Source of the DNA: Opitutales bacterium | GTDB lineage: Bacteria; Verrucomicrobiota; Verrucomicrobiia; Opitutales; UBA2987 | Length of the DNA: 64,000 nt | Assembly: GCA_021772535.1 (NCBI GenBank) | Contig: JAJFLV010000234.1 | Coordinates: 8,483 to 72,482, forward strand | Direction of reading: 5' to 3' | Shown here: piece by piece, positions 1 through 64,000 of the stretch | Layout: each line of letters begins with the position of its first letter | Numbering within the stretch: the first letter of the stretch is position 1 | Notes under the pieces: generated by a model | What the model was told of the DNA's origin: nothing | What the model saw: the letters and a program-made list of their open reading frames with translations, nothing else | Database searches by the model: none | Program-made: the position numbers and the translations under genes

Positions 1-3000
1 AACCATCCGGGAGGCTAATCGAATTGAGAGCAATTTCGGGGAAAGAGAGCTCTAATTCGTCGATGCTCATGCCGGTGCCGGCATTGAATTCCTCACCGGT
101 GGCCACCGTGTCTTCGCCATCCTGGAGGGGAGCTTCCAGAATTACGGTGCCGGAAATAAAGGTGAATGTATAGAAATCCCCCGGATCGAGCTGAACCTGG
201 ACACCGGCCCAAATTCCCGCGCCCACGGGAGCCGCCAGCCGGGCCTGGGTAATGATTTCGTCACCCTTCTTTATCTGGATTACAGGGGTGCCCATATAGG
301 CAAAACTGACGAAGGTCGGCTTATCGATAAATACCGTGCTTGAAAGATTGGAAGATTGTCCTTCCAACAGGGAGGCGGGTGAATTTATCGCATCCACCCC
401 GTCGAGAGTTTCCTCACTCTGCCCTGTCCAAGGCGCGCAGGTGGGACCGTCCTGCACCCAGCGCAATTCCGGAACATCGATCGCTTCCCCGATATCGATT
501 CCTGTAACGAATACATCCAGGTTGGTGTTGAATGTGGTATTGTTATTCTCATTCGATTCAGCCACTACCCCGGTGGTATCGGCCAAAACGTTAACATTTC
601 CACAAACGGTTGATATGGGAAAATCTTCCTGCACGGTGATGGAGAGTTGGATGAACCGGCGTTCACCGATGGCGAGTCCCTCGGTATAATTGAAGGAGGT
701 GAATTCATCGTTATTGAGGACAACCTGCATGCGAACCGGGTCCCCTCCTTCATTCACACTGGGAATGCTTTGCAACCCGTTATTGATCATATCGAAGGAA
801 AGGAGGATACTTTCTCCGAAGGAGAATTGGCCATTGGTGTAGGTAAAGTTATCGAGATCGATATCGGGCCGGGTTTCCACCACGATATTAGCTTGGTCGG
901 ATATGAGGATATTGTTGTTTTCATCCAACTCGGTGAAGTTACCCACCGGTTTGCTGGCGGTCGGCGGATCGATGCGCAGACCGAGGAAGTAGTTGGCGGA
1001 GGCCGGCACAACGGTGCCCGCCCGGTTCGTTTCGGGGATGGGGATTATGCTCCTGTAAACGAACTGGTTGCTCTCGTCCAGCGGTTCGGCAATGAGGAAA
1101 GAGCCCAGCAAAATATCATCGCCGTTGCCGATTTCCTGGTCGATGGTGAGGACTGCCTCAACTTCCAGGGTGTCCGATGGAATGGGCAGCAGGTCGCCCC
1201 CGATATTGATGCCGATGGCATTGAAATCGAAGCTGTCGCGCTGCACCACAAAAGTGCCCGGTTGAAAATCCGCTGAGGATATTACAAAATCGGGATTCTG
1301 CAGGGTGGTACCGCTGGCCGCGTTGATCTCGATGGTATCGACCCACCCCGTATCGAGCAGTTTGGAGGTATTGGGATCTTTCCGGTAAGTCCAGCGGAAG
1401 GTATAGCTGCCAGGATCGAGAACCTCGACTACCTCAACGAAGGCCCCCGGATCGCCGGAGATCGATTCCGTCTCTTCGCCGTTGATGCTGAAGATGAGGA
1501 AATCGAAGCCATCTTCGGAGGAAACATTCCAGTGGAAGCTGAGTTCGAACCGCTCACTCTGGAATACGGATATCTCAAAGAAACTTTCCTCGCCGTCACC
1601 GATAGCACCGCTTTGCCCGGCGGCGGTGCCGCCTTCGACCTGGGAAGTCTGCGCAAACCAGGAGGAGACTCCGCCGAGAATGGTGGTGATGCCGATCGGA
1701 TTGGCCGGGCTATGGTCCTCCAGGGCATTCGCCAAGTCAGTGCCAAGAATGGTGATGTCGGCGAAATCGGAAAAGAGGGTGTTGTTGGTTTCATCGATTT
1801 CCGGGATTTCGCTGGCGAAATCCACCCGCACGGCCAGGAAATAATCGCCCGCCGGGGTGTCATCCGGAATAAAGGCATTGAAGCCGGTGGTCAGAGAGAC
1901 CGAATCGCCCGCACCGAGAACCTGGGCAATAGTGATCTCGGAAACGAGGACGGCGTCGTCAAGGTTGCCGAAGATGCGGTCCTTGGACAAACGCACCTGA
2001 ATGGCTGTTCCGCCCGGGGCGTCAAATAGACTGGTGTTCTCGATGGTGATGTTGTTGATAACGATTGCCTCGCCCCGATCATAGTCGAGATCATCCGTAT
2101 TGTCGGGATCGTAATCCACACCGCTAACAATCGGAGCGACCTGCAGATCCGTCAGCAGGTCAAAAGTCCGGATGGAGAATATGGTATTGTTGGATTCATC
2201 GGTTTCACCCACCAGGTTGACCGGATCGATGCGGGCGCCGACGATGTAGGTGCCGGACAGAATGGGATCGGGAATGGCCAGACTCTGGCTGTCGCTGGGA
2301 GTGTCCCCAGATAGTATGGGCGCGGTAAAACCGAAGTCATTGCCCGTGCCGAGGATGTGGTCGTCACCATTGCCGATCACATTGTCCGTTGTTAGTACCA
2401 ATTGCACGGTAATATTGTCGGCTCCCCGGTAATTGGCTCCCAGGTTGGCCGCGGTGACCTTGAAACCGGAAGTCGATCCTGGTATCAGGTCGCTGTTGGG
2501 CAATTCGAGATTGGTGATTGTGAAATCGGGATCGATCCGGATGGGATCGGCACTAATGAAAGTATTATTGCTGCTGTCATCTTCGACGATCGTACCGGCT
2601 GAATTGACCCTCAAGGCAAGAAAATAGCTGTCCGAATCGATTGGAGACGGTAATTGCAAAACCTCGTTGTCCACGTTGAGCGAGTTACCGAAACTTACTG
2701 CTGTGCCTGCCGTAATGGAGCCCAATGTCAGGTCGTCGCCATTGCCAAAGGTACCATCCACGGAAAGGACAACATCCACTACGATGGGAAAACCGCCGCC
2801 CAGATCGAAATAATCAGCACCCTGATTGGTCACATTGAAACTGAGGAGGATTTCCGCTTCCGGGAGAACCGGGTCTGGCGGGCTTATGGCCACGTTTTCA
2901 ATGAGAAAGTCCGGATTGAAGCTGACGACATTGGCGGGAGCGCCAAAATCCATGATAAAGACGTTGTTGTTCTCGTCCTGTTCGGCCACCAGGTTTTCCG

Positions 3001-6000
3001 GATCGATACGGAACATAAATACGTAATTTCCCTGTTCCAACGAAGCTGGCAAAGTAAAGGATTCACCCACCAGCGGTAAGGTCCCACCTGCATCGATTCC
3101 TACCGTCAAAGTAGAGGAACCGACGAAAATGTCGTCGCCATCCCCGAATATCGCGTTGCGGGTCAAAAATACCTCAATTTCCACCGGTGTGGCGCTGTCC
3201 GGCAGATCGTCACCGAAGTTGCGAACATTGATATCCAGTGTGGCATTTTCCTGTGGGCGCGCCACAGGAACGGATATTGTGGCTGAACCGACCGCCAGGT
3301 CCGGAAAGCCGAGGGCTTCGAAGGTGCCCGACGCAAAGAGCGAGTTATTGATCGTTTCCTCGATTTCGTTGACCGCATCGGCCGGATCGACAAAAGCACC
3401 CACCCGGAAGAATCCCGGAACGGTGGCACCGTCGATGGTAAAACTGCCAATCAATACAATGCTTTCGCCCGCACCAAGGATTCCCGGAATTTGCACGTTG
3501 GCCAACAAGGCGTCGGCCGGATCGTCAAAAACCAGATCAGGAGAAAGGCGCAAATCGACATCCACCGGAGGAGCCGCTGGCGCCGGAACATGGTCCTCAT
3601 TGCTTACATTGGTCACAGTTACAGTGAAATTGACAGGTTCAATGGGTGAGAATTTCAGGTCCGGCTTGTCGATTAAAAGTTGAGTCAGCTCGAAATCGGG
3701 CGGCGTGGGTGGTATGGCTACCGGTGCAATGGTCAATGAATCCACCCAGGCAGTGTCCTGATTGGCTTTCAATGCAAAATCTTTCGAGTATGTCCAGCGA
3801 AGAGCGTAGCTGCCTGCTGCTAATCGCGTGCTCGCGGGTAAAAATGCCGTAACGTCACCGCTGATGGGCGAAATTCCATCGACCGGATCGCCGTTGACGG
3901 TAAAACTGAGGAAATCGAAACCGGCTTCAGATGAAACCCTCCAGAAAAAACTTACATCGGACTCTTCGTCGATCGTGACGAGGACCTCAAAGAAAGCCTC
4001 TTCTTCGTCTCCAACCTGGCCGCTCTGGGCTCCGGCTCCCGTTTCAAACACATCCGTCTGCCCGAACCAGGCGGAAACGCCACCGATGGCAGGAACAAAA
4101 TTGCGCCGGACGCCAACGGCCAAATGATCTTCGAGAGCTTCGGCCAGGGAAACACCGGTAACCTCGAGATCTGGCAGCGCGGTGAAGAAAATGTTATTGT
4201 CATCATCCGCTTCATTAATTGCGGCAAACGGATCGACAAAGGCTCCAAGGAAATAATCGCCAATGGGTGTGTTCGAGGGAATGGTAACGTTAAATGCGGG
4301 CAAGGTAACCGTTGGAGCACTGCCTGCGGTGGCTCCTGTAGGACCAAGATCGTCGAGCAAGGTAAAGACCAGATTTTCCTCCAGGACGCTGTCGTCAATA
4401 TTACCCCAGACACGGTCCTCGGAGAGGCGCAATTGAAGAACCACATCCGTGCCGGCGGGCAGGAAAAAGTCCGTGTTGTTGGTAATAGTCAGGTTGGTTA
4501 CTTCGAAAAGAGCCCCACGAGCCAGCGAGCCCGGCAAATCAGCCGAAGACAGCACGGTAACCTCAAGGTCGCTGAAAAGGTCGAATGATTGAGTTGAGAA
4601 AAAGCTATTGTTGAATTCGTCGATTTCGGAAAAACTCCCGGCGCTGTCGATTGTCGCCGCCACCAGATAGGTACCTGCAGTAACACCGGCAGGTACGGTA
4701 TAGGCCTGGCTTCCAATACGAGTCTCCCCATTCAGGATGTCTCCCTCGAAGGTGATGGGAGCCGCCGCCGTGAGGGCAACATCGTCTCCGTTCCCGAGCA
4801 CATCGTCCAGTGTCAGGACAAGGCTTATGACGATGCCCGGATCTCCCACATTCACATCGTGAATGGCGCCGCGGTTAAGGCCGGTAACCTTGAAACCCAA
4901 TGCAGAACCGGGAGTGAATGTGGTCGTCGGAATGAGCAGTTCGGTGATAACAAAATCAGGGAAAATGCGATAGGTAACGGTGGAAAATTGCCCGTTGTTG
5001 TCAGCATCAATTTCCACCAGCGTTCCACTTGGATTTACCCGGAATCCGACAAAATATTGACCGGGCGGAATATCGGCGGGCAGGGCAACGGAACTGTTGG
5101 TGGTAAAGGATTGATCGAAATCGATTCCCTCCGTGCGTGTGACAATGGTAACCGGAACATCCGACGGGTCGTCAAAGTTTGTGTCCAGAGAAAGGATGAT
5201 TTCGGTATCCAGATTTGCAGCTCCGGCTGGCAAATTGGCGGCATTGTTGCGTACGGTGAAACTGAAATCGAGATCATCGCCCGGTACCAGATCCGTGTCG
5301 GGAACGCTGACCGATACCATTTCAAAATCGGGGCTGAATGTGAAAGGTGTCCCTACCGGGGTGAAAAATGTGTTGTTGACCTCGCTGTCTTCCTCAATGG
5401 TTCCGGGGCTGTCCACAATAACAGCAATGCGATAATCCCCAAAGTCGATATCGTCGGGGAAGGTGAAATCCTGTGGAGTGGAGGATATCGAAGTGCCGCT
5501 GGGAATGGGGACATTCCGATTGAAGCTACCGACAACTATGTCGTCCGCATTGCCAACTACTTCATCGGCGGTCAATCGCACTTCGGTGGTCATGGTTGGC
5601 GCGCCTGAGGTCAGGTCATCTCCCGGATTGCCGATTATCGACTCGATGGTGACACCGCCCCCCGGACGCGGATCGATTGATTGCACATCCACATTGAGAA
5701 CAACAAGATCGGGGAACGAGAGAACCTCAAACAAGTCGTCTGAGAAGGCAGTATTGTTGGAATCGACTTCCAGTGGGACCAAACCATCAGGATCCACTTT
5801 GAATGCGATAAAAAAGTTGCCCTTGGGAGCCGATGGAGAGATTTGAAAACTGCCATCGACGACCGCGGAAACCCCAGAGCTAAGGTTGCTGCCGAACTCG
5901 ACCGTCCCGATCAATGAATCGCCCGCATCGAAAGTGAGATTGTCAGATGAAAGACGGATTTCGATAACAACAGGGCTTGGACCCGCCACAAAATCGGCGC

Positions 6001-9000
6001 CCAGGTTGCGCAAAGAAATCTGAAAATCGACGACCTCTACGGGGGAAAGCTGAAATCCTGTTTTATCAATGAAAATATTCTCCAAAATAAAATCGGGCGC
6101 TCCCGCCACAACCCCGATAGGGTTGATTTCGAACGAATCCACATATCCTGTATCCGCCCCTTGGGAAGTGCTGCCGTCCTTGGAATAAGTAAAGCGCAGG
6201 AGATGGGTCCCGATGGGCAAAACCGTCCGCTCATCGATCCAGCCGCCGCCTTGTCCGGAAATAGCCTCAATGCCGACAACTTCCGATCCATTCACGGTGA
6301 AGCTCAGTTTATCAAAACTCGCTTCGGAATCGACCATCCAGGAAAAAACTACCTCGGATTCGGCCAGGACGGATACCTGCAATTCAAAAAAGGATTCCTC
6401 GCCGTCGACGATTGGACCGGCTTGACCTGCAGCGGCTCCGCCGTCAGCTGGATTGAAAACCAGATCCTGTCCGTACCATGATGAATTCCCCCCGAGAATA
6501 GGTGTAAAATTCTTCTGATCTACAGGGGCCAGATGGTCCTCGATTGCATCACTCAAACTGGAGGCGGTTACTAAAACATCATCATCTGCGGAGAAAAAGA
6601 TATTGTTGTCCTCATCGGCCTCCGAAATGGTGTTGTCCAAATCAACCCTTGCCGCTACATGGTAGTTTCCAGTCGGTGTGTGTGCCGGAATGGTAAGATT
6701 GAAGGGATCTCCTCCTCCCGCGGCAACTACGTCCAATGTACCGCCAGCAGGGAAATCGGCAGGTAATGAAAACGAATAATCGGTGATCAGCAAAATATCG
6801 TTAATATCGCCATAAAAGCGATCCAGAGATAATCGCACTTCTAGAGTAACATTGGTTCCCGCCGGAAGGTCAAAAGCCCCATTGTTGGTCAGGGTCAGGT
6901 CGCTGAAATCGAAGGCCGCCTCTCGGTTAATACCGGCGGGGGCAGGAGTAAAGGTGAATGCCGTGATTTCGAGATCGCTCTGCAACTCAAATGTCTGATT
7001 TGAAAATACGATATTGTTATCATCATCAATTTCCGGGGAAACATCCGAGGAGTCGACAAAAGTGGCCACCTTATAAATGCCTGCCTTTACGGAGGAAGGA
7101 ACGATGTATCCAAGGCTATCGGTAAAAGACTCACCGGGGGCAAGATCGCCCGATTTTTGAATCACCCCCTGCAAAACAACATCGTCGGTATTGCCAAAGA
7201 CATCATCCTGGGAAAGGTTTATGGCTATTTCCAATGGGGGGTTGGTCCCGGCGGTATAGGCCCCGCCCACATTTTGGCCGGTAACCTTAAACCCAACCAC
7301 AGAATTGGGAATAAAACCAGTGGATGGAATCAATACCTCCGTCACCACAAAATCAGGGAAAAAGCGGAATTCCCGGCTGGCTACAATATTGTTGTTGCCG
7401 GTTGAAATCTCACTGACAGCGTTGTTACTGTTCACCCGAAAACGGGCAGAATAAAGGCCGGAAGGAACATTGGGTATTATCAGGGAATCGGATCGGGTTA
7501 TGCTTGCCCCGAATAATATTTCTTCATTGAAGGTGGTTACACCCATGAGTGTGTCAACGTCATTTCCGAATCCATCGTCCGTCGATAAAACCACCTCGAC
7601 CACAATAGTGGCTGTTCCTGCTGTATGGTCAGCACCGGAGTTTAATACAGTGTAGGAAAAATCGAGAGTATCACCCGGAAAAAACTGGCCGACAGGTAGC
7701 CCGACAGAGGTAATGGAAAAGTCAGGGCGAAAGGAGAAAAGTTGGTTATCTACAAGGAAATTATTGTTTAAGTCGGTTTCCTCAATCGACTCCGAGGGGT
7801 TTACCTTTGCTATAAAGATATATTGGGCAGCCCGGATGCCGGTGGTGGGCAAGGTCAAATCGCCAGACACCGTCTTAACTTCACCCGAGGCTAATCCGGT
7901 AGATAAATTTAGATTCCCTATGGTCACGTCATCGGTATTGCCCAAGACACCGTCGATAGAAAGCGTAATCTCAATCGGAACCGGGACAGCATCCGCCGGA
8001 TAATTACCGGCCAGGTTGGTTACATCGACATCGAATGTGATAGTTCCCCCCGGTCGCAATTCGGTGAATGCCAGTGAAATATCGTCGATCCGAAAATCCG
8101 ATTCCCCGAAGATTTCAAAGGTATTGGCGGTTATGGCAATATTGTTATCTTCGTTGGCCTCCTCGACAACATCTGTCTCGTCGGCCGAAAAAATGATGAA
8201 ATAAGTATCCTGCTGGGTGGTTAGACTGATAACAAAGGAATCATCGATGGTGACACTGGCCCCCCCGGCCAGGCTGCTGGGAAAATTGACCGTATCAACA
8301 AGTTCATCCCCTAGGTTGAGCGTATTGTCGGTGGACAGAAAGACCCGGATTTGCGCCGGATTTGCCCCCTGCGCAAAATTTGCGATTTCATTCAAGTTAT
8401 TCAAATTGAATGAATAGTTAACCGTTTGCCCCAAAACAAATTCTTGTGTATCGCTGTCGACCACCACGTTGGTGATACTGAAATCTGGACGCATGTCACC
8501 CGGCCCCGGATCGGAAAAGACAATGGGCCCAACCAAGCTGTCAGCCGAACTTCCCGCCGCCGGGGAGCCCAATTGGCCTTTGGTATTTTTACCAACTGAA
8601 AAGATCTCGCTTGAAGTATTACCGGCCAAGGTGTGGCTTTTGCCCGCAGCAATAGCATTCCAACTGGATGCGGATCCAACTTGCTCGGGAACTGCGCGGT
8701 TGGCAATGCCACCCAAGCCAAGCTGCCCGCTGCTGTTCAAACCCCAGGCCCAAAGGGCGCCGCTGTTTCCGCTGCCTCGCAGACCCAGGCTGTGCTTGTC
8801 TCCGGCTGAAATGGCTATCCAGTTTGTTCCGGTTTCTATTTGTTCCGGTACCCGACGCCGGACCGTCAATTGCGGTCCAAGGCCAAGCTGGCCTTCGCGA
8901 TGACGGCCCCAACCCCATAATGTACCGGTGGTTTTCAGGGCCAGGCTGTGGGTGCCTCCAGCTGAAACGGCCGACCAGTCAGTTGCAGTTCCCACCTGGG

Positions 9001-9721
9001 TTGGAGAGAGGATTGTAAAATTGTTGGTTACAATTCCGAGGACATCATTGAGGTTGCTGCCCCAACTCCAAAGTGACCCACTTTGCCCGGTGCCTACCCG
9101 GCGGATGGCAAGGGAATGGAAACCTCCCGCTGAGATGGCCACATAGACCTCTCCCGGAGCGCTTATTTGAACCGGAGAAGTGACAATGTCATCACTGGTG
9201 CCTATGCCCAGTTGACCGAGGGTGTTGCTGCCGAATGCCCATAGGGAACCGTTTGACTTGAGGGCCAGGGTATGCTGCCCACCGGCAGAAATCGCCGTCC
9301 AATTGTTATCGGTTCCGATTCGGGTTAACACATCCACAAAGGAGGTTGAAAGTGGGTCCAACCCGAGACCGAGCTGACCGTTTTCATTGCTGCCCACGCT
9401 CCACAGGGAGCCGTTGTCGCGCAATACGACCGTGTGGCTGTTACCGGCCGAAACCATATTCCAGTCAGTTTCATTGCGGTTGGCAATGGTTGGAGTATTA
9501 CGATTGTCCAGATCTTGCGTGGCCAATTGGCCCTTGCTGTTATCTCCCCACAGCCAGAGGGAGCCGGGCGTGTTGATGGAGGCCGAGTAGTCCGAGCCTG
9601 CGGCCAGCGGGCCGGCAGATACTGGAGCAGGCGCCATTGCCAAAAGGAAAAGGCAAAAGACGGCAACTTGCAGGGAAGACCGGAAGAGTGGCAATTTCTT
9701 TCTGCTACGAATTGAACTCAT
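1..9721 (-). CDS. Giant secreted RCC1-propeller / CARDB-like Ig-repeat surface protein, C-terminus cut by the window edge (>=3240 codons in window). Not present in the supplied ORF track.
   Basis: Hand translation of the minus frame starting at ATG 9721-9719, which is preceded by aaaGGGGaaaatac. The N-terminus reads MSSIRSRKKLPLFRSSLQVAVFCLFLLAMAPAPVSA/GPLAAG, a signal peptide. RCC1 blades follow (LWLWGDNSKGQLA, LWSVGSNENGQLGLG, LWAFGSNTLGQLGIG, LWGWGRHREGQLGLG, LWAWGLNSSGQLGLG). After these come 17 units of about 130 aa, each ending in an acidic-x-NN motif (EANEDNNI, ETDLNNNF, EIDDDNNI, ESNENNNT and others). No minus-strand ORF in the track uses this frame (codon first base = 1 mod 3) anywhere in 1-9721, which fits one open frame with no in-window stop. 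I translated 9721-7560, 6520-6120 and about 4140-1 and saw no stops. Confidence 0.85.
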   Translation of the reverse strand, partial: MSSIRSRKKLPLFRSSLQVAVFCLFLLAMAPAPVSAGPLAAGSDYSASINTPGSLWLWGDNSKGQLATQDLDNRNTPTIANRNETDWNMVSAGNSHTVVLRDNGSLWSVGSNENGQLGLGLDPLSTSFVDVLTRIGTDNNWTAISAGGQHTLALKSNGSLWAFGSNTLGQLGIGTSDDIVTSPVQISAPGEVYVAISAGGFHSLAIRRVGTGQSGSLWSWGSNLNDVLGIVTNNFTILSPTQVGTATDWSAVSAGGTHSLALKTTGTLWGWGRHREGQLGLGPQLTVRRRVPEQIETGTNWIAISAGDKHSLGLRGSGNSGALWAWGLNSSGQLGLGGIANRAVPEQVGSASSWNAIAAGKSHTLAGNTSSEIFSVGKNTKGQLGSPAAGSSADSLVGPIVFSDPGPGDMRPDFSITNVVVDSDTQEFVLGQTVNYSFNLNNLNEIANFAQGANPAQIRVFLSTDNTLNLGDELVDTVNFPSSLAGGASVTIDDSFVISLTTQQDTYFIIFSADETDVVEEANEDNNIAITANTFEIFGESDFRIDDISLAFTELRPGGTITFDVDVTNLAGNYPADAVPVPIEITLSIDGVLGNTDDVTIGNLNLSTGLASGEVKTVSGDLTLPTTGIRAAQYIFIAKVNPSESIEETDLNNNFLVDNQLFSFRPDFSITSVGLPVGQFFPGDTLDFSYTVLNSGADHTAGTATIVVEVVLSTDDGFGNDVDTLMGVTTFNEEILFGASITRSDSLIIPNVPSGLYSARFRVNSNNAVSEISTGNNNIVASREFRFFPDFVVTEVLIPSTGFIPNSVVGFKVTGQNVGGAYTAGTNPPLEIAINLSQDDVFGNTDDVVLQGVIQKSGDLAPGESFTDSLGYIVPSSVKAGIYKVATFVDSSDVSPEIDDDNNIVFSNQTFELQSDLEITAFTFTPAPAGINREAAFDFSDLTLTNNGAFDLPAGTNVTLEVRLSLDRFYGDINDILLITDYSFSLPADFPAGGTLDVVAAGGGDPFNLTIPAHTPTGNYHVAARVDLDNTISEADEDNNIFFSADDDVLVTASSLSDAIEDHLAPVDQKNFTPILGGNSSWYGQDLVFNPADGGAAAGQAGPIVDGEESFFELQVSVLAESEVVFSWMVDSEASFDKLSFTVNGSEVVGIEAISGQGGGWIDERTVLPIGTHLLRFTYSKDGSTSQGADTGYVDSFEINPIGVVAGAPDFILENIFIDKTGFQLSPVEVVDFQISLRNLGADFVAGPSPVVIEIRLSSDNLTFDAGDSLIGTVEFGSNLSSGVSAVVDGSFQISPSAPKGNFFIAFKVDPDGLVPLEVDSNNTAFSDDLFEVLSFPDLVVLNVDVQSIDPRPGGGVTIESIIGNPGDDLTSGAPTMTTEVRLTADEVVGNADDIVVGSFNRNVPIPSGTSISSTPQDFTFPDDIDFGDYRIAVIVDSPGTIEEDSEVNNTFFTPVGTPFTFSPDFEMVSVSVPDTDLVPGDDLDFSFTVRNNAANLPAGAANLDTEIILSLDTNFDDPSDVPVTIVTRTEGIDFDQSFTTNSSVALPADIPPGQYFVGFRVNPSGTLVEIDADNNGQFSTVTYRIFPDFVITELLIPTTTFTPGSALGFKVTGLNRGAIHDVNVGDPGIVISLVLTLDDVLGNGDDVALTAAAPITFEGDILNGETRIGSQAYTVPAGVTAGTYLVAATIDSAGSFSEIDEFNNSFFSTQSFDLFSDLEVTVLSSADLPGSLARGALFEVTNLTITNNTDFFLPAGTDVVLQLRLSEDRVWGNIDDSVLEENLVFTLLDDLGPTGATAGSAPTVTLPAFNVTIPSNTPIGDYFLGAFVDPFAAINEADDDNNIFFTALPDLEVTGVSLAEALEDHLAVGVRRNFVPAIGGVSAWFGQTDVFETGAGAQSGQVGDEEEAFFEVLVTIDEESDVSFFWRVSSEAGFDFLSFTVNGDPVDGISPISGDVTAFLPASTRLAAGSYALRWTYSKDFALKANQDTAWVDSLTIAPVAIPPTPPDFELTQLLIDKPDLKFSPIEPVNFTVTVTNVSNEDHVPAPAAPPVDVDLRLSPDLVFDDPADALLANVQIPGILGAGESIVLIGSFTIDGATVPGFFRVGAFVDPADAVNEIEETINNSLFASGTFEALGFPDLAVGSATISVPVARPQENATLDINVRNFGDDLPDSATPVEIEVFLTRNAIFGDGDDIFVGSSTLTVGIDAGGTLPLVGESFTLPASLEQGNYVFMFRIDPENLVAEQDENNNVFIMDFGAPANVVSFNPDFLIENVAISPPDPVLPEAEILLSFNVTNQGADYFDLGGGFPIVVDVVLSVDGTFGNGDDLTLGSITAGTAVSFGNSLNVDNEVLQLPSPIDSDSYFLALRVNSAGTIVEDDSSNNTFISADPIRIDPDFTITNLELPNSDLIPGSTSGFKVTAANLGANYRGADNITVQLVLTTDNVIGNGDDHILGTGNDFGFTAPILSGDTPSDSQSLAIPDPILSGTYIVGARIDPVNLVGETDESNNTIFSIRTFDLLTDLQVAPIVSGVDYDPDNTDDLDYDRGEAIVINNITIENTSLFDAPGGTAIQVRLSKDRIFGNLDDAVLVSEITIAQVLGAGDSVSLTTGFNAFIPDDTPAGDYFLAVRVDFASEIPEIDETNNTLFSDFADITILGTDLANALEDHSPANPIGITTILGGVSSWFAQTSQVEGGTAAGQSGAIGDGEESFFEISVFQSERFELSFHWNVSSEDGFDFLIFSINGEETESISGDPGAFVEVVEVLDPGSYTFRWTYRKDPNTSKLLDTGWVDTIEINAASGTTLQNPDFVISSADFQPGTFVVQRDSFDFNAIGINIGGDLLPIPSDTLEVEAVLTIDQEIGNGDDILLGSFLIAEPLDESNQFVYRSIIPIPETNRAGTVVPASANYFLGLRIDPPTASKPVGNFTELDENNNILISDQANIVVETRPDIDLDNFTYTNGQFSFGESILLSFDMINNGLQSIPSVNEGGDPVRMQVVLNNDEFTSFNYTEGLAIGERRFIQLSITVQEDFPISTVCGNVNVLADTTGVVAESNENNNTTFNTNLDVFVTGIDIGEAIDVPELRWVQDGPTCAPWTGQSEETLDGVDAINSPASLLEGQSSNLSSTVFIDKPTFVSFAYMGTPVIQIKKGDEIITQARLAAPVGAGIWAGVQVQLDPGDFYTFTFISGTVILEAPLQDGEDTVATGEEFNAGTGMSIDELELSFPEIALNSISLPDG
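1290..8480 (-). repeat. Coding super-repeat in giant protein 2: three copies of [5 CARDB-like units + 1 W-[FY]-[GA]-Q lectin-like module], period 2409 nt
   Basis: The conserved Trp codons of SWYGQ, AWFGQ and SWFAQ have first bases at 6478, 4069 and 1660, so both spacings are exactly 2409 nt (803 codons). Five acidic-NN unit ends lie in each interval: about 8140/7755/7385/7010/6600, then 5750/5370/4990/4600/4190, then 3340/2951/2561/2180/1780. Confidence 0.8.
8530..9613 (-). other. RCC1 beta-propeller region of giant protein 2 (approximate bounds)
   Basis: Repeated W-[GS]-x-N-x-x-G-Q-L-G and S-A-G-x-x-H-[ST]-[LV]-[AV]-L motifs in the hand translation. Confidence 0.75.
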
Positions 9722-9770
9722 GTATTTTCCCCTTTTTCCAAAGATAATGTTTCGAGTAATCGGAATTATA

Positions 9771-12700
9771 TTAGTTAATCTTTTCGATTTTGAGCCGCAT
9801 GAATCGAGAAGTAATCTCATCGATGGGAACAAAATCCCTTACCGTAATCCGCACCGCTTGACCAAGTGGTGTTAGAGAAAATACCTGGGTGTCATGAATA
9901 ATTCCGCCGGGGCCGGTCAGGATGCTGGTCTCCAGAAAGGGTGGCTCGATAAAATATATGGGCGAAAAATTAACCCCGTTATTGGATATTTCCACCGTGT
10001 ACAAGAGATCGGTGGCAAAGGCGTTGAATTCGAAAGTCAAACCCAAAAATTGTTCTCCATTGACGAGGATAACGCCAGGAACATTGAGAAGACTGTTACT
10101 TCCTCCGACAACCGTGGCCTCACTCACCCTGGGATTGGTCCCAAGGGCATATTCCTGCAAATTGGTCAGCGTATCGCCATCGGGGTCACCCACCAGATCC
10201 CCTAATGGAATTACATTACGGCCAGCCCAATTATCGAAATTGTCCGGGGCCGGCACCCTTAATTGAAAGGTTTTTATTAAAACATAAGAATTCTGCTCAT
10301 CGGATTCGGTAATGAGATTGCCAAAATCGATATCGATAACCAGGAAAAAGTTGAAGAACTCCAGTACGGATGTGATATCGCCGCCATCGGAAAGGGCTTC
10401 CGATAGTTGGCCGAAGGTTGGCAGTATTAATTCGGTTTCGATTTTCAAAATGCCCCCACTGGGGTTAAGTTCGCTAATCCCCTGCAGCGTTTCGAAAAAT
10501 TCTAAGCGGTTGCCGTCAGCTAGTGTGAGGTCTTTCACGAATACGGACAGACCCAGAATATCTTCCACATCGGCGGCATTGTTGACCAGGTTGTTGACTG
10601 GAATCCCGATGAAATTAGGCGCGGTTCCTTCGAAAAGTCGCACTCTTTCAATCACTGGGACATTTCCAACGGTAGATTCCAAACCCCGGTTGCGGATGTT
10701 GAAATCCAGATTTATGGCTCCTTCAATGAAATATTCTTTCGTACTATCGAAACCCACGTTTTCAAGAATCAGGTCCGGCCTGCGGGACACGCTGACTGAA
10801 CGAGAAGGGGTAAACAAAAGATTATTATCGGTATCGGTAAAACGTTCGAAATCATTCGGTTGATACTCCTCGAACCGGTTGAGGAAATCGATATATGCGA
10901 CCACGAAATAATCCCCGGTCGGGGTATTGAGTGGAAATTCGACATCGCCACTGAATGAGATTATGAGCCCCTCGGAGGTATTTTCTACGCGAGCAAATAT
11001 GCCCAAAGGTATATCGTCCTCATTGCCGAAGACCCTGTCGGAAGAGAGCGCCACGGTAATATCGGAGGGGGTTATGTCAGTCAGCTCAGGAACATTGGCT
11101 CCACGGTTTTTAGCCACTATTGTCATGGGCAGCTTATCCCTGTCGGCATCGTCTCGGCGGTCCAGAATGTATTCGCCGGGGACTACCGAGAGGGTGGTAA
11201 CGAGGAGGTCGGGCTTGGTCACCGGGACCACATCGACCTGGTCTACCCAGGCGCTGTCTTCAATGCCTTCCTCCTGATCAACGCTGTTTTTATTATAGGA
11301 CCACTCGATAAAAGGGAAACCGGCCGAAACGAAAAATTCAACTCTGGGTGAAATCGATATGGTTTGCACCTCACGGGTTGAGGCATCACCTTTGACAGTC
11401 TCGATGACAAGGAAGGTGCCCGGCTGCCCGAGGAATTCAGGATCGATTTTGAAGGGACCCCGATCTCCGTTGTCGTTAAAGGTTACGGTATAGGTTCGAG
11501 TACCGTCCGGAGAGGAGAAATCGCCTGCCACCGTCACCCCGCTGCCCACCGAATTGAATTCATTGAGCACGCCGTTCATCTCTTCGGCGGTAACATCGAA
11601 AGGAAAGCCGGAGGTCTTCACACCAAGGTGGGAAATGGAAAAAGTTCCACTCGTAAAGGTCCAGTCGATATCACCGGAGATACGCTCCTGCTCGATATCG
11701 CCAATGCCGAAACTGAGGAAATTAAAACTCTCGGTGGAGGATACTTTCCAATAAAAACTGACGATGGCCGGGCCATCTACACTGGTCCTCACATTTGCTT
11801 GCTGCCCTACCAGTAAAGGAGAGGACTGGGCTGACGAGTTGCTGCCGTCGATGGGAACAAACTTTCCATTTTGCCCAAACCAAGTGGAATCGCCCGTGGT
11901 TTGCCAGCCATTAGGAGAATCGAAGCCGGGGGCGTTGAGGGCTGAGGCCAGATCAATCGTCGGCTGAATGCTCAAGAGACTGGAAGAGGTAAACAATTCG
12001 TTGTTGGTCTCGTCCGATTCGGCAATATCGCCCAGCACATCGACAAGCACTCCGACAAAATATTCGTTTGGCAGAGCGATGTTTATGGGGACGTTCAACT
12101 GACGATTGAAAACAACCGTTTCCCCTGCCGGCAGACCGTCATCGGTCTCAAAGGTATCAAGGATAAAATCGTTGCGCACGACATCGCCCTCATCATCGAA
12201 TTGCTGATCGGTGGATATGCGAATTTGCACCCGAAAGGGCGGCGAGGTAGGAACATCCGAGACTCCCTGATTGGTAATGGAGACATCTACCTCGAAGGGC
12301 GCCCCAGCGGTGAGAAATTCGCCCTCGGCCAAAATCGGGGACACATCAATATTCGTCGCCAGCAGGTCCGGGCTGGTAGTGCGGACAAAGTCCACCCAGC
12401 CGGCATCCTGCCCTTGGGATACGCTCCCATCCTTGCTGTAAACCCACCGCAGAACATGCGCCCCCGGCTGTAGGGTGAAACTTTTTTCCTCCCAGTCAAC
12501 TTCACCGGAAATGAAATCCTGCTCCACCTCGTCAATAAAGAAAGTGAGGGCATCGAATTTGACTACATCTCCTTCCCCATCGACAATGATGCTTCTTTCG
12601 GAGGATACTTTCCAGGCAAAGCTGATCACCTCGGGTTGATCCCCGACGGTCGTGAAATCAACCTCGAAGGTAGCCGTGTCTCCATTGTCGATATCGCTGC

Positions 12701-15700
12701 TCTGGACGGCATCGTGGCCCGCCTGCTGGATAAACGCCTCGTCCGTCTGCCCGAACCATGGATAGTTCTGGTCGGCATTGTCCAACCTCTCATTGCGGTA
12801 AATGCGCCCTGCGTTATCGTCCACCGCTTCGGCTATGGGGATTTCCGAAAACATGATTTCCTGGGTGTCGGTGGAACCGATGGCATTATTGATTTCCTGG
12901 ATTTCGGTGACATCAAAGGAGGAATCGACAACCACACCGAGGAAGAAGCGCTCCCCCGTGGGAGTGTCCGGCTGGATTTCCACGGTGACGTGGTAATTGC
13001 GGCTTTGCCCCACCGGCAATCCCAAGGTTTCGGAAATGGATACTATCGTAAAATCGTCAGCCGAACCAAAATTGATGTCGGAAGAAAGGACGACATCCAA
13101 ATTAAAGGGTGTCGGTTGCCCGGTGTCCGGATTGGTCGGAACATCGGCCAGACCGATATTGATGATCTGGAAATCCAATTCCAGTTTTTCACCGAATATA
13201 AAGAAATAGGGATCCGGATCGACCGGTACGGTGGGGTCGGGTTCGAGCGGTGGAATCGGAAATCGCGGATTAAAGTCGAGGGTCAGCGGGATGATGTCCG
13301 GCCGCGGTTCGACCGTCAGATCCGGGCTCGCGGCAATGAAGAAATTGTTTTCTTCGTTGATTTCATCAATGATGTTGCCACTGTCCAACTGAACGATGAG
13401 AAAATAGTTGCCGGCCGGGACGTTGGCCCCGATTTCCAAGGAGGCAAAATAACCAAACCGATCGTCCGCGTCGAGTTCCGGAAAACGTTCCAAAGTTCCC
13501 AGCACGACATCACCATCCAAAGTGTTCGGGTCGCGATCTAGGGATAAGGTAACGGTTACTTCAAAATCTTCCATAACGACCTGACCCTGGTTGCTTCCCA
13601 AAACTGTAACCGGTAACCGATTCTGTAGAGGCACAAGGATGCCTGGGGTAAAAGATGTGCTTACCATGACGATGTCCTTGCCTTCGAGGGCTACCAGTTC
13701 GACACCGTCCACCCATCCGGTATCGGCGGCAGCATCGTTGAACGGGGTTCCCTGACTATAGGTCCAACGGACTTTGTTGATCTCTGCCGGCAGGGTAAAA
13801 ATTACCCGTTCAAAGGGATTGTCGCCGAAAATACGCCCATCCTCCTGCTCTGCTCCATCGACACTGAAGGAAAGAAAATTATCCGGGCTGCTGGTATTGG
13901 CCTGCCAAAAAAAGGATATGCGGCTGGGTCCAGGCACGGTGGCCTCGAAAAATGCCGTTTCGCCCGATTCCAAAGGTGGACTTTCGGCAGCATCATCATT
14001 TCCCACAGGAGCGTCAACACCGGTATATATAAAAGTGCTCTGTCCGAACCAGGAGTTGTCCCCACCGGTGGTGAACTGGATGGGCCCGTCCAGGTCGGGA
14101 TTGTCCAAGGCCTCGACCAGATCGATCCCGGTCACCTCAATTTCAGAAGTTGGCGGGATAAATACGTTATTGTCTTCACCTCCCTCTGTAATTTCATTGA
14201 TGTCATCGTTGACATCGACTTGGGCGATGATCCGGTAATTGCCCACTGGCAGGGCACGCGGCAAATCAAGGGTGACGGAGCGGGTGACCGTAGCTCCTGC
14301 ATTAACGCCGTCCGCAATGTTGAAATTGTCTTCCAAAACGATGTCGCCCGTGTCGTCGGGAACCCCATTTTCGGAAAGAAGCAGCCTGACGTCGAAATCG
14401 CCCTCCTCTCCCGCAACCAAGCGACCATTTCCACTATTGGAAACTTGTATGTCGAAATTCAGGGTGTCTCCGCCCAAAAAAGGAACGCCGCTGAGATCGA
14501 GATTGGCCACTGCAATGGTGAGGTCGGGCCTGAATTCGAGCGCTTCAGCAATGGTTCCATCGTTGTTCTCCTCCTCTGTTTCATTGACCGCTTCGGTGGT
14601 ATCGGCTCGCCCCACGATGAAAAAGGTGCCCGCATCGATTGGGTTGGGCAGGACGACTTGGGTATCTACAGTCAGGCCCAGGCTACCGCCAATTGCGCCG
14701 CTGGCCACAATGGGGCCACCCCCGGGCGGTGCCAGGGCAATGTCTCCACTGTCAAAAACGTTATCTTCGCTGAATCTCAGTTCTATCTGTATGCCGGAAT
14801 TTTCTGGAATCGTTTTTGTGCCCGCATTGACCAGAAAAATGTTCACATTAACGATACCGCCAGGGGAGGGATTGTCGGGATTTACGAGGATGGTATCGAT
14901 GGTTATGTCCGGGATGCCGAAAAAAGATCCGCTAAATCCATCCGTATCTAAGGGCGTTGCGAGAATGGTATTGTTACCCAATTGACCCTGATCGTTGGTT
15001 CCGGAGGAAAAGACGACGCCATTGCCATCGGCGAGCGCTGAAAAGCTGTCGCCGGCAGCAATTGCAGACCAATTACTGAGGGAACCGAGTTGGACTGGTT
15101 CATCCCTTATATGATTCTCAAAAATGGGTTGCTGGGATGCGTCGAATATAGGCAAACCCAATTGAATGGACCCGTTAGATCCCCAGCCCCAAAGCGTTCC
15201 ATCGGTTTTAAGAGCCAGCGCATGAGTGGAACTGCCATCGACCCTGTTCCAATTCGATTCCGCACCCACTTGAGTCGGGATTAAAGAAGAAAATACGTCT
15301 TTTCCCTGTCCCAATTGGGGAGCGCCACTGAATCCCCAGGCAAAGAGGCTGCCACTTGCATTGATGGCGAATGAGGAAGAGTTGGCGGCGGAAATCCGGG
15401 ACCAATCGGAAGATGTGCCTACCTGTGTAACAGTGATTATGGGTAGTCCGGGCGATATTCCCAGGCCCAATTGCGCGGAACCGTTATTTCCCCAGGCTTG
15501 CAGGACACCAGAAGTCCGAATGGCCAATACATGCCCCACCCCGGCGGATATGGCCGTGTAAAATTGATCTTCGTCCACTGGCAACGGTTCGGTGGATTGG
15601 GTGATCTCGGTCCGGTTTCGGGCTAGTTGCCCAAGGCTGTTGGAGCCCCAAACAAACAATTTGCCGGAGTTGCGAATCCCAACAGTGAAGCTCGACCCCG

Positions 15701-16103
15701 TAGAAACATGTGTCCAGTCGCTGAAGGATCCCACCTGCACGGGCACTAGGCTGCTTTCCGTACTCCCGGTACCCAGTTGTCCAAATTCGTTGGCGCCCCA
15801 AGTCCACAAAGTGCCGTCTGTCGCGATGGCCGCGGAGTGATTTTCGCCGGCGCTGACATAACGCCAATCGAAATCGGCTCCAATTCGGGTGGGCTGCAGT
15901 TTGTCAATGGTCGCATTATTGCCCAGTTGTCCGAGGGAATTGCCCCCCCAAGCCCATAGGGTATTATTTTCACCGATGACCAGAGTGTGGGACTGGCCAG
16001 CGCTGAGGGTCTGCTGACCGTTGCCGTGAAGGGCAGGCAGCAGCCCTCCCGTGCTCAAGAAGAGCAAAAGCCAGAGAATTGCCAGTTTTTTTACCTTTTT
16101 CAT
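9771..16103 (-). CDS. Giant secreted RCC1-propeller / CARDB-like Ig-repeat surface protein (about 2110 aa), paralog of the 1-9721 gene
   Basis: The track ORF 9771..16118 starts at TTG. The ATG at 16103 gives a clean signal peptide, MKKVKKLAILWLLLFLSTGGLLPALHG. Seven RCC1 blades are present (LWAWGGNSLGQLG, LWTWGANEFGQLG, LFVWGSNSLGQLA, LQAWGNNGSAQLG, LFAWGFSGAPQLG, LWGWGSNGSIQLG, SSGTNDQGQLG), with S-A-G-x-x-H-x-x-A-I signatures. CARDB-like units carry acidic-NN motifs (EEENNDG, GGEDNNVF, EINEENNFF, EIQEINNAI, ESDETNNELF, DTDNNLLF). There are three W-F-G-Q modules and a C-terminal DPDGDTLTNLQEYALGTNP motif. Confidence 0.9.
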   Translation of the reverse strand: MKKVKKLAILWLLLFLSTGGLLPALHGNGQQTLSAGQSHTLVIGENNTLWAWGGNSLGQLGNNATIDKLQPTRIGADFDWRYVSAGENHSAAIATDGTLWTWGANEFGQLGTGSTESSLVPVQVGSFSDWTHVSTGSSFTVGIRNSGKLFVWGSNSLGQLARNRTEITQSTEPLPVDEDQFYTAISAGVGHVLAIRTSGVLQAWGNNGSAQLGLGISPGLPIITVTQVGTSSDWSRISAANSSSFAINASGSLFAWGFSGAPQLGQGKDVFSSLIPTQVGAESNWNRVDGSSTHALALKTDGTLWGWGSNGSIQLGLPIFDASQQPIFENHIRDEPVQLGSLSNWSAIAAGDSFSALADGNGVVFSSGTNDQGQLGNNTILATPLDTDGFSGSFFGIPDITIDTILVNPDNPSPGGIVNVNIFLVNAGTKTIPENSGIQIELRFSEDNVFDSGDIALAPPGGGPIVASGAIGGSLGLTVDTQVVLPNPIDAGTFFIVGRADTTEAVNETEEENNDGTIAEALEFRPDLTIAVANLDLSGVPFLGGDTLNFDIQVSNSGNGRLVAGEEGDFDVRLLLSENGVPDDTGDIVLEDNFNIADGVNAGATVTRSVTLDLPRALPVGNYRIIAQVDVNDDINEITEGGEDNNVFIPPTSEIEVTGIDLVEALDNPDLDGPIQFTTGGDNSWFGQSTFIYTGVDAPVGNDDAAESPPLESGETAFFEATVPGPSRISFFWQANTSSPDNFLSFSVDGAEQEDGRIFGDNPFERVIFTLPAEINKVRWTYSQGTPFNDAAADTGWVDGVELVALEGKDIVMVSTSFTPGILVPLQNRLPVTVLGSNQGQVVMEDFEVTVTLSLDRDPNTLDGDVVLGTLERFPELDADDRFGYFASLEIGANVPAGNYFLIVQLDSGNIIDEINEENNFFIAASPDLTVEPRPDIIPLTLDFNPRFPIPPLEPDPTVPVDPDPYFFIFGEKLELDFQIINIGLADVPTNPDTGQPTPFNLDVVLSSDINFGSADDFTIVSISETLGLPVGQSRNYHVTVEIQPDTPTGERFFLGVVVDSSFDVTEIQEINNAIGSTDTQEIMFSEIPIAEAVDDNAGRIYRNERLDNADQNYPWFGQTDEAFIQQAGHDAVQSSDIDNGDTATFEVDFTTVGDQPEVISFAWKVSSERSIIVDGEGDVVKFDALTFFIDEVEQDFISGEVDWEEKSFTLQPGAHVLRWVYSKDGSVSQGQDAGWVDFVRTTSPDLLATNIDVSPILAEGEFLTAGAPFEVDVSITNQGVSDVPTSPPFRVQIRISTDQQFDDEGDVVRNDFILDTFETDDGLPAGETVVFNRQLNVPINIALPNEYFVGVLVDVLGDIAESDETNNELFTSSSLLSIQPTIDLASALNAPGFDSPNGWQTTGDSTWFGQNGKFVPIDGSNSSAQSSPLLVGQQANVRTSVDGPAIVSFYWKVSSTESFNFLSFGIGDIEQERISGDIDWTFTSGTFSISHLGVKTSGFPFDVTAEEMNGVLNEFNSVGSGVTVAGDFSSPDGTRTYTVTFNDNGDRGPFKIDPEFLGQPGTFLVIETVKGDASTREVQTISISPRVEFFVSAGFPFIEWSYNKNSVDQEEGIEDSAWVDQVDVVPVTKPDLLVTTLSVVPGEYILDRRDDADRDKLPMTIVAKNRGANVPELTDITPSDITVALSSDRVFGNEDDIPLGIFARVENTSEGLIISFSGDVEFPLNTPTGDYFVVAYIDFLNRFEEYQPNDFERFTDTDNNLLFTPSRSVSVSRRPDLILENVGFDSTKEYFIEGAINLDFNIRNRGLESTVGNVPVIERVRLFEGTAPNFIGIPVNNLVNNAADVEDILGLSVFVKDLTLADGNRLEFFETLQGISELNPSGGILKIETELILPTFGQLSEALSDGGDITSVLEFFNFFLVIDIDFGNLITESDEQNSYVLIKTFQLRVPAPDNFDNWAGRNVIPLGDLVGDPDGDTLTNLQEYALGTNPRVSEATVVGGSNSLLNVPGVILVNGEQFLGLTFEFNAFATDLLYTVEISNNGVNFSPIYFIEPPFLETSILTGPGGIIHDTQVFSLTPLGQAVRITVRDFVPIDEITSRFMRLKIEKIN
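14934..16022 (-). other. RCC1 beta-propeller region of giant protein 1 (approximate bounds)
   Basis: Seven GQLG-type blades in the track translation, about aa 33-395. Confidence 0.8.
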
Positions 16104-16122
16104 AGGTCGTGGGGGCAAATGA

Positions 16123-18054
16123 TTACCAGTCTAACCTCTTCTTCTTATTGGGCCGATCCTCATCGAAATCTTTGTAATTGCCTTTGCTTTGTTGGGATTG
16201 AATGGCTTCCAACTGTTGGCGAAGCTTGGACTCGGCTTTCAAGTTATCCATATTATCGCGGGCTTCCTGTAAATCATCATAGAGCCGCTGTAAGTCTTCA
16301 GGAGTTTCCGCCCCCGGTAATTCGCTGCTCTTGATGCCCATCTGATACAGGGCGCTGGGAGAAAATATATCTTTATAAGTGCTCCCGTCTGGATTGAGGG
16401 TTTTGGCCGTGACAAAGATAATCAGATTTCGGCGGTCCTTGGTGTCGCTTCGGTTACGAAACAATTTACCCAATCCGGGGATGTCACTCAACAAGGGGAC
16501 ACGGGTGTGGTTGTTTATAATGGTTTGTTCAATAAGGCCTCCAATGGCCAGGGTAAAACCATCTTTAATCGTTATGGTGCTTTCAGTTTTGCGGGTGGTA
16601 ATGATGGGGATTTCCGCACCTGCGGCGCCACCGAAATTGACCGTTCCGGCACGGCTGCTCACTTCCGGCCGGATATTCAAGTTGATAAAACCGGCGCTGT
16701 TCACATGCGGGGTCACCTGTAGAATGATGCCAATGGCCTTGAAGGTAAATCCGCTGACCTCGAAAGAACCTCGCTCATCGTTATAATTGTAATCAGGTAT
16801 GGGAAACTCCTCGCCGATGTTGATCATGGCCGGGGTGTTGTTGAGCGTTACTACGGTTGGATTGGAAACCAGTTTCGTGTCGCTCAAAGTTTCCAGGGCG
16901 CTGAGCACCACATTGAAGGCCTGGGCGGAGAAAACAGCGGTGTCGATCCGGCCCGTGGCCGCACTGTTGATCACCCCGAGGGTTTTGCTCAGGGTGTTGT
17001 TGATCGTTCCGGTGACGGTGCTGCCAACGGTATTGTTGCCCGTCGTGTTGACACTGTCGCTGTTGGTAATGTTGGTCGTACTGGTGGGAAGCCCCGGCAC
17101 TGGAATACTGGAAGTAAAATTGGTTGAATTGTTCGTAGTCGAGTCCGTTGCCGAGGTGTTGGCATTATTATTGGTTGTATCGGTGGCATTGCTGCTGGAA
17201 TTGGTGTTGTCATCCGTTCTGGTCAGCGACCTATCCCTGGTGAAATCGCGCTGAAAGGGACCGCCGGTCAGTTGGTATGAATTGAGTGAGGACCAGTTGA
17301 CCCCCAGGTTTATGGCATCGCGATTGGTTACTTCGACAAATTTCGATTCGATCATGACCTGCGCGGTGGGCCGGTCCAGCCGCTCAATGATTTCCTGGAT
17401 GTTGCCCATGCGGGTGGGCGGGGCGGTTATGACCAGGGCATTGCTCCGGGAATCCACTTGTACGCGGCCCCCAGGCCCGATAAGTGGGGTGACCGAGCTT
17501 TGTATTTCAGTCGCATTGGCGAAATTAACAACGAATATCTGGGTAACCGGTTTTTCCTGCTCCAGGTCCACATTGCTCCTGATTTTAATGATGTTGCGGT
17601 CCTCGAAGAAACTGAATCCGAGGGGTTCGAGGATGACATCAAAAACCTGCCTCCAGGTTACATTGCGTAATTTTATCGTCGTGCTGCCGACCAGGGTGTC
17701 GGGAATAACCACATTGAGGTCGTAAAGATCGGCCACATTGCTGATGATGACACGGACCTCTTCGTCGGGAAAATCCACTGAGATGGTTTCCTCTTCTCGG
17801 GAGAGTTCGGCTTCTCGCTCCTGCTGGCCTGGGGATGAAAATTCGACCTCCCCGGCAACTGGCACAGCCAGATTTAACTCGGGGGATTGGGCCGGGGCGG
17901 TCACCCTCCTTCCGGTTGATGGCGCCGGGGCGGTAAATTCAACCTGCTCGTCGCCTTGAGACTCGGGTTCTTCGATCAGGGGGGGCTCCTGTCCCCATGC
18001 CGCGACGGCGGAGAGCAGAAGAACCAGGGGAATGTTGCGTGTCGGGCGAATCAT
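16123..18054 (-). CDS. pilQ: Outer-membrane secretin (type IV pilus PilQ-like; type II/III secretion system secretin family)
   Basis: 643 aa. Signal peptide MIRPTRNIPLVLLLSAVAAWG. N-terminal STN/N0-like segment (ISVDFPDEEVRVIISNVADLYDLNVVIPDTLVGSTTIKLRNVTWRQVF). The C-terminal secretin core has the hallmark VPLLSDIPGLGKLFR and NLIIFVTAKTL. It follows pilMNOP-like genes. Confidence 0.88.
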   Translation of the reverse strand: MIRPTRNIPLVLLLSAVAAWGQEPPLIEEPESQGDEQVEFTAPAPSTGRRVTAPAQSPELNLAVPVAGEVEFSSPGQQEREAELSREEETISVDFPDEEVRVIISNVADLYDLNVVIPDTLVGSTTIKLRNVTWRQVFDVILEPLGFSFFEDRNIIKIRSNVDLEQEKPVTQIFVVNFANATEIQSSVTPLIGPGGRVQVDSRSNALVITAPPTRMGNIQEIIERLDRPTAQVMIESKFVEVTNRDAINLGVNWSSLNSYQLTGGPFQRDFTRDRSLTRTDDNTNSSSNATDTTNNNANTSATDSTTNNSTNFTSSIPVPGLPTSTTNITNSDSVNTTGNNTVGSTVTGTINNTLSKTLGVINSAATGRIDTAVFSAQAFNVVLSALETLSDTKLVSNPTVVTLNNTPAMINIGEEFPIPDYNYNDERGSFEVSGFTFKAIGIILQVTPHVNSAGFINLNIRPEVSSRAGTVNFGGAAGAEIPIITTRKTESTITIKDGFTLAIGGLIEQTIINNHTRVPLLSDIPGLGKLFRNRSDTKDRRNLIIFVTAKTLNPDGSTYKDIFSPSALYQMGIKSSELPGAETPEDLQRLYDDLQEARDNMDNLKAESKLRQQLEAIQSQQSKGNYKDFDEDRPNKKKRLDW

Positions 18055-18121
18055 AGTTCGTGCCTTTTTTAGTGGTTAAATTGGAATGTCCAAGAGGAGG
18101 TTGCTAGGGTTACTTAATTGT

Positions 18122-18721
18122 TCAATTATTTCCGCTATCCCGGGAAATTACGCTATCTTTAGAAGTGGTTATCTTAAAGGATTTGGTGATTTCGGCCTCG
18201 TTCAGCCGAAGGGTATAACTGTTGGGGGTGATGGCAGAAACAACGATCTTATACTCCTTGCCCCGTGAATTGGTTGGAATGACATCGCCCACGGTGAGCT
18301 TTCCACCATTGGGGAAGAGGAGCAGACTTCTACGGCTGGTAACCAGGCTGCCCTTGGGGTTAAGCCTGCCGGCCACGGATCTGAGAATGACTTCGTTCGA
18401 AAGATCCTTTGGCTTGGCTTGAGGTTTCGGACGGATGGTATTATCCGCCACAACTCCAGTATCTGCCTCTTCTTCTACTGGTTCCTCTTCAGGTTGAATG
18501 AAGGGACTGAGGGCCGACCGCAAAGACGTATAGAATTCAGGGTCTTCGGAATTAAGGATGGCTCCAGCATTTTGCACCATTTTTTCCCTGTTCTCATTCA
18601 GTATAACGAGCTTGAGCGTTTCGTCCTGTGCTTGCAGGAAACCTGAGGAAACAAGAATCAATAAATAATTTCCGATCAAAAACAGCAGGGGATTTGCTCT
18701 ATATAATTTTGGCTTATTCAT
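18122..18721 (-). CDS. PilP-position periplasmic protein (hypothetical, pilus/secretin alignment subcomplex candidate)
   Basis: 199 aa. It has an N-terminal hydrophobic anchor (LLFLIGNYLLILVSSGFLQA), a Pro/Glu-rich linker and a beta-rich C-terminal domain. The assignment rests mainly on its position between the pilO-like gene (1-nt gap) and the secretin. Confidence 0.45.
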   Translation of the reverse strand: MNKPKLYRANPLLFLIGNYLLILVSSGFLQAQDETLKLVILNENREKMVQNAGAILNSEDPEFYTSLRSALSPFIQPEEEPVEEEADTGVVADNTIRPKPQAKPKDLSNEVILRSVAGRLNPKGSLVTSRRSLLLFPNGGKLTVGDVIPTNSRGKEYKIVVSAITPNSYTLRLNEAEITKSFKITTSKDSVISRDSGNN

Positions 18722-18722
18722 T

Positions 18723-19295
18723 TTATTTCCGTCCCAGCATGTCCATTTTCAGGCTAATTTGTATTTGGTCCTCATTATCTAAGCCGATCGAATTGGTGGA
18801 AAACCCATCAATGCGGGAAAAGTATTGCCCATGCTCCAGCCGGTATAGAAATTCGAGAACCTGCTGGAAATTTCCGGCTACACCGACGGAAAACTCAATC
18901 GGAGAATAAAGGGTGAGGGTGGGCTTGCCCGGAGGTGGCCGGGGCGGAGGAGGAGTGTCCGACTGGGAGAGGAGGGTCAGAGTAATCCCGGTTTTCTCCT
19001 CCAATCCATAGAAATACTGCTGGTTGATGGCTTTGTCCTCGCGCACTATCAGGCGTGATTGGATCTCCTCGCCGAAGGCAGAAATTTCTTTCACGTGCTC
19101 GGGAAGTGAAGCCGATTCTTTATTATTAGCAGAGATAGCGCCCCATTGATTTTCGATTCTGACAAGTTCGCCTTCCAATTCGGGCACTTTGGACTTGCGC
19201 AAGAAAACCCCGATTGCCAGCAACAATATAACTAACACCCCACCCACGGCAATCGGATACTGCTTAAGTTTCGCTATGATGAATTGAGCATTCAT
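18723..19295 (-). CDS. pilO: PilO-like inner-membrane pilus assembly protein
   Basis: 190 aa. It has a single N-terminal TM helix (YPIAVGGVLVILLLAIGVFL), a coiled-coil stretch and a compact C-terminal domain. It overlaps the upstream pilN-like gene by 4 nt. Topology and position fit, but there is no strong motif. Confidence 0.5.
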   Translation of the reverse strand: MNAQFIIAKLKQYPIAVGGVLVILLLAIGVFLRKSKVPELEGELVRIENQWGAISANNKESASLPEHVKEISAFGEEIQSRLIVREDKAINQQYFYGLEEKTGITLTLLSQSDTPPPPRPPPGKPTLTLYSPIEFSVGVAGNFQQVLEFLYRLEHGQYFSRIDGFSTNSIGLDNEDQIQISLKMDMLGRK

Positions 19296-19936
19296 TTGTT
19301 TATCGGCGGTATCAGTTCAACCCGTATGGAGCAATTGAACAGTCCCAGGTTTTCATCACGCTCCAGGGATTGCAGTTCCACCTTGTGGACGCTTTCCTTG
19401 ATGATATCCAGATTCTTTATGGTTTCCACATACTCCGTTACCAGCTGGGTTACGGCGGCAGGAGTACCATTGACTGTGCTTTGTAAAGTGACGAGCTTGC
19501 CGGGAGCGGTTTTGCGGTTGCCCAGATCAATTGTTTGGGAATCATAGCTGATGCTTTGCATGAGCATCTCCTCCGGTTTGACCTGGGCAAAAGTGAGGAG
19601 GAAAATAGACGGGGTTACCGGCGCCTTGACGAAATCCGTCAATTCCGAAATTTTTTTGGAGAGGGTGCCAAACTCCCCGCTCAACCTCAGATTATTGTTG
19701 TTCTTGCCAGTGTTTTCGCTGATTTTTGTTTCGAACTCCTTGATGCTCCGCCCAACGCTTAGAGCGGCGATTTCATTCTTGAGGAAAAACATCAACAGGA
19801 CGGCGGCCACAAGAACTATGCCCCAGTTGATTATGAAATCGGTCCGGATAGCCTTGATATCCGGCAATGTCTCCACATTCCGGAAATTGGGGTGCCAGGC
19901 CGACTGAACAATTTTTTTAGGCTTTCTAAGCGCCAT
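19292..19936 (-). CDS. pilN: PilN-like inner-membrane pilus assembly protein
   Basis: 214 aa. It has a short cytoplasmic N-terminus, a TM helix (FIINWGIVLVAAVLLMFFL) and a periplasmic coiled-coil plus alpha/beta part. It overlaps the pilM-like gene by 11 nt. Confidence 0.55.
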   Translation of the reverse strand: MALRKPKKIVQSAWHPNFRNVETLPDIKAIRTDFIINWGIVLVAAVLLMFFLKNEIAALSVGRSIKEFETKISENTGKNNNNLRLSGEFGTLSKKISELTDFVKAPVTPSIFLLTFAQVKPEEMLMQSISYDSQTIDLGNRKTAPGKLVTLQSTVNGTPAAVTQLVTEYVETIKNLDIIKESVHKVELQSLERDENLGLFNCSIRVELIPPINK

Positions 19937-20969
19937 CCGCCGCCTTGTCGTAGTTTCCCATCAAGCTGAACAGTCCGAGCCAACGACTGTCCAAGGTTTC
20001 CAGCTGGACGCCCTCGCTGGTGGTCAGACTCATCTGTTTAAGCCAACCGGGGTAATCCAGATGCAGCATGTCGACCCCCAGGGCACGTGATAAGGTGGCA
20101 TGCATCCAATTGAAATTGTTAGGCAGCAAAGTCATAAATATCTGCCCGATGGTCTGACCGGTTTGCACTTCGTAAAACCCGGTTGAGGCCTGTAGCTCCT
20201 TGAGCATTTTTTTCAGCAGGATCGGACCCATTTCGGTAAAATCGAATGTGTTGGAATAAAAAAGTTTTTTGGCCGACTCTTCATCCTTAAGGCCCAACTC
20301 GCTCTTGATACTAGGGAACATACTGGTCAATCCATAGGGAATCGGCCTCGCGATATCAACTTGTTTGCCACTTAAAATAAAGATGTTTGAGTTTTCCGGT
20401 GTGATTTCCAAAACCAGTGTCGGAAAGTGGATTTTCTTCCATTCCAAATAATTTTTGAGACCTCCCAGACCATTCAAAGAGCCGATCTCGACCGTTTGGG
20501 GGTATATGCCCCACTCCACTACGCGATCCTGCACCTTCTGCAGTTCCTCCAAGGTGGCGCCGCAAAATACCAGTTCCTTTTGAGCCTGCAGGTTCTTTTC
20601 GGCATCGAATTCGGTTCCATCGATTGCGTTGACCACCGCGACTCCGTTTTTGGCCGGATCGATTCTGAATTGGTTGGTTAGCAAATCAACCAGATAGGCC
20701 GGATCCTTGGCTTTGGCGGGAGATTCCAGCGTCGTTCGCCGGATGAATCGTGATTTGGGGTAAACGGAGCAGTGGCCCGTCAGGTAACCCCTTGCTTTGA
20801 CTTCTGCCAACCCGCCAATGAATTCCTGAATCTGCTCCAATTCAACATCAACAGGGCATTCTTGCAGGCTTTCAATTCTGAAAGGAGGAGTCAGGGTAGA
20901 GGTGACGGCGGCGAGAATGGAAAAATCACTGACCTCGACAAATACCCCCTTAGTCTTTGGCACTAGCAT
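19926..20969 (-). CDS. pilM: PilM-like cytoplasmic actin/FtsA-fold pilus assembly protein (divergent)
   Basis: 347 aa with no signal peptide or TM helix, and first in the block. The segment TLVLEITPENSNIFILSGKQVDIARPIPYGLTSM resembles the second phosphate-binding domain of PilM/FtsA but lacks the usual DIG/GG residues. Confidence 0.55.
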   Translation of the reverse strand: MLVPKTKGVFVEVSDFSILAAVTSTLTPPFRIESLQECPVDVELEQIQEFIGGLAEVKARGYLTGHCSVYPKSRFIRRTTLESPAKAKDPAYLVDLLTNQFRIDPAKNGVAVVNAIDGTEFDAEKNLQAQKELVFCGATLEELQKVQDRVVEWGIYPQTVEIGSLNGLGGLKNYLEWKKIHFPTLVLEITPENSNIFILSGKQVDIARPIPYGLTSMFPSIKSELGLKDEESAKKLFYSNTFDFTEMGPILLKKMLKELQASTGFYEVQTGQTIGQIFMTLLPNNFNWMHATLSRALGVDMLHLDYPGWLKQMSLTTSEGVQLETLDSRWLGLFSLMGNYDKAADGA

Positions 20970-21406
20970 TGGATTAGCAGAAGGAAAAAACCATTATTTT
21001 AACCAAGGGTGAAAAGCCGATAGTGAGCTTGAATCTACTTAGATTGAATCCCCAAGCTCAATTTCTACCCTAAAATAAAATTTAATGGTTGGTCTTTACA
21101 AGCAAAAAATACTTCCTTCCAAGCATTTAGGTGAAATTACCCGGTTTCAAGCGCCTGCCCAGGTCCCCAAATTTAAGGTCGGCTAGGAGAGAATTAAAAG
21201 TCGTTTGCTCCGCTCGTTTGGATGCTGCCGCTTATTCCCGGAGAGATGCTAAAGCCTCCAAAAGGCTTATATTGACTCCCTGATCTTTTTTTCAGCTACT
21301 CACCGTGCAGCCAAGGGAAAGGGGAAATAACCGAAAAAATGGCAACCCCTCTTTAAGCAATGAATGGTCCGGCGTGACCTCTCGCCGTGGCCTTTTTAGC
21401 AAACCA

Positions 21407-21505
21407 TCAACCCCACGTCCGCTTTTTGTGGCGATTGGACTTCATCCGCTTGCGGCGCTTGTGCTTGGCAATCTTGCGAGCTCTCTTTTTCCTCAGGTTT
21501 CCCAT
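21407..21505 (-). CDS. 32-aa highly basic micro-protein, ribosomal protein bS22-like (below the ORF-track size cutoff)
   Basis: Hand translation gives ATG GGA AAC ... TGA = [32 protein letters not shown]. By my recollection it resembles the mycobacterial/Bacteroidetes bS22 pattern (MGSVIKKRRKRM.KKKHRKLL..TR). It lies near rpsT. Confidence 0.5.
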
Positions 21506-21772
21506 ATAATTTAATTAGTAAAATAGAAGGCCGTGACCTACCGGATCGATTGGAAATTCAATGTAATTATGGTTTAAATAGCAAATTAAAGCAGTAGAGG
21601 GCCACCAAAATTGCTATTTAAGGCCGCGAGTAAAGCCTTTTTTTATCCCTCACGCATATTTTTGGAGAATGATTTAGAAAAAGAGTCGGCAGATAATAGC
21701 CAGAGGACAAGAGTTTTGATTTTGAATTCTTTTTTGTGTCTCCTTCCTCCCGAAACCCTCCGACCTTACCTT

Positions 21773-22603
21773 TCATCGCAACATCGCCGACGAATAGAGC
21801 TGAAGTTTCTTTAAAAGCACCTGCCATGAATCGGGCAAATTCGACTCAATAACTCGTGACAGACCCTTCTCATCGGTAAACGAAACAGTCCCCATGTGCA
21901 GGCAAAGCCCGCGGTAGAGTGGTTGCTCCTTGCGCCGGGTACTAGCCCGGTAATCGCGCTTCAATTGCGAGAGGTAGATCGATGGCACCTGCCCATAGAG
22001 AGAGTCTCCCACTATCGGCAATCCCGATTCGGCGGCATGCAACCTTACCATATGAACGCGATAATAATTTGTTACCGCCTTCCACATGGAAAACGATCCC
22101 AGCCGTGCCATCCGGGAAAATTCCGTTCGAGAGCGTTTTCCCTGCCTGTGTGATACCACCAGGCGCGCCTTGGTCGAGTGCCGGGTCAACGGCAACTGGC
22201 AATCGATTGCCTCCTTTCCCTCATTGGCGGATTCTCTGGCCAATAACAAAAAGGTGAAACGCATCCCGCAGGATCCATGCTGATTGCGGAAAAAATCCGC
22301 TGACCGGGAAGAAGTAGCAAAAAGCGCAATCCCGGATACCTCTGCTTCGAGGGGAAGGACCGGAAAGGTCTTTCCCACTCCTAGCCGTTTTAATTCGGGC
22401 TTTTCACTGCGTGCCTGCCGGTTGATCCCCACCAACAAACTGGGCTGACCTGGGTACCAATCGTGGGGACAAGTCAGAATACCCGATGGTTTGTCGACGG
22501 CTACTAGCCCGCCATCCCGGTATAGTACAGGTAGACGCAAGGGCCGCTGGCCCAAAAGTGGAGCCGGAAAACCAATATGAGGTTGGTCCAATGAATTTCC
22601 CAT
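21773..22603 (-). CDS. RluA-family pseudouridine synthase-like protein with a degenerate catalytic motif
   Basis: 276 aa. GGLVAVDKPSGILTCP matches the RluA-family N-terminal motif. At the position of the catalytic HRLDxxTSG motif the protein reads LPLEAEVSGIALFA, so Asp is replaced by Glu and the His-Arg is lost. Confidence 0.65.
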   Translation of the reverse strand: MGNSLDQPHIGFPAPLLGQRPLRLPVLYRDGGLVAVDKPSGILTCPHDWYPGQPSLLVGINRQARSEKPELKRLGVGKTFPVLPLEAEVSGIALFATSSRSADFFRNQHGSCGMRFTFLLLARESANEGKEAIDCQLPLTRHSTKARLVVSHRQGKRSRTEFSRMARLGSFSMWKAVTNYYRVHMVRLHAAESGLPIVGDSLYGQVPSIYLSQLKRDYRASTRRKEQPLYRGLCLHMGTVSFTDEKGLSRVIESNLPDSWQVLLKKLQLYSSAMLR

Positions 22604-22852
22604 AACCTTTAATTTTTCCAGAGCCAGGGTGGCAGAGGAAATCGTGCCCGCAGGTCAAATTTCTCCGCACGAATCGCTGAAGGTCAGTCCTGGCGATTAT
22701 CAACCTGAATGGCCACCGATTTTATACCGGAAAACGACATTCTTCTCCTTTGTCTCCGTCTTCCTTTTCGTTCTTTAAGAATCTGCAAGTCGAAAAATCA
22801 CACAATCCCTGGGGAGGACGGTTCCTGCCCATTCCTATTTGCTTTACATAAA

Positions 22853-23107
22853 TTACTTCAGCAAGGCGGCACAGTCGGACTTATGCCGACTAGCTTTATT
22901 TGGGTGGATGACGTTACGCTTGGCCGCCTTGTCCAAGGCCGAAACATAGACCCTGGCAGCCTCTTTGACCGCCTCCGGATTCTCCATACTGGTGGCGGTT
23001 TGTAAATTTTTCTGCATGGTCTTCAATTGGCTGCGTACATGACGGTTGCGCGCCGTGCGCCTGGCAATACGCCGAATATCTTTTATCGAAGATTTAATAT
23101 TGGCCAT
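22853..23107 (-). CDS. rpsT: 30S ribosomal protein bS20
   Basis: 84 aa. MANIKSSIKDIRRIARRTARNRHVRSQLKTMQK is a typical S20 N-terminus, and the size fits. Confidence 0.9.
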   Translation of the reverse strand: MANIKSSIKDIRRIARRTARNRHVRSQLKTMQKNLQTATSMENPEAVKEAARVYVSALDKAAKRNVIHPNKASRHKSDCAALLK

Positions 23108-23354
23108 AAATGAATCCTTTTGGTGGTTGCAAATGGTGCCAGCACTCTCCTGAGCACGGCAATATTGCCAAAAATGGAAAAGGGAAAATGGGTCTGGCCT
23201 CCCCCTCTGTCAATATACAAATGCGATTCTTTACATGAAAAAATTTTTGCTGTTACGGCAACAATCCTGAAATGGCATAGGATCGGGATATTATCCCGCG
23301 GCCTTGGCACTCACTCCATATGGTGCACAAAGGCAGGGTTGTCTAAGAGGGCGT

Positions 23355-24398
23355 CTAAAGCTCAACGGGTTTTCCACTTTGAACGGATCGATAAATTCCT
23401 TCAATCAGACGAATGGCTTTCCGGCCTTCGCGTCCAGGAACCTCGGGATCGACATGCTCCCATACCGCCCGCATCAAATCCTCAATTTGCAGACGATGCC
23501 CATCGCAGCTAATATCCATCGGGTTCGAGGTGCCCCCGCCAAGATTGAGATCATCATCCTGGCTGAGCGCCTCACCATCACCGGGCCTTCTCTCCAAAAA
23601 ATCCCACTTAACCAACCGATCGTCCTCCAAAATTGCCGATCCGCGATCGCCACAGATTTCAATTCTTCGCTGGTAGCCTGGGAAGCAGGCCGTTGACATT
23701 TCCAAAACACCGATCGCACCGGAAGGAAAACGAAGCGCTCCACAAACAACGTCCTCAACCTCAAGGCCCTCATGGGCGCAGGTGGCGGAATAAGCGAACA
23801 CGGTATCCGGCATTCCCACCAGCCATTGTAAGAGATCCACGTAATGAATCCCCTGGTTCATAAGTGCTCCTCCACCATCCAGCGCCCAGGTTCCCCGCCA
23901 ATCGGCGCTATTGTAGTAATCATTGCTGCGCCACCATTTGACATAAGCGCTGCATAAGGAGAGCCGCCCGAAACGGTCTTCGGCAATAGCCTTCTTTAAC
24001 TTCTGGGCTTGTGGACTGAGCCGTGATTGAAATACAGCCGCCAGAATCTTTCCATTGCGGTTTGCAGCCTCGATCATCCGGTCGACTTTTGACAAAGTCA
24101 CTTCGAGCGGTTTTTCACAGAGAACATGCTTGCCTGCTTCGAAAGCAGGCACTGCCACATCGGCATGGGCGCCGCTCGGTGTGGTTACACATACAATATC
24201 GATATCGGCGCGTTCGAGAAGATCGACCAAGGAATAGGCCAAGGTAACGGAGTAACGCTCCGCGAAGGCCCGGCCATTCCCCCTGCCACGGTTGAAGACG
24301 GCCTTGAGTTCAGCGCCTTCGGTCCGTCGGATGGCCTCGGCGTGAGTCGCCGCAATGGCGCCAGTTCCGACGATCCCAAATCCTAAACTCCGCATCAT
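23355..24398 (-). CDS. Gfo/Idh/MocA family NAD(P)-dependent oxidoreductase
   Basis: 347 aa. N-terminal Rossmann motif LGFGIVGTGAIAATHAEAI, an EKPL motif (VLCEKPLEVT) and a C-terminal alpha/beta domain. Confidence 0.85.
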   Translation of the reverse strand: MMRSLGFGIVGTGAIAATHAEAIRRTEGAELKAVFNRGRGNGRAFAERYSVTLAYSLVDLLERADIDIVCVTTPSGAHADVAVPAFEAGKHVLCEKPLEVTLSKVDRMIEAANRNGKILAAVFQSRLSPQAQKLKKAIAEDRFGRLSLCSAYVKWWRSNDYYNSADWRGTWALDGGGALMNQGIHYVDLLQWLVGMPDTVFAYSATCAHEGLEVEDVVCGALRFPSGAIGVLEMSTACFPGYQRRIEICGDRGSAILEDDRLVKWDFLERRPGDGEALSQDDDLNLGGGTSNPMDISCDGHRLQIEDLMRAVWEHVDPEVPGREGRKAIRLIEGIYRSVQSGKPVEL

Positions 24399-24490
24399 GT
24401 TACAAGTGCGTTCGATTTAGGCTCACATTAAATTAGTCAAGAGAATTTTCCCAGTAGTGCTCAGCCAGCCAAAATAATTGGACGGGTGGA

Positions 24491-25780
24491 TTACTCATCT
24501 GGTTGAAGGTAGTCCAGTTGACCACGGGCTACCTTATATTCGTAATAGTCCACGATTTCCGAATCGAGGGAAAGCTCCAGAAATTCCATCGCCTTCTCTT
24601 TTTCCTTGTTCACAAGCCGCCATTGGGCGGCATAAAAATAGGCTTCGCAGAATTGTTCTCGCTCCGTAATGGGGTCCGAGTTGACCGCGGCGTCAAATAA
24701 TGCGTCCTCGCTATCTCTTCTCAGAGCAAACTGGCCCATACTGTCGTACCAGTCTCCGATCGCATCGTCGGGACGGCTTTCCAATTGACTAATGAGGGCC
24801 TTGTCCGCCTCCTCCAAATTACCCATTCGGGCGCGCACCATCCATAACCAGAGCCGGGCGTAGTCCCGCTGTTCATTCTCTTTGGCCAATCGCAACCCTT
24901 TGTCGATATCGCCCAGAGCCTCGGGCAGTTTTTCCTGGGAATAATAGAACAAGCCTCTGTGGAAATAATTTGCTGGCTCATTGGGGTCCATTTTGATAGC
25001 CTTTCCATAATCGACCAGGGCGCTGTCATAGAGACCTTGAGCAAATTTTACATCGGCTCGGAACAGGTATGGCAGAGAAGACCGCCGGTTGCGCTTGATA
25101 ACTTTATTGATGTCTTCCAGCCCGCCCTCGGTGTCTCCAGAATAAAACTTTGCCTGGCCCCTGAAAAGAGTCAGTCTAGCCTCATTCATTTCCGGGTATT
25201 TAATGGGGTCATAATCGCCCTGGCGCAATAAATCCAGGATCCGTTCATAGTCTTCCACTGCCCCGGAAAAATTTTTACGTTTGCTTCTGAGAAGAGCCTG
25301 GGCCCGGTGGTAAGGTGGATTGCCCGGTTTAAGGCGAATTGCTTCCGCCAAGTCTTCGGTTGCACCTATCCAATCGTTCTTTTTAATGTTGGCCTTGCTA
25401 CGCTCAAAATAAGCCTGGTCCTGGCGGGAATCCACCGCAATTGCCTCGGTAAAGTCATAGAATGCCCCATCGGTATTGCCCTGTTCAAAACGCGTAATAC
25501 CACGGTGAAGGTAGGCTTCCGCGTTTTCCGGGTCAACCCGGATCGCTTCGGTGAAGTCAAAAATAGCCCCCTGGGCATCCCCCACATCCTGCAACTCTTT
25601 GCCCTTTTCCACATATCGCTGGGAGCGCGTTTCGGCCTCCGGAGAAACTGCCACTGCCGGAGCGGCTGGGAGGTACAGGCCAAACCACCCCAGGAAAAGA
25701 GGGCGCCACAAAGAAAATTGTCCAACAAATCGCTGTTGGATTTTCCGGACGCGGCCGAATTTATTTAATGCTTGTGCCAC
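24491..25780 (-). CDS. Tetratricopeptide (TPR) repeat protein, secreted or membrane-anchored
   Basis: 429 aa. N-terminal hydrophobic segment (LFLGWFGLYLPAAPAVA) and many 34-aa TPR units (for example AEAYLHRGITRFEQGNTDGAFYDFTEAIAVDSRQ). Confidence 0.8.
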   Translation of the reverse strand: MAQALNKFGRVRKIQQRFVGQFSLWRPLFLGWFGLYLPAAPAVAVSPEAETRSQRYVEKGKELQDVGDAQGAIFDFTEAIRVDPENAEAYLHRGITRFEQGNTDGAFYDFTEAIAVDSRQDQAYFERSKANIKKNDWIGATEDLAEAIRLKPGNPPYHRAQALLRSKRKNFSGAVEDYERILDLLRQGDYDPIKYPEMNEARLTLFRGQAKFYSGDTEGGLEDINKVIKRNRRSSLPYLFRADVKFAQGLYDSALVDYGKAIKMDPNEPANYFHRGLFYYSQEKLPEALGDIDKGLRLAKENEQRDYARLWLWMVRARMGNLEEADKALISQLESRPDDAIGDWYDSMGQFALRRDSEDALFDAAVNSDPITEREQFCEAYFYAAQWRLVNKEKEKAMEFLELSLDSEIVDYYEYKVARGQLDYLQPDE

Positions 25781-26001
25781 TATTTGATTCTAAAAAGGTA
25801 TAAAATTTCCTACAGACGCTCCATTACAAATATCTTTATTTTAATAAATAGATATTGCACAGCAATTCAAGACTGTGTTCGGGGTTGCCGGGTTCCGTCA
25901 AGTATGTCGACAATCCGCACATGAAACCTTAAAAAAATCGGACCCTACCGATTTGGAACGGTCAGACTTAAGAAATAATTTCCGAAATCTTCCGAGCTTA
26001 T

Positions 26002-26835
26002 CTATTTGCTGTAGTTGACCTTTCCCTCCTGCAAAGCCTTCTCATATTCGTTGAGGGCCAAAGGCATTAATTCCAGCAAATGGTCCTTGCGATTCTCTCC
26101 CGAAGGATGAGTGGATAAAAACTGGGGTGGCTTTTCACCGGTTTCCGCTTCTTCCATACGCCGCCAGAATTCCAGTGATGCCACCGGATCGTAGCCCGCA
26201 CGGGCCAGGTAAATCAAACCGAGATGGTCTGCCTCTTTTTCACTAAGTCGGCTGTAGGGCAGCCTGTAGCCGAATGAAGTGCCGACCCCGTAAGCAGTCA
26301 ATACGGCATTTCGGCTTTCCCTGCTACTGTCTTCCATGGCAGAATCAATGCCGAAAGCCACAAACTGTATGAGCAATTCGCGGGATAAGCGCTGGTTGGC
26401 ATGACGGGCCGTCACATGGGCGATTTCGTGCCCCATCACCACAGCAAGCAGGCTGTCGGTGGTGGCGATTTTAAAAATCCCGCTATAAACCCCGACCTTG
26501 CCTCCCGGCATGGCAAAGGCATTGATCAATTCATCATTATCAAACACAATGAACTCCCAATCCGCATTCGGCAGGTCTTTCCCCACTGACCGGGCGATTC
26601 TTTTCCCCACCCGATTAACCCGAACATTCATCTCGTAATCGTCCGACACCTTCTCCTCCTCCTTCAATTGATTAAAGGAGGCCAGGGCAAGACGGCTTAA
26701 CTGAGCATCAGGAACCACATTCAAAGCGGTGCGCCCCGTCTCCGGAACCGTGTAACATCCCACAAACAAGAATAACAAGACCGGAAAAACAATCATCACC
26801 TCAACTCTCGGGAAGTAAATCGTTTTCCATTTCAT
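26002..26835 (-). CDS. M48-family zinc metallopeptidase lipoprotein (YcaL/LoiP-like)
   Basis: 277 aa. Lipobox LLFLFVGC, HExxH motif in VVMGHEIAHVTARH, and a downstream E (EKEADHLG). Confidence 0.85.
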   Translation of the reverse strand: MKWKTIYFPRVEVMIVFPVLLFLFVGCYTVPETGRTALNVVPDAQLSRLALASFNQLKEEEKVSDDYEMNVRVNRVGKRIARSVGKDLPNADWEFIVFDNDELINAFAMPGGKVGVYSGIFKIATTDSLLAVVMGHEIAHVTARHANQRLSRELLIQFVAFGIDSAMEDSSRESRNAVLTAYGVGTSFGYRLPYSRLSEKEADHLGLIYLARAGYDPVASLEFWRRMEEAETGEKPPQFLSTHPSGENRKDHLLELMPLALNEYEKALQEGKVNYSK

Positions 26836-26958
26836 ACCTTCAGTAGATACACCTTTGGAAAAATCTATGCCAGTCTAATCAGCAAGATTCACTTGAGAAA
26901 GAGAACATGGGAGCTGCCAGGGAGGAATAAATTCCAAGAACTGACAGTTTATTCGGGG

Positions 26959-28236
26959 TTAGAGGCCTGTGAACACTTCGGTATCCTCATAAAAGGCCTG
27001 CCAGGAAAACCAAAAAGCTCCCACTCCAACAATTTCTTCCCCCGTGTCCAGATTGATGACGGCAACCGATTTGGCAGCTTCATCCAGGGTAAGTTGCAAA
27101 TTTACACCGTTGAATGTGTCCAGAACCGGTTCCCCGTCGATCAACCTCTCCAGCGGGTAGGCCTTTCCCACTCCGTCGACGTCAATTCCCCAAACCCAGG
27201 CTTTGGCTGGCAGATCGGGCCGAATTTCATCCACTCTAAAGAATGGAAAAGGCGACGAATCATGCTCATTGTAGGGATTGCGTGAATAATCCCTCAGGAA
27301 TCCAGTCGCCGTAGAGAGCACTTTGCCATCCGGGAACTTTTGGCGCCAAGTCTCCCATGTGAGTTGTTCGCTCAATCGCCAAGTCAAACGGGTACCGATC
27401 TGACTTCCCGTTACGGCCTGTAAAGAAAATTGCGACCAAAGGCTGTTCGTCTTACGATCATACATGAGGAGGTTGTTGGTCCAAAGCAAACCGGATACGC
27501 CAAAATCAAGGAGTTCACCGTTGACCATGCGATCAAATACGATTCCGGTTCCGCAAAGCGGACAATAGGTTACTGAAAAATAGTCCTCTCCAACCTGGTC
27601 GTTGACGACCTCATGCCAATTCAGGATTCGGAAAGGATAAGCCCGCGTTTCGCCGCCGCTGGTAACGCTTAAAAGGATATCACCTTCCTCCATGAATACG
27701 GCCTCTGCAATGGAAACAAATTCCGGTTGGTCAATGGCCGGAATGCCATCCTTTCCCGGTCCGCCGTCGAGAATCTCCTCTCTTGGCAGGAGGGAATTGG
27801 TCAAATTGAATACATCGTAGGAAAATTGTGATTGCTCGAATTCGAGAGAGATCCACTCACCAATGGCATAATCGAAGAACTTCCTTGGTTCCGTCGTTCC
27901 CAAAGCATAAAACATCCAGGTGGATCGGTCAAAACTGTAAATAGTTGGGTAGGTATCGCCATTGGTCCAATACCAACCCAGGGTTCTGTCAAAGAGATTG
28001 GCGCTGGAATCGTTGTTGGTCGCCTGTGAAAACACCCAACCATGCTCATTATGGAAAAGCCAGGGATCAAAAGTATCGAAGAAGAACCCCAGCCAAGGGG
28101 ACTCTTTCCAACCGTTTTCAAAGGCCGTGTTTTCAAATTGAGCCCTTGTTTCCGCCGATGGGAAAACACCGGCAATGGCTAAAACAAAGACTAGAATTAG
28201 GTGATTAAAGTGAGGGAATAATAATTTTGGGTTCAT
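26959..28236 (-). CDS. DUF3179-family secreted protein with an N-terminal Trp-rich module
   Basis: 425 aa with a signal peptide. DUF3179 hallmarks are present: KDGIPAIDQPEF, YPFRILNWHEVVND, TYCPLCGTGIVFDR, FGVSGLLWTNNLLMYDRKTNSLWSQ. Residues 41-131 form the Trp-rich module shared with two other genes. Confidence 0.8.
   Translation of the reverse strand: MNPKLLFPHFNHLILVFVLAIAGVFPSAETRAQFENTAFENGWKESPWLGFFFDTFDPWLFHNEHGWVFSQATNNDSSANLFDRTLGWYWTNGDTYPTIYSFDRSTWMFYALGTTEPRKFFDYAIGEWISLEFEQSQFSYDVFNLTNSLLPREEILDGGPGKDGIPAIDQPEFVSIAEAVFMEEGDILLSVTSGGETRAYPFRILNWHEVVNDQVGEDYFSVTYCPLCGTGIVFDRMVNGELLDFGVSGLLWTNNLLMYDRKTNSLWSQFSLQAVTGSQIGTRLTWRLSEQLTWETWRQKFPDGKVLSTATGFLRDYSRNPYNEHDSSPFPFFRVDEIRPDLPAKAWVWGIDVDGVGKAYPLERLIDGEPVLDTFNGVNLQLTLDEAAKSVAVINLDTGEEIVGVGAFWFSWQAFYEDTEVFTGL
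27844..28116 (-). other. Trp-rich ~90-aa module, copy 1 (N-terminal in the DUF3179 protein)
   Basis: NGWKESPWLGFFFDTFDPWLFHNEHGWVFSQ...LGWYWTNGDTYPTIYSFDRSTWMFY...EPRKFFDYAIGEWISL. Confidence 0.7.
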
Positions 28237-28281
28237 GTTTGGAAGATTGAGAACGAGTTTCTGTTTTTTAAAAGTTATTGA

Positions 28282-29160
28282 TCAATAAGGTATCCATTCC
28301 TGGGTATTCCAGATCTGGATCCAGCGTGGATCCTTGGAACCTGGCTGGTACCACATCCATGAGTCTTTATCTACGCTGAATAACCAGGAGTAGGCGGCTT
28401 CACCAGTCCAGAACCAGCCCAGGTCGGATGTCCAGAACCAGATGCTGGCGGAGTCGACGCTTTGATTGAACATCCATCCGTGTTCATTGTGGTAAATCCA
28501 GGGGGCGGCCAGGATATTAAACGAGCCAAACCATTCCAGACCCCTCCAGCCGTCGCCAAGGTCCTCCGAATCAGCCCAGAAATACTCCTCGCCCATTCCA
28601 CCGGTAGGAGCTTCCACCGAATCAATGAATTGCCGGAAAACAAAAGCTCCGGGATAGCCGGGCTGGTTGTGCAGCACCTCCCATTGCTCATGGCTGGGAG
28701 ATCCCGCTACCCCGTTAATGATGACGAATAAAGGAATGCCATCGACCTGGTTATATTGATTCCAGCCAACAGCTACAGGATCGTCCACCACCAGTTCCAA
28801 TTCTGTTTTGGTGATGAAATCATCCGTGCTGGCGGCATCTTCCGGCTCAATGTTGACGGCGATAACCTGGACTGGAATTCCATTCGCATTACCGCCGCTA
28901 TCGATAAAAAATCGTTGGATATTTTGTTCGATATCGGGAGATGAAAAGGCGCATGGAGCGCACCAGAAAGCGAAAAAATCCAGCACAATGACATGCCCGG
29001 CAAAATCGCTCAGACTGACGGGCTGGCCGGTGCGCCGGTTCAGCAGAGTGAGGTCATCCGTAATGGAGCCGGTGGGGAAAGGTTGGGCCACCGAGAGGCA
29101 GGGAAACAGGGCCAACGCCAGTAAGAATACAGACAGGGTGCGGCGTGGATCAAGTTTCAT
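28282..29160 (-). CDS. Secreted TlpA/redoxin-like thioredoxin-fold protein with a C-terminal Trp-rich module
   Basis: 292 aa. Signal peptide MKLDPRRTLSVFLLALALFPCLSVAQP and a CxxC motif in VLDFFAFWCAPCAF. The C-terminal 91 aa form the Trp-rich module. Confidence 0.8.
   Translation of the reverse strand: MKLDPRRTLSVFLLALALFPCLSVAQPFPTGSITDDLTLLNRRTGQPVSLSDFAGHVIVLDFFAFWCAPCAFSSPDIEQNIQRFFIDSGGNANGIPVQVIAVNIEPEDAASTDDFITKTELELVVDDPVAVGWNQYNQVDGIPLFVIINGVAGSPSHEQWEVLHNQPGYPGAFVFRQFIDSVEAPTGGMGEEYFWADSEDLGDGWRGLEWFGSFNILAAPWIYHNEHGWMFNQSVDSASIWFWTSDLGWFWTGEAAYSWLFSVDKDSWMWYQPGSKDPRWIQIWNTQEWIPY
28285..28557 (-). other. Trp-rich ~90-aa module, copy 2 (C-terminal in the thioredoxin-like protein)
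   Basis: GDGWRGLEWFGSFNILAAPWIYHNEHGWMFNQSVDSASIWFWTSDLGWFWTGEAAYSWLFSVDKDSWMWYQPGSKDPRWIQIWNTQEWIPY. Confidence 0.7.
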
Positions 29161-29178
29161 ATTGATTGCTCCTTTTCA

Positions 29179-31047
29179 TTAAAACAATTTGGAGAAACTC
29201 ACGCTGGCCATAACCCAATTGCGATTCTGGTAAAGATTGGCAAAAGGAAGGATGTCGGAATCGGGGGAACCAAACCGCGTCCGGTAGGCGGAAATCATCG
29301 CTTTGAAGGCGCTGGTTCTGCCTTGCCAGCGAAAAGCTCCTCCTACCTGGTAGGTGGTCAATGGCGGAGGGCCGCTGGATATTAATATGGAGGTTTCAAT
29401 TTGACCGGAATCCTCATAGTAACGGCCAAAAAAATTAAGAAAATAACGGCTGTCCCAATCCCGCTCAATCAAACCTTCGGCCGACCAGGAAAAAAAGTCC
29501 TCCTCCGAAAACTCTTCGTCGTCCTCCTGGGTGGCGGAAAAGACTGTTCTCAAAACCCAATTTTCGGAGAGGGCATAATTGAAGGAACCCTGGTAAGAGT
29601 AGCGTAATTCCCTGTCGGTTGTCCCCGTGAGAGAAACTTGCAGGAGGGAACGTAATTTTCGAGTCAGGACATTTTCGAAGGTAAATACCGCAGCTCCGGT
29701 ATGCAATCGCTCCCGGCCTCGTTCGAGTGGTTCAAATAAGGGTTTGTCGAACCCGGGCGCCACATCGTCCTGCTGGAATACCAGGTTGGCCTGAATAAAT
29801 CCGGTGGTCGGCGAATATTCCCACCTTAATCCTGACGATAGATTAAATCCCCACGGGTCCGACTCCACGTACCCCTCGAGTTTGGAAAACTGTTGGCGAT
29901 AATATTCCTCGAGCCATAGTGACCGGTGGCTGGTAAATCCCTTATAGCCCCCCGCCGAGCCTTGCCATTCCAGTGAATCGGAGAACATGCGGGTGCGATT
30001 GATTTGGAAGGTTCCAGCATTTTCGGTAAGCTTGGCCGGTTTTCCAATGACATCTGCGTCCGGGTTGGGCTGATAATCAATATCGATCCTGTCGGCGGAA
30101 AAATCGATGCCCCAACTCGAAACACCTCTATCCCGCTGGTAAGTTATACCAGTGCGATACATTTTTATATCGGAGGAAAGAACCAATTCCGAGTTGAACT
30201 CCAGGTTGTCGTTTAAAATCCTGATCGCTGGAGGAGTTGCCATTTCACTAATAACGGAATCGGCCAGAGTGGGCGTCGCCACAGGAATTGTATTCTGGAC
30301 AAGGGGATCGGCAGTGGCGGCCCCAATATTATATTTATCTTCATCCCCGGCGGAAATGAAAGAACTCCCGTCGGCGGTGTTCGTTGAAATAAAATCCGCC
30401 CCTCCAGACATTTTTCCGGTGTGTGTGGCAGCCTCTTTTTGTTGTTGAGAGAGAATAAACGGGAAAGTCGGAGAACCAATTTCCGAAAGGGTTTCGCCTT
30501 TGTGTCCGAGAGAGTCTATGATTTCGCGAATTTCGGTGTACCCTTCATAACCGGCATTGCGATAGGCTACTTTCCATTCGCGACTATGGTTATTGATCGA
30601 GGTGCCGTCCAAAATCACGATAAAGGGCAGGCCCCGTCCTTCAAAGCGCTTGAAAATTTCTCCATCGGTGTCGTTGAGAACCAAACTCGCACCCGTCCTG
30701 CGCAAAAAGGCCGCCGTTTTATCAGGATGATCGCTTTCGACGTTTATGGAAATAACCCTGACTGACTGTCCTGCTGAATTTCCCGTGGTTGTGTCATAAA
30801 ACTGTTGAACATATTTTTCCAGCTCAGCGGAAGCGCCTAAACAAGGCACACACCAATAGGCAAAAAAATCGAGAACCACAATTCCGCCCGCAAAATCGTT
30901 CAAATCCAGAGAGACTCCAGAATCCCATTGCGAAGCCTCGAAACCCTCAATCTCTTTTCCAACAAATCCTTCACCGGCAAGGGCATTGCCCATAAAAATG
31001 ATTGATCCGACCAAACAGATTAACCGACTTGAAATTTTACCCACCAT
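29179..31047 (-). CDS. Fusion protein: N-terminal TlpA-like thioredoxin domain plus C-terminal predicted outer-membrane beta-barrel (DUF3570-like)
   Basis: The track ORF extends to 31134. The ATG at 31047 gives the signal peptide MVGKISSRLICLVGSIIFMGNALA and removes the overlap with the upstream gene. CxxC motif in VLDFFAYWCVPCLG. The C-terminal ~350 aa have alternating amphipathic beta-strand character and end in ...SVSFSKLF (terminal Phe, OMP-like). Confidence 0.7.
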   Translation of the reverse strand: MVGKISSRLICLVGSIIFMGNALAGEGFVGKEIEGFEASQWDSGVSLDLNDFAGGIVVLDFFAYWCVPCLGASAELEKYVQQFYDTTTGNSAGQSVRVISINVESDHPDKTAAFLRRTGASLVLNDTDGEIFKRFEGRGLPFIVILDGTSINNHSREWKVAYRNAGYEGYTEIREIIDSLGHKGETLSEIGSPTFPFILSQQQKEAATHTGKMSGGADFISTNTADGSSFISAGDEDKYNIGAATADPLVQNTIPVATPTLADSVISEMATPPAIRILNDNLEFNSELVLSSDIKMYRTGITYQRDRGVSSWGIDFSADRIDIDYQPNPDADVIGKPAKLTENAGTFQINRTRMFSDSLEWQGSAGGYKGFTSHRSLWLEEYYRQQFSKLEGYVESDPWGFNLSSGLRWEYSPTTGFIQANLVFQQDDVAPGFDKPLFEPLERGRERLHTGAAVFTFENVLTRKLRSLLQVSLTGTTDRELRYSYQGSFNYALSENWVLRTVFSATQEDDEEFSEEDFFSWSAEGLIERDWDSRYFLNFFGRYYEDSGQIETSILISSGPPPLTTYQVGGAFRWQGRTSAFKAMISAYRTRFGSPDSDILPFANLYQNRNWVMASVSFSKLF

Positions 31048-31063
31048 CAGTGCGAATGCGTAC

Positions 31064-31333
31064 CTATTTGCACGATGTGCAACCGGATGCCTGCGCTCCT
31101 CCAGCGGAGGATGATCCCGGTTCCACCCGACCAATAAAACCCGAGTTGGAGGAATATATCGAGGAATCGGAAAATATCATGTTGGGCTTTGAAAGCAGAC
31201 GCTGTTCAGTAATGTCGATATGGCTGCAACCACTCAAAAATGCCAGAGATGCGATCAATAAAAGGATTGAGAGTTTTCGCAATCCGGCCGCCTCCAGAAT
31301 GGAGTAATCTCGATGAGTTCCATTATTTTTCAT
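31064..31333 (-). CDS. Small lipoprotein, DUF4266-like
   Basis: 89 aa. Lipobox LAFLSGC. The segment QRLLSKPNMIFSDSS and the Gly/Ser-rich C-terminus ending GGAQASGCTSCK match my recollection of the DUF4266 pattern (lipobox, ...LAKP.M..D..., C-terminal GGGCGC-like tail). Confidence 0.55.
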   Translation of the reverse strand: MKNNGTHRDYSILEAAGLRKLSILLLIASLAFLSGCSHIDITEQRLLSKPNMIFSDSSIYSSNSGFIGRVEPGSSSAGGAQASGCTSCK

Positions 31334-31717
31334 ATTCGTTCCGCAGGTGAAGTTTTGAGGGTTTTAGCGATACATAAGTAGTTAGCATACAGGGGTAATT
31401 CCTCAATTGCCGGACTAAAAGATGGCTCATGAGGAAAAAATTTCGGGTCTGACTATATCCTAAGAGAACAAAATCGAACCGTTTATTCCCCAAAATTTAC
31501 ACTCAATCAAGCTGGATTACTTTCCAAAGAAACTCCCTGGGCCAACGGGAAAAGACCAATTCGATAAGGGGATTATTTTCTCGATTCCATTGTGACCAAG
31601 ATTGGTAAAAGATCCTGATTGTAAGAAGGATAAGTCCCTTTAAGGATTGAAAATTTAAACAATCGAAGGGAGCCGGGAGAATTCGGCCGTTGTTCAGGAC
31701 AAAAACTTTAAACCCCG

Positions 31718-32434
31718 TTATTGGCCGAAGATTCTATTTTCGATCTCGCGCAAGGTAAACGCTCTTTTTGGCGGATCGCCTAATTCCTCGACGACCAGAT
31801 CGGCTTCGGTAAAATCTTCCTCACGGGTATATGCGCTGATGGTTACGAGGCATCGCATACCAGCGTTTTTTACAGCAAGCAGACCGTTGCGGCTGTCTTC
31901 CACAACGAGGCAATCCTCTCCGCGCAATCCCAGGCGCTCTTTGACCATGTTGTAAATTTCCGGGTCGGGCTTTTTCCTTGAGACGACATCACCAGCGAGG
32001 ATCTGGCCAAACTTCTCAAAACGGCTCCGCTCCAGCATTTTTGTTGCGATTAAATTTACCGAACGCTCATTCGAGGTTGAACAGATGGCGAGCTTGAGAC
32101 CTGCCTCAATCGCCTCGTCGATCAACCGGGCAACACCGCTGCGCAAGGGAAGTTCCCCTGATTCTATAATTTGCATGAAAAGATCCGTTTTCACTTTATG
32201 GAGATCTTTGAGGTAAGCATCATGGCCGGTCGCATTCTCCGGCCAGCCATTTTCCTCGAAAAAATAGCGCATTCGCTCCTTCCCGCCGGAAATCTTCAAG
32301 AGTTCGCCATATTGATCGACGCTCCATTCAACATTAAGGCCGAAATGACGAAAGGCCCGGTTGAAAGCAATGCGATGGCCGTCGCGCTCGGTATCGACCA
32401 GCACTCCGTCGCAATCGAAAATGAGCGCCTTCAT
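31718..32434 (-). CDS. HAD-superfamily phosphatase (CbbY-like)
   Basis: 238 aa. Motif I is ALIFDCDGVLVDTERDGHRIAFNRAF, and later HAD motifs (ICSTS, VVEDSRNGLLAVKNAGM) are present. Confidence 0.85.
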   Translation of the reverse strand: MKALIFDCDGVLVDTERDGHRIAFNRAFRHFGLNVEWSVDQYGELLKISGGKERMRYFFEENGWPENATGHDAYLKDLHKVKTDLFMQIIESGELPLRSGVARLIDEAIEAGLKLAICSTSNERSVNLIATKMLERSRFEKFGQILAGDVVSRKKPDPEIYNMVKERLGLRGEDCLVVEDSRNGLLAVKNAGMRCLVTISAYTREEDFTEADLVVEELGDPPKRAFTLREIENRIFGQ

Positions 32435-33309
32435 GGGGTGGAGGTCTTGACATCAGCGGCTTTACCGGCACCGCCGAATTGCTCAATTTTTGCTTTGAGC
32501 AACTCCTTCATCGCATCGTATTGCCCCTTGAGGACGCGCAGCGGTTCGTAATCGTTGGGATTGTCCCGATGATAATCACAGAATCCATCGATGAAGGCGT
32601 GCTTCAGATTGGTCGAAATGTTCACCTTGGCACATCCAAGTTTTATGCAACGCTGGATGGTTTCGTCCGGCAGACCGGTACCGCCATGGAGGGCAAGCGG
32701 GGTCTGGGTACGACGGAATATTTCTTCAATGAGGTCGAACCGGACGTTGGGTTCGCCCTTGTAATAGCCGTGAGCGGTTCCTATTGCAGGGGCAAAAACT
32801 CCCAGGTCGAGTTCCCGACAGAACCGCTCGGCCTTGTCCGGGTCGGCCAGGTGAGCGTCTTCCTCGGCCACGACTATATCTTCCTCCACACCGACGATCT
32901 CCCCCAATTCCGCCTCCACGCCGACACCAGCAGCAGTCGCCCATTCGACGACTTGGCGGGAGCGGTCCAGGTTTTCCTCAAAGGGCAAATCGGAGGCGTC
33001 GATCATGACCGAGGTCCACCCGGTTTCGATACACTTTTTGATCATTTCGAGGTCTTTTCCATGATCCAGATGGAGGGCAACAGGAACGGGTGAGTTTTCG
33101 GCCAGTTCACGCATCCATCCGGCCAGCGTTTCGTGGCCGTAATAAACGACCGTTTTGGCTGATAGCTGGGCAATAACAGAGGCATCGAGCTCTTCGGCAG
33201 CCTCAACGATGGCTTTCATAGATGCACAATCTACAGGATTGAAGGCGCCCACTGCGTAACCTCCGTGACAGGCTTCCCTTAACATTGGTGTCAGACTTAC
33301 AAGCGGCAT
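32431..33309 (-). CDS. fba: Class II fructose/ketose-bisphosphate aldolase
   Basis: 292 aa. Motifs GYAVGAFN, VALHLDHG, GTAHGYYKG and LALHGGTGLP are present. It overlaps the downstream HAD gene by 4 nt. Confidence 0.85.
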   Translation of the reverse strand: MPLVSLTPMLREACHGGYAVGAFNPVDCASMKAIVEAAEELDASVIAQLSAKTVVYYGHETLAGWMRELAENSPVPVALHLDHGKDLEMIKKCIETGWTSVMIDASDLPFEENLDRSRQVVEWATAAGVGVEAELGEIVGVEEDIVVAEEDAHLADPDKAERFCRELDLGVFAPAIGTAHGYYKGEPNVRFDLIEEIFRRTQTPLALHGGTGLPDETIQRCIKLGCAKVNISTNLKHAFIDGFCDYHRDNPNDYEPLRVLKGQYDAMKELLKAKIEQFGGAGKAADVKTSTP

Positions 33310-33340
33310 TGATTATACCTCCAATAGGGTTGAATTATTT

Positions 33341-34390
33341 TTACCGTTTACCAAATTCCAGAAAGAGATTTTCAAGGATTTCAGTTTCAGGTTCGCCATC
33401 GAAAAGAACCACTCGATAGCGAGCATGGAATACCTTTCCGGGTTGTAGGACAAATTTTCCCAACACCGGGGGCGAAAAGACAAGATAAGGCATCCTTGGA
33501 TGCACCCGAACCGGTTGAGGATAACGAAAGTTGCCTGGGTGGTCCATAATGGCCACTCCCGCAGATTTGTCACCTGCAACACCCCAGGAAGCAATCCAAC
33601 CGGGACGTGTATGGTTGCTCTCATCCCGGCTTTTGCCTTCGCGGGTAAGAACTTTCATTGGTGAATTGAAAAGGTCTTGAGCGTCTTCATTCCAATCGGC
33701 CCGTCCCCTGAAAGCAAAACCGCCGTAGTGATATTCATCAAGAATGACCGGTTCTTCGGTGACGCCTCGTTGCTCGATATCAAAATCGATCACAAAAGGA
33801 TTGGCACGATTTAATACCCGGACAGTCCAAATATCTTCCAGGACGGGTCCATGCTTCAAGCTGACTTGCTGTTGCCGCACTTTGAACACCCCCGCATCGG
33901 ACCCGTCGGCCATATCGAGGACCTCAATGTGCTTTACGGTCCCGATGCCATTATGTTGATTCCAGAAGTCGAGTTGATCTCCCAGAAATGTCGCTCTCGT
34001 CCAGGCAAAGAACAAACCGTGCTGATGGGTGTGCCCCACCGGAAAATCATCGGTCAACACTTCCCCACGAGGGGAATAGAGCGGATGGATGAAACCGCTC
34101 CGCTTATAATGCTCAGGCTCGCCCTCCGGCGGTAAAACGGTGTTAATGTTGTAAACGAGAACGGGACGTTGACCTACCCGGACCTCAATGGCCCCGTTTT
34201 TATTTTGGACTGAGACAAGATTCATTGGGAAATCCTCCTTTTCGCCATTGGCCGTACCGACTGAAATTACCAATGAAATACAAAGGTGGGTAAAGAACCA
34301 TTTTCCATAATATCGCATAGACTGGCTCCTCCAGCAAGCCGACGTCTCTCGTTTAAAGAGATCAGCAGAGATTTCCTTATGACGAGTCAT
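33341..34390 (-). CDS. PmoA-family (DUF6807-like) protein
   Basis: 349 aa with an N-terminal anchor. The segment SGFIHPLYSPRGEVLTDDFPVGHTHQHGLFFAW is the pattern I associate with this family, which is commonly found next to Gfo/Idh/MocA oxidoreductases. Confidence 0.6.
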   Translation of the reverse strand: MTRHKEISADLFKRETSACWRSQSMRYYGKWFFTHLCISLVISVGTANGEKEDFPMNLVSVQNKNGAIEVRVGQRPVLVYNINTVLPPEGEPEHYKRSGFIHPLYSPRGEVLTDDFPVGHTHQHGLFFAWTRATFLGDQLDFWNQHNGIGTVKHIEVLDMADGSDAGVFKVRQQQVSLKHGPVLEDIWTVRVLNRANPFVIDFDIEQRGVTEEPVILDEYHYGGFAFRGRADWNEDAQDLFNSPMKVLTREGKSRDESNHTRPGWIASWGVAGDKSAGVAIMDHPGNFRYPQPVRVHPRMPYLVFSPPVLGKFVLQPGKVFHARYRVVLFDGEPETEILENLFLEFGKR

Positions 34391-34597
34391 AATTAATTAA
34401 CCTATCCCCTCTTGGGAGCCTTTGTCCACACTTCCCGCATTACTTCAGCTTTTCCAATGGCTTGACGGCGGCACAGTATTCAGTATTCCTCCCGGATTAC
34501 CGGCCAATTGACAGGAATTTCTCTGGCGTGACGTTAACTGGATATTGTTAGAAAACCCTGTTGAAAGGTTGCCATAAACAACAGTTAAAAATTAGAT

Positions 34598-35614
34598 ATG
34601 GTAGAAAAACAACGGATCGGAAATTCAGAACTCTTCGCTTCCAGGGTTGCCCTCGGGTGCTGGGTATTTGCAGGTGGACCGGAATGGGGTAACCAAAAAG
34701 AGGAAGACTCCATCGCCACAGTGCATGCGGCGCTCGATCTGGGGATAAATCTCTTCGATACGGCGCCAGCTTACGGAGGCGGTGAATCGGAACGTATCCT
34801 TGGTCTGGCCTTGCAGGGAAGGCGGGATGAAGCGCTCATTGGCACAAAAATTTCCAGTTCTCATGCTCATAAAGAAGGGATTATCGCCTCCTGTGAGGAG
34901 AGCCTTTCTCTGCTGAAAACCGACCGGATCGATCTTATCCAAATTCATTGGGCAAACCATGATGTCCCTTTCGAAGAAACCATAGAGGCCCTACATCAGT
35001 TGAAAGCGGATGGAAAAATTCGTTATGCAGGGGTTTGCAATTTCGGTGTTAACGATATGAGCAATTATTTGCGTAAGGGAGGGGAAATGGTTTCCAATCA
35101 ACTTCCCTACTCTCTGCTCAGCCGGGCAATTGAATACACTATTTTGCCTGAATGCCGTCAGCGAGACGTTTCAGTTCTTCCTTACAGTCCTTTATTGCAA
35201 GGTCTCTTAACCGGTAAATTCAAAACCGCAGAGGATGTGCCTACAGGGCGTAGCCGAACCCGCCATTTCAGTTGCGACCAGCCCGGCGTCCGGCATAGTG
35301 AATCCGGTTGTGAAAGTGAAACCTTTAAGGCTCTTTCGGATATCGAAAACATCGCCTCGGAAGCGGGATATTTCATGAGCAATCTGGCTATTTCCTGGTT
35401 ATTGCATCAACCCGGCATTCCTTCCGTCGTAATGGGCGCTCGCACACCCGGCCAGGTAGAGCAAAATATGAAATCATTATCGCAAAATATGAAATCATTA
35501 TCGGTGCCCTTATCCACTGAAGAATTGAACCGGTTAAATCTTGTGACCGATCCAGTTAAATCCATCCTCGGCTCCAACCCGGATCTTTGGCAATCTGAAG
35601 GCCGTTACAATTGA
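34598..35614 (+). CDS. Aldo/keto reductase
   Basis: 338 aa. Motifs LGCWVFAG, FDTAPAYGGGESERILG and IDLIQIHW match the AKR catalytic framework. Confidence 0.85.
   Translation: MVEKQRIGNSELFASRVALGCWVFAGGPEWGNQKEEDSIATVHAALDLGINLFDTAPAYGGGESERILGLALQGRRDEALIGTKISSSHAHKEGIIASCEESLSLLKTDRIDLIQIHWANHDVPFEETIEALHQLKADGKIRYAGVCNFGVNDMSNYLRKGGEMVSNQLPYSLLSRAIEYTILPECRQRDVSVLPYSPLLQGLLTGKFKTAEDVPTGRSRTRHFSCDQPGVRHSESGCESETFKALSDIENIASEAGYFMSNLAISWLLHQPGIPSVVMGARTPGQVEQNMKSLSQNMKSLSVPLSTEELNRLNLVTDPVKSILGSNPDLWQSEGRYN
35462..35503 (+). repeat. Perfect in-frame 21-bp tandem duplication inside the AKR gene
   Basis: caaaatatgaaatcattatcg occurs twice back to back (35462-35482 and 35483-35503), encoding QNMKSLS QNMKSLS. 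Confidence 0.95.
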
Positions 35615-35675
35615 AGTCTAGATAGACAGGTCCGATACACAGACAGTTAACCCGAAATCGGAATCCAAATTAAAT

Positions 35676-35751
35676 TGGTGGAGCCGATCGGGATCGAACC
35701 GACGACCTCTTGCATGCCATGCAAGCGCTCTTCCAACTGAGCTACGGCCCC
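35676..35751 (-). tRNA. tRNA-Ala (anticodon GGC), CCA encoded
   Basis: The reverse complement is GGGGCCGTAGCTCAGTTGGAAGAGCGCTTGCATGGCATGCAAGAGGTCGTCGGTTCGATCCCGATCGGCTCCACCA. It folds as a cloverleaf with the G3:U70 Ala identity pair position, anticodon loop AT-GGC-AT and T-loop GGTTCGATCC. Confidence 0.9.
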
Positions 35752-35941
35752 ATGGGGGAAAGAGATGGGAGAAGGGCGGAGTCCAAGTGAATTTGAACCC
35801 CTCGTCAACGCAAAATATTGTTTGAAAGGTTCACAATTTTAACGGTGGCGGAAATCCCGGTCAACTCACCTTTATGAGTCCATCATGGCGGCTTTCCAAG
35901 ACTGCCTGCAGTAGTTGTAAAAGTATGATTACGGTTTTATT

Positions 35942-37162
35942 TTATTCAGTATTTTCCCCCTGAAAAAGGGCAACGAGGCCTTCCTGTCCGGACTCTCCGG
36001 CGTAATCAACCGCTGATTTTCCGGCCTCATCGACATGTTCGACATCGGCGTCGTATTCGAGTAGTTTTTTTACGAATTGTGGTTCTCCCATTTTCGAGGC
36101 GAAAATAAGCGGAGAACGCCCTTTGTTATCCACAATATTAGGGTTCGCTCCAGAATTGAGCAAATAAGCCACTTTGGGGAAATCGCGCTCTATGATCTGA
36201 TCGATTAGAGTAGTGGCTCCGGTCTTATCCTGGGCATTGATGTCTGCGCCGGAGTCAAGCAAAAGCCGGACAATGGTCAAATTTCCTCTGTAAACTGCCA
36301 TCATCAAGGGAGTGACGCCCTCGACATCAGCCAATTCGGGTTGAATACCTATTTCCAGGCATTTCTGGATTATGCCGGAGCTTCCTCCCCGAATGGCAGC
36401 CATAAGGACGGTATTGCCTTCATTGTCGCGTGAGTGTATATCCGCCCCTGCCTCTATACAGCTATTAAAAATCTCCAGATTGCCACCACGCGCGGCGGAG
36501 TGGGCTACCGTCCACCCATTTTTATCCACCGCTTTTGGATTGGCATTGAAAGCGAGAGCATCGGAGAATATTTCCACGCTACCGCCTTCCGCTGCTGCCA
36601 TGAGAACGGTATAACCGGACTCGTCTGCGGTGTTAAGGCTCCTGCCCTTGCTTCGGACAATATCGAATATCCTTTTGTTTCCCCCCACGGCGGCCGCCAT
36701 GGCGAGGGAATAGCCGGTTTTATCAACGGGGCTTCCATAGCCGGATTTCCCCAATACTTTATCGAATATCCTTTGATTCCCCCCCATGGCCGCCGCCATC
36801 AGGGTCGAATAGCCTTTTTTTGTTCGTGCCCGGGGATCGGCTCCCTTTTTGAGCAAAATGGAAAAAATCTTTGAATTTCCCCGAGCGGCCGCCTCCATCA
36901 AAACGGTCCAGCCTTCGCTGTTGAGCGCATTGGGGTCGGAGCCGTCGAAAAGGAGAACACTAACCATCGAAGGTTGTTGTTTTTTAATGGCCATCCACAA
37001 ATTGGCATCTCTGGTAAACTGCTGAGAATTCTCGATGATCGCCTCCAGGGTTCCCAATCGTCCGCCTCCTGAAAGTAGAAGCAAGAGGATGGAGAGAAAA
37101 AGGAGGCGCAGGGTTCCAATTAAACGCCTTTTCAATAGTGGAACTGAATTATCATTGTTCAT
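35942..37162 (-). CDS. Membrane-anchored ankyrin-repeat protein (about 10 ANK repeats)
   Basis: The track ORF starts at TTG 37222. The ATG at 37162 gives MNNDNSVPLLKRRLIGTLRLLFLSILLLLLSGG, a TM anchor. Repeated 33-aa units such as GWTVLMEAAARGNSKIFSILLKKGADPRARTKKG follow. Confidence 0.85.
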   Translation of the reverse strand: MNNDNSVPLLKRRLIGTLRLLFLSILLLLLSGGGRLGTLEAIIENSQQFTRDANLWMAIKKQQPSMVSVLLFDGSDPNALNSEGWTVLMEAAARGNSKIFSILLKKGADPRARTKKGYSTLMAAAMGGNQRIFDKVLGKSGYGSPVDKTGYSLAMAAAVGGNKRIFDIVRSKGRSLNTADESGYTVLMAAAEGGSVEIFSDALAFNANPKAVDKNGWTVAHSAARGGNLEIFNSCIEAGADIHSRDNEGNTVLMAAIRGGSSGIIQKCLEIGIQPELADVEGVTPLMMAVYRGNLTIVRLLLDSGADINAQDKTGATTLIDQIIERDFPKVAYLLNSGANPNIVDNKGRSPLIFASKMGEPQFVKKLLEYDADVEHVDEAGKSAVDYAGESGQEGLVALFQGENTE

Positions 37163-37234
37163 GGTCGGAATTATCGGTTTCTGTTTACCATCCAAGGCTT
37201 GCCATGACAACACCCTTCGCAACTAATTGCTGGA

Positions 37235-39232
37235 ATGGCGAAAGCGTTAAATTGGGGCATCATAGGAACCGGCCGCATAGCGAACAAATTTGCGGCCGCC
37301 CTGAATGTATCAGCCGACGCCAAATTAACCGCGGTGGGAAGTCGAAAGCATGCAACCACGGAAGACTTCGGACAAAAATTCGGCGTTCCCTGCCGTCACG
37401 GGAGTTATGAGGAACTCATCGATAATCCAGAGGTGGAAGCGGTTTACATAGCAATCCCGCACCCCTTTCATGCTCAATGGTCTTTGCGGTGCGCAGCTGC
37501 CGGGAAGCACCAGATTTGTGAAAAACCGCTGGCCATGAATCATGCCGAAGCTATGGCAATGGTTGAGGCAGCGCACAGAAACAATGTCTATCTGTCAGAA
37601 GGATTTGCCTACCGGTGCACACCTATGACAACCCGCCTGGTCCAATTGATCCGTGATGGCGCCATCGGCGAGGTGAAAAGAATCATATCAAGTTACAGTT
37701 TCAAACTCGGCCCAAAGCCGGCACGACGATTGGTGGAACCGGAATTGGGCGGAGGGGCCATCCTGGATGTCGGGTGCTACCCAATCTCTATGGTTCGATT
37801 GCTTGCCGGGGTGGCCATGGGGCAGAAATTTGCCGATCCAGTTGACTTAGAGGGGATGGCCCGAATGGGGCCGACAGGTGTCGACTTTCATGCCACGGCC
37901 ATCCTCCGATTTGATGGCGGGATCATAGCACAAGTCTCAACCGGATTGGATGCCAACGATGGAATCCAGTTGGAAATTTTTGGTGATGAAGGAAGCTTGT
38001 CAATCAATACTCCTTGGCATGCTCAGGGCAGCATTTTGCTGAGAAGGACGGGTGAAGAGCCGGAGGAAATTGTGATTGAAAGGGGGAAAACCCTTTTTGC
38101 TTACGAAATCGAGGAAGCTTCACGACACCTGAAGCATGGTCAGACACCAGCCATGAGCTGGGCGGATTCCCTGGGAAACATGAGAACCCTGGACAGGTGG
38201 AGAAATGCCGTAAACTTCTCCTACCCTTGCGAAAAACCAAACTCAGGAACCTGGCCCATTTACCGTGAATCATTGAAACCCTCCTCCGGCCACAACATGA
38301 ACTACAACCATATCACTGGGGTGAGAAAAAAGATTTCACGCCTGGTCATGGGAACCGATTATTGCCCGGGCGACGCCCACGCGGCGGTTATGTTCGACGA
38401 CTTCTTCGAACGGGGAGGCAATTGTTTCGATACGGCGGAACAATATTTCAATGGGGAAAGAGAGAAAGTTTTGGGCCGGTGGATGAAAAACCGGAATTTG
38501 CGGGAGGAAATTGTAATCCTCGACAAAGGAGGCCATACACCCCACTGCTGGCCGGAAATTATCCAGGCCAATATTCCAAGAAGCCTGGAACGATTGCAAA
38601 CGGATTACATCGATATTTACATGTTGCATCGAGATAATCCGGAGGTGCCGGTGGGCGAGTTTATCGAGGTACTTAATGAGCAGATAAATGCGGGTCACAT
38701 CCATGTCTTGGGAGCCTCCAACTGGACCAAGGAGCGGGTGGATCAAGCAAACGCTTATGCCGCCCAAAAGGGGCTGATAGGTTTTGCCGCAGTAAGCAAC
38801 AACTTCAGCCTGGCCCGCATGGTCAAGCCAATGTGGGAGGGTTGCCTGGCCTCCTCGGAATCGGATTACCGTCTATGGCACCTGGACAAACAAATGCCTT
38901 TGATGTCCTGGAGCAGCCAGGCGAGGGGATTTTTCACGGATCGCTCGGGACCCAGGAAAAAACAGGACCGGCTGATGGTCAAGGCATGGTATAGCAAGGA
39001 CAATTTCGAGAGAAAAAGGCGAGCGGTCGCATTAGCAAAGGAAAAGGGCGTTTTACCTATAAATATTGCCCTGGCTTACGTTCTCGATCAGCTCTTTCCC
39101 ACTTTTGCACTGATTTGCCCCTACACCCTGGAAGAAATGAGGACCACCATGGACGGACTGGACATTTCACTAACCAAGAAAGAAATCCAGTGGCTGAATC
39201 TGGAATTGGAGGAGCTTCAGGAAAATGTTTGA
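37235..39232 (+). CDS. Two-domain fusion: N-terminal Gfo/Idh/MocA oxidoreductase plus C-terminal aldo/keto reductase
   Basis: 665 aa. The N-terminal half has LNWGIIGTGRIANKFAAAL and ICEKPLAMN. The C-terminal half (from about aa 345) has FDTAEQYFNGEREKVLG, IDIYMLHRDN and GASNW. Confidence 0.8.
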   Translation: MAKALNWGIIGTGRIANKFAAALNVSADAKLTAVGSRKHATTEDFGQKFGVPCRHGSYEELIDNPEVEAVYIAIPHPFHAQWSLRCAAAGKHQICEKPLAMNHAEAMAMVEAAHRNNVYLSEGFAYRCTPMTTRLVQLIRDGAIGEVKRIISSYSFKLGPKPARRLVEPELGGGAILDVGCYPISMVRLLAGVAMGQKFADPVDLEGMARMGPTGVDFHATAILRFDGGIIAQVSTGLDANDGIQLEIFGDEGSLSINTPWHAQGSILLRRTGEEPEEIVIERGKTLFAYEIEEASRHLKHGQTPAMSWADSLGNMRTLDRWRNAVNFSYPCEKPNSGTWPIYRESLKPSSGHNMNYNHITGVRKKISRLVMGTDYCPGDAHAAVMFDDFFERGGNCFDTAEQYFNGEREKVLGRWMKNRNLREEIVILDKGGHTPHCWPEIIQANIPRSLERLQTDYIDIYMLHRDNPEVPVGEFIEVLNEQINAGHIHVLGASNWTKERVDQANAYAAQKGLIGFAAVSNNFSLARMVKPMWEGCLASSESDYRLWHLDKQMPLMSWSSQARGFFTDRSGPRKKQDRLMVKAWYSKDNFERKRRAVALAKEKGVLPINIALAYVLDQLFPTFALICPYTLEEMRTTMDGLDISLTKKEIQWLNLELEELQENV

Positions 39233-39248
39233 AACAGTGCTTTCGTTT

Positions 39249-40484
39249 TTACCGGGAGAACCATTCGTTGGAGACAAAATTGAAGAACCACCGGGGGTTG
39301 GAAGAACCTTTTTGATACCAAAGCCAACCGTTTTCATTGGAGCTGAAAACAAAAGGGTAAATGGTTGAACCGCTCCATATCCAACCTAAATCAGTACTCC
39401 AGAACCAGATACTGCCGGTTGCTTCACCCGAGGCATTCATCCACCCCAGTTCATTGTGGAAAATCCAGCCGGGGCCGGTTCCCTCGCTAAAAAAGGAACC
39501 GAACCAATCCAGTTCCTTCCAGCCATCGGGATCGCCGGTTGCCTGAGACCAAAGCCCCACTGGGGGCGGACCCAGGTCGTCTGCCAGATTGAGTAAAACG
39601 GCGTTAAGAAGACTGGCCGCATTGTCCTCGGCAAAACGGGTGAAATTGGAAAACTCGTTGGGGTCGCCGTTGCCCACGATGTCGCTCAACCCGCGTATGA
39701 TGAGAAAGGGAACCTGTCGCGTCCAGCAGACATGAGCAATGGCCGTCGATTCCATGTCGACCGAATCCGTGCCCCAAGTCTGCAGGATAAATTGGCTCAA
39801 TCCAAAGTTATCCATGAAAGCCGGTCCGGCTGTTCCAGAACCGCCGATCTTTACCGTGGATTCCCGGTTAAACGGATCAAGTATCTGGAGGGATTCGGCC
39901 GCTTCTTCGGCAATGGACAACAGGTCGGCGTCGGCCTCAAAAAATTCCTTGCGCATAGTAGTAGTCATACCGGCGCGAATGACGGACATGGGGCCAGGGT
40001 GAATCATGCCGAAATTTCCCCGTTGCGGCGTGAACCAGTTGGGCAAAAGAAATTGGCCGGGATTTTGAGGATCTTCCCCAAACCAGCCTCCAAAAGCGTA
40101 ATAATGCCAGCGGGCGGGTACCACTACATCGGCAATCTCCATATTCCGGTTGAGACCACCGGCCACCCCGGCGAAGAGCAAACGGTCAACATCAAAACGC
40201 TCGAGGACCAGCTGGGTGGCAATGGCAGCGTTGATTAGACCGATATTGGTCTTAAATATGATTACAGGCAGGCCATAAACCTCCCCGATAAAGAAATCAA
40301 TGCCGTGAATGTCGCGGACTTCCCCAATGGTTTCTCCCTCGAGTTTCTCCCGAATGCTGTTCAGCTCTCCGCCAAAAGCTGCCACGATGGCGGTGTACCC
40401 AGTGCCATTGGCGCTAAAAAGGTTCGTGTTCGCCATTAAATAAAGGGCTATGAAACAGCTTGTTTTTCTAATTAAAATCCTCAT
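39249..40484 (-). CDS. Secreted PNP/UDP-1 family nucleosidase (MTA/SAH-nucleosidase-like) with a C-terminal Trp-rich module
   Basis: 411 aa with a signal peptide. Motifs include AIVAAFGGEL, LLFAGVAGGL and DMESTAIAHVC...IIRGLSDIVG. The C-terminal 92 aa form the Trp-rich module. Confidence 0.7.
   Translation of the reverse strand: MRILIRKTSCFIALYLMANTNLFSANGTGYTAIVAAFGGELNSIREKLEGETIGEVRDIHGIDFFIGEVYGLPVIIFKTNIGLINAAIATQLVLERFDVDRLLFAGVAGGLNRNMEIADVVVPARWHYYAFGGWFGEDPQNPGQFLLPNWFTPQRGNFGMIHPGPMSVIRAGMTTTMRKEFFEADADLLSIAEEAAESLQILDPFNRESTVKIGGSGTAGPAFMDNFGLSQFILQTWGTDSVDMESTAIAHVCWTRQVPFLIIRGLSDIVGNGDPNEFSNFTRFAEDNAASLLNAVLLNLADDLGPPPVGLWSQATGDPDGWKELDWFGSFFSEGTGPGWIFHNELGWMNASGEATGSIWFWSTDLGWIWSGSTIYPFVFSSNENGWLWYQKGSSNPRWFFNFVSNEWFSR
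39252..39527 (-). other. Trp-rich ~90-aa module, copy 3 (C-terminal in the nucleosidase)
   Basis: DGWKELDWFGSFFSEGTGPGWIFHNELGWMNASGEATGSIWFWSTDLGWIWSGSTIYPFVFSSNENGWLWYQKGSSNPRWFFNFVSNEWFSR. Confidence 0.7.
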
Positions 40485-40633
40485 TTGCTGATAAATAATA
40501 TCAAGACAGGTTCATCCACCTTCAGCAATTATGTCCTTTTCATGAGAATCAGGCAAACCCAAGTTTATTTCCTCGATAACTCTTTGCAGGAATTGGATGA
40601 TCTCATTTTTTTCGACGCTCGGAGTTTATTGGG

Positions 40634-41608
40634 ATGAGGGTTGGATGCATGATTAAACGAAAAAACTTTTACCCAACGATTTGCTCTACGGCACTTCTAT
40701 TCATCATTATGTTGGACGCATCTGGTCCCTCAAAACCGCAGGCCAACAATGCAAAGACCAACCAAGAATCCTTTCCAAATATAAGCGAGTTACGCCGGGA
40801 TGCTCGTGGAGTTGAACAGGTATGGACGTCGGCTGGATCTTATTTTATGGGGACCGATAAGGAGGATGTTGCCGGTATTGAGATTCCGCAATGGGCGGCG
40901 CGGGAACTTCCCGCTGAAATGCCCCGCCACGAGGTTCGGATTTCGAAGGGTTTCTGGATTGATCGCCACGAAACCACCAACAGGGAATATCGGGCTTTCG
41001 TGGAAGATGGGGGTTATAAAACAAAGCAATACTGGTCTCAGCAAGGCTGGGAATGGCTACAGGGACAAAAAATGGAATCGCTGCCAGTCAAATACGTGGA
41101 GAAAGAGGAACCGGATCATCCGCGTGTCTGTGTGACCTGGTTTGAAGCTGAGGCTTATGCGCATTGGCGGGGGGGCCGCCTACCCTACGAAGCCGAGTGG
41201 GAATATGCTGCCCGAGGTCCGAAATCACTGATTTATCCGTGGGGAAACAATTTCGACCCTTCAAAGGCTAATGTAGTGGAGAGCGAGGGTTTGACTGCGG
41301 TGGGGAGTTATCCTGATGGGGCCAGTTGGGTGGGAACTCTAGACATGGCCGGAAATGCCATGGAGTGGGTGCAGGATTGGTTGAGCGCCGATTATTATGG
41401 AAAAAGCCCAAAGGTTGACCCGAAAGGACCACCAGAGGGCAGGCGCAAGGTGGAAAAAGGCGGATGGTGGGGGAGCAACCCGTTTGTGGCTCGATCCGCC
41501 TATAAACATTTTGAAGATCCTCCCACCTACCAGGATCACCATATCGGGTTTCGTGTGGTTACTCCGGTGGAGGAAGAATGGGAAGACGAAGATGGATTGG
41601 AATTATGA
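40634..41608 (+). CDS. Formylglycine-generating-enzyme (SUMF1/EgtB/PvdO) family protein, secreted
   Basis: 324 aa. Family motifs include HPRVCVTWFEAEAYAHWRGGRLPYEAEWEYAARG, GNAMEWVQDW and HIGFRVV. The true start may be the second Met (40649). Confidence 0.8.
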   Translation: MRVGCMIKRKNFYPTICSTALLFIIMLDASGPSKPQANNAKTNQESFPNISELRRDARGVEQVWTSAGSYFMGTDKEDVAGIEIPQWAARELPAEMPRHEVRISKGFWIDRHETTNREYRAFVEDGGYKTKQYWSQQGWEWLQGQKMESLPVKYVEKEEPDHPRVCVTWFEAEAYAHWRGGRLPYEAEWEYAARGPKSLIYPWGNNFDPSKANVVESEGLTAVGSYPDGASWVGTLDMAGNAMEWVQDWLSADYYGKSPKVDPKGPPEGRRKVEKGGWWGSNPFVARSAYKHFEDPPTYQDHHIGFRVVTPVEEEWEDEDGLEL

Positions 41609-41617
41609 TCGGCGCGG

Positions 41618-42229
41618 TTACATGCTCAAGAAAGGGTGCTCTTTGAAGGTTGTTTCAAAGGACCAGTTGAATAATTTCAACTCTTGCGGTTTGGTTAACT
41701 CTTCAGTTGTGCCGTCCTCAGTTTTAAAATAGGCATCCATGACCGCATCGAGGATGACACCTTTGATTTTGCCGCCAACCTTGGCCTCAAGGAGGTCAAA
41801 ACGAATAGTTGCCGCACCTCCTTTTGAAGGACGCAACCCGAATGTATAAACCTTGCCCGAATTGCCAGCGCCGATTTGCATGGGAAAATAGTAGATGTTA
41901 ATTCCAGAAGCGGATTCACTTTGTGAAATTTGAATGTTTTGTCCGGCGGGAATATTTTTTGGATCGAAGCTGATTTCAATTCCGCCCCGCGGCATTGGCC
42001 CGGAGGGTAGCGGTAATGGGAAAATGATCAGCCCTCTTTGTTTCGACCCGGTATAGCCAGTTCCGTCCTCAATGTCATGCAAAAAAGCTTCCGGATCTTT
42101 GAATAGCGGATTATTTTCCCGCCCGTTGAGATACATGCCAAACGGTTTTTGTGGATCGATCTTTTTGCCGCAGCCAATCACCGTCAACATGATTAGAGAC
42201 AACAAAAATAATGGCAGGAACTTTTTCAT
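41618..42229 (-). CDS. Hypothetical lipoprotein
   Basis: 203 aa with lipobox MLTVIGC. I recognised no family motif. Confidence 0.5.
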   Translation of the reverse strand: MKKFLPLFLLSLIMLTVIGCGKKIDPQKPFGMYLNGRENNPLFKDPEAFLHDIEDGTGYTGSKQRGLIIFPLPLPSGPMPRGGIEISFDPKNIPAGQNIQISQSESASGINIYYFPMQIGAGNSGKVYTFGLRPSKGGAATIRFDLLEAKVGGKIKGVILDAVMDAYFKTEDGTTEELTKPQELKLFNWSFETTFKEHPFLSM

Positions 42230-42232
42230 AAT

Positions 42233-43810
42233 TCAGACAATGAGGCATTCACCAGTCATTTCCGGCGGTTTTTCGAGATCCATTAATCGGAGAAGGGTTG
42301 GAGCGATATCGGCTAGTCTGCCGCCATTTTTAATAGTCAAATTTTCGCAGTCACTCCCTGCCAAGACGACTTCGACCGGATTTAAAGTATGGGCAGTATG
42401 GGGAACCTCATTTTCGGAATCCCACATCTGGTCGGAGTTTCCATGGTCGGCGGTAATCAGTGCAGCGCCTCCGGCTTGTTTTAATGCCTGGAGCAGTTCG
42501 CCGAGGCAAGAATCGACTGTTTCACAGGCCGAAATGGCCGCTGGCAATGAACCGGCATGGCCAACCATGTCCGGGTTGGCAAAATTGACTACGATCAAGC
42601 CATATTTACGGCTCAGGATAGCTTCTTTGGTGGCCTGGCAAATACCGCGGGCGGACATTTCAGGTTTCAGATCGTAGGTCGGCACGTCTCTCGGGCTGGG
42701 AATGAGGGCACGCTCCTCGCCGGGAAAAGGTTCTTCGCGGTAGTCGTTGAAGAAAAAGGTGACATGGGGGTATTTTTCCGTTTCGGCGCAGCGGAATTGG
42801 GGAATTCCCAACTGGCTGATGTATTCACCCAGAATATTTTTCATTTTCGGGCGTTTGGGAAACAGAAGGTTTTTGCAGAGCCCTTTTTCATAATCGGTCA
42901 TGGTTACATAAAAGAGATCGAGCTTCTTTTGACGTGAAAACTCGAAGAATTCATCGTCAATGAAGGCCCTCGTGATCTCCCTGGGCCGGTCTCCCCGGAA
43001 ATTGAAAAAAATAACGGTATCGCCGTCGCTGATCTTTCCAGTGGGTTCTCCGTTATCATCCGCGATCCAGGTGGGTGTGATGAATTCATCGCCTCTCATG
43101 GAATCGCCGGATGGATTGTCATAATAATGCTGCACGGCCTCCTCGGCGGTGCGGGCGCTCTGCCCTTCCTTGCCAACAAGGCAATTGTAGGCCGTTTCGA
43201 CCCGATCCCAACGTTTGTCCCGATCCATCCCCCAGTAACGCCCGCAGACGCTGGCAATTCGCCCGATGCCTATTTCCTGACATTTTTTCTCAATTTGCCG
43301 GACGTAATCAAGGCCGCTTCGCGGCGGTGAATCGCGCCCGTCGGTAAGGGCGTGAATGCAAACATCGAGATCGGGCACAAGTTTATCGCGAGCGACTTCC
43401 AGTAACTTATGGAGATGCTCCAGGGTCGAGTGAACTCCGGCATCGGAGATAAGCCCGAGAAGGTGCAATTTTCCGCCATTGACGCGCAACCGGGTCAAGC
43501 CTACCCCGATAACGGGCTTGAGCAATACTTCACCGTCGGCAAACGCCTTGTTAATGCGGACGATCTCTTGGGGCACCACCCTGCCCGCGCCGATATTCTG
43601 GTGGCCTACCTCGCTATTGCCAAAAATCCCTTCGGGCAAACCGACGTCGAGCCCGCAAGCGCTGATTTCCGTGCGCGGGCAGGTTTTACGAATTTCTTCC
43701 GCCACCGGGGTTTGGGCCAGTTTTACGGCGTTAAAAGCATCGTGGGCGGAGTTGTGATTTTCACCCCAGCCATCGCGAATTATCAATACAACCGGTTTGT
43801 AGTCTTTCAT
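42233..43810 (-). CDS. gpmI: 2,3-bisphosphoglycerate-independent phosphoglycerate mutase
   Basis: 525 aa. Motifs include [22 protein letters not shown], and [11 protein letters not shown] / ITADHGN. Confidence 0.92.
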
Positions 43811-43955
43811 GTTTTAATTACAGATTTGGGATACTGGATCGTTTTTCCTGGTTCTTGGAATCCGCAAACCCGACACCATCCAGAATCCTGTTTCATTTCA
43901 AAAATCATTCACTATAAAAAATGTCTTAGGGCCACAAAATTGGAATGGCGCCGCT

Positions 43956-44990
43956 TTAAGCCGAACCGACGGTCAGACTGATTACGGTCACTAAAAGGTA
44001 AATGGTTAAAAGGAGCATACCAAAGGGACGTTTGAGTTTATCTCCGGAAAGGAAAATGCCAATCCTGAAAACCACCAGCACCGAGATCATGGCGGGGAAG
44101 AGGAATCGGAAAAAATGAGGGGTGGCCTGTAGGCCGTCACCGGTCACGGCGGCGGCGGCTCCGGCGACAAACAGGACATTGAGAATATCGGCCCCGATGA
44201 TGTTGCCCACGGCCAATTCGCCATGACCTTTCCTCACCGCGGTGATTGCCGTGACCAGCTCCGGCAGGGAGGTTCCGAAGGCAACCAGGGTGGCCGCGAT
44301 GATGCTGTTGGGAATGCTCAACCTGATGGCAGTCTCTTCCACGGCAGGAATGAGAATGCGGGAGGAAACGACAACCAGAGCTATGCCGATAATCAGCTTA
44401 AAGAAAACCAGAAAATTACTGCCCTCCTCTTTTTTATCATGATGGCCCAAGGGTGTATCGCCGGAGTCTCCAGTCTTAACCCAGCGAACGGAAAAATATA
44501 AATAGGCAACGAGCAAAAGAAGGAAGAGGAAGCCCATGACCTGGGGCAGACGCCCTCCATCGGTGAAAATTTGAGCGAGGTTCGACCATGGCAGGCAGGA
44601 AATCACCAGGAGGAACCCAGCGGCCAATTGAATCCAGCCTTGCCGGTTGACGATGTCACGGTTCAAAGGAAGCGGCGCCATGATGGCGGCAATGCCGAGG
44701 ATCAGGCCGGTATCGCAAATGATCGAGCCGACGGCATTGCCGAGGGCAAGGCTTGGTTTGCCCGCCACAGCCGCCAAAACCGATACGGCCGCTTCCGGCA
44801 AAGTCGTCCCCAAGCTTACTATGGTGGCCCCGATGAGAACGGTGGGGACTCCCCATCGCAGTGAGAGGGCGACCGCTTCGTCAACCAGCAGATCGGCCCC
44901 TTTTCCCAGGGTAAATATAAAAACCGCGATAATCAGAAACAGAATCGGCAAGGACTGGCCTTGCATGAAGTGGCTTAAAATTTCTTCCAT
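43956..44990 (-). CDS. Ca2+/Na+ antiporter (CaCA/YrbG family)
   Basis: 344 aa and polytopic. Two alpha-repeats are present: GTTLPEAAVSV...GNAVGSIICDTGLILG and GTSLPELVTAI...GNIIGADILNVLFV. Confidence 0.85.
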   Translation of the reverse strand: MEEILSHFMQGQSLPILFLIIAVFIFTLGKGADLLVDEAVALSLRWGVPTVLIGATIVSLGTTLPEAAVSVLAAVAGKPSLALGNAVGSIICDTGLILGIAAIMAPLPLNRDIVNRQGWIQLAAGFLLVISCLPWSNLAQIFTDGGRLPQVMGFLFLLLLVAYLYFSVRWVKTGDSGDTPLGHHDKKEEGSNFLVFFKLIIGIALVVVSSRILIPAVEETAIRLSIPNSIIAATLVAFGTSLPELVTAITAVRKGHGELAVGNIIGADILNVLFVAGAAAAVTGDGLQATPHFFRFLFPAMISVLVVFRIGIFLSGDKLKRPFGMLLLTIYLLVTVISLTVGSA

Positions 44991-45216
44991 CGGGTCCGGG
45001 TATTCATGGATGATCCTGAAAAATCCTCTATTGAGTAAGAGGGTTATTCATAAAGCAGAGGTGAACGGCAATCCCAACAAAAAAAAGGTCCGAAAAGGAA
45101 AGAATTTCGGAGTGTTGCCGATAGGGATTCTTTATTTGCCTCTTAGCTTGACTTGCAAGAAGAACTTAGCATTGTTTCGCCGGTTACTTCAAAGGGGGCG
45201 ACCCGAGGGGTAGAAA

Positions 45217-48048
45217 ATGGCCGAAAATTATAAAGATACCCTTAATTTACCGAAGACGGGATTTCCCATGAGAGGAAACCTGGCCAAGCGCGAACCAGCC
45301 AGGCTTTCACATTGGGAAAAGTTGAAGCTGTACGAAAAGATACAGGAAAAGAATGCCAACGGAAAATCCTATGTCCTGCACGACGGCCCGCCCTTCACCA
45401 ATGGAGACGTTCACATCGGCACGGCCCTGAACAAGATACTCAAGGACACCATTTTGCGATTTAAAGCCATGACCGGCTGGCGCACTCCCTATGTGCCGGG
45501 ATGGGACTGCCATGGACTGCCAATCGAACACAAGGTAAGCCAGCAAATGCAAAAAAGCGGGACCTTCCGCACCCCGGCGGAAATCCGGCAGGCTTGTATG
45601 GAATTTTCCAACCATTTCATCGAAGTGCAGCGCAGACAGTTTCAGAGGCTCGGCGTGATGGGTTATTGGGAGCGCGAATACAAGACCATGAATCCCGCTT
45701 ATGAAGCCGAGATTTTGCGGACCTTGGCGGCTTTCCTGAAGAAAGGGATGGTTTATCGAAGCAAAAAACCGGTTTATTGGTCCATTCCCTGCAAAACTGC
45801 ACTGGCAGAGGCGGAAATTGAATACAAAGACCACACCAGCCCATCCATCTGGGTGAAATTTCAAGTCGCCGAAAAAGACGGCCTACCCTTCGAAGGCCCG
45901 ATTTCAGTGGTCATCTGGACCACCACTCCCTGGACTCTGCCGGCTAACCTGGCCATTGCGGTACATCCGGGACTTATTTATGTCGAGGTGGGACACGAAG
46001 GCCGCAAATACCTGGTGGCGGAGGCCCTGGCGGGACAATTTGTCAAGGACTGCGGCCTGAATGGAGCCACCATGGGCAAAATGCATAAAGGGGAAGACCT
46101 GGAGGGGGTCGAAACCCGGCACCCATTTATCGATCGTGCCAGCCCGATCGTCCTGGCTGATTACGTGACCACAGATTCGGGCACGGGATGCGTCCACACA
46201 GCTCCCGGACACGGACTGGAGGACTATCTGACCGGGATTCAAAACAAGCTGGAAATTTACTGTCCTTTGGATGATGAAGGACAATTCATGGATGATGGAA
46301 GAATACCATCCGAACTGGTCGGATTGTCCGTTTTGGAAACCCGCGGCCATTGCCCAGCGAATGAGGGTGTTTTGACAATGCTGCACCATCATGGGGCTCT
46401 ATTGAAAAAGGATGAGATCGAACACCAGTATCCGCATTGCTGGCGGTCGAAAACACCGGTGGTTTTTCGAGCCATGGACCAGTGGTTTGTCTCTCTGGAC
46501 AAAGATGGCATGCGAGAGCAAACCTTGGCAGAGATTGAAAATGTCGATTGGATTCCCCAATGGGGTGAGAACCGCATTCGAGGCGCAGTGGAATCCCGCC
46601 CGGACTGGTGCATCAGCCGGCAGCGTTCCTGGGGCGTGCCTATTCCAGCCTTTTATGACGATGAGGGCGTATCCTACCTCGACGCCGGAGTGACGCTCTC
46701 CATGGCGGAGAAAATTGAACGCCATGGAACCAATTACTGGTTCGAAAACAACACCTCCGAATTATTGGAGGGAATCGAGCTTCCTGAGTCCTGGAAAGGA
46801 AAAAACTTACAACCAGGCAAGGATACTCTGGATGTGTGGATCGATTCCGGATCAAGCCATCTGGCGGTCCTCAAAACGGAGAAAGACCTTCACTGGCCAG
46901 CCGACCTTTATTTGGAAGGGAGCGACCAACACCGCGGTTGGTTTCAATCCTCCTTATGGACTGGAATGGTGGTGGCAGGGCACGCCCCCTACAAACAAAT
47001 CATCACTCATGGCTTTATCGTCAGCCAGGATGGAAACAAGATCAGCAAAAGTGAGGAGGAGGGCAAAAAGAACTCCGGTAAAAGAAAGCCCAACACCTCG
47101 GATTTCTTCGTCAGCCGCTACGGGGCCGATATTCTCAGGTTATGGGTCAGCTCTCAGGATTATCGCAACGACATTCCTGTTTCCGATGAAATATTCAGCC
47201 ATGTCGCGCAGGCTTACCGTTCCATTCGGAATACTTTGCGGTTTCAGATCTCAAATTTGTTTGACTTCAACACGGAAGAAATGGCCGTCTCCTATGAAAA
47301 TCTGACCTCCTTGGACAAGTGGGCGCTGCACAAAACGGCTCAATTCCTGGCAGAAGTGACCGATTCCTACGAAAAACATGAGTTTCAGCGAGTTTATCAG
47401 TCGGTCAACCGGTTTGTAGCGGTAACCCTTTCGGCAACTTACCACGACATTTTGAAGGACAGGCTTTATACATTGGGAACAGATTCGGATAAAAGGCGCT
47501 CAGCGCAAACGGCCATTCACCAGATTTTCGGCGTCCTCAATCGGGTTTTGGCGCCCATCCTGATTTTTACCACGGATGAAGCCCAAGCCTTTGCCCAAAT
47601 GAACGAGGAGTTTTCAGAAGATTCCATCCATCAGCAATCCTGGCCAAAGGTTCCCGCCGAATGGCTCGATAATGGGGAGGCGCTGGCCCTGGAAGAATTG
47701 TTAAGCGCTCGCGGGGAAGTAAACAATCGGTTGGAGACTCTGAGGAAAGATAAAATAATCGGCCAATCACTGGAGGCGCAAATTGTCATCACCGGCCGCG
47801 AGGATGAACGCCTCTTTCAGAACCTTGTCAGTCACCAGGAGGATCTAACGGAACTTTTTATCGTATCGGAAGTCACTTTGAAATCAACTCGCGAACACCC
47901 GGAGCAGATTGAGGTTGAAGCCGTTAAATGTGAAGGCGATCGCTGCCCTCGGTGCTGGCGCTGGGTTCGTGAAATTTCAGATGCGGAAAAAGAAAACGAA
48001 AAGGCCATTTGTTCACGCTGTCAAACGGCCATTGCAGACATTCAATAA
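45217..48048 (+). CDS. ileS: Isoleucine--tRNA ligase (type 1, with C-terminal Zn-finger)
   Basis: 943 aa. HIGH motif (PFTNGDVHIGTALNK), KMSKS variant (KISKS), and C-terminal CEGDRCPRCW...CSRCQ. Confidence 0.95.
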   Translation: MAENYKDTLNLPKTGFPMRGNLAKREPARLSHWEKLKLYEKIQEKNANGKSYVLHDGPPFTNGDVHIGTALNKILKDTILRFKAMTGWRTPYVPGWDCHGLPIEHKVSQQMQKSGTFRTPAEIRQACMEFSNHFIEVQRRQFQRLGVMGYWEREYKTMNPAYEAEILRTLAAFLKKGMVYRSKKPVYWSIPCKTALAEAEIEYKDHTSPSIWVKFQVAEKDGLPFEGPISVVIWTTTPWTLPANLAIAVHPGLIYVEVGHEGRKYLVAEALAGQFVKDCGLNGATMGKMHKGEDLEGVETRHPFIDRASPIVLADYVTTDSGTGCVHTAPGHGLEDYLTGIQNKLEIYCPLDDEGQFMDDGRIPSELVGLSVLETRGHCPANEGVLTMLHHHGALLKKDEIEHQYPHCWRSKTPVVFRAMDQWFVSLDKDGMREQTLAEIENVDWIPQWGENRIRGAVESRPDWCISRQRSWGVPIPAFYDDEGVSYLDAGVTLSMAEKIERHGTNYWFENNTSELLEGIELPESWKGKNLQPGKDTLDVWIDSGSSHLAVLKTEKDLHWPADLYLEGSDQHRGWFQSSLWTGMVVAGHAPYKQIITHGFIVSQDGNKISKSEEEGKKNSGKRKPNTSDFFVSRYGADILRLWVSSQDYRNDIPVSDEIFSHVAQAYRSIRNTLRFQISNLFDFNTEEMAVSYENLTSLDKWALHKTAQFLAEVTDSYEKHEFQRVYQSVNRFVAVTLSATYHDILKDRLYTLGTDSDKRRSAQTAIHQIFGVLNRVLAPILIFTTDEAQAFAQMNEEFSEDSIHQQSWPKVPAEWLDNGEALALEELLSARGEVNNRLETLRKDKIIGQSLEAQIVITGREDERLFQNLVSHQEDLTELFIVSEVTLKSTREHPEQIEVEAVKCEGDRCPRCWRWVREISDAEKENEKAICSRCQTAIADIQ

Positions 48049-48070
48049 TTAAGGCCAGAAAAAGAAAATT

Positions 48071-49153
48071 ATGACCGGCAGGAAAAAAACAACAAAATCT
48101 TCAGCCAAAGCAAATTCTGCAAAGAATCTAGCGGTAAAGAAAACTTCCATGACCTCCAAGGGGAAACCTGTTAATAGCGCCGCCAAAAAGGCCGTGAAGA
48201 AAACTGTAACCGCGCCCAAAAAGGTCGCCCCCAAGGCAACGGCATCTCCTTCCAAAGTTTCCCCGCGTAGAAAAACAAAAGCGGTTAAAAAACCTACTAA
48301 GGCGGATGAGGAAAAATCAAGGATGGCCGAGGAGACCATGAAAATGTTGGCGCGGGCGAAAAAACATACCCCCGCGGTATTTAAGCTGCCATCGAAAAAA
48401 CAGACGCCCATAGTCTTTTCCCTCGAAGATGTGCGAGAAGTGTTGAAAAAAAACCAGGAGGAAAGTAGTTTGGTAGAGGAGCCGGTTTCTCAAACCAAGG
48501 TTATACCTGCATCGCCTAAACCCAAACCGCTAACGAAACCGCCAACGAAACCGCCAACGAAACCGCTAACGAAACCGCTAGCGAAACCGCCAAGGAAAGC
48601 CGAAAAGCATCGCGTACTGGGGGCTGCTTCGGTGGTCGATATTCTAGGTTTCAATCCCAAGAAACACCAATCGCCGATAGATAGGGAAGCAAAGAATGTC
48701 CCCAAGAAATTTCTTACCTATTATAATAAACTACAGGATTTGCGCGAACATGTGCTATCGGGATTGACCTTGCACTCGCAAGAAACACTCAAACGTTCCT
48801 TGAAAGAAGACTCGGGAAATTTATCCAGCTACAGCCAACATATGGCCGATGTCGGTTCTGAAAGTTTCGAACGCGACTTTGCCCTCAATTTGCTTTCCAG
48901 CGAACAGGAAGCTCTCTTCGAGATCGATGCCGCCATAAAACGGATTTTCGACGGTTCTTATGGAGTTTGCCAATTTACCGGAAAGCCCATCAGCAAAGAA
49001 AGGTTGGAGGCCGTCCCCTTTACACGCTACTCGCTGGAAGGTCAGGCGCAGAAAGAGAGTGAGTCGCGAAGGAAAGCTCCGCGTCGCGGGGTATTCATGG
49101 ATTCCAGTGTCGAGGCAGCTGTTGAATTTACCAAAGAGGACGCTGAAGACTGA
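48071..49153 (+). CDS. DksA/TraR-family protein with a long Lys/Ala/Pro-rich (histone-H1-like) N-terminal extension and a degenerate zinc finger
   Basis: 360 aa. The C-terminus EALFEIDAAIKRIFDGSYGVCQFTGKPISKERLEAVPFTRYSLEGQ matches the DksA/TraR pattern, but only one of the four Cys residues is retained. The N-terminal ~180 aa are lysine-rich, with KP[PL]TKP repeats. Its position between ileS and lspA fits. Confidence 0.7.
   Translation: MTGRKKTTKSSAKANSAKNLAVKKTSMTSKGKPVNSAAKKAVKKTVTAPKKVAPKATASPSKVSPRRKTKAVKKPTKADEEKSRMAEETMKMLARAKKHTPAVFKLPSKKQTPIVFSLEDVREVLKKNQEESSLVEEPVSQTKVIPASPKPKPLTKPPTKPPTKPLTKPLAKPPRKAEKHRVLGAASVVDILGFNPKKHQSPIDREAKNVPKKFLTYYNKLQDLREHVLSGLTLHSQETLKRSLKEDSGNLSSYSQHMADVGSESFERDFALNLLSSEQEALFEIDAAIKRIFDGSYGVCQFTGKPISKERLEAVPFTRYSLEGQAQKESESRRKAPRRGVFMDSSVEAAVEFTKEDAED
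48524..48595 (+). repeat. Six tandem 12-nt coding repeats (aaaccgcYaRSg), encoding KPLT KPPT KPPT KPLT KPLA KPPR
   Basis: Read directly: aaaccgctaacg aaaccgccaacg aaaccgccaacg aaaccgctaacg aaaccgctagcg aaaccgccaagg. Confidence 0.95.
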
Positions 49154-49760
49154 TACCACAGATTCCACCTCCAACTCGAGGTGGCGAAAAATTGCCCGTT
49201 ATTGGCTTTTATGGGCGGCTGCGATCATCATATTGATTCTTGATCAAGGCACAAAGTACTGGGTGCAGCAACACCCGGACCTGACTCTGGAAAGCTATTG
49301 GCCCCACGGGGGCATAGAAGTTATTCCGGGATTCTTTTATCTGGCCCATGTTGTCAATGAGGGAGCTGCATGGGGGATTTTCCGTGGTTTCCGTTATGGA
49401 TTTATTGTCCTGGCAGTGGCAGCCCTGGCCGCGATTTATTTTTTCCGGCATAGTTTGCTGCTGAAGAAAAAGCCCAGTCAGTTTGCCTTTGGTCTTCTGT
49501 GCGGGGGCATCCTGGGAAACCTTTGCGACCGGTTGAGATTGGGATGGGTAGTGGATTTTCTCGATTTTCATCTTCCCGGCTATCGCTGGCCCGCCTTCAA
49601 CATTGCCGACAGCGCAATAACCTTAGGCGTTATCTTTTACATCATCCTAAGCCTATTCTTTTACATAGAGCCCAAGGAGGAGGAAAGGGAAGGAGAAAGA
49701 AATAATCCACCCCCACCGCCAGAGGAAGATGCAAAACCCGAAACTGATTCAGATTCCTAA
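49107..49760 (+). CDS. lspA: Lipoprotein signal peptidase II with a Pro/Glu-rich C-terminal tail (start uncertain: GTG 49107 or TTG 49122)
   Basis: Track ORF 48960..49760. The part after the dksA-like stop reads WRKIARYWLLWAAAIIILILDQGTKYWV...NEGAAWGIF...VDFLDF...WPAFNIADSAITLGV, which are LspA motifs. No in-frame ATG lies near the first TM helix. Confidence 0.8.
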   Translation: MSRQLLNLPKRTLKTDTTDSTSNSRWRKIARYWLLWAAAIIILILDQGTKYWVQQHPDLTLESYWPHGGIEVIPGFFYLAHVVNEGAAWGIFRGFRYGFIVLAVAALAAIYFFRHSLLLKKKPSQFAFGLLCGGILGNLCDRLRLGWVVDFLDFHLPGYRWPAFNIADSAITLGVIFYIILSLFFYIEPKEEEREGERNNPPPPPEEDAKPETDSDS

Positions 49761-49853
49761 CGAATAGAGACCGAATAGACGCACCTTCCCTCAATAAAAA
49801 GAAGGAGCAAAGCCGTTAACAAGCCGACAAAAAATCAAGTGATATCAAAAAGA

Positions 49854-51545
49854 TTAACCTGACTTCTTTTTATTTCGATCCAGCACATTGTGTACCTTGG
49901 TGCTCAGGTCCTCCAAAAGGAACGGCTTGGCAATGAAATCCACATTTTTTTCTATGACACCGCGGCTGGCGATTACATCGGTTGCGTAGCCGGACATAAA
50001 CAGGACCTTAACGTCCGAATAAAGCGTTTGCAGGCGATCAGCCAATTCGCGACCGTTCATTTCGGGCATTACCACGTCGCTGATTAAGAGTTTTATCTCA
50101 CCTGCATGGCGTTCGGCCAAAGTTATAGCCTGATTTGGAGAAGTGGTCTCCAGAACGAAATAGCCCAAACTCTCAAGCATTTCTTTTGTCAGTTTGAGAA
50201 GATCGATTTCATCCTCAACCAACAACACGGTTTCATCATGCCTTTACTGCAATTCTTTGGTTGTATCTCCTGCCTTTATCTCATCCGCTTCCCCCATGTG
50301 GCGAGGGATGTAAATTTCAAAGGTCGTTCCTTTGCCAAGCTCACTATCAATATTAATGAAGCCATTGTTCTGCTTTATAATACCATAGACAGTGGACAGT
50401 CCCAGGCCAGTCCCCTGATACATGGGTTTAGTGGTAAAGAAAGGTTCAAAAATCTTGACCATGGTTGCATTGTCCATACCGCAACCATCATCTCCGACGG
50501 ATAAAAGAACATACTCCCCAGACAGGAATTCCTCCTGATCCGTCGAGATTGGATTATCAAGAGTCATATTTTTTGTTTCTATGACTATCTTGCCAATACC
50601 CGCAAAGGCATCCTTGGCGTTAATACACAAATTGACCAATATCTGATCAAGCTGGGTGGTATCAAAATTGATTGTCCAAAGATCCGGATCAGACTTCAGG
50701 ACTAATTCAACTTCCTCTCCGATCAGACGACAGAGCATCTTGATCATCCCATCTATGGAATCATTCAAGTTCAGTAACTTAGGAGCAATGGTCTGCTTCC
50801 TGGCGTAGGCCAGGAGTTGCCGGGTAACCCCTTTTGCGCTAGCCGCGGCCTGATGGATGAATTTCAAGCGCTTGTGCAGTTTATCCGATGGGTCGGTTTC
50901 GCTCAGACTCAAATCTGCTTGTCCGAGAATCACGGTCAACAAATTGTTGAAATCATGGGAGACGCCTCCCGCCAATTATCCCACTGCTTCCATCTTATGC
51001 GACTGGATCAGCAGGTCCTGCAGTTTTTTCTGCTCGGCCTCCGCCGTTTTGCGCTCTGTGATGTACTCCACAAAAACCACAAATCCATCCTGAACATCCT
51101 TTGAAACGTGATAGGGAACCATCCGTCCATGGAGATGATGGAATTCGCCATTCTTGTCAGGGATACTTTCCTCATATTCGACCATCGTGCCATGCATGGC
51201 CTTACCAATTCGATCCTTCAAACTGTCGTAGACAGTCTTACCAAGAACTTCCCATATATACCGCCCAATTACTTCTTTCGGTTTGATCCCAAAAAATGCT
51301 GAATATTTAGAATTAATAGCCTGGTATCTGCCAAAGGAGTCGATCCAGGCAATAAGCAGGGGATTCGAGTCAAAAAGTAAACGATATTTGGTCTCACTTT
51401 CCTGTAGAGCTTCTTGGGCAATGTAGAGTTCTTCCAGGTTTCGTTTCTGTTCGTGCAAGTCTCCTTCCAACTCAGCCACCCGTTGTTGCACACTGTAAAT
51501 GCGGCGGTGCAGTTGTGATTCCTTGTATGATTCCTCCATGTTCAT
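49854..51545 (-). pseudogene. PAS / HisKA-HATPase / receiver hybrid histidine kinase paralog, interrupted by two in-frame TAA codons (track shows three ORFs: 50976-51545, 50244-50975, 49854-50228)
   Basis: It is colinear with the intact copy at 51919-53601 with no frameshift. TAA at 50978-50976 replaces the CAA of ..AVGQLAGG.., and TAA at 50246-50244 replaces the CAA of ..ESQQGNNE... All catalytic motifs are retained (HDFNNLL, DDGCGMD, GTGLGLS, DVVMPEMNG). Confidence 0.65.
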
Positions 51546-51918
51546 TCCCCTAAAACTTCAACATCCGATTTATTTTATATGGGTACCTGATAAACCCAAA
51601 AATGAAGGACATTGATCTTATTACGGGTATTTGCAAGAAAGTTTAGCCATCTTTATCCTACATTTGGAACGTTAGGTGTTTTTGAAAAGGAATACGCGCA
51701 ATGACAACAACAGGCCCGTAAAGGTTAATGGCAAATCAATGCCAATAGCATTGCCAAAGACACCCACTCGGCCGCTTCAAATACAAGGGGTTTTCGACAA
51801 GCACGAAGTCGGAAATATTCTTCACTACAGGCGAATGCCGGATTGTGTGGAACCGGTGGCTGGCTTCTTCAGCCAACCGGGGAGACCCGATTAGCAAAAT
51901 TTCGCTAATTAGCTTTCC

Positions 51919-53601
51919 TCATTGGCATTTGAGCGCTTCGCGCACCTTGGTGGACAGATCCTCCAGAAAAAATGGCTTGGCAATGAAATTCATGTTTTTT
52001 TCTACGACACCGCGGTGGGCAATCACGTCGGCTGTGTAGCCGGACATAAACAGGATCTCAATGTCTGAGTTAAGCGTTTGCAGTCGATCAGCCAATTCGC
52101 GCCCGTTCATTTCGGGCATTACCACGTCGGTGATTAACAGATTTATCTTAGCCGCATGGCGTTCGGCCAAAGACAGAGCCTGGGTTGGAGAGGCTGCCTC
52201 CAGAACGATATAGCCCAAACTCTCAAGCATTTCTTTTGTCAGTTTGAGAAGATCGATTTCATCCTCAACCAACAACACGATTTCATTATTTCCTTGCTGG
52301 GATTCTTTGGCTACATCTCCAACATTAATCTCATCCACTCCACTCATGTGGCGCGGAAAATAGACCTCAAAGGTTGTTCCTTTTCCAATCTCGCTATGAA
52401 CATTGATGAAGCCCTTGTTCTGCTTGATAATACCATAGACGGAGGACAACCCCATTCCTGTACCTTGATGCAAAGGCTTTGTGGTAAAAAAGGGGTCGAA
52501 AATCTTGGCGATGGTCGCATCGTCCATACCGCAACCATCATCTCTGACGGATAAAAGAACATACTCTCCTGGGACGAACTCTTCCTGCTCCATCAAAGGT
52601 GGGTAATCAAGAATCATGTTTTTTGTTTCTATGACTATCTTGCCCACACCCTCGATGGCATCTTTGGCGTTAACACACAAATTGACCAACACTTGATCAA
52701 TCTGAGAGGGATCAATATTAAGCGCCCAAAGATTCGAACCGGGCTGCAGGACTAATTCAATATCCTCACCGATCAGACGCCAGAGCATCTTGAACATCCC
52801 ATCGACGGATTCATTCAAGTTCAGAACCTTGGGAGCAACGGTCTGCTTCCTGGCAAAGGCCATGAGCTGCCGGGTTACCCCCTTTGCACTTTCCGCGGCC
52901 TTAAGGATATATTGCAGCCGGTCAAGAAGTTTATCCATTGGGTCTTCCCTCATCAAGCCCAATTCTGCGTGTCCGAGAATCACACTCAACAAATTGTTGA
53001 AATCATGGGCAACGCCTCCCGCCAATTGTCCCACTGCCTCCATCTTATGGGATTGGATCAGTTGTTTCTGGAGATTTTCCTGTTCGGCCTCCGCCTTTTT
53101 GCGCTCGGTGATGTCCTCCACAAAAACAACAAAACCATCCTGAACATCCTTTGAAGGGTGATAGGGAACCAACCGCCCATGGAGATAATGGATTTGGCCC
53201 TTCTTGTCAGGAATGTTTTCCTCATATTCGACCATCATGCCCTGCATGGCCTGACTAATTCGGTCTTTCAAATGGCCGTAGATCGTCTTACCAAGGATTT
53301 CCCATATATACTTCCCAAGGACTTCCTCCAGTTCGATCCCAAAAAACATTGAATATTTAGAATTTATAGCCTGGTACCTCTCGAAGGAGTCTACCCAAGC
53401 AATAAGCAACAGATTCGCATCAAAGAGTAAACGGTATTTGGCCTCGCTTTCCCGTAGTGCTTCCTGGGCACTTAACAGTTCTTCTGCATTTCGTTCATGT
53501 TCATGCAAAGCTCCTTCCAACTCAGCCACCCGTTGCTGCAAACAATCATTCCCGCGGGGAAGTTCTGAATCTTTATCTGGTTCCTGCATACGCGTTCCCA
53601 T
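51919..53601 (-). CDS. Hybrid sensor histidine kinase (coiled-coil + PAS + HisKA + HATPase_c + receiver)
   Basis: 560 aa. PAS region (YRLLFDANLLLIAWVD...), H-box (GGVAHDFNNLL), N/G boxes (NLCVNAKDA, DDGCGMD, GTGMGLS) and a C-terminal REC domain (LLVEDE...DVVMPEMNG...KPF). Confidence 0.9.
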   Translation of the reverse strand: MGTRMQEPDKDSELPRGNDCLQQRVAELEGALHEHERNAEELLSAQEALRESEAKYRLLFDANLLLIAWVDSFERYQAINSKYSMFFGIELEEVLGKYIWEILGKTIYGHLKDRISQAMQGMMVEYEENIPDKKGQIHYLHGRLVPYHPSKDVQDGFVVFVEDITERKKAEAEQENLQKQLIQSHKMEAVGQLAGGVAHDFNNLLSVILGHAELGLMREDPMDKLLDRLQYILKAAESAKGVTRQLMAFARKQTVAPKVLNLNESVDGMFKMLWRLIGEDIELVLQPGSNLWALNIDPSQIDQVLVNLCVNAKDAIEGVGKIVIETKNMILDYPPLMEQEEFVPGEYVLLSVRDDGCGMDDATIAKIFDPFFTTKPLHQGTGMGLSSVYGIIKQNKGFINVHSEIGKGTTFEVYFPRHMSGVDEINVGDVAKESQQGNNEIVLLVEDEIDLLKLTKEMLESLGYIVLEAASPTQALSLAERHAAKINLLITDVVMPEMNGRELADRLQTLNSDIEILFMSGYTADVIAHRGVVEKNMNFIAKPFFLEDLSTKVREALKCQ

Positions 53602-53901
53602 GTAAGTTCAACATCCGGTTAACTCCATCTAGGCGGCCAGTACGCCTAATGATCAGGAACATTAGACTTAATAACGTTATTTGCAAGAATTATTTGTAAT
53701 TCATTAACTGACAAAGGGATCGCAATTTGCTTAATGAAAAATTGCGTTGCCGGGAGCGAGGACGACCAGGGGTTTACTGAATAAATAGCCCATAACACCA
53801 TGAAGGGGGTTAAAGCGGTCACGGGGACCTACTTTTAGCGGGACTTATTGGCGTATTTTAGGAATATTTTTATTTTTCATCAAACGGAGCCAACCTATCC
53901 T

Positions 53902-53930
53902 TTGACGGTTTTGTGGCGATGTGGTAATAT
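53902..53930 (+). promoter_or_regulatory. Putative sigma-70-type promoter of the pyrR-pyrB-pyrC operon
   Basis: TTGACG (53902-53907), a 17-nt spacer, then TAATAT (53925-53930), about 115 nt upstream of the likely pyrR ATG. Confidence 0.35.
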
Positions 53931-54047
53931 GGCGTTTAATGTGTGGACGGGAAAGAAAATTTGAGGGTATTTCTAACTGTGAAAAAAAAAATTGAAAAAC
54001 ATATTGCGCCAAGGGGAAAAATCTCCCAATTATTTGCCGCCGAATTG

Positions 54048-54584
54048 ATGAAGGAAGTTAAGCGGATTGAGGGTGTGGAACTGCAAAGGGCCGTAGAAAG
54101 CCTTGTTCAAGCTATCTCCAACCGCCACGGGGAGACAGAAAAGCTGGTCATTGCGAGCATTGCTGACGGGGGAATCGCGCTCGGCAGTAAAATCGCCCAC
54201 CTGCTTTCCGAACGCCTGGGCCGCACCATCTCCCACGGCACGGTGAATGTGGCTTTCCACCGGGACGATATCGGGCGTAAGCCGATACCAAAACCGACTC
54301 ACCGCACGGAATTGCCCTTCGATGTGGAATCGGCAACAGTAATCCTGGTGGATGATGTGCTCTTTACGGGCCGCACAGTGAGGGCGGCGTTGAATGAGAT
54401 TTTCGACTTGGGCCGCCCGGCCCTTGTGGAACTGGCCATCTTGTGCGACCGCGGCAATCGGCGCCTGCCCATTCAGCCCGACTATACTGGATTTACAGAG
54501 GAAACTACCCCCGAACAGAAAGTAGTTCTTGCCATGGATGCGGGAGCAGAGGCGGATAATAATTTAACGATATACGGCGCATGA
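54048..54584 (+). CDS. pyrR: Bifunctional pyr operon regulator / uracil phosphoribosyltransferase PyrR
   Basis: The track ORF starts at GTG 53943. Alignment from memory to B. subtilis PyrR favours ATG 54048 (MKEVKRIEGVELQRAVESL...). PRPP motif VILVDDVLFTGRTVRAAL, then DRGNRRLPIQPDYTG. An ATGA overlap links it to pyrB. Confidence 0.85.
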   Translation: MKEVKRIEGVELQRAVESLVQAISNRHGETEKLVIASIADGGIALGSKIAHLLSERLGRTISHGTVNVAFHRDDIGRKPIPKPTHRTELPFDVESATVILVDDVLFTGRTVRAALNEIFDLGRPALVELAILCDRGNRRLPIQPDYTGFTEETTPEQKVVLAMDAGAEADNNLTIYGA

Positions 54585-55543
54585 GCTTGAGTAGTAACTG
54601 GACGCATAAGGACTTTATCTCAATCGAAGATATCACCCGGGATGAGTTGGAAACCATTTTCAAGCTCGCCTCTTCATTCAAGCAAACGCTTGGCCGAACG
54701 CAAAAGAAACTCCCTTCATTACGCGGAAAGACCCTTGTCAATTTGTTCATGGAACCCAGCACGCGGACGCGGGTTTCCTTTGAAATCGCGGCTTCGCGTC
54801 TGAGCGCCGATTCCATTTTCATATCGACCACTGCAAGCAGCCTCGTGAAGGGGGAAACGCTGAGGGATACTGCTCGAAACATCGTCGCTCTCAACGCGGA
54901 CTTGCTGGTTATGCGGCACTCTGCCGCCGGTTCCGCTTATTACCTGAGCAAAATCATCGACATTCCGGTTATCAATGCGGGCGACGGTGCACACGCCCAC
55001 CCCACCCAGGCATTGCTGGATTGCTTTACTTTGAGGGAGCGCTGGGGCAGCGATTTTACCGGCAAAAAGGTATCCATTCTAGGGGATATCTTGTTCAGCC
55101 GGGTGGCCCGGTCGAACATCTTGGCTTTGCAAAAACTTGGGGCCAAGGTGACCTTGGTAGGCCCCTCCACCCTGGTTCCGGAGTATTTCAGCTCGATGGG
55201 GGTCGAGGTTTCCCACGACCTGAAGAGCGCCTTGGTCGACACGGATGCTCTCATGCTTCTGCGCATTCAACACGAAAGGCAAACCTCTACCCATTTCCCC
55301 TCCCTGGGAGAGTACACCAGCATGTTCGGCATCAATGCCATGCGGGCCTCGTGGCTCAAACCGGGAACCATCATCATGCATCCGGGACCTATCAACCGTG
55401 GGGTGGAAATCGACTCGAAACTGGCCGATTCGGAACAATCCGTGATTCTCGAACAGGTTACAAACGGCATCGTCTGCCGAATGGCGGTGCTTTACCTATG
55501 CGCCAGCGCCGTTCATCCGGTATCCAGTGAGGAGGTAATTTAA
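54581..55543 (+). CDS. pyrB: Aspartate carbamoyltransferase catalytic subunit (canonical, B. subtilis type)
   Basis: 320 aa. Motifs EPSTRTRVSFE, LVKGETLRDT, HAHPTQALLD, LRIQHERQ and MHPGPINRGVEI are present. Confidence 0.92.
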   Translation: MSLSSNWTHKDFISIEDITRDELETIFKLASSFKQTLGRTQKKLPSLRGKTLVNLFMEPSTRTRVSFEIAASRLSADSIFISTTASSLVKGETLRDTARNIVALNADLLVMRHSAAGSAYYLSKIIDIPVINAGDGAHAHPTQALLDCFTLRERWGSDFTGKKVSILGDILFSRVARSNILALQKLGAKVTLVGPSTLVPEYFSSMGVEVSHDLKSALVDTDALMLLRIQHERQTSTHFPSLGEYTSMFGINAMRASWLKPGTIIMHPGPINRGVEIDSKLADSEQSVILEQVTNGIVCRMAVLYLCASAVHPVSSEEVI

Positions 55544-56850
55544 TGAAAATGAACAATGTGCTTTGGATAAGCGGTGGTCGGGTAATCGACCCCGTAAATA
55601 AAAGAGATGGGACCGGTGACGTCTTCTCGGTCGATGGGAAAATCGTTGCGGATTTGAGCGATGAGCAGAAGAAGGAAGCCCAACGTATCGATGCAAGCGG
55701 AAAGGTGGTCAGTCCCGGTTTTGTCGATATCCATGTCCACCTGAGGGAACCGGGGCAAACGCACAAGGAAAACATTGCCAGCGGGACCCGCGCTGCGGCC
55801 GCCGGCGGGTTCACCACAGTCGTCTGCATGCCGAACACCTCCCCCCCGGCCGACAACGCTGGAACCATTCAGTACATCAAGGACGCCATCGCGCGCGAGG
55901 CGGTGGTTAATGTTTACCCAACCGGCTGCATCACAGTGGGACGCAAAGGCGAGATGCTGGCCCCCACCGGTTCTCTACAGAGGGCGGGGGTTATCGCCAT
56001 CACGGATGACGGCGACTGCGTGCAGAATACCGAGATCATGCGGCGGGCGGTCGAGTATGCCAAAATGTTCGATATTTGCGTGATGGACCATTGCCAGGAT
56101 ACCGCCCTGTCCGAAGGAGGCGTCCTGAACGAGGGCGTTAACTCGATCCGTTTCGGCCTGCGTGGCTGGCCCAACTCGGCGGAGGACATTATCGTATCGC
56201 GAGATGTCATACTGTCCTTCTACAGCGGCGCCCACATTCATTTGCAGCACATCACTTCGGCCTATTCAGTTGATATCATCCGGAGGGCCAAACAGCGGGG
56301 CATCCGCATCACCGCCGAAGCCTCACCGCATCATATTTCATTAACTGATGGCTGCTTGAAAACCTACGATGTTAATTTCAAAATGAATCCTCCCCTCCGC
56401 ACGGAGGAGGATCGCCAGGCATTAATCGGCGGATTGCTGGATGGCACCCTGGACTGCATCGCAACCGATCACGCTCCACACACAGATTATGAAAAGGATC
56501 GCGAATTCGATTACGCCCCCTTCGGGGTAATCGGGCTGGAAACAGCACTCCCGGTCTGCCTGCAAACCTTGGTGGAGGGAGGCCACTGCGACCTTTCTTT
56601 TCTCCTATCTCTTCTCACTCACAAGGCGGCCGCAATTCTGAAGTTGGACAAAGGCACACTGAGCCCTGGTTCCGATGCGGACATTACGATTTTTGATCCC
56701 GATCTGGAATGGACGGCAGATCCCGAAGAGTACCAGAGCCGTTCTGCAAATTCTCCCTGGAACGGGCAAAAACTCAAGGGCAAGGTAGTCCAGACCATAG
56801 TGGCTGGAAAGACTGTCTGGAGCCCCCTCTCTGAGGTGGCAGCAAATTGA
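55543..56850 (+). CDS. pyrC: Dihydroorotase
   Basis: 435 aa. Motifs PGFVDIHVHLREPG and IATDHAPH are present. A TAATG overlap links it to pyrB. Confidence 0.9.
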   Translation: MKMNNVLWISGGRVIDPVNKRDGTGDVFSVDGKIVADLSDEQKKEAQRIDASGKVVSPGFVDIHVHLREPGQTHKENIASGTRAAAAGGFTTVVCMPNTSPPADNAGTIQYIKDAIAREAVVNVYPTGCITVGRKGEMLAPTGSLQRAGVIAITDDGDCVQNTEIMRRAVEYAKMFDICVMDHCQDTALSEGGVLNEGVNSIRFGLRGWPNSAEDIIVSRDVILSFYSGAHIHLQHITSAYSVDIIRRAKQRGIRITAEASPHHISLTDGCLKTYDVNFKMNPPLRTEEDRQALIGGLLDGTLDCIATDHAPHTDYEKDREFDYAPFGVIGLETALPVCLQTLVEGGHCDLSFLLSLLTHKAAAILKLDKGTLSPGSDADITIFDPDLEWTADPEEYQSRSANSPWNGQKLKGKVVQTIVAGKTVWSPLSEVAAN

Positions 56851-57024
56851 ATCACGGGCGAGTCCCCGGGCCCGGGTGGGCTTGAGAAAAGCCTCTAGCC
56901 CTAGCAGATGAATTGGCCATGAAATGAAACCTATATTTTATTGAAAGATCCCCTCCCATCCATAAGTAAATTAATTGGCTTGCTTTGAATTATTGTCATA
57001 GACAAAATTTTCTTTTCAGGAAGG

Positions 57025-57051
57025 AGACGGCGAGAGCCGTCTTTGGTTTTT
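57025..57051 (+). terminator. Rho-independent terminator-like hairpin (or attenuator) between pyrC and the second transcarbamylase cluster
   Basis: AGACGGC-gaga-GCCGTCT (7-bp GC-rich stem, GNRA loop) followed by ttggttttt. It lies 175 nt after the pyrC stop and 65 nt before ATG 57117. Confidence 0.5.
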
Positions 57052-57116
57052 CAAAACACATAAGGTCAACTAAAAAACAAGAATAAGCATTCACCCATAA
57101 GAAAGAAAGGACACAC

Positions 57117-58073
57117 ATGAGAAGTTTTAAAGGCCGTGATATTCTATCGCTCAAAGGATTTGAGCGTCATGAATTCTTAAGAGTATTCGAGGTATGCGAC
57201 GAGCTGAGACCCCATGCAGCCAACCGCCGTAACTGCGATTTGCTGAAGGACAAAACCTTGCTGACGGCCTTTTACCAGCCGAGCACCCGCACCCGTCTGG
57301 CGACCGAAGCAGCGATGCACCGGCTGGGCGGGCATGTTCTCGGTTTTTCCGATGCCAAAATGACTCGCGCGGGAGACTTTTACATGGAATCGATAAAAGA
57401 CACCGTCAACATGCTGGAATACTACGGCGACGTAATCGCAATGCGCCACTACCTGCAAGGCGCTCCCCATGAAGCGGCCAAACACGCCTCGGTCCCCGTC
57501 ATCAATTGCGGCGATGGCTGGGGCGAGCACCCTACCCAGGTGCTGACCGATCTTTACACCATCTACAAGGAAAAGGGCACTCTGGACGGACTGAAAATGC
57601 TCTGTGTAGGCGACATGCGCATGCGCACCATGCACTCCATCCTCTACGCTCTTTCCCAGTTCGATATCGAGGCTTTTGTCGTCGGCCCGCCGGAAATGTC
57701 TTTACTGGATGATTTCAAAGCGGAAATTGACGAACGCAATGTGCAATACAGGGAGGTGGAAACTGCGGAAGAAGTCATCGACCAGGCAGATGTCATTTAC
57801 ATGGAGCCAGTGGTGCAGGCCGATTATACCAAATCCCGGGATGAATCCGGCGAAGAAAAAGGAGTAACCCCGGCAGCCTACAAGGTTACCCGGGAAATGA
57901 TGCGCAATAAAGGAAAGAGCGACGCCATTATACTGCACTCCTTGCCCCGGATGGATGAACTCCCATCAGATGTGGACTCCACCCGCCACCAGCGTTACTG
58001 GGTGGAGGCCTTCAACGGCGTAGTCATGCGCATGGCCCTGCTGGCCCTGGTTCTGGGAGCGGTCGAGGGTTGA
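57117..58073 (+). CDS. ATCase-like transcarbamylase paralog (E. coli PyrB-type fold) with a non-canonical second-substrate site
   Basis: 318 aa. The carbamoyl-phosphate site is conserved (QPSTRTRLATE, GEHPTQVL, HSLPRMDE). Residues that bind aspartate in ATCase are not conserved in my by-eye alignment: KKGET becomes DFYME, and TRVQKER becomes EPVVQAD. Confidence 0.75.
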   Translation: MRSFKGRDILSLKGFERHEFLRVFEVCDELRPHAANRRNCDLLKDKTLLTAFYQPSTRTRLATEAAMHRLGGHVLGFSDAKMTRAGDFYMESIKDTVNMLEYYGDVIAMRHYLQGAPHEAAKHASVPVINCGDGWGEHPTQVLTDLYTIYKEKGTLDGLKMLCVGDMRMRTMHSILYALSQFDIEAFVVGPPEMSLLDDFKAEIDERNVQYREVETAEEVIDQADVIYMEPVVQADYTKSRDESGEEKGVTPAAYKVTREMMRNKGKSDAIILHSLPRMDELPSDVDSTRHQRYWVEAFNGVVMRMALLALVLGAVEG

Positions 58074-58116
58074 ATTTAAACACAAACAAGAAAAACCAAG
58101 AGAAAGAACCAAACTA

Positions 58117-59094
58117 ATGCAGACTTATCTTAGGGGTCGTGACATGATCACGACCCAGGAATGGACAAAAGAGGAAATCGATACCGTCATGGATGTGGCC
58201 ATGGAGCTGAAAAGAAACAGGGCTCTGGGGCTGCCCCATGCCTACCTGCGGGACAAGGTGTTGACCATGCTCTTCTTTTTCTCCAGCACGCGGACACGGG
58301 CCTCCTTCGAGGCGGGCATAGCCCAGCTCGGTGGCCATGGCATGTTTTTAGCCAGCTCCGCCACCCAAATCTCCCACGGCGACACCACCAAGGAGATCGG
58401 TGAAATTCTGGGCCGCTACACCGATGGATTGGCCATCCGCCATTGCGATTGGGGAGTGGGCACGCAATATCTGCGCTGGGCAGCAGAAGCCAGCCGCGTT
58501 CCGGTTCTCAACATGCAATGCGAAACCTATCACCCTTTTCAGATTCTGGCCGACCTACAGACGATCATGGAAAAGAAGGGTGATCCACGGGGCAAAACGA
58601 TTACGGTTAGCTGGGCCTATGCGGCCAGTTACCAAAAACCGATGAGCGTTCCCCAAAGCCTCATTCTACTCATGACCCGCTATGGAATGAACGTGCGGCT
58701 GGTGCACCCACCGGAGTTCAAGCTCATGCCACATATCGTGGAACAAGCCCAGGAAAACGCCCGTAAGCATCACGGCAGCCTGGAACTGATGGACGATTTT
58801 GAAGCCGGCATCAAAGGAACCGATGTCGTCTATGCGAAAAGCTGGGGCGCTATGAATACCACCACCGATGATGAGGAAGGCGCTCGGATCATCGACAAAT
58901 ACAAGGACTGGATCACGGACGAGCGCCGCATGGCAATGGCCGATCGGGACGCCATTTACATGCACCCTCTTCCCGCCGACAGAAACGTGGAAGTGAGCGA
59001 TGGCGTCATCGACGGGCCTCAATCGGTGGTCTTCGACCAGGCGGAGAATCGCCTGCATGCGCAAAAGGCAGTTATGGCCCTGACCATGAACTAG
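58117..59094 (+). CDS. YgeW-like (knotted) carbamoyltransferase, short form
   Basis: 325 aa. It shows FSSTRTRASFE and QISHGDTTKEIGEIL. The segment KTITVSWAYAASYQKPMSVPQSLILLMTRYGMNVRLVHP matches, as I recall it, E. coli YgeW KKIAMTWAYSPSYGKPLSVPQGIIGLMTRFGMDVTLAHP. It also has MHPLPADRN, and HPFQ in place of the HPTQ motif. Confidence 0.7.
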   Translation: MQTYLRGRDMITTQEWTKEEIDTVMDVAMELKRNRALGLPHAYLRDKVLTMLFFFSSTRTRASFEAGIAQLGGHGMFLASSATQISHGDTTKEIGEILGRYTDGLAIRHCDWGVGTQYLRWAAEASRVPVLNMQCETYHPFQILADLQTIMEKKGDPRGKTITVSWAYAASYQKPMSVPQSLILLMTRYGMNVRLVHPPEFKLMPHIVEQAQENARKHHGSLELMDDFEAGIKGTDVVYAKSWGAMNTTTDDEEGARIIDKYKDWITDERRMAMADRDAIYMHPLPADRNVEVSDGVIDGPQSVVFDQAENRLHAQKAVMALTMN

Positions 59095-59262
59095 GGAAAA
59101 TTTTTGCGGGACTTGGATGGGTCGGAAATTTGCCTTCCCGAAGTATTACGGGATCGGGGCAAATATTCGATCCATTCCTTTTCCCATTAATCAATTCCAA
59201 GAAACAGGGATATTGGGAAATTCGGTATTTTTAAAGACAATCAATAAAAAAAGGAGGCAATC

Positions 59263-60210
59263 ATGGCCAAAAAAATCGCAGTTGTGGCAATCGGTGGTAA
59301 TTCGCTGATTAAGGATAAAATTCACCAAACCGTCCGGGATCAATACATCGCGGCTACAGAAACCTGCGAGCACATCGTTTCCATGATCAAGAGTGGATGG
59401 GATGTCGTCATCGGGCACGGCAACGGCCCCCAGGTTGGTTTCATGCTGCGCCGTTCGGAACTGGCGCTGCACGAACTGCACGAAGTGCCTCTGGAGGTGT
59501 GCGGGGCCAACAGCCAGGGCGCCATTGGCTATGCGCTCCAACAAAACCTCTTTAATGAATTCAAGGAATTGGGTATCGACAAAAAAGCCGTCACTGTAGT
59601 GACCCAAGTGGAGGTATCGCGGAACGATCCCGGATTTCAAGATCCTTCTAAACCGATTGGTTCGTTTATGGACGAAGAGGATGCCGAGAGGCGCCGCGAA
59701 ATTGACGGATGGAACGTGGTAGAAGACGCCGGACGAGGCTGGAGGCGGGTGGTAGCTTCACCCATACCCATCCGTATCGTAGAGGTGGAGGCGATCAAGA
59801 GCCTGATCGAAAATGGGTTCGTGGTTATAGCGGCAGGAGGAGGAGGCATCCCGGTGGTGGCCGATGAGGAGGGTAATCTCGTTGGAATAGCCGCCGTCAT
59901 CGATAAGGACCATGCCAGCGCGCTGTTAGCCAGGGAAATAGGGGCGGAACTCTTTATTGTCAGCACGGCGGTGGAAAAAGTGGCCCTGAACTTCGGCAAA
60001 CCGAACCAGCAATGGATTGATCGCATGACCTTGGTCGAGGCCAAACAATACCTGGCGGAGGGGACCCACTTTGCCGGTGGCAGTATGGCCCCGAAAATTG
60101 AGGCGGTTATCAATTTTCTGGAAGGGGGCGGCAAAGAAGCCATCATTACCGACCCGGAAAACCTGGAACGGGCTATGAAGGGTGAGACCGGCACCCGCAT
60201 CGTGCGTTAA
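59263..60210 (+). CDS. arcC: Carbamate kinase
   Basis: 315 aa. Motifs KKIAVVAIGGNSL, VIGHGNGPQVG and AAGGGGIPVV are present, with the size and C-terminus typical of ArcC/YqeA. Confidence 0.9.
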   Translation: MAKKIAVVAIGGNSLIKDKIHQTVRDQYIAATETCEHIVSMIKSGWDVVIGHGNGPQVGFMLRRSELALHELHEVPLEVCGANSQGAIGYALQQNLFNEFKELGIDKKAVTVVTQVEVSRNDPGFQDPSKPIGSFMDEEDAERRREIDGWNVVEDAGRGWRRVVASPIPIRIVEVEAIKSLIENGFVVIAAGGGGIPVVADEEGNLVGIAAVIDKDHASALLAREIGAELFIVSTAVEKVALNFGKPNQQWIDRMTLVEAKQYLAEGTHFAGGSMAPKIEAVINFLEGGGKEAIITDPENLERAMKGETGTRIVR

Positions 60211-60232
60211 CTGGATTCATCTACCTGGCTTT

Positions 60233-61591
60233 TTATTTTTCAGGGAACAACTCGGCCAAAGCCAAGCGAGCCCTCTCCAACGCCTCTGGGGGCAAGGCTA
60301 TTCGCTCTGCATCAAAATCTTGCGGAATGGTCGCATCGATCCCCAATTTGGCCGACATGCCTTCGACAGATGAAGGATCGAGCCGGTTGCAGAATACTTT
60401 GGGCACGACAAACATGTCGGTATCCGCCTGAAAACGGGTGGCCAGGGCAAAGAGGATATCCTCTTCGTTGTAAATATCGATATCTTCATCCACGGCGATA
60501 GCCAGCTTGAGATAGGAATCCAAACCAAAGAGGAGCATTAGGGCATGCCTGGCCTGGCCCTCCACTCTTTTTTTAAGTGAAATATAGGCATGAAAATGTG
60601 TCCCCGATTTGGGATAATTGAGGGCCTTGACATCGGGCACAACCTCCCGCAAGCGCTCGAATACATGGGCTTCCTTGGCGCAACGGCCAAGTAAAAGATG
60701 TTCGCTCGAATTGCCTGGAATGATGTCCAGATAAATGGGCTCCCGACGCCGGGTAACGGCTTTGACCATGAAAATATTGCGCGTGGAGCGGTAGGTCGAG
60801 TAACCGGTGTATTCCCCGTAGGGGCCTTCATCCTCGGTGGCATTTGCCAAAAGCTCACCCTCTATGACAATCTCGGCTGAAGCCGGAACCTCCATGTCGA
60901 TGGTACGGCATTTTACCAAATCGATTGGTTTTCCGAGAAGTCCCCCCGCGATGTCCAATTCGTCCACTTCCATGGCCACCTTGGCGGCGGCCGCCAGGTA
61001 AATGGCTGGATGGGCCCCGATGACCACTGCCACCTCGAGATTTTTGCCCTTGTTTTGTGAGCGAATCAGATGATCCCAAATATGCCCCCGTGAATGCAGG
61101 CTGGCCCCGAACCGGTCCCTGCCTTTCATCTGCAGGCGCTGGAAGCTGAGATTACGCACTCCGGTGTCCGGGTCCTTGCACATTAATATACCCGAGCCGA
61201 TGTAACGTCCGGCATCGGCCTGGAAATGGCGGCTGATGGGAAGGGTTTCTACATCCACCTCGTCACCGGTAAAAACCACTTCCTGCACCGGGCCAGAATC
61301 GACAATTCGGGGCGCTATCGGGTTATTCTCCGCCCGCAGCCAAGCCTGGTTGAAACCGGCAGCATCGGGCGCTCCTGCGATGCGGGCAATTCGGTCGCGG
61401 TGGGCAAAGATATTGGCCACCACCGGCATGTCGAAGCCATTTGGTTTTTCAAACCACAGCATCGGGAATTTTTGCTCTTTCTCCAGTTCGAGAGCCAAAG
61501 CCGTGGGGGTATAATCCATCTCCATGGGGTTTTTGAAGCGGAGGATCTCCTCTTCCGGCAATGAGTCGAGAAATGTTCTCAGGGAAGCCAT
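60233..61591 (-). CDS. UbiD-family (prenyl-FMN-dependent) decarboxylase
   Basis: 452 aa with a UbiD-like N-terminus (LRTFLDSLPEEEILRFKNPMEMDYTPTALA). It lies 14 nt downstream of ubiX. Confidence 0.8.
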   Translation of the reverse strand: MASLRTFLDSLPEEEILRFKNPMEMDYTPTALALELEKEQKFPMLWFEKPNGFDMPVVANIFAHRDRIARIAGAPDAAGFNQAWLRAENNPIAPRIVDSGPVQEVVFTGDEVDVETLPISRHFQADAGRYIGSGILMCKDPDTGVRNLSFQRLQMKGRDRFGASLHSRGHIWDHLIRSQNKGKNLEVAVVIGAHPAIYLAAAAKVAMEVDELDIAGGLLGKPIDLVKCRTIDMEVPASAEIVIEGELLANATEDEGPYGEYTGYSTYRSTRNIFMVKAVTRRREPIYLDIIPGNSSEHLLLGRCAKEAHVFERLREVVPDVKALNYPKSGTHFHAYISLKKRVEGQARHALMLLFGLDSYLKLAIAVDEDIDIYNEEDILFALATRFQADTDMFVVPKVFCNRLDPSSVEGMSAKLGIDATIPQDFDAERIALPPEALERARLALAELFPEK

Positions 61592-61605
61592 TAATCAGTA
61601 TTCCT

Positions 61606-62202
61606 TTATGATTCGGTTTTATCGGACCGTTCGGGACCTTGCCAGCGCTCGAACAAATCCTCGTTCAATTCTATATCCAGCAAATCGAGGGCGCGGTTGA
61701 GAGTCTGGTTGATGATGTCGTCCAGCCCTTTCGGACGGTGGTAAAAAGCTGGCACCGGCGGCATGATGATGGCTCCCAGTTCGGCCGCCCGTTTCATGTT
61801 TTCAAGGTGTCCCCGATGCAAGGGGGTTTCCCGAACAAGAAGAAGTAATTTCCGCTGATCTTTCAAAATCACATCCGCAGCCCGCAAGATCAAATTATCG
61901 CTGGTCGAATAAGCGATCCCGGAGAGAGTTCGGATTGAGCAAGGCGCAACAATCATGCCATGTGTTTTAAAAGAACCGGAGCAGATATTGGCAGCGATAT
62001 CTCCAAAGGAACCCACCTCATCGGCCAGCTCTTCCACTCGTGCAATGGAATAATCGGTCTCCAACAGCACGGTGCGTTTACCGGCATTGCTCAATACCAG
62101 GTAGGTTTTCACTCCCTCCACCTCCCGCAATATTTCCAGAAGCCGAACGCCGTAAATAACGCCGCTGGCACCGGTAATGCCGATAATCAGTCGTTTAGTC
62201 AT
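61606..62202 (-). CDS. ubiX: Flavin prenyltransferase UbiX
   Basis: The track ORF starts at TTG 62247. The ATG at 62202 gives MTKRLIIGITGASGVIYGVRLLE, a typical UbiX start. The motif ...APCSIRTLSGIAYS... is present. Confidence 0.88.
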   Translation of the reverse strand: MTKRLIIGITGASGVIYGVRLLEILREVEGVKTYLVLSNAGKRTVLLETDYSIARVEELADEVGSFGDIAANICSGSFKTHGMIVAPCSIRTLSGIAYSTSDNLILRAADVILKDQRKLLLLVRETPLHRGHLENMKRAAELGAIIMPPVPAFYHRPKGLDDIINQTLNRALDLLDIELNEDLFERWQGPERSDKTES

Positions 62203-62271
62203 GATCCTACGCTGCCTCTTTATTAATAAATTCAGCTTCTCCTGCAAGGGAACAACAACTCGCCCTTCTTT

Positions 62272-63801
62272 TCATTTTTCCACTAGATCCTTCCCTGATT
62301 TTCCGGCCATCAGCAATCCGATTTCTTCGATACGATCCCTGGAAGCGCGTATTTGGCCAACGATCCGGCCTTCGAAAAAAACCAGCAAGCGGTCGCTCAG
62401 GGCGATTAATTCCTCCAGATCGGAGGAGATCAGCAAAACGGCGGCCCCGGCATCCCTTTGCGCTGCAATTTGCCGGCGCACGAACTCGGTTGCACCGATG
62501 TCGATCCCCCGTGTCGGTTCATTGACCAGAAGAAGGCGAGGTTTCCGGTGCAGCTCCCGCGCAATGACCACCTTTTGCTGGTTTCCTCCCGAAAGATTGA
62601 CGATTTCATCGTCCACCCCGCCAAGGCGGACATCGTATTGACGTACAAGATCCATGGCATGACTCTTGATCATTTTGTAGCGAAGAAACCCATTCCGGGC
62701 AAAGGGAGGATGGTCGAATTCGTGCAAAACAAAGTTTTCCGCCACCGAAAAGGGGAGGACAACTCCCATGCGGTGTCGATCCTCCGGCACATGGGCGAGT
62801 CCAAGACAGCTTAATTTTCGAGGAGAAAGATTCGTCGCCACAGAACCATCAAGATGAATTTCCCCGCCCGCCACCGGCATTAACCCGGCCAAGGCCAGGG
62901 CCAACTCGCTCTGCCCATTGCCAGAGACACCGGCCACGCCGACGATTTCACCGCTTCGCACCTCCAGGGACACCTCCCTCACTGCCGGCAAATCGCGCTC
63001 ATCATTGACGAAAAGATTTTTCACAGACAGGACATTCTCTCCTTTTGGCCCCTCTCTGGGTGGAGGTTCGAGGAGAACTTCACGCCCTACCATAAGCTTG
63101 GCTAACATGCGCGGGCTGGCCTTGGCGGTGACAACAGTGGCGACTTCCCGGCCATCACGCAATACCGTTACACGATCACTCACCTGCATGACCTCATCGA
63201 GCTTGTGGGTGATAAAAATAACGGTAAGACCCCGCCCGGCCATCTCCTTGAGAAAAACCAGTAACCGGTCCGTTTCCTGCGGTGTGAGTACCGCTGTGGG
63301 CTCATCGAGGATCAGAAGATCAACCCCATGATACAAGGTCTTTAAAATTTCAACCCGCTGTTGCTCACCCACGGATAAGGTATGGATTAGCGCTTTCGGA
63401 TCGATTTTTAAACCAAATTCCCTGCTTAGTTTTTCAATTTTCTCCTCCACTCGGTCCATGTGCCGAAGGATTTTCCAGGGCGGGTATTGACCGAGGATGA
63501 TATTTTCCGCCACGGTGAGAGTAGGAACCAGCATGAAATGCTGATGGACCATACCGATTCTCCGCTTGATGGCATCCTTGGGGGACCGCAGGTCAAGGTG
63601 TTCTCCATTGTAGATGACCTGCCCCGAGTCAGGTTGATGAAGTCCGTAAACGATGCTCATGAGGACTGTCTTACCGGCCCCGTTTTCGCCCAGCAGGCAA
63701 TGGATTTCACCTTTCCTGATTTCGAGACTGACACCGCGGTTGGCCCTGACGCCGGGAAAGGTTTTTACTATTTTATCCAGTTTGAGGAGCGTTTCACTCA
63801 T
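62272..63801 (-). CDS. ABC importer ATP-binding protein with tandem ATPase domains (CUT2 sugar/nucleoside type)
   Basis: 509 aa. Walker A motifs GENGAGKT and GVSGNGQS, signatures LSVGEQQRVEI and LSGGNQQKVVIA, Walker B motifs LLILDEPT and LLLVNEPTRGID, and MVHQHFMLV. Confidence 0.88.
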   Translation of the reverse strand: MSETLLKLDKIVKTFPGVRANRGVSLEIRKGEIHCLLGENGAGKTVLMSIVYGLHQPDSGQVIYNGEHLDLRSPKDAIKRRIGMVHQHFMLVPTLTVAENIILGQYPPWKILRHMDRVEEKIEKLSREFGLKIDPKALIHTLSVGEQQRVEILKTLYHGVDLLILDEPTAVLTPQETDRLLVFLKEMAGRGLTVIFITHKLDEVMQVSDRVTVLRDGREVATVVTAKASPRMLAKLMVGREVLLEPPPREGPKGENVLSVKNLFVNDERDLPAVREVSLEVRSGEIVGVAGVSGNGQSELALALAGLMPVAGGEIHLDGSVATNLSPRKLSCLGLAHVPEDRHRMGVVLPFSVAENFVLHEFDHPPFARNGFLRYKMIKSHAMDLVRQYDVRLGGVDDEIVNLSGGNQQKVVIARELHRKPRLLLVNEPTRGIDIGATEFVRRQIAAQRDAGAAVLLISSDLEELIALSDRLLVFFEGRIVGQIRASRDRIEEIGLLMAGKSGKDLVEK

Positions 63802-63825
63802 ATCCTATCAAACGATCATTCAAAA

Positions 63826-64000
63826 TTAAGACTTATAGGGCACTCCCAAAGCGCCGGGCGGGGCGGCTCGTCGGCGCATGGCGACAAAAACGACCAAGGT
63901 TAAAAGGTAAGGCATGGCCTGGAAAAATTGGTAGGGAATAGTGATCCCGGAAACAGCCTGCAGCCGTAATTGCAAGGCGTAAAAGAAACCGAACAAAAGC
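63826..64000 (-). CDS. ABC transporter permease, C-terminal fragment (N-terminus beyond the window; not in ORF track)
   Basis: Hand translation gives ..LLFGFFYALQLRLQAVSGITIPYQFFQAMPYLLTLVVFVAMRRRAAPPGALGVPYKS*, with TAA at 63828-63826. It is hydrophobic, and its PxALGxPY end is typical of CUT2/BMP-type permeases. Confidence 0.6.
   Translation of the reverse strand, partial: LLFGFFYALQLRLQAVSGITIPYQFFQAMPYLLTLVVFVAMRRRAAPPGALGVPYKS

Follow-up and report, generated by a model that had tools for sequence, protein, structure and literature searches.

Introduction

In the type IVa pilus (T4aP) systems of Pseudomonas, Myxococcus and Thermus, the pilMNOPQ genes encode, in this order, the actin-fold protein PilM, the two paralogous bitopic proteins PilN and PilO, the small periplasmic protein PilP, and a secretin with N0 and N1 domains, and the pilin and ATPase genes are located outside the locus. 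PilN binds PilM by means of an N-terminal cytoplasmic peptide and has a periplasmic domain that is paralogous to PilO, and PilP is a lipoprotein whose C-terminal beta-sandwich (HR) domain contacts the N0 domain of the secretin.

Large exoproteins can also be encoded next to a secretin gene. SslE of E. coli is a single lipoprotein mucinase of ~1500 aa. The sslE gene is contiguous and co-regulated with the genes of a type II secretion system (T2SS), including the secretin gene, and its product (SslE/YghJ) is a large Sec-dependent exoprotein that is both surface-anchored and released (PMC3707838). In Omnitrophota, a phylum of the PVC group, giant genes are "generally preceded" by a conserved secretin (gspD) locus, whatever their domain content. 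This locus comprises more than 10 genes, among them gspE/F, rcpC and genes for class III signal-peptide pilins, and the giants, of >30,000 aa, contain many transmembrane regions and SecA-DEAD domains and have inferred roles in adhesion (West-Roberts et al., bioRxiv 10.1101/2023.11.21.568195). Thus, cargo genes beside T2SS operons and giants behind T2SS-like loci are already known (PMC3707838, bioRxiv 10.1101/2023.11.21.568195). A verrucomicrobial example of a "pili-like" cluster is formed by the five genes Amuc_1098-Amuc_1102 of Akkermansia muciniphila, and in those parts of the reports on which we draw here, its products are listed among the most abundant envelope proteins and a giant gene downstream of the cluster is not mentioned (PMC5332112, PMC4960237).

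Here, we describe a locus of an Opitutales bacterium in which a PilMNOP-like gene set and a secretin gene run on into two giant exoprotein genes. The first-pass annotation of this DNA knew of no secretin-linked system of RCC1/CARDB giants, a claim that has to be tempered in view of the sslE-T2SS and Omnitrophota loci.

Results

The window that was analysed, a stretch of 64 kb, contains seven minus-strand genes that follow each other in one direction with almost no spacing: four small genes, a secretin gene and two genes for signal-peptide giants (all features described below are on this strand). ORF lists and reading of the sequence reproduced every ORF coordinate, overlap and gap given in the first-pass annotation. 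The pilM-like and pilN-like genes overlap by 11 nt and the pilN-like and pilO-like genes by 4 nt, after which gaps of 1 nt and 67 nt precede the fourth gene and the secretin gene, respectively. Giant 1 starts at ATG 16103, also the start in public gene calls, 19 nt past the secretin TAA (junction 16104..16122), with an in-frame TTG at 16118. The ATG of giant 2, at 9721, follows 49 nt past the stop of giant 1 (junction 9722..9770), with AAAGGGG 8-9 nt before it. A terminator separating the secretin from the giants had been named as evidence against their coupling, and a consensus scan found no terminator-like hairpin on this strand at either junction. Located 5' of the pilM-like gene is a non-coding leader of ~800 bp (20970..21772), which presumably contains the operon promoter. 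The leader matched no Rfam family and includes a very basic small ORF of 33 aa (21402-21500). The remainder of the window is occupied by housekeeping genes, and our gene search, like the earlier inspection, found no genes for a pilin, PilB/PilT, PilC or a prepilin peptidase within the 64 kb.

The four small genes had been named after PilM, PilN, PilO and PilP, and profile-HMM searches had been proposed to check all assignments. These searches placed Secretin, RCC1 and CARDB above threshold, whereas the only match for the small genes was that of the first one to TIGR01175 (pilM), with 14.3 bits against a cut-off of 133 (E = 0.015). Since the PilM/N/O/P labels found no support in Pfam or NCBIfam, structural and profile evidence was required. 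The first gene (19926..20969) encodes a putative cytoplasmic protein of 347 aa without a match in Pfam, PilM_2 included. Its AlphaFold2 model (pLDDT 90, pTM 0.88) was compared with the PDB using Foldseek, and the best 10 matches were all PilM (E 1.6e-17 to 5.7e-15), with 2ych_A (E 1.6e-17, TM 0.67), 5eou and 3jc8_Ma among them, and with FtsA (1e-12) and GspL ranking below PilM. The protein is therefore modelled with the actin-like fold of PilM; a search of PDB sequences with its family profile (A3) found no PilM. The second gene (19292..19936) encodes a predicted bitopic protein of 214 aa, whose family alignment (A4) contains an invariant N-terminal cytoplasmic motif (W14, F18, L24-P25-D26, K28 and R31-T32) followed by a hydrophobic segment that would form the transmembrane helix. 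Direct matches to PilN models or PDB entries were absent (Pfam, NCBIfam, PDB), and hhalign aligned the family with that of the third gene at a probability of 93.9% (E 1.5e-7), which points to a remote paralogue of the PilO-like gene. The third gene (18723..19295), for a likewise predicted bitopic protein of 190 aa, had no Pfam or NCBIfam match, and its profile (A5) recovered Myxococcus PilO (3jc8_Oa, E 8.1e-5) and P. aeruginosa PilO (2rjz, E 0.07-0.08) from the PDB, a weak but specific indication of a PilO-like protein.

The fourth gene (18122..18721) was found at the same place in 68 related loci and encodes 199 aa, in which an acidic/proline-rich linker joins a signal peptide or anchor to a small beta domain at the C-terminus. 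The protein gave no meaningful match in Pfam, NCBIfam or the PDB. Its AlphaFold2 model was poor (pLDDT 60), and a fold search with this model gave no match at E <= 0.001. The first three labels thus hold as PilM-, PilN- and PilO-like by fold or profile, but "PilP" is a name given by position and size only and is unproven.

The secretin (16123..18054; 643 aa) consists of a signal peptide, an N0/STN domain, one Secretin_N domain, an Asn/Thr/Ser-rich insert and the secretin core (Pfam: Secretin 4.4e-46, Secretin_N 4.7e-15, STN 4.7e-5). The closest NCBIfam model was PilQ (TIGR02515; 239 bits, below the cut-off of 284), followed by GspD (214 bits, below the cut-off of 351), so that by these scores the protein can be placed in the secretin superfamily with PilQ as nearest subfamily. 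Membership of a T2SS was considered and rejected: the GspD score is below its cut-off, and of a GspC/E/F/G-K/L/M locus no T2SSE, T2SSF or pseudopilin gene is present in the window.

When compared with T4aP PilMNOPQ, the locus has the same gene order, beginning with the actin-fold PilM-like protein, followed by two paralogous, predicted bitopic PilN/PilO-type proteins and a small, presumably periplasmic fourth protein and with the N0/N1-containing secretin last, and pilin and ATPase genes are outside the locus in both cases. In contrast to T4aP, the sequences are too divergent for the Pfam/TIGRFAM PilM/N/O/P models, no lipobox cysteine is visible in the PilP-position protein, the secretin lacks AMIN domains (Pfam) and remains below the PilQ cut-off, and the operon does not end at the secretin gene. 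The Akkermansia cluster resembles the locus in having a secretin (Amuc_1098), an FtsA/PilM-like protein (Amuc_1101) and small signal-peptide proteins, but Amuc_1098, as described in the parts of the reports drawn on here, is a protein of 907 aa whose N-terminal TPR/BAM-like region has no counterpart in our secretin. The similarity between the two is only weak (Amuc_1098_fam, 115 bits against a cut-off of 750), and the small proteins matched none of the Amuc families in NCBIfam.

Giant 1 (9771..16103; 2110 aa) was delineated using Pfam, repeat mapping and orthologues, which are present at full length in 17 relatives. It begins with a signal peptide (approximately aa 1-27) and an RCC1-like propeller (about aa 25-430, nt 16031-14814), continues with CARDB-like Ig units and an interspersed module of ~110 aa (aa 431-1815, nt 14813-10659), and ends with a family-specific C-terminal domain (aa 1816-2110, nt 10658-9774), defined by alignment, that terminates in RFMRLKIEKIN and has no Pfam or PDB match. 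Of giant 2 (1..9721), the window includes only the N-terminal 3240 aa, since its frame is open to the window edge and the gene continues beyond; the orthologue in the closest relative measures 4288 aa. It has an N-terminal signal peptide, an RCC1-like propeller (about aa 39-390, nt 9607-8552; Pfam and repeat mapping) and, past the propeller, more than 20 CARDB-like units and three full composite modules. The RCC1-like domain (WD40_RLD) was recognized with 320.9 bits in giant 1 (1.6e-95) and 278.5 bits in giant 2 (1.3e-82), against a cut-off of 150, and Pfam RCC1 (169.9 and 202.1 bits) and CARDB (88.1 and 228.6 bits, the latter 8.4e-69) were above the gathering threshold in both, with three significant CARDB stretches in giant 1 and seven in giant 2. 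Thus, as first described, the giants are paralogous signal-peptide proteins with one plan: a propeller followed by CARDB-like units of ~120 aa, broken up by the extra ~110-aa module. No Pfam or NCBIfam model for an outer-membrane barrel or C-terminal sorting domain matched either of them, so no alternative export route is indicated.

To place the locus in a wider context, 80 species-level loci of Opitutales were compared, 77 of which are informative for the gene after the secretin. Secretin orthologues were found in 80/80 and the complete five-gene block in essentially all of them. A giant or large signal-peptide protein is encoded right behind the secretin in 46 of the 77 informative loci (about 60%), a count of non-independent events, since the loci are related by descent and come mostly from metagenome-assembled genomes. 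These giants comprise 1.3-6.5 thousand residues, and all begin with a typical signal peptide. They start on the same strand -1 to ~150 nt past the secretin, apart from one exception ~2 kb away, and the gaps equivalent to the 19-nt junction in the window are mostly 11-60 nt. RCC1-type giants account for 23 of the 46, the distant one included, and the other 23 are unrelated proteins of the Big_7/Y_Y_Y/PKD kind, some with PD40 or BNR-type propellers. In the reverse direction, a search starting from the giant C-terminal domain found the secretin immediately upstream in 7/7 informative contigs, that is, those that also include the 5' end of the giant. The upstream flanks, 406 kb in all, showed no comparable giant of the surface type, and the ORFs of >=1000 aa examined there were only AddA/UvrD-type helicases. 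The arrangement is far from chance. Restriction of the linkage to a single genome would have spoken against the original proposal; since it recurs across Opitutales and in both search directions, this objection falls away. In the window, and in nearly all relatives, no ATPase, platform or pilin genes were found close to the locus, two relatives (L100 and L056) have a T2SSE ATPase gene nearby, and only one prepilin motif was present in 1.6 Mb of loci.

The remaining 31 of the 77 informative loci contain the block without any giant. In these, a polyprenyl-synthase gene is located directly behind the secretin, and in giant-bearing loci the same gene follows the giant, indicating that the giant occupies a variable slot. 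Two relatives (L032 and L033) share 85% DNA identity up to the 3' end of the secretin gene and then carry different giants, and mapping of the slot state on the secretin tree required at least 14 changes. Judged from these comparisons, the slot behaves like a cassette that holds zero, one or two giants. In some relatives the giants are broken by IS elements.

Discussion

The genetic pairing between the secretin of a five-gene pilus-type module and swappable giants, seen across a whole order and in both search directions, provides a candidate and testable route by which Sec-dependent proteins of several thousand residues could cross the outer membrane in Verrucomicrobia. The conserved, reciprocal and cassette-like linkage suggests that the secretin channel exports or displays the giants. 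We read the locus, with about equal measures of belief and doubt, as a conserved Opitutales operon composed of a divergent T4aP-style set, a secretin and a giant slot, which mediates export or display of giants in a type-II-secretion-like manner. The giants would be co-transcribed with the secretin, exported by Sec to the periplasm and folded there, and would then pass through or be held by the secretin channel, on which their export would depend. A type IV filament machine, with its ATPase, platform and (pseudo)pilins encoded elsewhere, would in this way be put to a use that resembles type II secretion. The outcome would be long fibrils, at the surface or released, with propeller and lectin-like modules that bind external ligands; in each window giant, a long rod of CARDB-type Ig units would bear the RCC1 propeller as its N-terminal head.

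By analogy, the E. coli T2SS-beta/SslE system may be the best model for the working of the locus, as in both cases a gene for a large Sec-dependent exoprotein is contiguous with secretion genes including a secretin gene. However, sslE precedes a complete gspC-M operon that includes the ATPase and pseudopilin genes, whereas the cargo candidates described here are downstream of a PilMNOP-secretin block only and are swappable non-lipoproteins of 1.3-6.5 thousand residues. With Omnitrophota the locus shares membership of the PVC group and the position of giant genes behind a secretin-containing secretion locus. Yet the giants in the window are 10-fold smaller (2110 and >3240 aa) and have a signal peptide only, without a SecA domain, and the upstream block consists of five PilMNOP-secretin genes without an ATPase. 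We therefore rejected assignment to the Omnitrophota type of giant/T2SS-like locus, from which it differs in giant size, SecA-DEAD domain and the >10-gene upstream locus.

A serious competitor, which we consider somewhat unlikely, is that secretin and giants are neighbors without mechanistic coupling. An ordinary type IV pilus or competence block would then lie beside a permissive or recombination-prone slot that gathers giant adhesin genes, possibly benefiting from read-through, and the giants would exit by another route. The pilMNOPQ operons of other bacteria function without adjacent cargo. The 31 of 77 loci that keep the block intact without a giant indicate that it must also serve a giant-independent purpose, for example in pili or DNA uptake. 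Moreover, the slot takes unrelated protein families and IS elements, a variable slot beside a conserved operon may also arise as a neutral hot spot for insertions, and the abundance of the Akkermansia cluster proteins, going by the parts of the reports drawn on here, would make the homologous cluster a strong transcription unit (PMC4960237, PMC5332112). What lack of coupling does not readily account for is that the giants invariably have the orientation of the secretin gene and begin only tens of nt from its stop, that unrelated giants return to the same slot over at least 14 changes, that 7/7 giants recovered without reference to the secretin are directly preceded by one, that the 406 kb of upstream flanks contain no comparable giant, and that no barrel or sorting-domain model matches the window giants.

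At the other extreme, the main and dedicated task of the PilMNOP-secretin complex in Opitutales could be to export and display interchangeable giant adhesins, and not to make pili. Every giant would pass through a secretin channel of its own, and perhaps stay tethered there, by means of the conserved C-terminal domain, forming a secretin-based analogue of T1SS-anchored RTX adhesins, and lineages would swap the cargo cassette to change what they stick to. We regard this stronger version as decidedly doubtful.

The giants could also be pilus-associated adhesins, carried either at the tip or along the shaft of a type IV pilus extruded through the secretin, with their extreme C-terminus (…RF[I/M]R[L/V]x[V/I]) bound by beta-strand addition to a minor pilin. 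PilC/PilY1 are likewise large beta-propeller adhesins whose function is linked to a filament that depends on a secretin; the extreme C-terminus is critical for their function, and they are attached by a C-terminal beta-strand given to PilK-type minor pilins (PMC13533445). The large size, the beta-propeller, the strongly conserved strand-like motif in the last ~10-15 residues and a machine whose gene organization is T4aP-like rather than T2SS-like all fit this precedent. We nevertheless judge it quite improbable, as neither giant contains a Neisseria_PilC/PilY1 domain (Pfam), the propeller is N-terminal and of the RCC1 type instead of the C-terminal PilY1 type, minor-pilin genes are not adjacent and the 1.6 Mb of loci hold a single prepilin motif, and the non-RCC1 giants of the same slot end in different C-termini. 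That the giants are unexported envelope-internal parts, either periplasm-spanning or outer-membrane-underlying scaffolds built with the secretin complex, would agree with signal peptides without a recognizable outer-membrane anchor or export tag and with the Deinococcus secretin complex, described in the part of the report used here as a structural cell-envelope element (PMC10828601), but is highly improbable, since rods that combine 20 to >40 Ig-like units with lectin-like modules and propellers are characteristic of extracellular adhesins, 40% of relatives dispense with a giant in the slot, and a range of 1.3-6.5 thousand residues poorly suits a fixed periplasmic dimension.

If the coupling of secretin and giants is functional, it would extend secretin/type-IV-filament machines to the export or display of giant adhesins and would imply that polysaccharide degraders abundant in marine and fresh waters vary their surface by a cargo-cassette logic. 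If it is not, the locus still defines a conserved hot spot for giant-gene turnover. The pairing is present in the cultured strains Cerasicoccus arenae, C. frondis, C. maritimus, Thalassobacterium maritimum and T. sedimentorum, so the question is directly testable by genetics and proteomics.

Layout of the seven-gene array

Seven co-directional genes are tightly packed on the minus strand of the window (1-20969). The first, coding for a PilM-like protein (19926-20969), shows an 11-nt overlap with the pilN-like gene 2 (19292-19936), which in turn overlaps by 4 nt with the pilO-like gene 3 (18723-19295). Gene 4, at the PilP position (18122-18721), follows after 1 nt, and the secretin gene (16123-18054) after a further 67 nt. 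Behind the secretin lie the genes for two giant exoproteins. Giant 1 (9771-16103; 2110 aa) is separated from the secretin gene by 19 nt and starts at ATG 16103, with a TTG in frame at 16118. Giant 2 (<1-9721) follows after 49 nt, starts at ATG 9721 with AAAGGGG ahead of it, and stays open for 3240 codons up to the window edge, the last ~1000 residues falling outside the window. The same giant starts are found in the public gene calls of two other assemblies of the same organism. A consensus scan of the minus strand gave no terminator-like hairpin at the junction of the secretin and giant 1 or at that of the two giants.

The first-pass annotation had described this layout, and an ORF and sequence check reproduced all its coordinates, overlaps and gaps. 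It had also reported that the window contains no pilin, PilB/PilT, PilC or prepilin peptidase gene, in agreement with our gene scan of the rest of the window (21-64 kb), which is housekeeping, and with the absence of a prepilin motif from the same region. A leader of ~800 bp, which separates the pilM-like gene from the pseudouridine synthase gene, gave no match to Rfam families. It contains a 33-codon ORF (21402-21500, minus strand) coding for an extremely basic peptide without NCBIfam match, presumably akin to the small lysine/arginine-rich peptides that some bacterial annotations call 'AURKAIP1/COX24-like'.

Identity of the block components

The profile-HMM searches that had been proposed for these proteins recovered the Secretin, RCC1 and CARDB domains, whereas none of the proteins of genes 1-4 matched Pfam, and the sole NCBIfam signal among them, pilM for gene 1 (E 0.015), was not a usable match. 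Gene 1 was identified by its fold: the ten best PDB matches of its AlphaFold2 model (pLDDT 90, pTM 0.88; 44 homologues) were all PilM, from Thermus, Pseudomonas and Myxococcus (E 1.6e-17 to 5.7e-15), with FtsA and the GspL cytoplasmic domain as lower-scoring matches. Searching PDB sequences with profiles of the small-protein families was informative for the PilO-like protein alone, the gene 3 profile matching PilO of Myxococcus (E 8e-5) and of Pseudomonas (0.08). An hhalign comparison made the gene 2 family a remote paralogue of that of gene 3 (93.9%, E 1.5e-7), which would parallel the paralogy of PilN and PilO, and the gene 2 alignment shows an invariant cytoplasmic N-terminal motif followed by a membrane helix. 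Gene 4 gave no family-profile or PDB match, and its AlphaFold2 model was poor (pLDDT 60; 7 homologues), which made the resulting fold search meaningless. A match of the PilP-like profile to 4p99 was judged spurious, as it covered a short segment that is repeated within a tandem-repeat protein. The first-pass naming is supported for PilM by fold and, weakly, for PilO by profile, gene 2 is a PilN candidate by paralogy, and 'PilP' is a positional label only.

The secretin contains the Pfam domains Secretin (4.4e-46), Secretin_N and STN/N0. Its best NCBIfam model was PilQ (239 bits, under the cut-off of 284), followed by GspD (214 bits, under the cut-off of 351), so that by these scores it is nearest to the pilus type, yet a curated member of neither subfamily. 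Residues ~280-368 (16950-17220), which separate the N1 domain from the secretin core, form a long Asn/Thr/Ser-rich low-complexity insert, which in an alignment is not conserved in the secretin of the relative's locus L090, where this stretch is ~35 residues shorter.

By analogy, the five-gene block would work like the PilMNOPQ set of type IVa pili, from which it probably descended, although it scores under the curated sequence thresholds and its PilP equivalent is a candidate by position. The Akkermansia Amuc_1098-1102 locus, as described in PMC4960237 and PMC5332112, is an analogous verrucomicrobial cluster, but only distantly related, the window secretin reaching 115 bits against an Amuc_1098_fam cut-off of 750.

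Architecture of the giants

Each giant has a signal peptide, and Pfam searches recognised an RCC1-like propeller (1.6e-95 and 1.3e-82) and CARDB units in both. Repeat mapping resolved ~120-aa CARDB-like units, which an extra module of ~110 aa interrupts at three points in either protein. The C-terminal ~300 aa of giant 1 form a domain without match in Pfam or PDB, whose extreme end is conserved (…RF(I/M)R(L/V)x(V/I)). Outer-membrane barrel and sorting-domain models of Pfam and NCBIfam found no match in the two window giants. A search of 1.84 billion representatives with the C-terminal domain gave 1072 matches, most of them to a short repeated segment only, the DxDGDxxxNLxEYA…NP motif region. 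Where a match covered the full length, it came from another member of this giant family or a fragment of one, and the domain was rejected as a general sorting tag.

In the non-RCC1 giants of relatives, Big_7, Y_Y_Y, Big_13 and PKD domains abound, PD40, BNR or DUF6242 propellers occur in some, and a comparison revealed no C-terminus common to the RCC1 and non-RCC1 types. The same overall plan, an Ig rod capped by a propeller or lectin head, recurs without homology. Many non-RCC1 giants (for example in L039, L053, L057, L060, L063 and L073) terminate in a duplicated ~130-aa domain, the last ~260 columns of their alignment, with the consensus …STRGxVGxGxxVLVxGFVVxGxxPKxxLxRAxGPxL…DPxLxL…NDxWG…PGxYxAxVSG…VEVYE, over which no Pfam match was reported.

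Linkage across Opitutales

Secretin homologues placed the organism in Opitutales, and exact-protein look-ups found this order of secretin and giant conserved in relatives whose secretins are 76%, 62% and 60% identical. In a relative at 53% identity, RCC1/CARDB gene fragments lie downstream, with IS or small ORFs in between. IS elements break the giants in some relatives, and the reduction of the RCC1 and CARDB parts to separate gene fragments indicates decay of the giants in a part of the lineages. DDE-transposase IS elements, together with small ORFs on the reverse strand, interrupt the giants or the operon in L005 (8929-9924 and 13482-15275), L007 (6803-8149 and 9772-11715) and L006 (12031-13697).

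A scan with a secretin alignment, using one genome per species, yielded 80 loci from Opitutales MAGs and the cultured Cerasicoccus and Thalassobacterium. When six-frame ORFs were searched with the window proteins, essentially all loci whose upstream DNA reached far enough had the five-gene block. An RCC1/CARDB giant was adjacent to the secretin in 22 loci and ~2 kb away in one, a different giant or large signal-peptide protein was adjacent in 23, no giant was present in 31, and in three the downstream DNA was too short to tell. The 'different' proteins measure 1373-3317 aa in 19 of the 23 cases, the other four ending at contig ends. The upstream flanks (406 kb in total) contained 27 ORFs of at least 1000 aa, mostly ~1060-1100 aa; three were scanned, giving two AddA/UvrD-PDDEXK helicases and one protein without Pfam match.

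The reciprocal test started from the giant's C-terminal domain instead of the secretin. The gene of a representative-library match, an RCC1/CARDB protein of 5527 aa, lies 20 nt downstream of a secretin gene (48% identity) and is followed by that of a second giant of 6459 aa. Scanning metagenomes with the C-terminal-domain alignment gave 18 contigs, and all six that included the giant's 5' end and upstream DNA showed a secretin immediately upstream and pilM/N/O beyond. The linkage was thus present in 7/7 informative cases. It is real and general, and restriction to this genome, which the first-pass annotation had named as a refuting outcome, is not what the survey shows.

A variable slot behind the secretin

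A polyprenyl-synthase gene lies directly 3' of the secretin in giant-less loci and 3' of the giant in giant-bearing loci, so that the conserved frame is pilMNOP-secretin-[slot]-ispB. When the states RCC1 giant, other giant and none were mapped on a neighbour-joining tree built from the secretins, at least 14 changes were required, and the RCC1 type occurs in at least four clades. Cassette-like behaviour is illustrated by two Opitutales MAG contigs, L032 (5-6612) and L033 (5080-11677), which share 85% DNA identity over 6.6 kb from pilM through the secretin. The alignment reaches just to the 3' end of the secretin; past this point, L032 encodes a 1344-aa RCC1 giant and L033 an unrelated 3255-aa non-RCC1 giant.

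Possible coupling of secretin and giants

All giants start with a typical signal peptide, and because of this, the lack of barrel or sorting-domain matches and the secretin gene immediately upstream, we infer that they would be exported by Sec, depend on the secretin for passage or display, and act as adhesins; they may be co-transcribed with the secretin. The coupling proposed at first pass is plausible and partly supported, the linkage being recurrent and reciprocal. Two arguments count against it. The block is present but giant-less in 40% of relatives, so that it has a function of its own, and ATPase and pilin genes are not nearby, a T2SSE ATPase lying near the locus in L100 and L056 only. 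As the main rival, the slot could be a neutral hot spot whose genes are expressed by read-through. Alternatively, the giants could be PilY1-like pilus adhesins or, as a further rival, scaffolds inside the envelope.

Secretion operons that include a secretin and directly adjoin a cargo gene are already known: sslE lies next to the T2SS-beta operon, with which it is co-regulated, and its product is surface-anchored and released (PMC3707838). In Omnitrophota, according to a preprint (bioRxiv 10.1101/2023.11.21.568195), a T2SS-like locus with gspD/E/F generally precedes the giant genes. In the literature, of which coverage was incomplete, we found no description of a PilMNOP-secretin block with interchangeable exoproteins of 1.3-6.5 thousand residues across an order. 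For secretin-giant coupling, the locus provides a hypothesis of giant-protein export by Verrucomicrobia that is directly testable in cultured strains.

In L100 (10596-17428; metagenome contig Ga0208112_100507), the RCC1 giant is followed directly by a divergent second secretin (648 aa), behind which lie three genes without annotation and one for a T2SSE/MshEN ATPase (584 aa), so that type-IV-filament gene sets stand on both sides of the giant. Such a second cluster was rejected as a general feature, as it occurs in L100 only among the loci.

Other features of the window

A PAS-HisKA-HATPase sensor kinase gene (50244-51545, minus strand) is split by a single in-frame TAA (50976-50978) just ahead of the H-box (…MEAVG*LAGGVSHDFNNL). 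The stop may reflect an assembly error or a nonsense mutation, perhaps from CAA to TAA, and the neighbouring gene (51919-53601) encodes a paralogue that is intact and has a receiver domain. The plus-strand region 54581-60210 is unusually dense in transcarbamylase paralogues, with three aspartate/ornithine carbamoyltransferase-family genes (54581-55543, 57117-58073 and 58117-59094) accompanied by a dihydroorotase-like amidohydrolase and an amino-acid (carbamate) kinase. Finally, a single plus-strand ORF of 665 aa (37235-39232) encodes a fusion of an N-terminal GFO/IDH/MocA oxidoreductase and a C-terminal aldo/keto reductase.

What the first reader, a model, noticed from the sequence alone, without database searches (positions are those of the whole stretch)
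27844..28557. A ~90-aa Trp-rich module shared by three unrelated secreted enzymes (third copy at 39252-39527)
The same module occurs at the N-terminus of the DUF3179 protein (27844-28116). It also occurs at the C-terminus of the neighbouring thioredoxin-like protein (28285-28557) and of a PNP/MTAN-like nucleosidase 11 kb away (39252-39527).

The shared pattern is: [DN]-G-W-[KR]-x-x-x-W-[FL]-G-x-F, then P/G-W-[IL]-[FY]-H-N-E-[HL]-G-W, then I-W-F-W-x-[ST]-D-L-G-W-x-W-[ST]-G, then Y-[PS], then F-S, then W-[ML]-W-Y, then G-[ST], then P-R-W, then E-W. That gives 12-14 Trp residues in about 90 aa.

Internally it looks like four ~20-aa aromatic hairpins. This is reminiscent of choline-, glucan- or cell-wall-binding repeats, but it does not match their consensus. 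A portable module on either end of different catalytic domains suggests a common targeting or anchoring function, for example binding a surface glycan or peptidoglycan. I cannot name a family for it.
Basis: partly seen in the sequence, partly recalled or inferred. Interest (0 to 1): 0.6.

Follow-up and report, generated by a model that had tools for sequence, protein, structure and literature searches.

The report
Portable tryptophan-rich domain on exported proteins
Three unrelated exported enzymes in this window share a real domain of about 100 residues, packed with tryptophan and built from beta-hairpins; it belongs to a large family absent from Pfam and NCBIfam, found mainly in marine Verrucomicrobia (Opitutales), and it probably holds exported proteins at the cell envelope.

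Summary
Three minus-strand genes carry the same module: a DUF3179 protein, a TlpA-like thioredoxin and a PNP/MTAN-like nucleosidase. Composition-adjusted BLASTP gives E 1e-28 to 6e-19, and shuffle z-scores are 20-25.

The module is not private to this genome. An exhaustive profile search found 3,534 cluster representatives, 1,288 of them at E<=1e-10. No Pfam or NCBIfam model covers it, and no PDB sequence matches.

With 79 homologues, AlphaFold2 gives a very confident model (pLDDT 97) of five aromatic beta-hairpins. Foldseek finds no match in PDB or BFVD. hhalign rejects choline-binding repeats (probability 0.4%).

Among the 155 module copies in the top 150 hits, 127 are at the extreme C-terminus, 17 follow a signal peptide and 11 are internal or tandem. 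Host proteins are exported enzymes, adhesin-like repeat proteins and "choice-of-anchor" families. Named genomes are mostly Opitutales/Puniceicoccaceae.

The closest homologues of the nucleosidase are exported but lack the module. The pair TlpA-module plus module-DUF3179 recurs in an Oceanipulchritudo MAG.

Best reading: an uncatalogued, autonomous, non-catalytic retention or targeting domain of the cell envelope. The ligand is unknown and the function is inferred, not shown. The main rival is a secretion-sorting signal.

The parts
28285..28581 (-).
   Evidence: Translation. HMM hit over profile positions 1-88. First sequence of alignment A3. AF2 model pLDDT 97.1 with 10 strands in 5 hairpins.
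28582..29160 (-). Signal peptide plus thioredoxin-fold (AhpC-TSA/Redoxin/TlpA-like) domain with a WCAPC motif; host of copy 1
   Evidence: Pfam PF00578, PF08534 and PF13905; NCBIfam TlpA/ResA-like. Full-length orthologue that includes the module in an Oceanipulchritudo MAG (L006, 35.5% identity over 276 aa).
27844..28137 (-).
   Evidence: Translation. HMM hit over profile positions 1-89. BLASTP E 2e-21 and 6e-19 to the other copies.
26959..27843 (-). DUF3179 domain with a CPLC motif; host of copy 2. The signal peptide is encoded at 28138-28236.
   Evidence: PF11376 E 1.5e-81, aa 162-419. DUF3179 is listed as a selenoprotein family with a UxxC/T motif in PMC9312934. The same module-DUF3179 architecture occurs in L007.
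39252..39554 (-).
   Evidence: Translation. HMM hit over profile positions 1-89. BLASTP E 1e-28 to copy 1.
39555..40484 (-). Signal peptide plus PNP_UDP_1 (MTA/SAH-nucleosidase-like) domain; host of copy 3
   Evidence: PF01048 E 2.9e-35; NCBIfam MTA/SAH nucleosidase models below their cut-offs. The closest homologues (38-48% identity, about 305 aa) have signal peptides but no module.
29179..31134 (-). Context gene immediately upstream in the same orientation: a second TlpA-like domain fused to about 420 unannotated residues ending in ...SFSKLF. It may be an outer-membrane-anchored paralogue; that is inference only.
   Evidence: Pfam thioredoxin-like hits at aa 58-176. No Pfam or PDB hit for the C-terminal 423 aa.

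Best explanation
The module is an autonomously folding, non-catalytic all-beta domain of about 100 residues. It consists of a short conserved lead-in (LWxxAxDLG) followed by five aromatic beta-hairpins. At least one hairpin (IWFWT-SDL-GWFWT) has the WxW...WxW cross-strand pattern of a tryptophan zipper.

It belongs to a large domain family that Pfam and NCBIfam do not catalogue. The family is concentrated in Opitutales/Puniceicoccaceae and other PVC bacteria. The domain has been shuffled onto the C-terminus of Sec- or Tat-exported proteins of every kind. Less often it sits on the mature N-terminus or in tandem.

Most likely mechanism (inferred, not shown): after export, the domain binds non-covalently to a component of the cell's own envelope. 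A glycan such as LPS, capsule or peptidoglycan is the leading candidate, contacted through an exposed aromatic face. This would keep enzymes and adhesins attached to the cell. In this window it would co-localise a thiol-redox set (TlpA-like protein and the CxxC protein DUF3179) and a nucleosidase.
For: Shown:
- The three copies are homologous.
- The family is large: 3,534 representatives at E<=1e-3 and 1,288 at E<=1e-10.
- The model is very confident: pLDDT 97.1, pTM 0.84, ten strands in five hairpins.
- There is an internal duplication of a two-hairpin unit.
- Among the 155 module copies in the top 150 hits, 127 are at the C-terminal end, 17 follow a signal peptide and 11 are internal; 8 proteins carry two copies.
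- Of 124 evaluable hosts, 92 have an N-terminal hydrophobic signal-like region, and one has a Tat-like leader.
- Partner domains are of exported or surface types: InlB B-repeat, RCC1, ice-binding, LamG, cadherin/Ig, FG-GAP, subtilase, trypsin, FGE-sulfatase, cyclophilin, BamB-like and cupredoxins.
- Ten hosts carry NCBIfam 'choice-of-anchor' domains (Q x6, L, GloVer x2, NxxGxxAF). To my knowledge, these families are named for accepting alternative C-terminal anchors.
- The nearest homologues of the window's nucleosidase are exported but lack the module. The module is therefore an accessory, needed neither for Sec export nor for catalysis.
- The TlpA-module and module-DUF3179 gene pair is conserved at 35-39% identity in Oceanipulchritudo MAGs, so the fusions are old and maintained.

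Inferred: N-terminal and tandem copies fit a binding module. Envelope housekeeping hosts (thiol oxidoreductases, PPIases) act on the cell's own envelope, not on external substrates.
Against: - No binding was tested, and no ligand, receptor or localisation is known.
- The module is on average acidic (mean net charge -3.2; -5 to -6 in the window copies). That argues against simple electrostatic binding to anionic envelope polymers.
- 82% of the top-hit copies are at the extreme C-terminus with only 0-11 residues after them. That is also what a sorting signal would look like.
Confidence: 0.5

Rival explanations
1. The module is a secretion or sorting domain, functionally analogous to the T9SS C-terminal domain. 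On this reading a folded all-beta tag at the C-terminus is recognised by an outer-membrane translocon or attachment machinery specific to Opitutales/PVC, and may be removed afterwards.
For: - 127 of the 155 module copies in the top 150 hits end within 12 residues of the C-terminus, mostly within 2-7.
- The cargo repertoire is extremely diverse. It includes choice-of-anchor families, a myxosortase-dependent-M36-like protease, and giant adhesin-like proteins up to 3,820 aa.
- The size and all-beta nature are similar to the T9SS CTD.
- From my own knowledge, a thioredoxin-domain T9SS cargo exists (P. gingivalis HBP35).
Against: - 17 copies are N-terminal directly after the signal peptide, including one in this window, and 8 proteins carry two copies. 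Neither is expected for a C-terminal translocation signal.
- There is no match to any sorting-domain model in Pfam or NCBIfam.
- Foldseek finds no Ig-like or beta-sandwich CTD structures.
- No dedicated machinery was identified.
Confidence: 0.2
2. The module is a carbohydrate-binding module that targets enzymes to an environmental polysaccharide substrate, such as algal glycans, rather than to the cell itself.
For: - Composition is aromatic-rich: 27% W/Y/F and about 11 Trp per module.
- The nearly invariant polar residues His23, Thr51 and Arg78 resemble CBM binding sites.
- Hosts come largely from marine samples (TARA names) and from taxa known as polysaccharide degraders.
- A few hosts are sulfatases or FGE-sulfatase proteins.
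Against: - No glycoside hydrolase or lyase appears among the 25 most frequent Pfam families of the 131 hosts. The list is dominated by adhesin-like repeats, proteases, redox proteins and PPIases.
- Substrate targeting makes little sense for TlpA-like oxidoreductases, DUF3179, cyclophilins or a nucleosidase.
- There is no match to any CBM model.
Confidence: 0.12
3. The module is a protein-protein docking or self-association domain, dockerin-like or lattice-forming. Module-bearing proteins would assemble with each other or on a scaffold. For example, it could bring the TlpA-like protein and DUF3179 together as a redox pair.
For: - Adjacent genes carry the module at the C-terminus of one protein and the N-terminus of the next, and this arrangement is conserved in an Oceanipulchritudo MAG.
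- Both hairpin faces are hydrophobic or aromatic by sequence pattern.
- The acidic net charge argues against binding to anionic polymers.
Against: - There is no evidence of a scaffold protein.
- Most module proteins in the sampled loci are not adjacent to another module gene. About 3-4 extra copies occur in 160 kb around 30 seed genes.
- No multimer prediction could be run.
Confidence: 0.1
4. The similarity is a compositional artefact of Trp/Gly/Ser-rich low-complexity sequence.
For: The composition is very biased: up to 14 Trp in 91 aa.
Against: - Composition-adjusted E-values are 1e-28 to 6e-19.
- z-scores are 20-25 against shuffles.
- Thousands of full-length collinear profile matches exist.
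- The AF2 pLDDT is 97.
Confidence: 0.01

Closest known systems
Choline-binding / cell-wall-binding repeats (Pfam CW_binding_1, PF01473; LytA, Cbp proteins, clostridial toxin CROPs, glucansucrase glucan-binding repeats)
   Same: Both are non-catalytic, portable and built from aromatic beta-hairpins of about 20 aa. Compare GW-x-K...G-x-WYY with W-I-Y-H...G-W-L-Y. Both occur at either end of unrelated exported enzymes. The known repeats hold enzymes on a cell-wall polymer; their architecture is described in PMC4471590.
   Different: There is no detectable homology. Pfam gives no hit at E<=10 in 79 members. hhalign against the verified LytA choline-binding domain gives probability 0.4%. No choline-binding structure appears among the 50 listed Foldseek PDB hits. 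The module is a closed unit of fixed length (five hairpins, about 100 aa), not an open-ended array. Hosts are diderm PVC bacteria, not Firmicutes.
Type IX secretion C-terminal domain (Por_Secre_tail / TIGR04183)
   Same: Both are all-beta domains of about 80-100 aa at the extreme C-terminus of a very heterogeneous set of exported proteins: proteases, adhesins, thioredoxin-like proteins and choice-of-anchor families. Both are lineage-restricted and present in many proteins per genome.
   Different: There is no sequence match and no Foldseek match to solved structures. The module also occurs N-terminally and in tandem. It is found in Verrucomicrobiota/Lentisphaerota MAGs rather than Bacteroidota.
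PEP-CTERM/exosortase and other short C-terminal sorting signals
   Same: Both are a lineage-wide tag on diverse exported proteins and share 'choice-of-anchor' partner families.
   Different: Those signals are a motif of about 25 aa plus a transmembrane helix and a basic tail. This module is a soluble folded domain of about 100 aa with no hydrophobic helix.
Designed tryptophan-zipper beta-hairpins (trpzip peptides)
   Same: Hairpin 3 (IWFWT-SDL-GWFWT) has the WxW-turn-WxW pattern. The strand register from the model's DSSP assignment would pair W40 with W50 and W42 with W48 across strands.
   Different: This is a natural multi-hairpin domain rather than a 12-16-residue designed peptide. The pairing is inferred from secondary-structure assignment, not from coordinates.

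Membership tests
CW_binding_1 (choline/cell-wall-binding repeats) | Sequence match to the PF01473 repeat profile | tested here: not met
   No PF01473 hit at E<=1 in the three window proteins, nor at E<=10 in 79 module sequences.
CW_binding_1 (choline/cell-wall-binding repeats) | Profile-level homology to a bona fide choline-binding domain | tested here: not met
   hhalign of A3 against LytA residues 177-318 gives probability 0.4%, E 0.15. The LytA sequence was verified against 4x36_A.
CW_binding_1 (choline/cell-wall-binding repeats) | Beta-beta-solenoid fold similar to solved choline-binding domains | tested here: inconclusive
T9SS C-terminal sorting domain | Match to TIGR04183 / Por_Secre_tail models | tested here: not met
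   No such hit in Pfam or NCBIfam for the window proteins or among the listed families of the 131 hosts.
T9SS C-terminal sorting domain | Strictly C-terminal position | tested here: not met
   Of 155 copies, 17 are N-terminal and 11 are internal or tandem. The DUF3179 copy in the window is N-terminal.
T9SS C-terminal sorting domain | Occurrence in genomes with T9SS machinery (PorK/L/M/N, SprA, PorU/V) | not tested
   Named genomes are Opitutales, Puniceicoccaceae and Victivallales. Their gene content was not examined.
PEP-CTERM and related short sorting signals | Short motif, then a hydrophobic helix, then a basic tail at the C-terminus | tested here: not met
   The module ends in ...W-E-x-x with 0-11 further residues and has no hydrophobic helix.
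Known carbohydrate-binding modules / other aromatic repeats (WG, ChW, GW/SH3b, OCRE) | Match to any corresponding Pfam profile | tested here: not met
   Only noise was found: OCRE in 6 of 79 members, best E 0.011, and nothing else recurrent.
New domain family (this module) | Full-length collinear match to the 90-position profile, with the conserved positions W4, W9, G11, W20, H23, W48, T51, Y56-P57, W67 and W88 | tested here: met
   All three window copies match. These columns are invariant or at least 90% conserved in the 79-sequence alignment.

The most novel reading that the evidence does not exclude
The domain is the address tag of an undescribed, lineage-wide protein-localisation system of Opitutales and related PVC bacteria. 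That system would be the functional counterpart of the T9SS CTD/A-LPS system or of PEP-CTERM/exosortase. It would have its own receptor or attachment machinery, would use a new tryptophan-zipper fold, and would tag perhaps tens to about a hundred proteins per genome.
Probability: 0.2. Interest if true: 0.8.

Novelty: new variant of a known kind. Interest (0 to 1): 0.6.

Why it matters
Opitutales/Puniceicoccaceae are major marine degraders of polysaccharides, yet how their many exported enzymes and giant adhesin-like proteins are kept at the cell surface or in the periplasm is poorly understood.

This is a single add-on domain of about 100 aa, present in thousands of protein clusters but absent from Pfam and NCBIfam. 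Recognising it gives three things:
- A handle for predicting the localisation of a large share of these organisms' exported proteins.
- A confident structural model of a natural multi-tryptophan-zipper domain with no Foldseek match in the PDB.
- A small, testable reagent (GFP-module) for finding the envelope component it recognises.

Defining the family would also immediately improve annotation of many 'hypothetical' proteins in marine metagenomes.

Tried and rejected
- Word-indexed homologue searches with the module nearly failed: 0 hits with the 3-sequence profile and 7 hits with the 79-sequence profile. The exhaustive search showed this to be a limit of the tool's sensitivity, not rarity.
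- AF2 with only the three window copies was uninformative (pLDDT 48.7). I used the 79-sequence model instead.
- PDB sequence and profile searches found nothing below E 0.4.
- The weak OCRE hits are rejected as an effect of aromatic composition.
- Alignment A3 was too diverse for locus finding. A1 patterns were used instead, which biases the recovered genomes toward close relatives.
- Three literature searches found no description of this domain.
- Evidence for stand-alone 'signal peptide + module' proteins was inconclusive, because most short hits are gene fragments.
- Module-level pairwise identities (23-47%) are too saturated to tell orthologous from paralogous modules.
- The C-terminal 423 aa of the upstream TlpA-like protein gave no Pfam or PDB hit. 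Its outer-membrane-barrel reading remains a guess.
Full report
**1. Observation**

The coordinates given lie in three minus-strand ORFs:
- 26959-28236, 425 aa.
- 28282-29160, 292 aa.
- 39249-40484, 411 aa.

Pfam and NCBIfam identify their catalytic parts:
- DUF3179 (PF11376, E 1.5e-81, aa 162-419).
- A thioredoxin-fold AhpC-TSA/Redoxin/TlpA-like domain (aa about 27-150, WCAPC motif).
- PNP_UDP_1 (E 2.9e-35; the best NCBIfam models are MTA/SAH nucleosidases, below their cut-offs).

None of these models covers the shared segment. That segment sits at aa 41-131, 202-292 and 320-411 respectively. By eye, all three proteins begin with signal-peptide-like sequences.

The shared segment is significantly similar in every pair:
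- 47% identity, E 1e-28.
- 37% identity, E 2e-21.
- 37% identity, E 6e-19.

These values use compositional matrix adjustment. Smith-Waterman scores are 20-25 SD above 2,000 composition-preserving shuffles. The compositional-bias objection therefore fails. A six-frame HMM scan finds no fourth copy in the window.

Minor corrections:
- Trp counts are 14, 12 and 8, not 12-14 throughout.
- The conserved region starts about 9 residues upstream, with [LP]-W-x-[GD]-A-[TV]-D-L-G. In 150 family members, W occurs at -8 in 88, D at -3 in 87, and G at -1 in 113.
- The copies therefore span 27844-28137, 28285-28581 and 39252-39554.

**2. What it is**

An exhaustive HMMER search used the three-copy profile against 1.84 billion representatives of clusters at 50% identity. 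It found 3,534 proteins at E<=1e-3, 1,288 at E<=1e-10 and 4 at E<=1e-30. Nearly all of the best 150 match over profile positions 1-2 to 87-90. This is a large domain family, not a peculiarity of one genome.

The family is not catalogued:
- Pfam finds nothing at E<=1 in the window proteins.
- Pfam finds nothing recurrent at E<=10 in 79 isolated modules; the only repeat is OCRE in 6 members, best E 0.011.
- In Pfam and NCBIfam scans of 131 full-length hosts, no family is shared by more than 9 of them.
- PDB sequence and profile searches are empty.
- Source annotations call these proteins 'hypothetical' or name them after another domain.

A 79-sequence alignment (A3) gives this consensus: xGW[RK]x[LS]xWFGxF-x5-PWIYHxEHGWLY-x7-S[IV]W[LF][WY]-Dx[DE]LGWLWT-x4-YP[FY]LY-x6-WL[WFY]Y-xxGSxxPR[W]F[YF][ND]-x6-W. 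Position W9 is invariant. Positions W4, G11, W20, H23, W48, T51, Y56, P57, W67 and W88 are at least 90% conserved.

Across the 155 module copies found in the top 150 hits, the module averages 10.9 Trp, 27% W/Y/F and a net charge of -3.2.

**3. Structure**

With three sequences, AlphaFold2 was uninformative (pLDDT 48.7). With A3 it gave pLDDT 97.1 and pTM 0.84, with all five models at 96 or above.

The model has ten short strands forming five hairpins: 4-7/11-14, 20-23/27-35, 38-43/47-51, 58-61/66-70 and 79-82/87-90.

hhalign of hairpins 2+3 against hairpins 4+5 gives probability 87%, E 4e-6. This indicates an internal duplication of a two-hairpin unit.

In each hairpin, one face carries cross-strand aromatic pairs. 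In hairpin 3 these are W40/W50 and W42/W48, the WxW...WxW pattern of designed tryptophan zippers. The other face carries aliphatic pairs. I inferred this from the DSSP register and the sequence, because I had no coordinates.

Foldseek found no credible match:
- PDB: best E 1.4, TMq<=0.38.
- BFVD: best E 0.96.

**4. Distribution and architecture**

Positions of the 155 module copies in the top 150 proteins:
- 127 end within 12 residues of the C-terminus.
- 17 start at residues 23-56, directly after a signal peptide.
- 11 are internal.
- 8 proteins carry two copies, some of them partial.

After C-terminal copies, the tail is 0-11 residues long. Host proteins range from 82 to 3,820 aa.

Of 124 evaluable hosts, 92 have a strong N-terminal hydrophobic region. 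Most of the rest look like fragments or mis-called starts. For example, P0003 is the window's own nucleosidase with a truncated start. One host has a Tat-like leader.

Partner domains fall into these groups:
- Adhesin-like repeats: InlB B-repeat (9 hosts), RCC1, LamG, bacterial Ig and cadherin, FG-GAP, LRR.
- Ice-binding-like domains.
- Hydrolases: subtilase, trypsin, endonuclease/exonuclease/phosphatase.
- Sulfatase-related: FGE-sulfatase and sulfatases.
- Envelope housekeeping: cyclophilin and FKBP, BamB-like/PQQ propellers, cupredoxins.

Ten hosts carry NCBIfam 'choice-of-anchor' domains: Q x6, L x1, GloVer x2 and NxxGxxAF x1. Four match a myxosortase-dependent M36 peptidase model. To my knowledge, these families are named for accepting alternative C-terminal anchors. 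Here the module occupies the slot that sorting or anchoring signals occupy elsewhere.

Genome hits obtained with window-derived patterns are 17 loci. The sample is biased toward close relatives. The loci come from:
- Opitutales, Puniceicoccaceae, Oceanipulchritudo, Ca. Moanabacter, an uncultured Opitutae bacterium and unclassified Verrucomicrobiota (15 loci).
- One Victivallales MAG.
- One Thermodesulfobacteriota MAG.

Cluster names add 'Verrucomicrobiota', 'Opitutales' and TARA Oceans samples.

No locus exceeds 47% identity to the window copies, so the window's own species is not among the representative genomes. Its nucleosidase gene does occur on a Logan contig from run SRR15505516.

In about 160 kb flanking 30 seed genes there are roughly 3-4 further module genes. 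The window itself has 3 in 64 kb. This suggests tens to about a hundred per genome, but that is a rough extrapolation.

**5. Evidence on function from the window's own genes**

(a) The closest homologues of the nucleosidase have 38-48% identity and are about 305 aa. They have signal peptides and end right after the catalytic domain. The module was therefore added to an enzyme that was already exported and presumably functional. It is needed neither for Sec export nor for catalysis.

(b) The TlpA-like-module protein has full-length orthologues in Oceanipulchritudo MAGs: L006 at 35.5% identity over 276 aa, and L007 at 39% over 173 aa. In L007 it is followed by a module-DUF3179 gene, exactly as in the window. 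The two fusions and their adjacency are old and maintained.

(c) DUF3179 carries a CPLC motif. The family is listed among selenoprotein families with a UxxC/T motif (PMC9312934). The two adjacent genes thus look like an extracytoplasmic thiol-redox pair that shares one localisation module.

(d) The gene just upstream (29179-31134) encodes a second TlpA-like domain fused to about 420 unannotated residues ending in ...SFSKLF. If that region is an outer-membrane barrel (unverified), the paralogue would reach the envelope by a different anchor. That would parallel an anchoring role for the module.

**6. Mechanism**

I commit to the following reading at about 0.5 confidence. The module is a portable, non-catalytic envelope-retention or targeting domain. 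It binds a component of the producer's own envelope, most plausibly a glycan contacted by an aromatic face, and so keeps exported proteins cell-associated.

What is shown:
- Homology among the copies.
- An autonomous fold, as predicted.
- Portability to either terminus.
- Exported hosts.
- Accessory status.
- Conservation of the fusions.

What is inferred:
- Binding itself.
- The ligand.
- The compartment.

Points against:
- The module is acidic.
- The exposure of its aromatic residues is unknown.
- Its strong C-terminal bias is equally what a sorting signal would show.

Rivals:
- A T9SS-CTD-like sorting signal (0.2). It is weakened by the N-terminal and tandem copies.
- A substrate-targeting CBM (0.12). 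It is weakened by the lack of glycoside hydrolases or lyases among the 25 most frequent host families and by the housekeeping hosts.
- A docking or self-association domain (0.1). The adjacent TlpA/DUF3179 pair suggests it, but nothing else supports it.
- A compositional artefact (0.01 or less). This is refuted.

**7. Comparison with known families**

The module works most like the choline-binding / cell-wall-binding repeat modules (CW_binding_1). Those are portable aromatic beta-hairpin repeats that hold exported enzymes on a wall polymer (architecture summarised in PMC4471590). Membership was tested and not met:
- No PF01473 hit.
- hhalign probability 0.4% against the LytA choline-binding domain, whose sequence I verified against 4x36.
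- No choline-binding structure among the listed Foldseek hits.

The module resembles the T9SS CTD in size, all-beta nature, terminal position and cargo diversity. It fails on sequence, on strict C-terminality and on taxonomy.

It is not a PEP-CTERM-type signal, because it has no helix and no basic tail.

**8. Novelty and verdict**

It is an uncatalogued domain family with at least 3,534 representative clusters. It has a very confident five-hairpin, tryptophan-zipper-like model and no sequence or Foldseek relative among solved structures. It is used as an add-on by exported proteins of Opitutales and related PVC bacteria.

As a kind of thing, a portable targeting or anchoring module on secreted proteins is familiar. 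As a family and probably as a fold, it is new. I therefore rate it a 'new variant of a known kind', with interest 0.6. The function is a well-motivated inference that simple binding and fractionation experiments could settle.

Noticed in passing
window 29179-31134 (-): The gene directly upstream of the TlpA-module gene encodes a second TlpA-like thioredoxin domain (aa 58-176). It is fused to about 420 residues with no Pfam or PDB match, ending in ...VSFSKLF. The terminal Phe resembles an outer-membrane-barrel signature, so this may be a thioredoxin tethered to the outer membrane.
   Followed up: partly
window 26002-29160 (-) and L007 3-1819: The cluster TlpA-like-module, module-DUF3179 (CPLC motif), then an M48 peptidase with a lipoprotein-like leader (LFVGC) looks like an extracytoplasmic thiol-redox/protease cluster. 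The TlpA-module plus module-DUF3179 pair recurs in an Oceanipulchritudo MAG. DUF3179 is listed as a UxxC/T selenoprotein family (PMC9312934).
   Followed up: partly
window 9771-20969 (-): A secretin gene (16123-18054; Secretin, Secretin_N, STN) is preceded by four small ORFs without Pfam hits, possibly PilMNOP-like. It is followed by a 2,115-aa RCC1/CARDB giant protein (9771-16118) that does not carry the module.
   Followed up: partly
window 37235-39232 (+): A 665-aa fusion of a GFO/IDH/MocA oxidoreductase (N-terminal half) with an aldo/keto reductase (C-terminal half). This is an unusual two-oxidoreductase fusion next to the nucleosidase gene.
   Followed up: no
window 39249-40484 (-); P0198-P0214: The nucleosidase belongs to a clade of signal-peptide-bearing PNP/MTAN-like proteins of about 305 aa. 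Exported MTA/SAH-nucleosidase-like enzymes are unusual, since cytoplasmic ones are about 230 aa. Only the window's member carries the module.
   Followed up: partly
L011 (JAXHTA010000126.1) and P0156: One module copy lies in a Thermodesulfobacteriota MAG, on a protein with RHS-repeat Pfam annotations. That is outside the PVC range seen otherwise. It may reflect horizontal transfer or a binning error.
   Followed up: no
L031 9956-10271: A module split over three reading frames. It is either a frameshifted pseudogene or an assembly error in a metagenome contig.
   Followed up: no
window 35942-37222 (-) and 40634-41608 (+): An ankyrin-repeat protein (426 aa) lies close to the module genes, and an FGE-sulfatase (SUMF1-like) protein flanks the nucleosidase gene. 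FGE-sulfatase domains are themselves module hosts in other genomes (L012).
   Followed up: no
tool behaviour, vs 18: The word-indexed protein search returned 0 and 7 hits for a family that the exhaustive search shows to have thousands of members. The family's divergence at about 35-45% identity, with few shared 5-mers, probably also explains why it has escaped cataloguing.
   Followed up: yes

Follow-up and report, generated by a model that had tools for sequence, protein, structure and literature searches.

A putative catabolic module of two unlike carbamoyltransferases and a carbamate kinase in an Opitutales bacterium

In an Opitutales bacterium, two carbamoyltransferase paralogs (termed TC-A and TC-B) and a carbamate kinase (CK) are encoded downstream of pyrR, pyrB and pyrC. 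The locus raises the question of what the two additional transferases act on, and whether they belong with pyrimidine synthesis or with a separate process. The genes lie in a 64-kb window, i.e. the whole stretch of DNA analyzed. As judged from sequence comparison, TC-A, TC-B and CK may form a catabolic module in a variant of the reductive uric-acid pathway, with TC-B in the role of YgeW and TC-A replacing YgeY; a probability of about 0.55 is given to this reading.

Organization of the locus and relation to the pyr genes

The first-pass annotation described pyrB, the two paralogs and carbamate kinase as four plus-strand open reading frames, and their coordinates and strand are confirmed (Table 1). 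The carbamoyl-phosphate motifs it had read are present in the translations, PSTRTR and HPTQ in both pyrB and TC-A, and SSTRTR and HPFQ in TC-B. A family scan displays both OTCace Pfam domains in all three proteins. CK is 49% identical to E. coli YqeA. Carbamate kinase converts carbamoyl phosphate and ADP to ATP, CO2 and NH3. The pyrR gene calls on identical contigs are 201 and 178 aa, and translation probably begins inside the open reading frame, near position 54048.

Table 1. Features of the locus (model scores are given against the cut-off)
Feature	Position	Strand	Remarks
pyrR	53943-54584	+	NCBIfam NF003545 152 vs cut-off 140; separate transcription unit, outside module
pyrB, genuine aspartate carbamoyltransferase	54581-55543	+	320 aa; NF002032 386 vs cut-off 263; outside module
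pyrC, dihydroorotase	55543-56850	+	TIGR00857 417.9 vs 279; outside module
Terminator-like hairpin, then T-run	57023-57044 (element to 57053)	+	promoter/terminator scan; closes pyr operon
TC-A, ATCase-like paralog	57117-58073	+	318 aa
TC-B, third transferase	58117-59094	+	325 aa
TC-B/CK spacer	59095-59262	+	168 bp; weak hairpin 59151-59173 inside
Carbamate kinase (CK)	59263-60210	+	315 aa; NF009007 419 vs 266, TIGR00746 364.6 vs 358.25
UbiD-family decarboxylase	60233-61591	-	TIGR00148 327.5 vs 244.85; heads convergent, apparently independent cluster
UbiX flavin prenyltransferase	61606-62247	-	NF004685 263 vs 188; context only
ATPase of BMP/CUT2-type ABC transporter	62272-63801	-	context only

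Gene-to-gene gaps of the module are 10–13 bp in relatives, and the TC-B/CK spacer is only 7–13 bp there, versus its much greater length in the window.

The three genes had been interpreted as a pathway appended to pyrR-pyrB-pyrC, and this does not hold. The hairpin reported after pyrC is present with its T-run, and the hairpin with its flank is kept in two sister loci, L092 and L093, where the pyrC–TC-B spacer aligns with window positions 56969–57065. Taken over all its hits, the hairpin scan shows no enrichment, with 11 sites against the 8.7 that shuffled sequence would give. L092, L093 and L174, sister genomes with the same synteny as the window, have TC-B and CK without TC-A, which is missing as a clean ~1-kb indel (about 57066–58111). 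Outside this lineage the triad was not found near pyrB, i.e. none of the 80 other TC-A loci has pyr genes. The position of TC-A/TC-B/CK beside pyrRBC is incidental, and the guess of pyrimidine-degradation substrates drawn from it is without support.

Sequence relationships of TC-A and TC-B

The best match of TC-A is the P. abyssi ATCase (240 bits), and TC-A resembles the ATCase catalytic chain of the archaeal/E. coli ATC II type (PDB 1ml4, 2rgw) in its equal length, full carbamoyl-phosphate site and R167. STRTR, R105, H134, Q137 and R167 are invariant across 83 TC-A family sequences. However, in all 83 Arg229 is replaced by Pro, Lys84 by Tyr and HPLP by HSLP. Compared with ATCase, two residues are inserted in the 80s loop of TC-A and five in the 240s loop. 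In addition, the genome already has a genuine pyrB 1.5 kb upstream, which keeps Arg229 in the alignment. TC-A has kept an intact carbamoyl-phosphate site and the Arg that binds the alpha-carboxylate, but has lost the site for the beta-carboxylate of aspartate. Assignment of TC-A as an aspartate carbamoyltransferase was rejected because of the three family-wide replacements. Across genome loci TC-A is 73–93% identical.

TC-A appears to be a member of the pseudo-ATCases, a mostly uncharacterised group flagged in 2013, which includes the ureidoglycine carbamoyltransferase UGTCase, Rxyl_2847 (Barba et al. 2013; PMC4016543). Both are ATCase-branch paralogs annotated as ATCase that display H(S/T)LP, have lost RxQ, adjoin a carbamate kinase and are found in a purine-catabolic context. 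In Nocardioides the published example adjoins a ygeW homologue, xdhABC and hyuA (PMC4016543), an arrangement matched by Nocardioides locus L057. The subgroup assignment is made because of the context and the HSLP motif alone, and the published motif at the RxQ position, GX[SC] or VXP, was not reconciled with the EPVVQ of TC-A. Moreover UGTCase, the sole characterised member, carries out allantoate phosphorolysis in a uricase/allantoinase context, whereas the context of TC-A is SsnA, a reductase and Se-XDH.

TC-B falls in the YgeW/AOTCase clade of carbamoyltransferases; it is compact and has a proline-rich loop. It had been called YgeW-like, which is correct for the clade and the loops, but by score and architecture it is not a member of the YgeW family. 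A neighbour-joining tree (without bootstrap values) places it with AOTCase and YgeW, apart from OTCase. Motifs in common with YgeW are NMQC(D/E)xxHPxQ, SWAYxxSYxKPxSVPQ and Y(A/P)KSWG, and TC-B has four to five of YgeW's six proposed substrate residues, retaining equivalents of Q160, S200, K203, K270 and L331 (residue list in PMC4581275). It differs from YgeW in its chain length of 325 aa (vs 396 aa), lacks YgeW's two insertions and terminal helices, and is 34% identical with a model score of 179.5 vs a cut-off of 453.

TC-B and the AOTCase of X. campestris (PDB 3kzc) are 41% identical and have DVVYAKSWGA and a proline-rich loop in common. However, TC-B lacks the extended 80s loop, has Gln at the E144 equivalent as does YgeW, displays HPLP and not HCLP, scores 254.5 with NF003384 (cut-off 288) and has no arginine-biosynthesis context. 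In the family scan it is below every OTC and AOTC cut-off. In public annotations TC-B is often labelled AOTCase.

A clustering of both paralogs within characterised OTC, ATC or PTC clades had been named beforehand as an outcome that would speak against the first-pass annotation. Both fall outside the characterised ATC, OTC and PTC families, and its proposal therefore survives this comparison.

An anabolic role, with carbamate kinase as the supplier of carbamoyl phosphate, had also been offered. In a fuller form of this reading, the kinase would feed pyrB as well as the synthesis of arginine, and the additional transferases would be isozymes for biosynthesis. The pyr genes adjoin, TC-A is barely over the TIGR00670 ATCase cut-off (249.4 vs 236.95), and carAB is, as was claimed, not in the window: no carB-sized gene was found, the only open reading frames of >900 aa being an RCC1/CARDB protein and a class-I tRNA synthetase. 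This role is nevertheless without support and highly improbable in view of the conserved terminator between the pyr and TC/CK units, the lack of pyr adjacency in all 80 other TC-A loci, the loss of R229, K84 and HPLP from TC-A, the sub-threshold OTC and AOTC scores of TC-B, and conserved partners that are catabolic purine genes.

Conservation of the triad and its neighborhood

Neighborhoods were surveyed in 80 species-representative genomes carrying TC-A. TC-B adjoins TC-A in 42 of these, the full TC-A/TC-B/CK triad is present in 31, and CK directly follows TC-A in 5 further genomes. This arrangement is far from chance. Against an obligate partnership, the accessible neighborhood contains nothing like TC-B at 22 of the 80 loci, and at 15 the sole TC-B variant is ~50% identical and further off.

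An SsnA-like amidohydrolase, a Se-XDH/XdhD-type molybdoenzyme or an F420 luciferase-like reductase is found within 10 kb at 63/80 TC-A loci, and purine-marker neighbors are present in 37 of the 42 loci that are at least 18 kb long. Such partners typify the reductive uric-acid pathway. The triad is located inside SsnA/xanthine-dehydrogenase-type/reductase clusters in at least seven phyla. Partner scores include 974 vs 830 for the Se-dependent XDH model TIGR03311, and for the SsnA model (cut-off 444) 541 in L008 and 426 in L002. Genes for 8-oxoguanine deaminase, adenine deaminase and hydantoinase are also found near TC-A loci. An F420 variant of the SsnA cluster has been reported (PMC12507026). 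The catabolic, ATP-yielding reading of the first-pass annotation is backed by this comparative evidence, and its suggestion of ureido intermediates of purine breakdown as substrates agrees with the embedding of the triad in these clusters.

SsnA, XDH, reductase, HyuA and PALP homologues were not detected in the 64-kb window and 6 kb beyond it; therefore pathway membership here rests on TC-A orthology and on relatives. L008 carries genes for SsnA and XdhC/XDH, and its TC-A is 93% identical. The close relative L090 combines SsnA and the triad with XDH, cofG/H-like genes and a luciferase-like reductase, and in L174, which has the pyr/UbiD synteny of the window, SsnA is 2.3 kb beyond pyrR.

The convergent cluster downstream of CK continues past the window end with transporter permeases, a Bmp lipoprotein and an Amidohydro_2 gene. 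It is quite unlikely that the transferases and CK of this lineage serve this UbiD-UbiX/BMP-ABC/Amidohydro_2 cluster by acting on a ureido compound formed in an as yet undescribed pathway for carboxylated N-heterocycles. The order TC-B-CK/UbiD-UbiX-ABC-Bmp-Amidohydro_2 is kept in the window, L092, L093 and L174, but the TC/CK genes and this cluster lie on opposite strands. In several purine clusters of actinobacteria (L028, L029, L031, L043, L044, L060) a BMP-type ABC transporter is likewise convergent to CK, XDH-like and SsnA-like genes occur beside UbiD homologues elsewhere, and a prFMN-dependent xanthine-8-carboxylate decarboxylase is known. However, TC-A, TC-B or CK is beside none of 80 UbiD-homologue loci, and among TC-A loci this UbiD is present only on the window's own contig.

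Proposed pathway and comparison with known systems

A reductive uric-acid (2,8-dioxopurine) pathway was published in 2025 for E. coli and Clostridium sporogenes, and with it the substrate of YgeW was identified. Ring opening of the purine gives 2,3-diureidopropionate (DUPA), which bears two ureido groups; YgeW phosphorolyses one of these to carbamoyl phosphate, from which the carbamate kinase YqeA forms ATP, and the M20 hydrolase YgeY merely hydrolyses the second (PMC12507026; bioRxiv 10.1101/2025.04.24.650524). The ureido group targeted by YgeW is disputed. In the proposed variant, phosphorolysis of the N-alpha (2-)ureido group would fall to TC-A in place of YgeY, and that of the other group to TC-B in YgeW's role. 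As both groups would then reach CK as carbamoyl phosphate, up to two ATP could be formed per purine, not one. HyuA is found in just 17/80 TC-A neighborhoods, and DUPA formation in TC-A clusters is therefore assumed. The gene identities, residue patterns, conserved triad and genomic association are observed; the substrates, the assignment of enzymes to ureido groups, the cleavage order and the ATP yield we infer.

YgeY is found at only 3/80 TC-A loci (L010, L038, L068) and YgeX at 2/80. In the Verrucomicrobiota loci L176 and L177 a TC-A orthologue immediately follows a true YgeW (64.5% identical to that of E. coli), and no M20 peptidase is present across 21 kb. SsnA clusters with an M20 peptidase (L179, L180, E. 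coli) have a single transferase each. Against replacement of YgeY, an Amidohydro_3 gene adjoins TC-A at seven loci and an M28 peptidase is near SsnA in L008 and L090.

Such hydrolase candidates, and the YgeY of some TC-A loci, would fit a different role for TC-A. TC-B and CK would still be the YgeW/YqeA analogue, while TC-A would act on another ureido compound, e.g. allantoate, as UGTCase does, or another ring-opened intermediate such as a 5-ureidodihydrouracil-branch product. UGTCase is also an ATCase-branch enzyme with a carbamate kinase, allantoate is also a diureido acid, the HSLP of TC-A agrees with the UGTCase motif H(T/S)LP given in a review (PMC4581275), and sister lineages dispense with TC-A. 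This role appears unlikely, however: in annotated TC-A examples SsnA, reductase and Se-XDH are found and no uricase/allantoinase-type context is apparent, the hydantoinase-type genes seen best match dihydropyrimidinase/HyuA and not allantoinase, and TC-A directly adjoins YgeW or TC-B, together with PLP enzymes that require a free alpha-amino acid.

The proposed uric-acid pathway variant can be compared with known systems. The catabolic OTCase or PTCase and carbamate kinase of the arginine and agmatine deiminase pathways likewise combine ureido phosphorolysis with substrate-level ATP formation. However, the module has two unlike transferases in tandem, is without a deiminase or antiporter, and lacks the OTC motifs DxxxSMG and HCLP. 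With the YgeW/YqeA system it shares a knotted-clade carbamoyltransferase and a carbamate kinase in SsnA/XDH clusters, where a ureido group of DUPA would give rise, via carbamoyl phosphate, to ATP. It differs from that system in that TC-A is a second transferase, YgeY and YgeX are missing, and the upstream reductase is often of the F420 luciferase-like type and not YgfK.

Genes downstream of pyrC

The window carries a pyr gene set followed by two further transcarbamylase genes and a gene for carbamate kinase. The first-pass annotation had described pyrB, these two paralogs and carbamate kinase, the last three beyond a hairpin after pyrC, and open reading frames, family models, motifs and the hairpin itself all confirm this layout. 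The paralogs are termed here TC-A (ATCase-like) and TC-B (of the YgeW/AOTCase clade), and together with carbamate kinase they form the triad. Both OTCace Pfam domains are found by family scan in pyrB, TC-A and TC-B alike, and the STRTR and HPxQ motifs are present in each of the three.

Features of the window locus
Feature	Position	Strand	Remarks
pyrR	53943-54584	+	ORF call
pyrB	54581-55543	+	canonical ATCase, NF002032 score 386 (cut-off 263)
pyrC	55543-56850	+	ORF call
hairpin and T-run	57023-57053		between pyrC and TC-A; terminator scan; kept in sister genomes
TC-A	57117-58073	+	318 aa
TC-B	58117-59094	+	325 aa
carbamate kinase	59263-60210	+	315 aa; NF009007 419.2 (cut-off 266), TIGR00746 364.6 (cut-off 358.25)

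The spacer between pyrC and TC-A is 266 bp. The overall terminator yield of the promoter and terminator scan of the window is not above expectation, and support for this hairpin comes from its conservation in the sister genomes. The same scan, with total promoter counts like those of shuffled sequence, shows no plus-strand sigma-70 promoter upstream of TC-A, and there is no Rfam match (riboswitch, PyrR site or leader) in positions 53400-60400 at E-values up to 1. The spacer between TC-B and carbamate kinase (59095-59262) is 168 bp in the window, about 150 bp in L008, a homologous locus in another genome, and 7-13 bp in other relatives. It holds a weak hairpin at 59151-59173, and its sequence matches nothing else in the window and none of the loci. 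The spacers flanking TC-A and that between TC-B and carbamate kinase contain no repeats, either in the window or in the loci compared, and a repeat or mobile-element origin of these spacers is rejected.

No carB-sized gene is present within the 64-kb window. Searches of the window by tblastn for PALP, XDH, SsnA, the luciferase-like reductase, YgeX, YgeY, YgfK and HyuA are all negative, and the upstream purine-pathway genes are also not found in the 6 kb past the window end.

Three sister loci (L092, L093 and L174) display the order pyrR-pyrB-pyrC, TC-B-carbamate kinase and UbiD-UbiX-ABC as in the window, without TC-A. By comparison with positions 9989-10000 of L092 and L093 and with L174, TC-A is a clean indel of about 1 kb (window positions ~57066-58111) located immediately after the conserved pyrC terminator. 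The presence of TC-A is thus polymorphic among close relatives, and the sister genomes run from the pyrC terminator directly into TC-B. In L174, genes for SsnA, a MocA-like protein and adenosine deaminase are found 2.3 kb beyond pyrR. Among the best 80 of at least 583 TC-A loci from other genomes, 0 have pyr genes beside TC-A, i.e. the arrangement is lineage-specific. The pyr context, which had been taken as a clue to function, is therefore a red herring, as the conserved terminator also indicates. An anabolic reading, where carbamate kinase and the extra transferases are biosynthetic, has in its favor the closeness of the triad to pyrB and nothing beyond it.

A convergent cluster on the minus strand (60233-63801, and 9357-15824 of L006, the window's own contig running past the window end) encodes UbiD, UbiX, a BMP/CUT2-type ABC transporter and one or two Amidohydro_2 proteins. 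The triad could serve this neighboring cluster; however, transcarbamylase or carbamate kinase genes are beside UbiD homologues in 0 of 80 metagenome loci, and a general functional link between the two is rejected. In these 80 loci, genes for an XDH-like molybdoenzyme and for a distant amidohydrolase of SsnA/TRZ-ATZ type accompany the UbiD homologues. The UbiD cluster may encode a route for an N-heterocycle that carries a carboxyl group. Lumazine degradation is known to include a prFMN-dependent decarboxylase of xanthine-8-carboxylate.

Several other features of the window are recorded here. Positions 51919-53601 (minus strand) encode a 560 amino acid PAS/histidine-kinase/receiver hybrid, and a near-duplicate follows within 49854-53601, a region with a GC content of 0.45 that is below its surroundings. 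The duplicate has two in-frame TAA codons where the intact copy has Gln, at ~50976-50978 (after ...MEAVG) and ~50244-50246 (after ...KELQ), and therefore reads as three open reading frames; it is probably a young pseudogene. A 411 amino acid protein of the PNP_UDP_1 superfamily (39249-40484, minus strand) is the only other nucleoside-related gene product among the ten large open reading frames of the window scanned. A 2115 amino acid RCC1-repeat/CARDB protein (9771-18054, minus strand) directly adjoins a type II/III secretin gene.

Sequence features of TC-A and TC-B

Against solved structures, TC-A has its highest score (240 bits) with the archaeal-type Pyrococcus abyssi ATCase. An alignment was made of 83 TC-A family members (from loci L002-L087) with the E. 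coli and P. abyssi ATCases. STRTR, HPxQ, R105, H134, Q137 and the alpha-carboxylate-binding R167 are invariant (83/83). The features that define an ATCase are R229/Q231, which bind the aspartate beta-carboxylate, and HPLP. In the RxQxxER motif of the 240s loop, Pro replaces R229 in all 83 sequences (local sequence YMEPVVQADY) and the loop has a 5-residue insertion; HSLP is found in place of HP(L/G)P, again in 83/83. In addition, K84, which in ATCase comes from the neighboring chain, is replaced by Tyr inside an invariant TRAGDFY(Q/M)ES loop. E228 and the QAD insertion are candidate substitutes for R229/Q231. Since R229 and HPLP are changed, TC-A is, on sequence grounds, not an aspartate carbamoyltransferase. 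It scores 249.4 with the ATCase model TIGR00670 (cut-off 236.95) and 221.7 with NF002032, which is below the cut-off of 263. The public naming of TC-A relatives as ATCases is due to the narrow pass with TIGR00670.

TC-A sequences cluster tightly next to ATC II in a neighbor-joining tree computed without support values. The median pairwise identity of the 83 sequences, which come from several phyla, is 78.5% (minimum 69.7%) with 119 of 318 columns invariant, and in probe comparisons with L002 TC-A exceeds all other proteins of its cluster in conservation. This unusually high conservation across phyla reflects either a very strong constraint or a recent horizontal spread of the module. The AlphaFold models of TC-A and TC-B are of low confidence (pLDDT 62.0 and 55.8, respectively), each made from an alignment only of sequences at least 77% identical.

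TC-B displays the loops of a knotted transcarbamylase, the signature of which is a proline-rich loop and an extended 120s loop. Its proline-rich loop SWAYAASYQKPMSVPQS aligns with TWAYSPSYGKPLSVPQG of YgeW, and its 120s loop is of YgeW length. The two proteins have in common the SWAYxxSYxKPxSVPQ proline-rich loop, NMQC(D/E)xxHPxQ and Y(A/P)KSWG. Of the YgeW second-substrate residues, a list that is itself a proposal (Q160, D124, S200, K203, K270 and L331; PMC4581275), the equivalents of all except D124, which aligns to a gap, are kept in 43-44 of 44 TC-B orthologues. In the neighbor-joining tree, again without support values, TC-B groups with AOTCase and YgeW and apart from OTCase.

However, TC-B has 325 amino acids compared with about 396 in YgeW, and the 16- and 11-residue insertions and C-terminal tail of YgeW are absent, as are the helices that YgeW adds at both termini and the two that it adds in the 240s loop. 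Identity to E. coli YgeW is 34%, and scores with the YgeW models are far below the cut-offs (NF005538, 179.5 vs 453; TIGR03316, 167.7 vs 500). Thus the earlier description of this transferase as YgeW-like holds for its loops and clade but not for family membership. OTCase has DxxxSMG and HCLP where TC-B has AKSWGAM and HPLP. The extended 80s loop of AOTCase (Trp77, Glu92) is missing from TC-B, and the position of AOTCase E144 is occupied by Gln. Scores with the OTCase models (NF001986, 264.4 vs 306; TIGR00658, 248.8 vs 280.85) and the AOTCase model (NF003384, 254.5 vs 288) are also below cut-off. TC-B thus reaches no curated cut-off of the OTCase, AOTCase or YgeW models. Its public names are OTCase or AOTCase.

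TC-A loci in other genomes

At E-values of 1e-20 or lower 7998 proteins match TC-A, and the top 120 are all at least 80% identical. With each species represented by a single genome, a scan gives at least 583 confirmed TC-A loci, the best 80 of which were used for the neighborhood counts. These 80 are from Actinomycetota, Chloroflexota, Spirochaetota, Phycisphaerae, Thermotogae and Omnitrophota and include a "Candidatus Moanabacter" genome with a 93% identical TC-A. Fodinibacter luteus, Ardenticatena maritima and a Nocardioides strain are examples of carriers that can be cultivated. Neighbors were counted by tblastn with defined probes, as unbiased clustering of open reading frames is contaminated by spurious antisense frames in high-GC genomes.

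Neighbors of TC-A in the best 80 of at least 583 loci
Neighbor	Loci
TC-B orthologue adjoining TC-A	42/80
complete triad (TC-A, TC-B, carbamate kinase)	31/80
carbamate kinase directly after TC-A	5/80
SsnA-like amidohydrolase within reach	48/80
Se-XDH or XdhD-type molybdoenzyme within reach	57/80
F420 luciferase-like reductase within reach	42/80
at least one of SsnA-like, XDH-type, luciferase-like	63/80 (37/42 among loci of at least 18 kb)

Carbamate kinase thus directly follows the transferase gene or genes in 36 of the best 80 loci, i.e. in the triads and the TC-A-carbamate kinase pairs. A TC-B-like gene is not found within reach of TC-A in 22 of these 80, and 15 have only a divergent TC-B variant located further off. 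TC-A and TC-B are therefore separable, as these 22 and the three sister loci without TC-A show. HyuA is found in only 17 of the 80 neighborhoods.

Curated models support the assignment of the partners as selenium-dependent XDH (974 vs 830) and SsnA (426 vs 444). Genes for 8-oxoguanine deaminase, adenine deaminase and D-hydantoinase are also found near TC-A. In L008 the triad lies among XdhC/XDH genes and the gene of a true SsnA (541 vs 444), and L090 combines the triad with SsnA, XDH, the luciferase-like reductase and cofG/cofH-like genes. In L090 (15857-19416) the cofG/cofH-like radical-SAM pair adjoins this reductase within the purine cluster, which suggests a local supply of the deazaflavin cofactor. 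Further candidate hydrolases are an Amidohydro_3 gene that adjoins TC-A in seven loci and an M28 gene near SsnA in L008 and L090.

Members of the set of SsnA, XDH-type enzyme and ring reductase, missing from the window and the 6 kb past its end, are present in relatives around TC-A (L008, L090 and L176) and in the sister locus L174. Carbamate kinase and two non-canonical transferases that retain their carbamoyl-phosphate sites thus recur as a conserved unit, which is associated with clusters of SsnA, XDH and reductase genes. The catabolic role initially proposed for these genes is right in outline, and the context points to purines specifically.

Most clusters also contain two PALP-fold PLP enzymes with TC-A, one of about 485-499 amino acids that is cysK-like and one of about 408-451 amino acids that is threonine-synthase-like with an N-terminal Cys-rich motif, e.g. 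L002 1994-4845, and L177 11495-12721 and 19555-21012. The scores for the cysK-like and ThrC-like identities are weak. The larger enzyme is also found in clusters with YgeY. The threonine-synthase-like gene directly precedes TC-A in most clusters.

Relation to the reductive uric acid pathway and known transcarbamylases

Two studies in 2025 worked out the anaerobic urate route in E. coli and Clostridium (PMC12507026; bioRxiv 10.1101/2025.04.24.650524). Urate is reduced to 2,8-dioxopurine by XdhD, ring reduction by YgfK or UacX follows, and SsnA and HyuA open both rings to give 2,3-diureidopropionate (DUPA). YgeW phosphorolyses one ureido group of DUPA and YqeA turns the carbamoyl phosphate into ATP; the other ureido group is hydrolysed by YgeY, and diaminopropionate is converted to pyruvate by YgeX. 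The two groups disagree on the ureido target of YgeW, and a commentary lists the order of cleavage as open. One paper noted that Chloroflexota have a variant SsnA cluster with an F420 luciferase-family protein, and its count of "YgeW" took in any PF00185 protein (PMC12507026).

YgeY is found in 3 and YgeX in 2 of the best 80 of at least 583 TC-A loci; TC-A and the unrelated PLP pair appear to stand in their places. In a cluster of Verrucomicrobiota (L176/L177), a true YgeW (64.5% identical to that of E. coli) is followed directly by a TC-A orthologue of 75%-79% identity that has the HSLP and FYQES motifs. This cluster also holds a YgfK/UacX-like reductase, SsnA, a HyuA-like enzyme, XDH and carbamate kinase, and there is no M20 peptidase gene in its 21 kb. 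SsnA clusters that bear an M20 gene (L179, L180 and L088 of E. coli) have a single transferase. A true YgeW is beside TC-A in two Phycisphaerales loci as well.

We propose, with a probability of about 0.45 and thus tentatively, that TC-A is a hitherto unassigned enzyme, a phosphate-dependent carbamoyltransferase of N-alpha-carbamoyl-2,3-diaminopropionate (or DUPA) which, with its YgeW-type partner, gives two carbamoyl phosphates and two ATP per ring. TC-A would stand in for YgeY by phosphorolysis of the N-alpha (2-)ureido group, and TC-B would act as YgeW does. TC-A presumably descends from an enzyme that makes N-carbamoyl-alpha-amino acids, with the alpha-carboxylate Arg kept and the beta-carboxylate site lost. 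Both ureido groups would become carbamoyl phosphate, from which carbamate kinase could give up to two ATP. Were the 2-ureido group removed by TC-A, the 3-ureido group would be left to the partner, in line with the YgeW reaction proposed by Liu et al. The ATCase ancestry of TC-A would thus argue that YgeW-type enzymes act on the 3-ureido group, settling the disputed order. The threonine-synthase-like gene preceding TC-A is consistent with a product whose alpha-amino group is free.

An ATCase-derived enzyme for N-alpha-carbamoyl amino acids with a YgeW-type partner and no YgeY would be a natural experiment on the order of ureido cleavage. If the proposal is correct, the last stage of purine fermentation would give twice as much ATP at the substrate level, and the pathway would not be confined to gut anaerobes but extend to Actinomycetota, Chloroflexota and Verrucomicrobiota of soil and peat. 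TC-A would be an enzyme of hundreds of species (Actinomycetota, Chloroflexota, Verrucomicrobiota, Planctomycetota, Spirochaetota and others) that is annotated everywhere as aspartate carbamoyltransferase. A systematic misannotation would be corrected as well, since relatives are found in at least 583 species-level genomes and number thousands among metagenome proteins, and those with a name are called "aspartate carbamoyltransferase", "ornithine carbamoyltransferase" or "N-acetylornithine carbamoyltransferase". A tandem, doubly phosphorolytic end-stage without YgeY is not described in the literature searched (subscription journals were outside it). The component families are already flagged, i.e. 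the pseudo-ATCases in 2013 and the YgeW pathway in 2025.

Alternatively, the substrate of TC-A could be allantoate, which is that of ureidoglycine carbamoyltransferase (UGTCase), or a different intermediate. The context of UGTCase is uricase, allantoinase and allantoate, whereas the annotated example loci and neighborhood tables of TC-A display SsnA, XDH and the luciferase-like reductase, with no apparent uricase or allantoinase-type context in the annotated examples. The cyclic amidohydrolases near TC-A have dihydropyrimidinase/HyuA as best match. By tree position, motifs and genomic context, TC-A matches the pseudo-ATCases as described by Barba et al. 2013 (PMC4016543). It shares with them a branch neighboring ATC II, H(S/T)LP, loss of RxQ, a genuine pyrB elsewhere and a purine context. 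The Nocardioides pseudo-ATCase is described as adjoining a ygeW homologue, xdhABC and hyuA (PMC4016543), and the Nocardioides TC-A locus (L057) has the same order.
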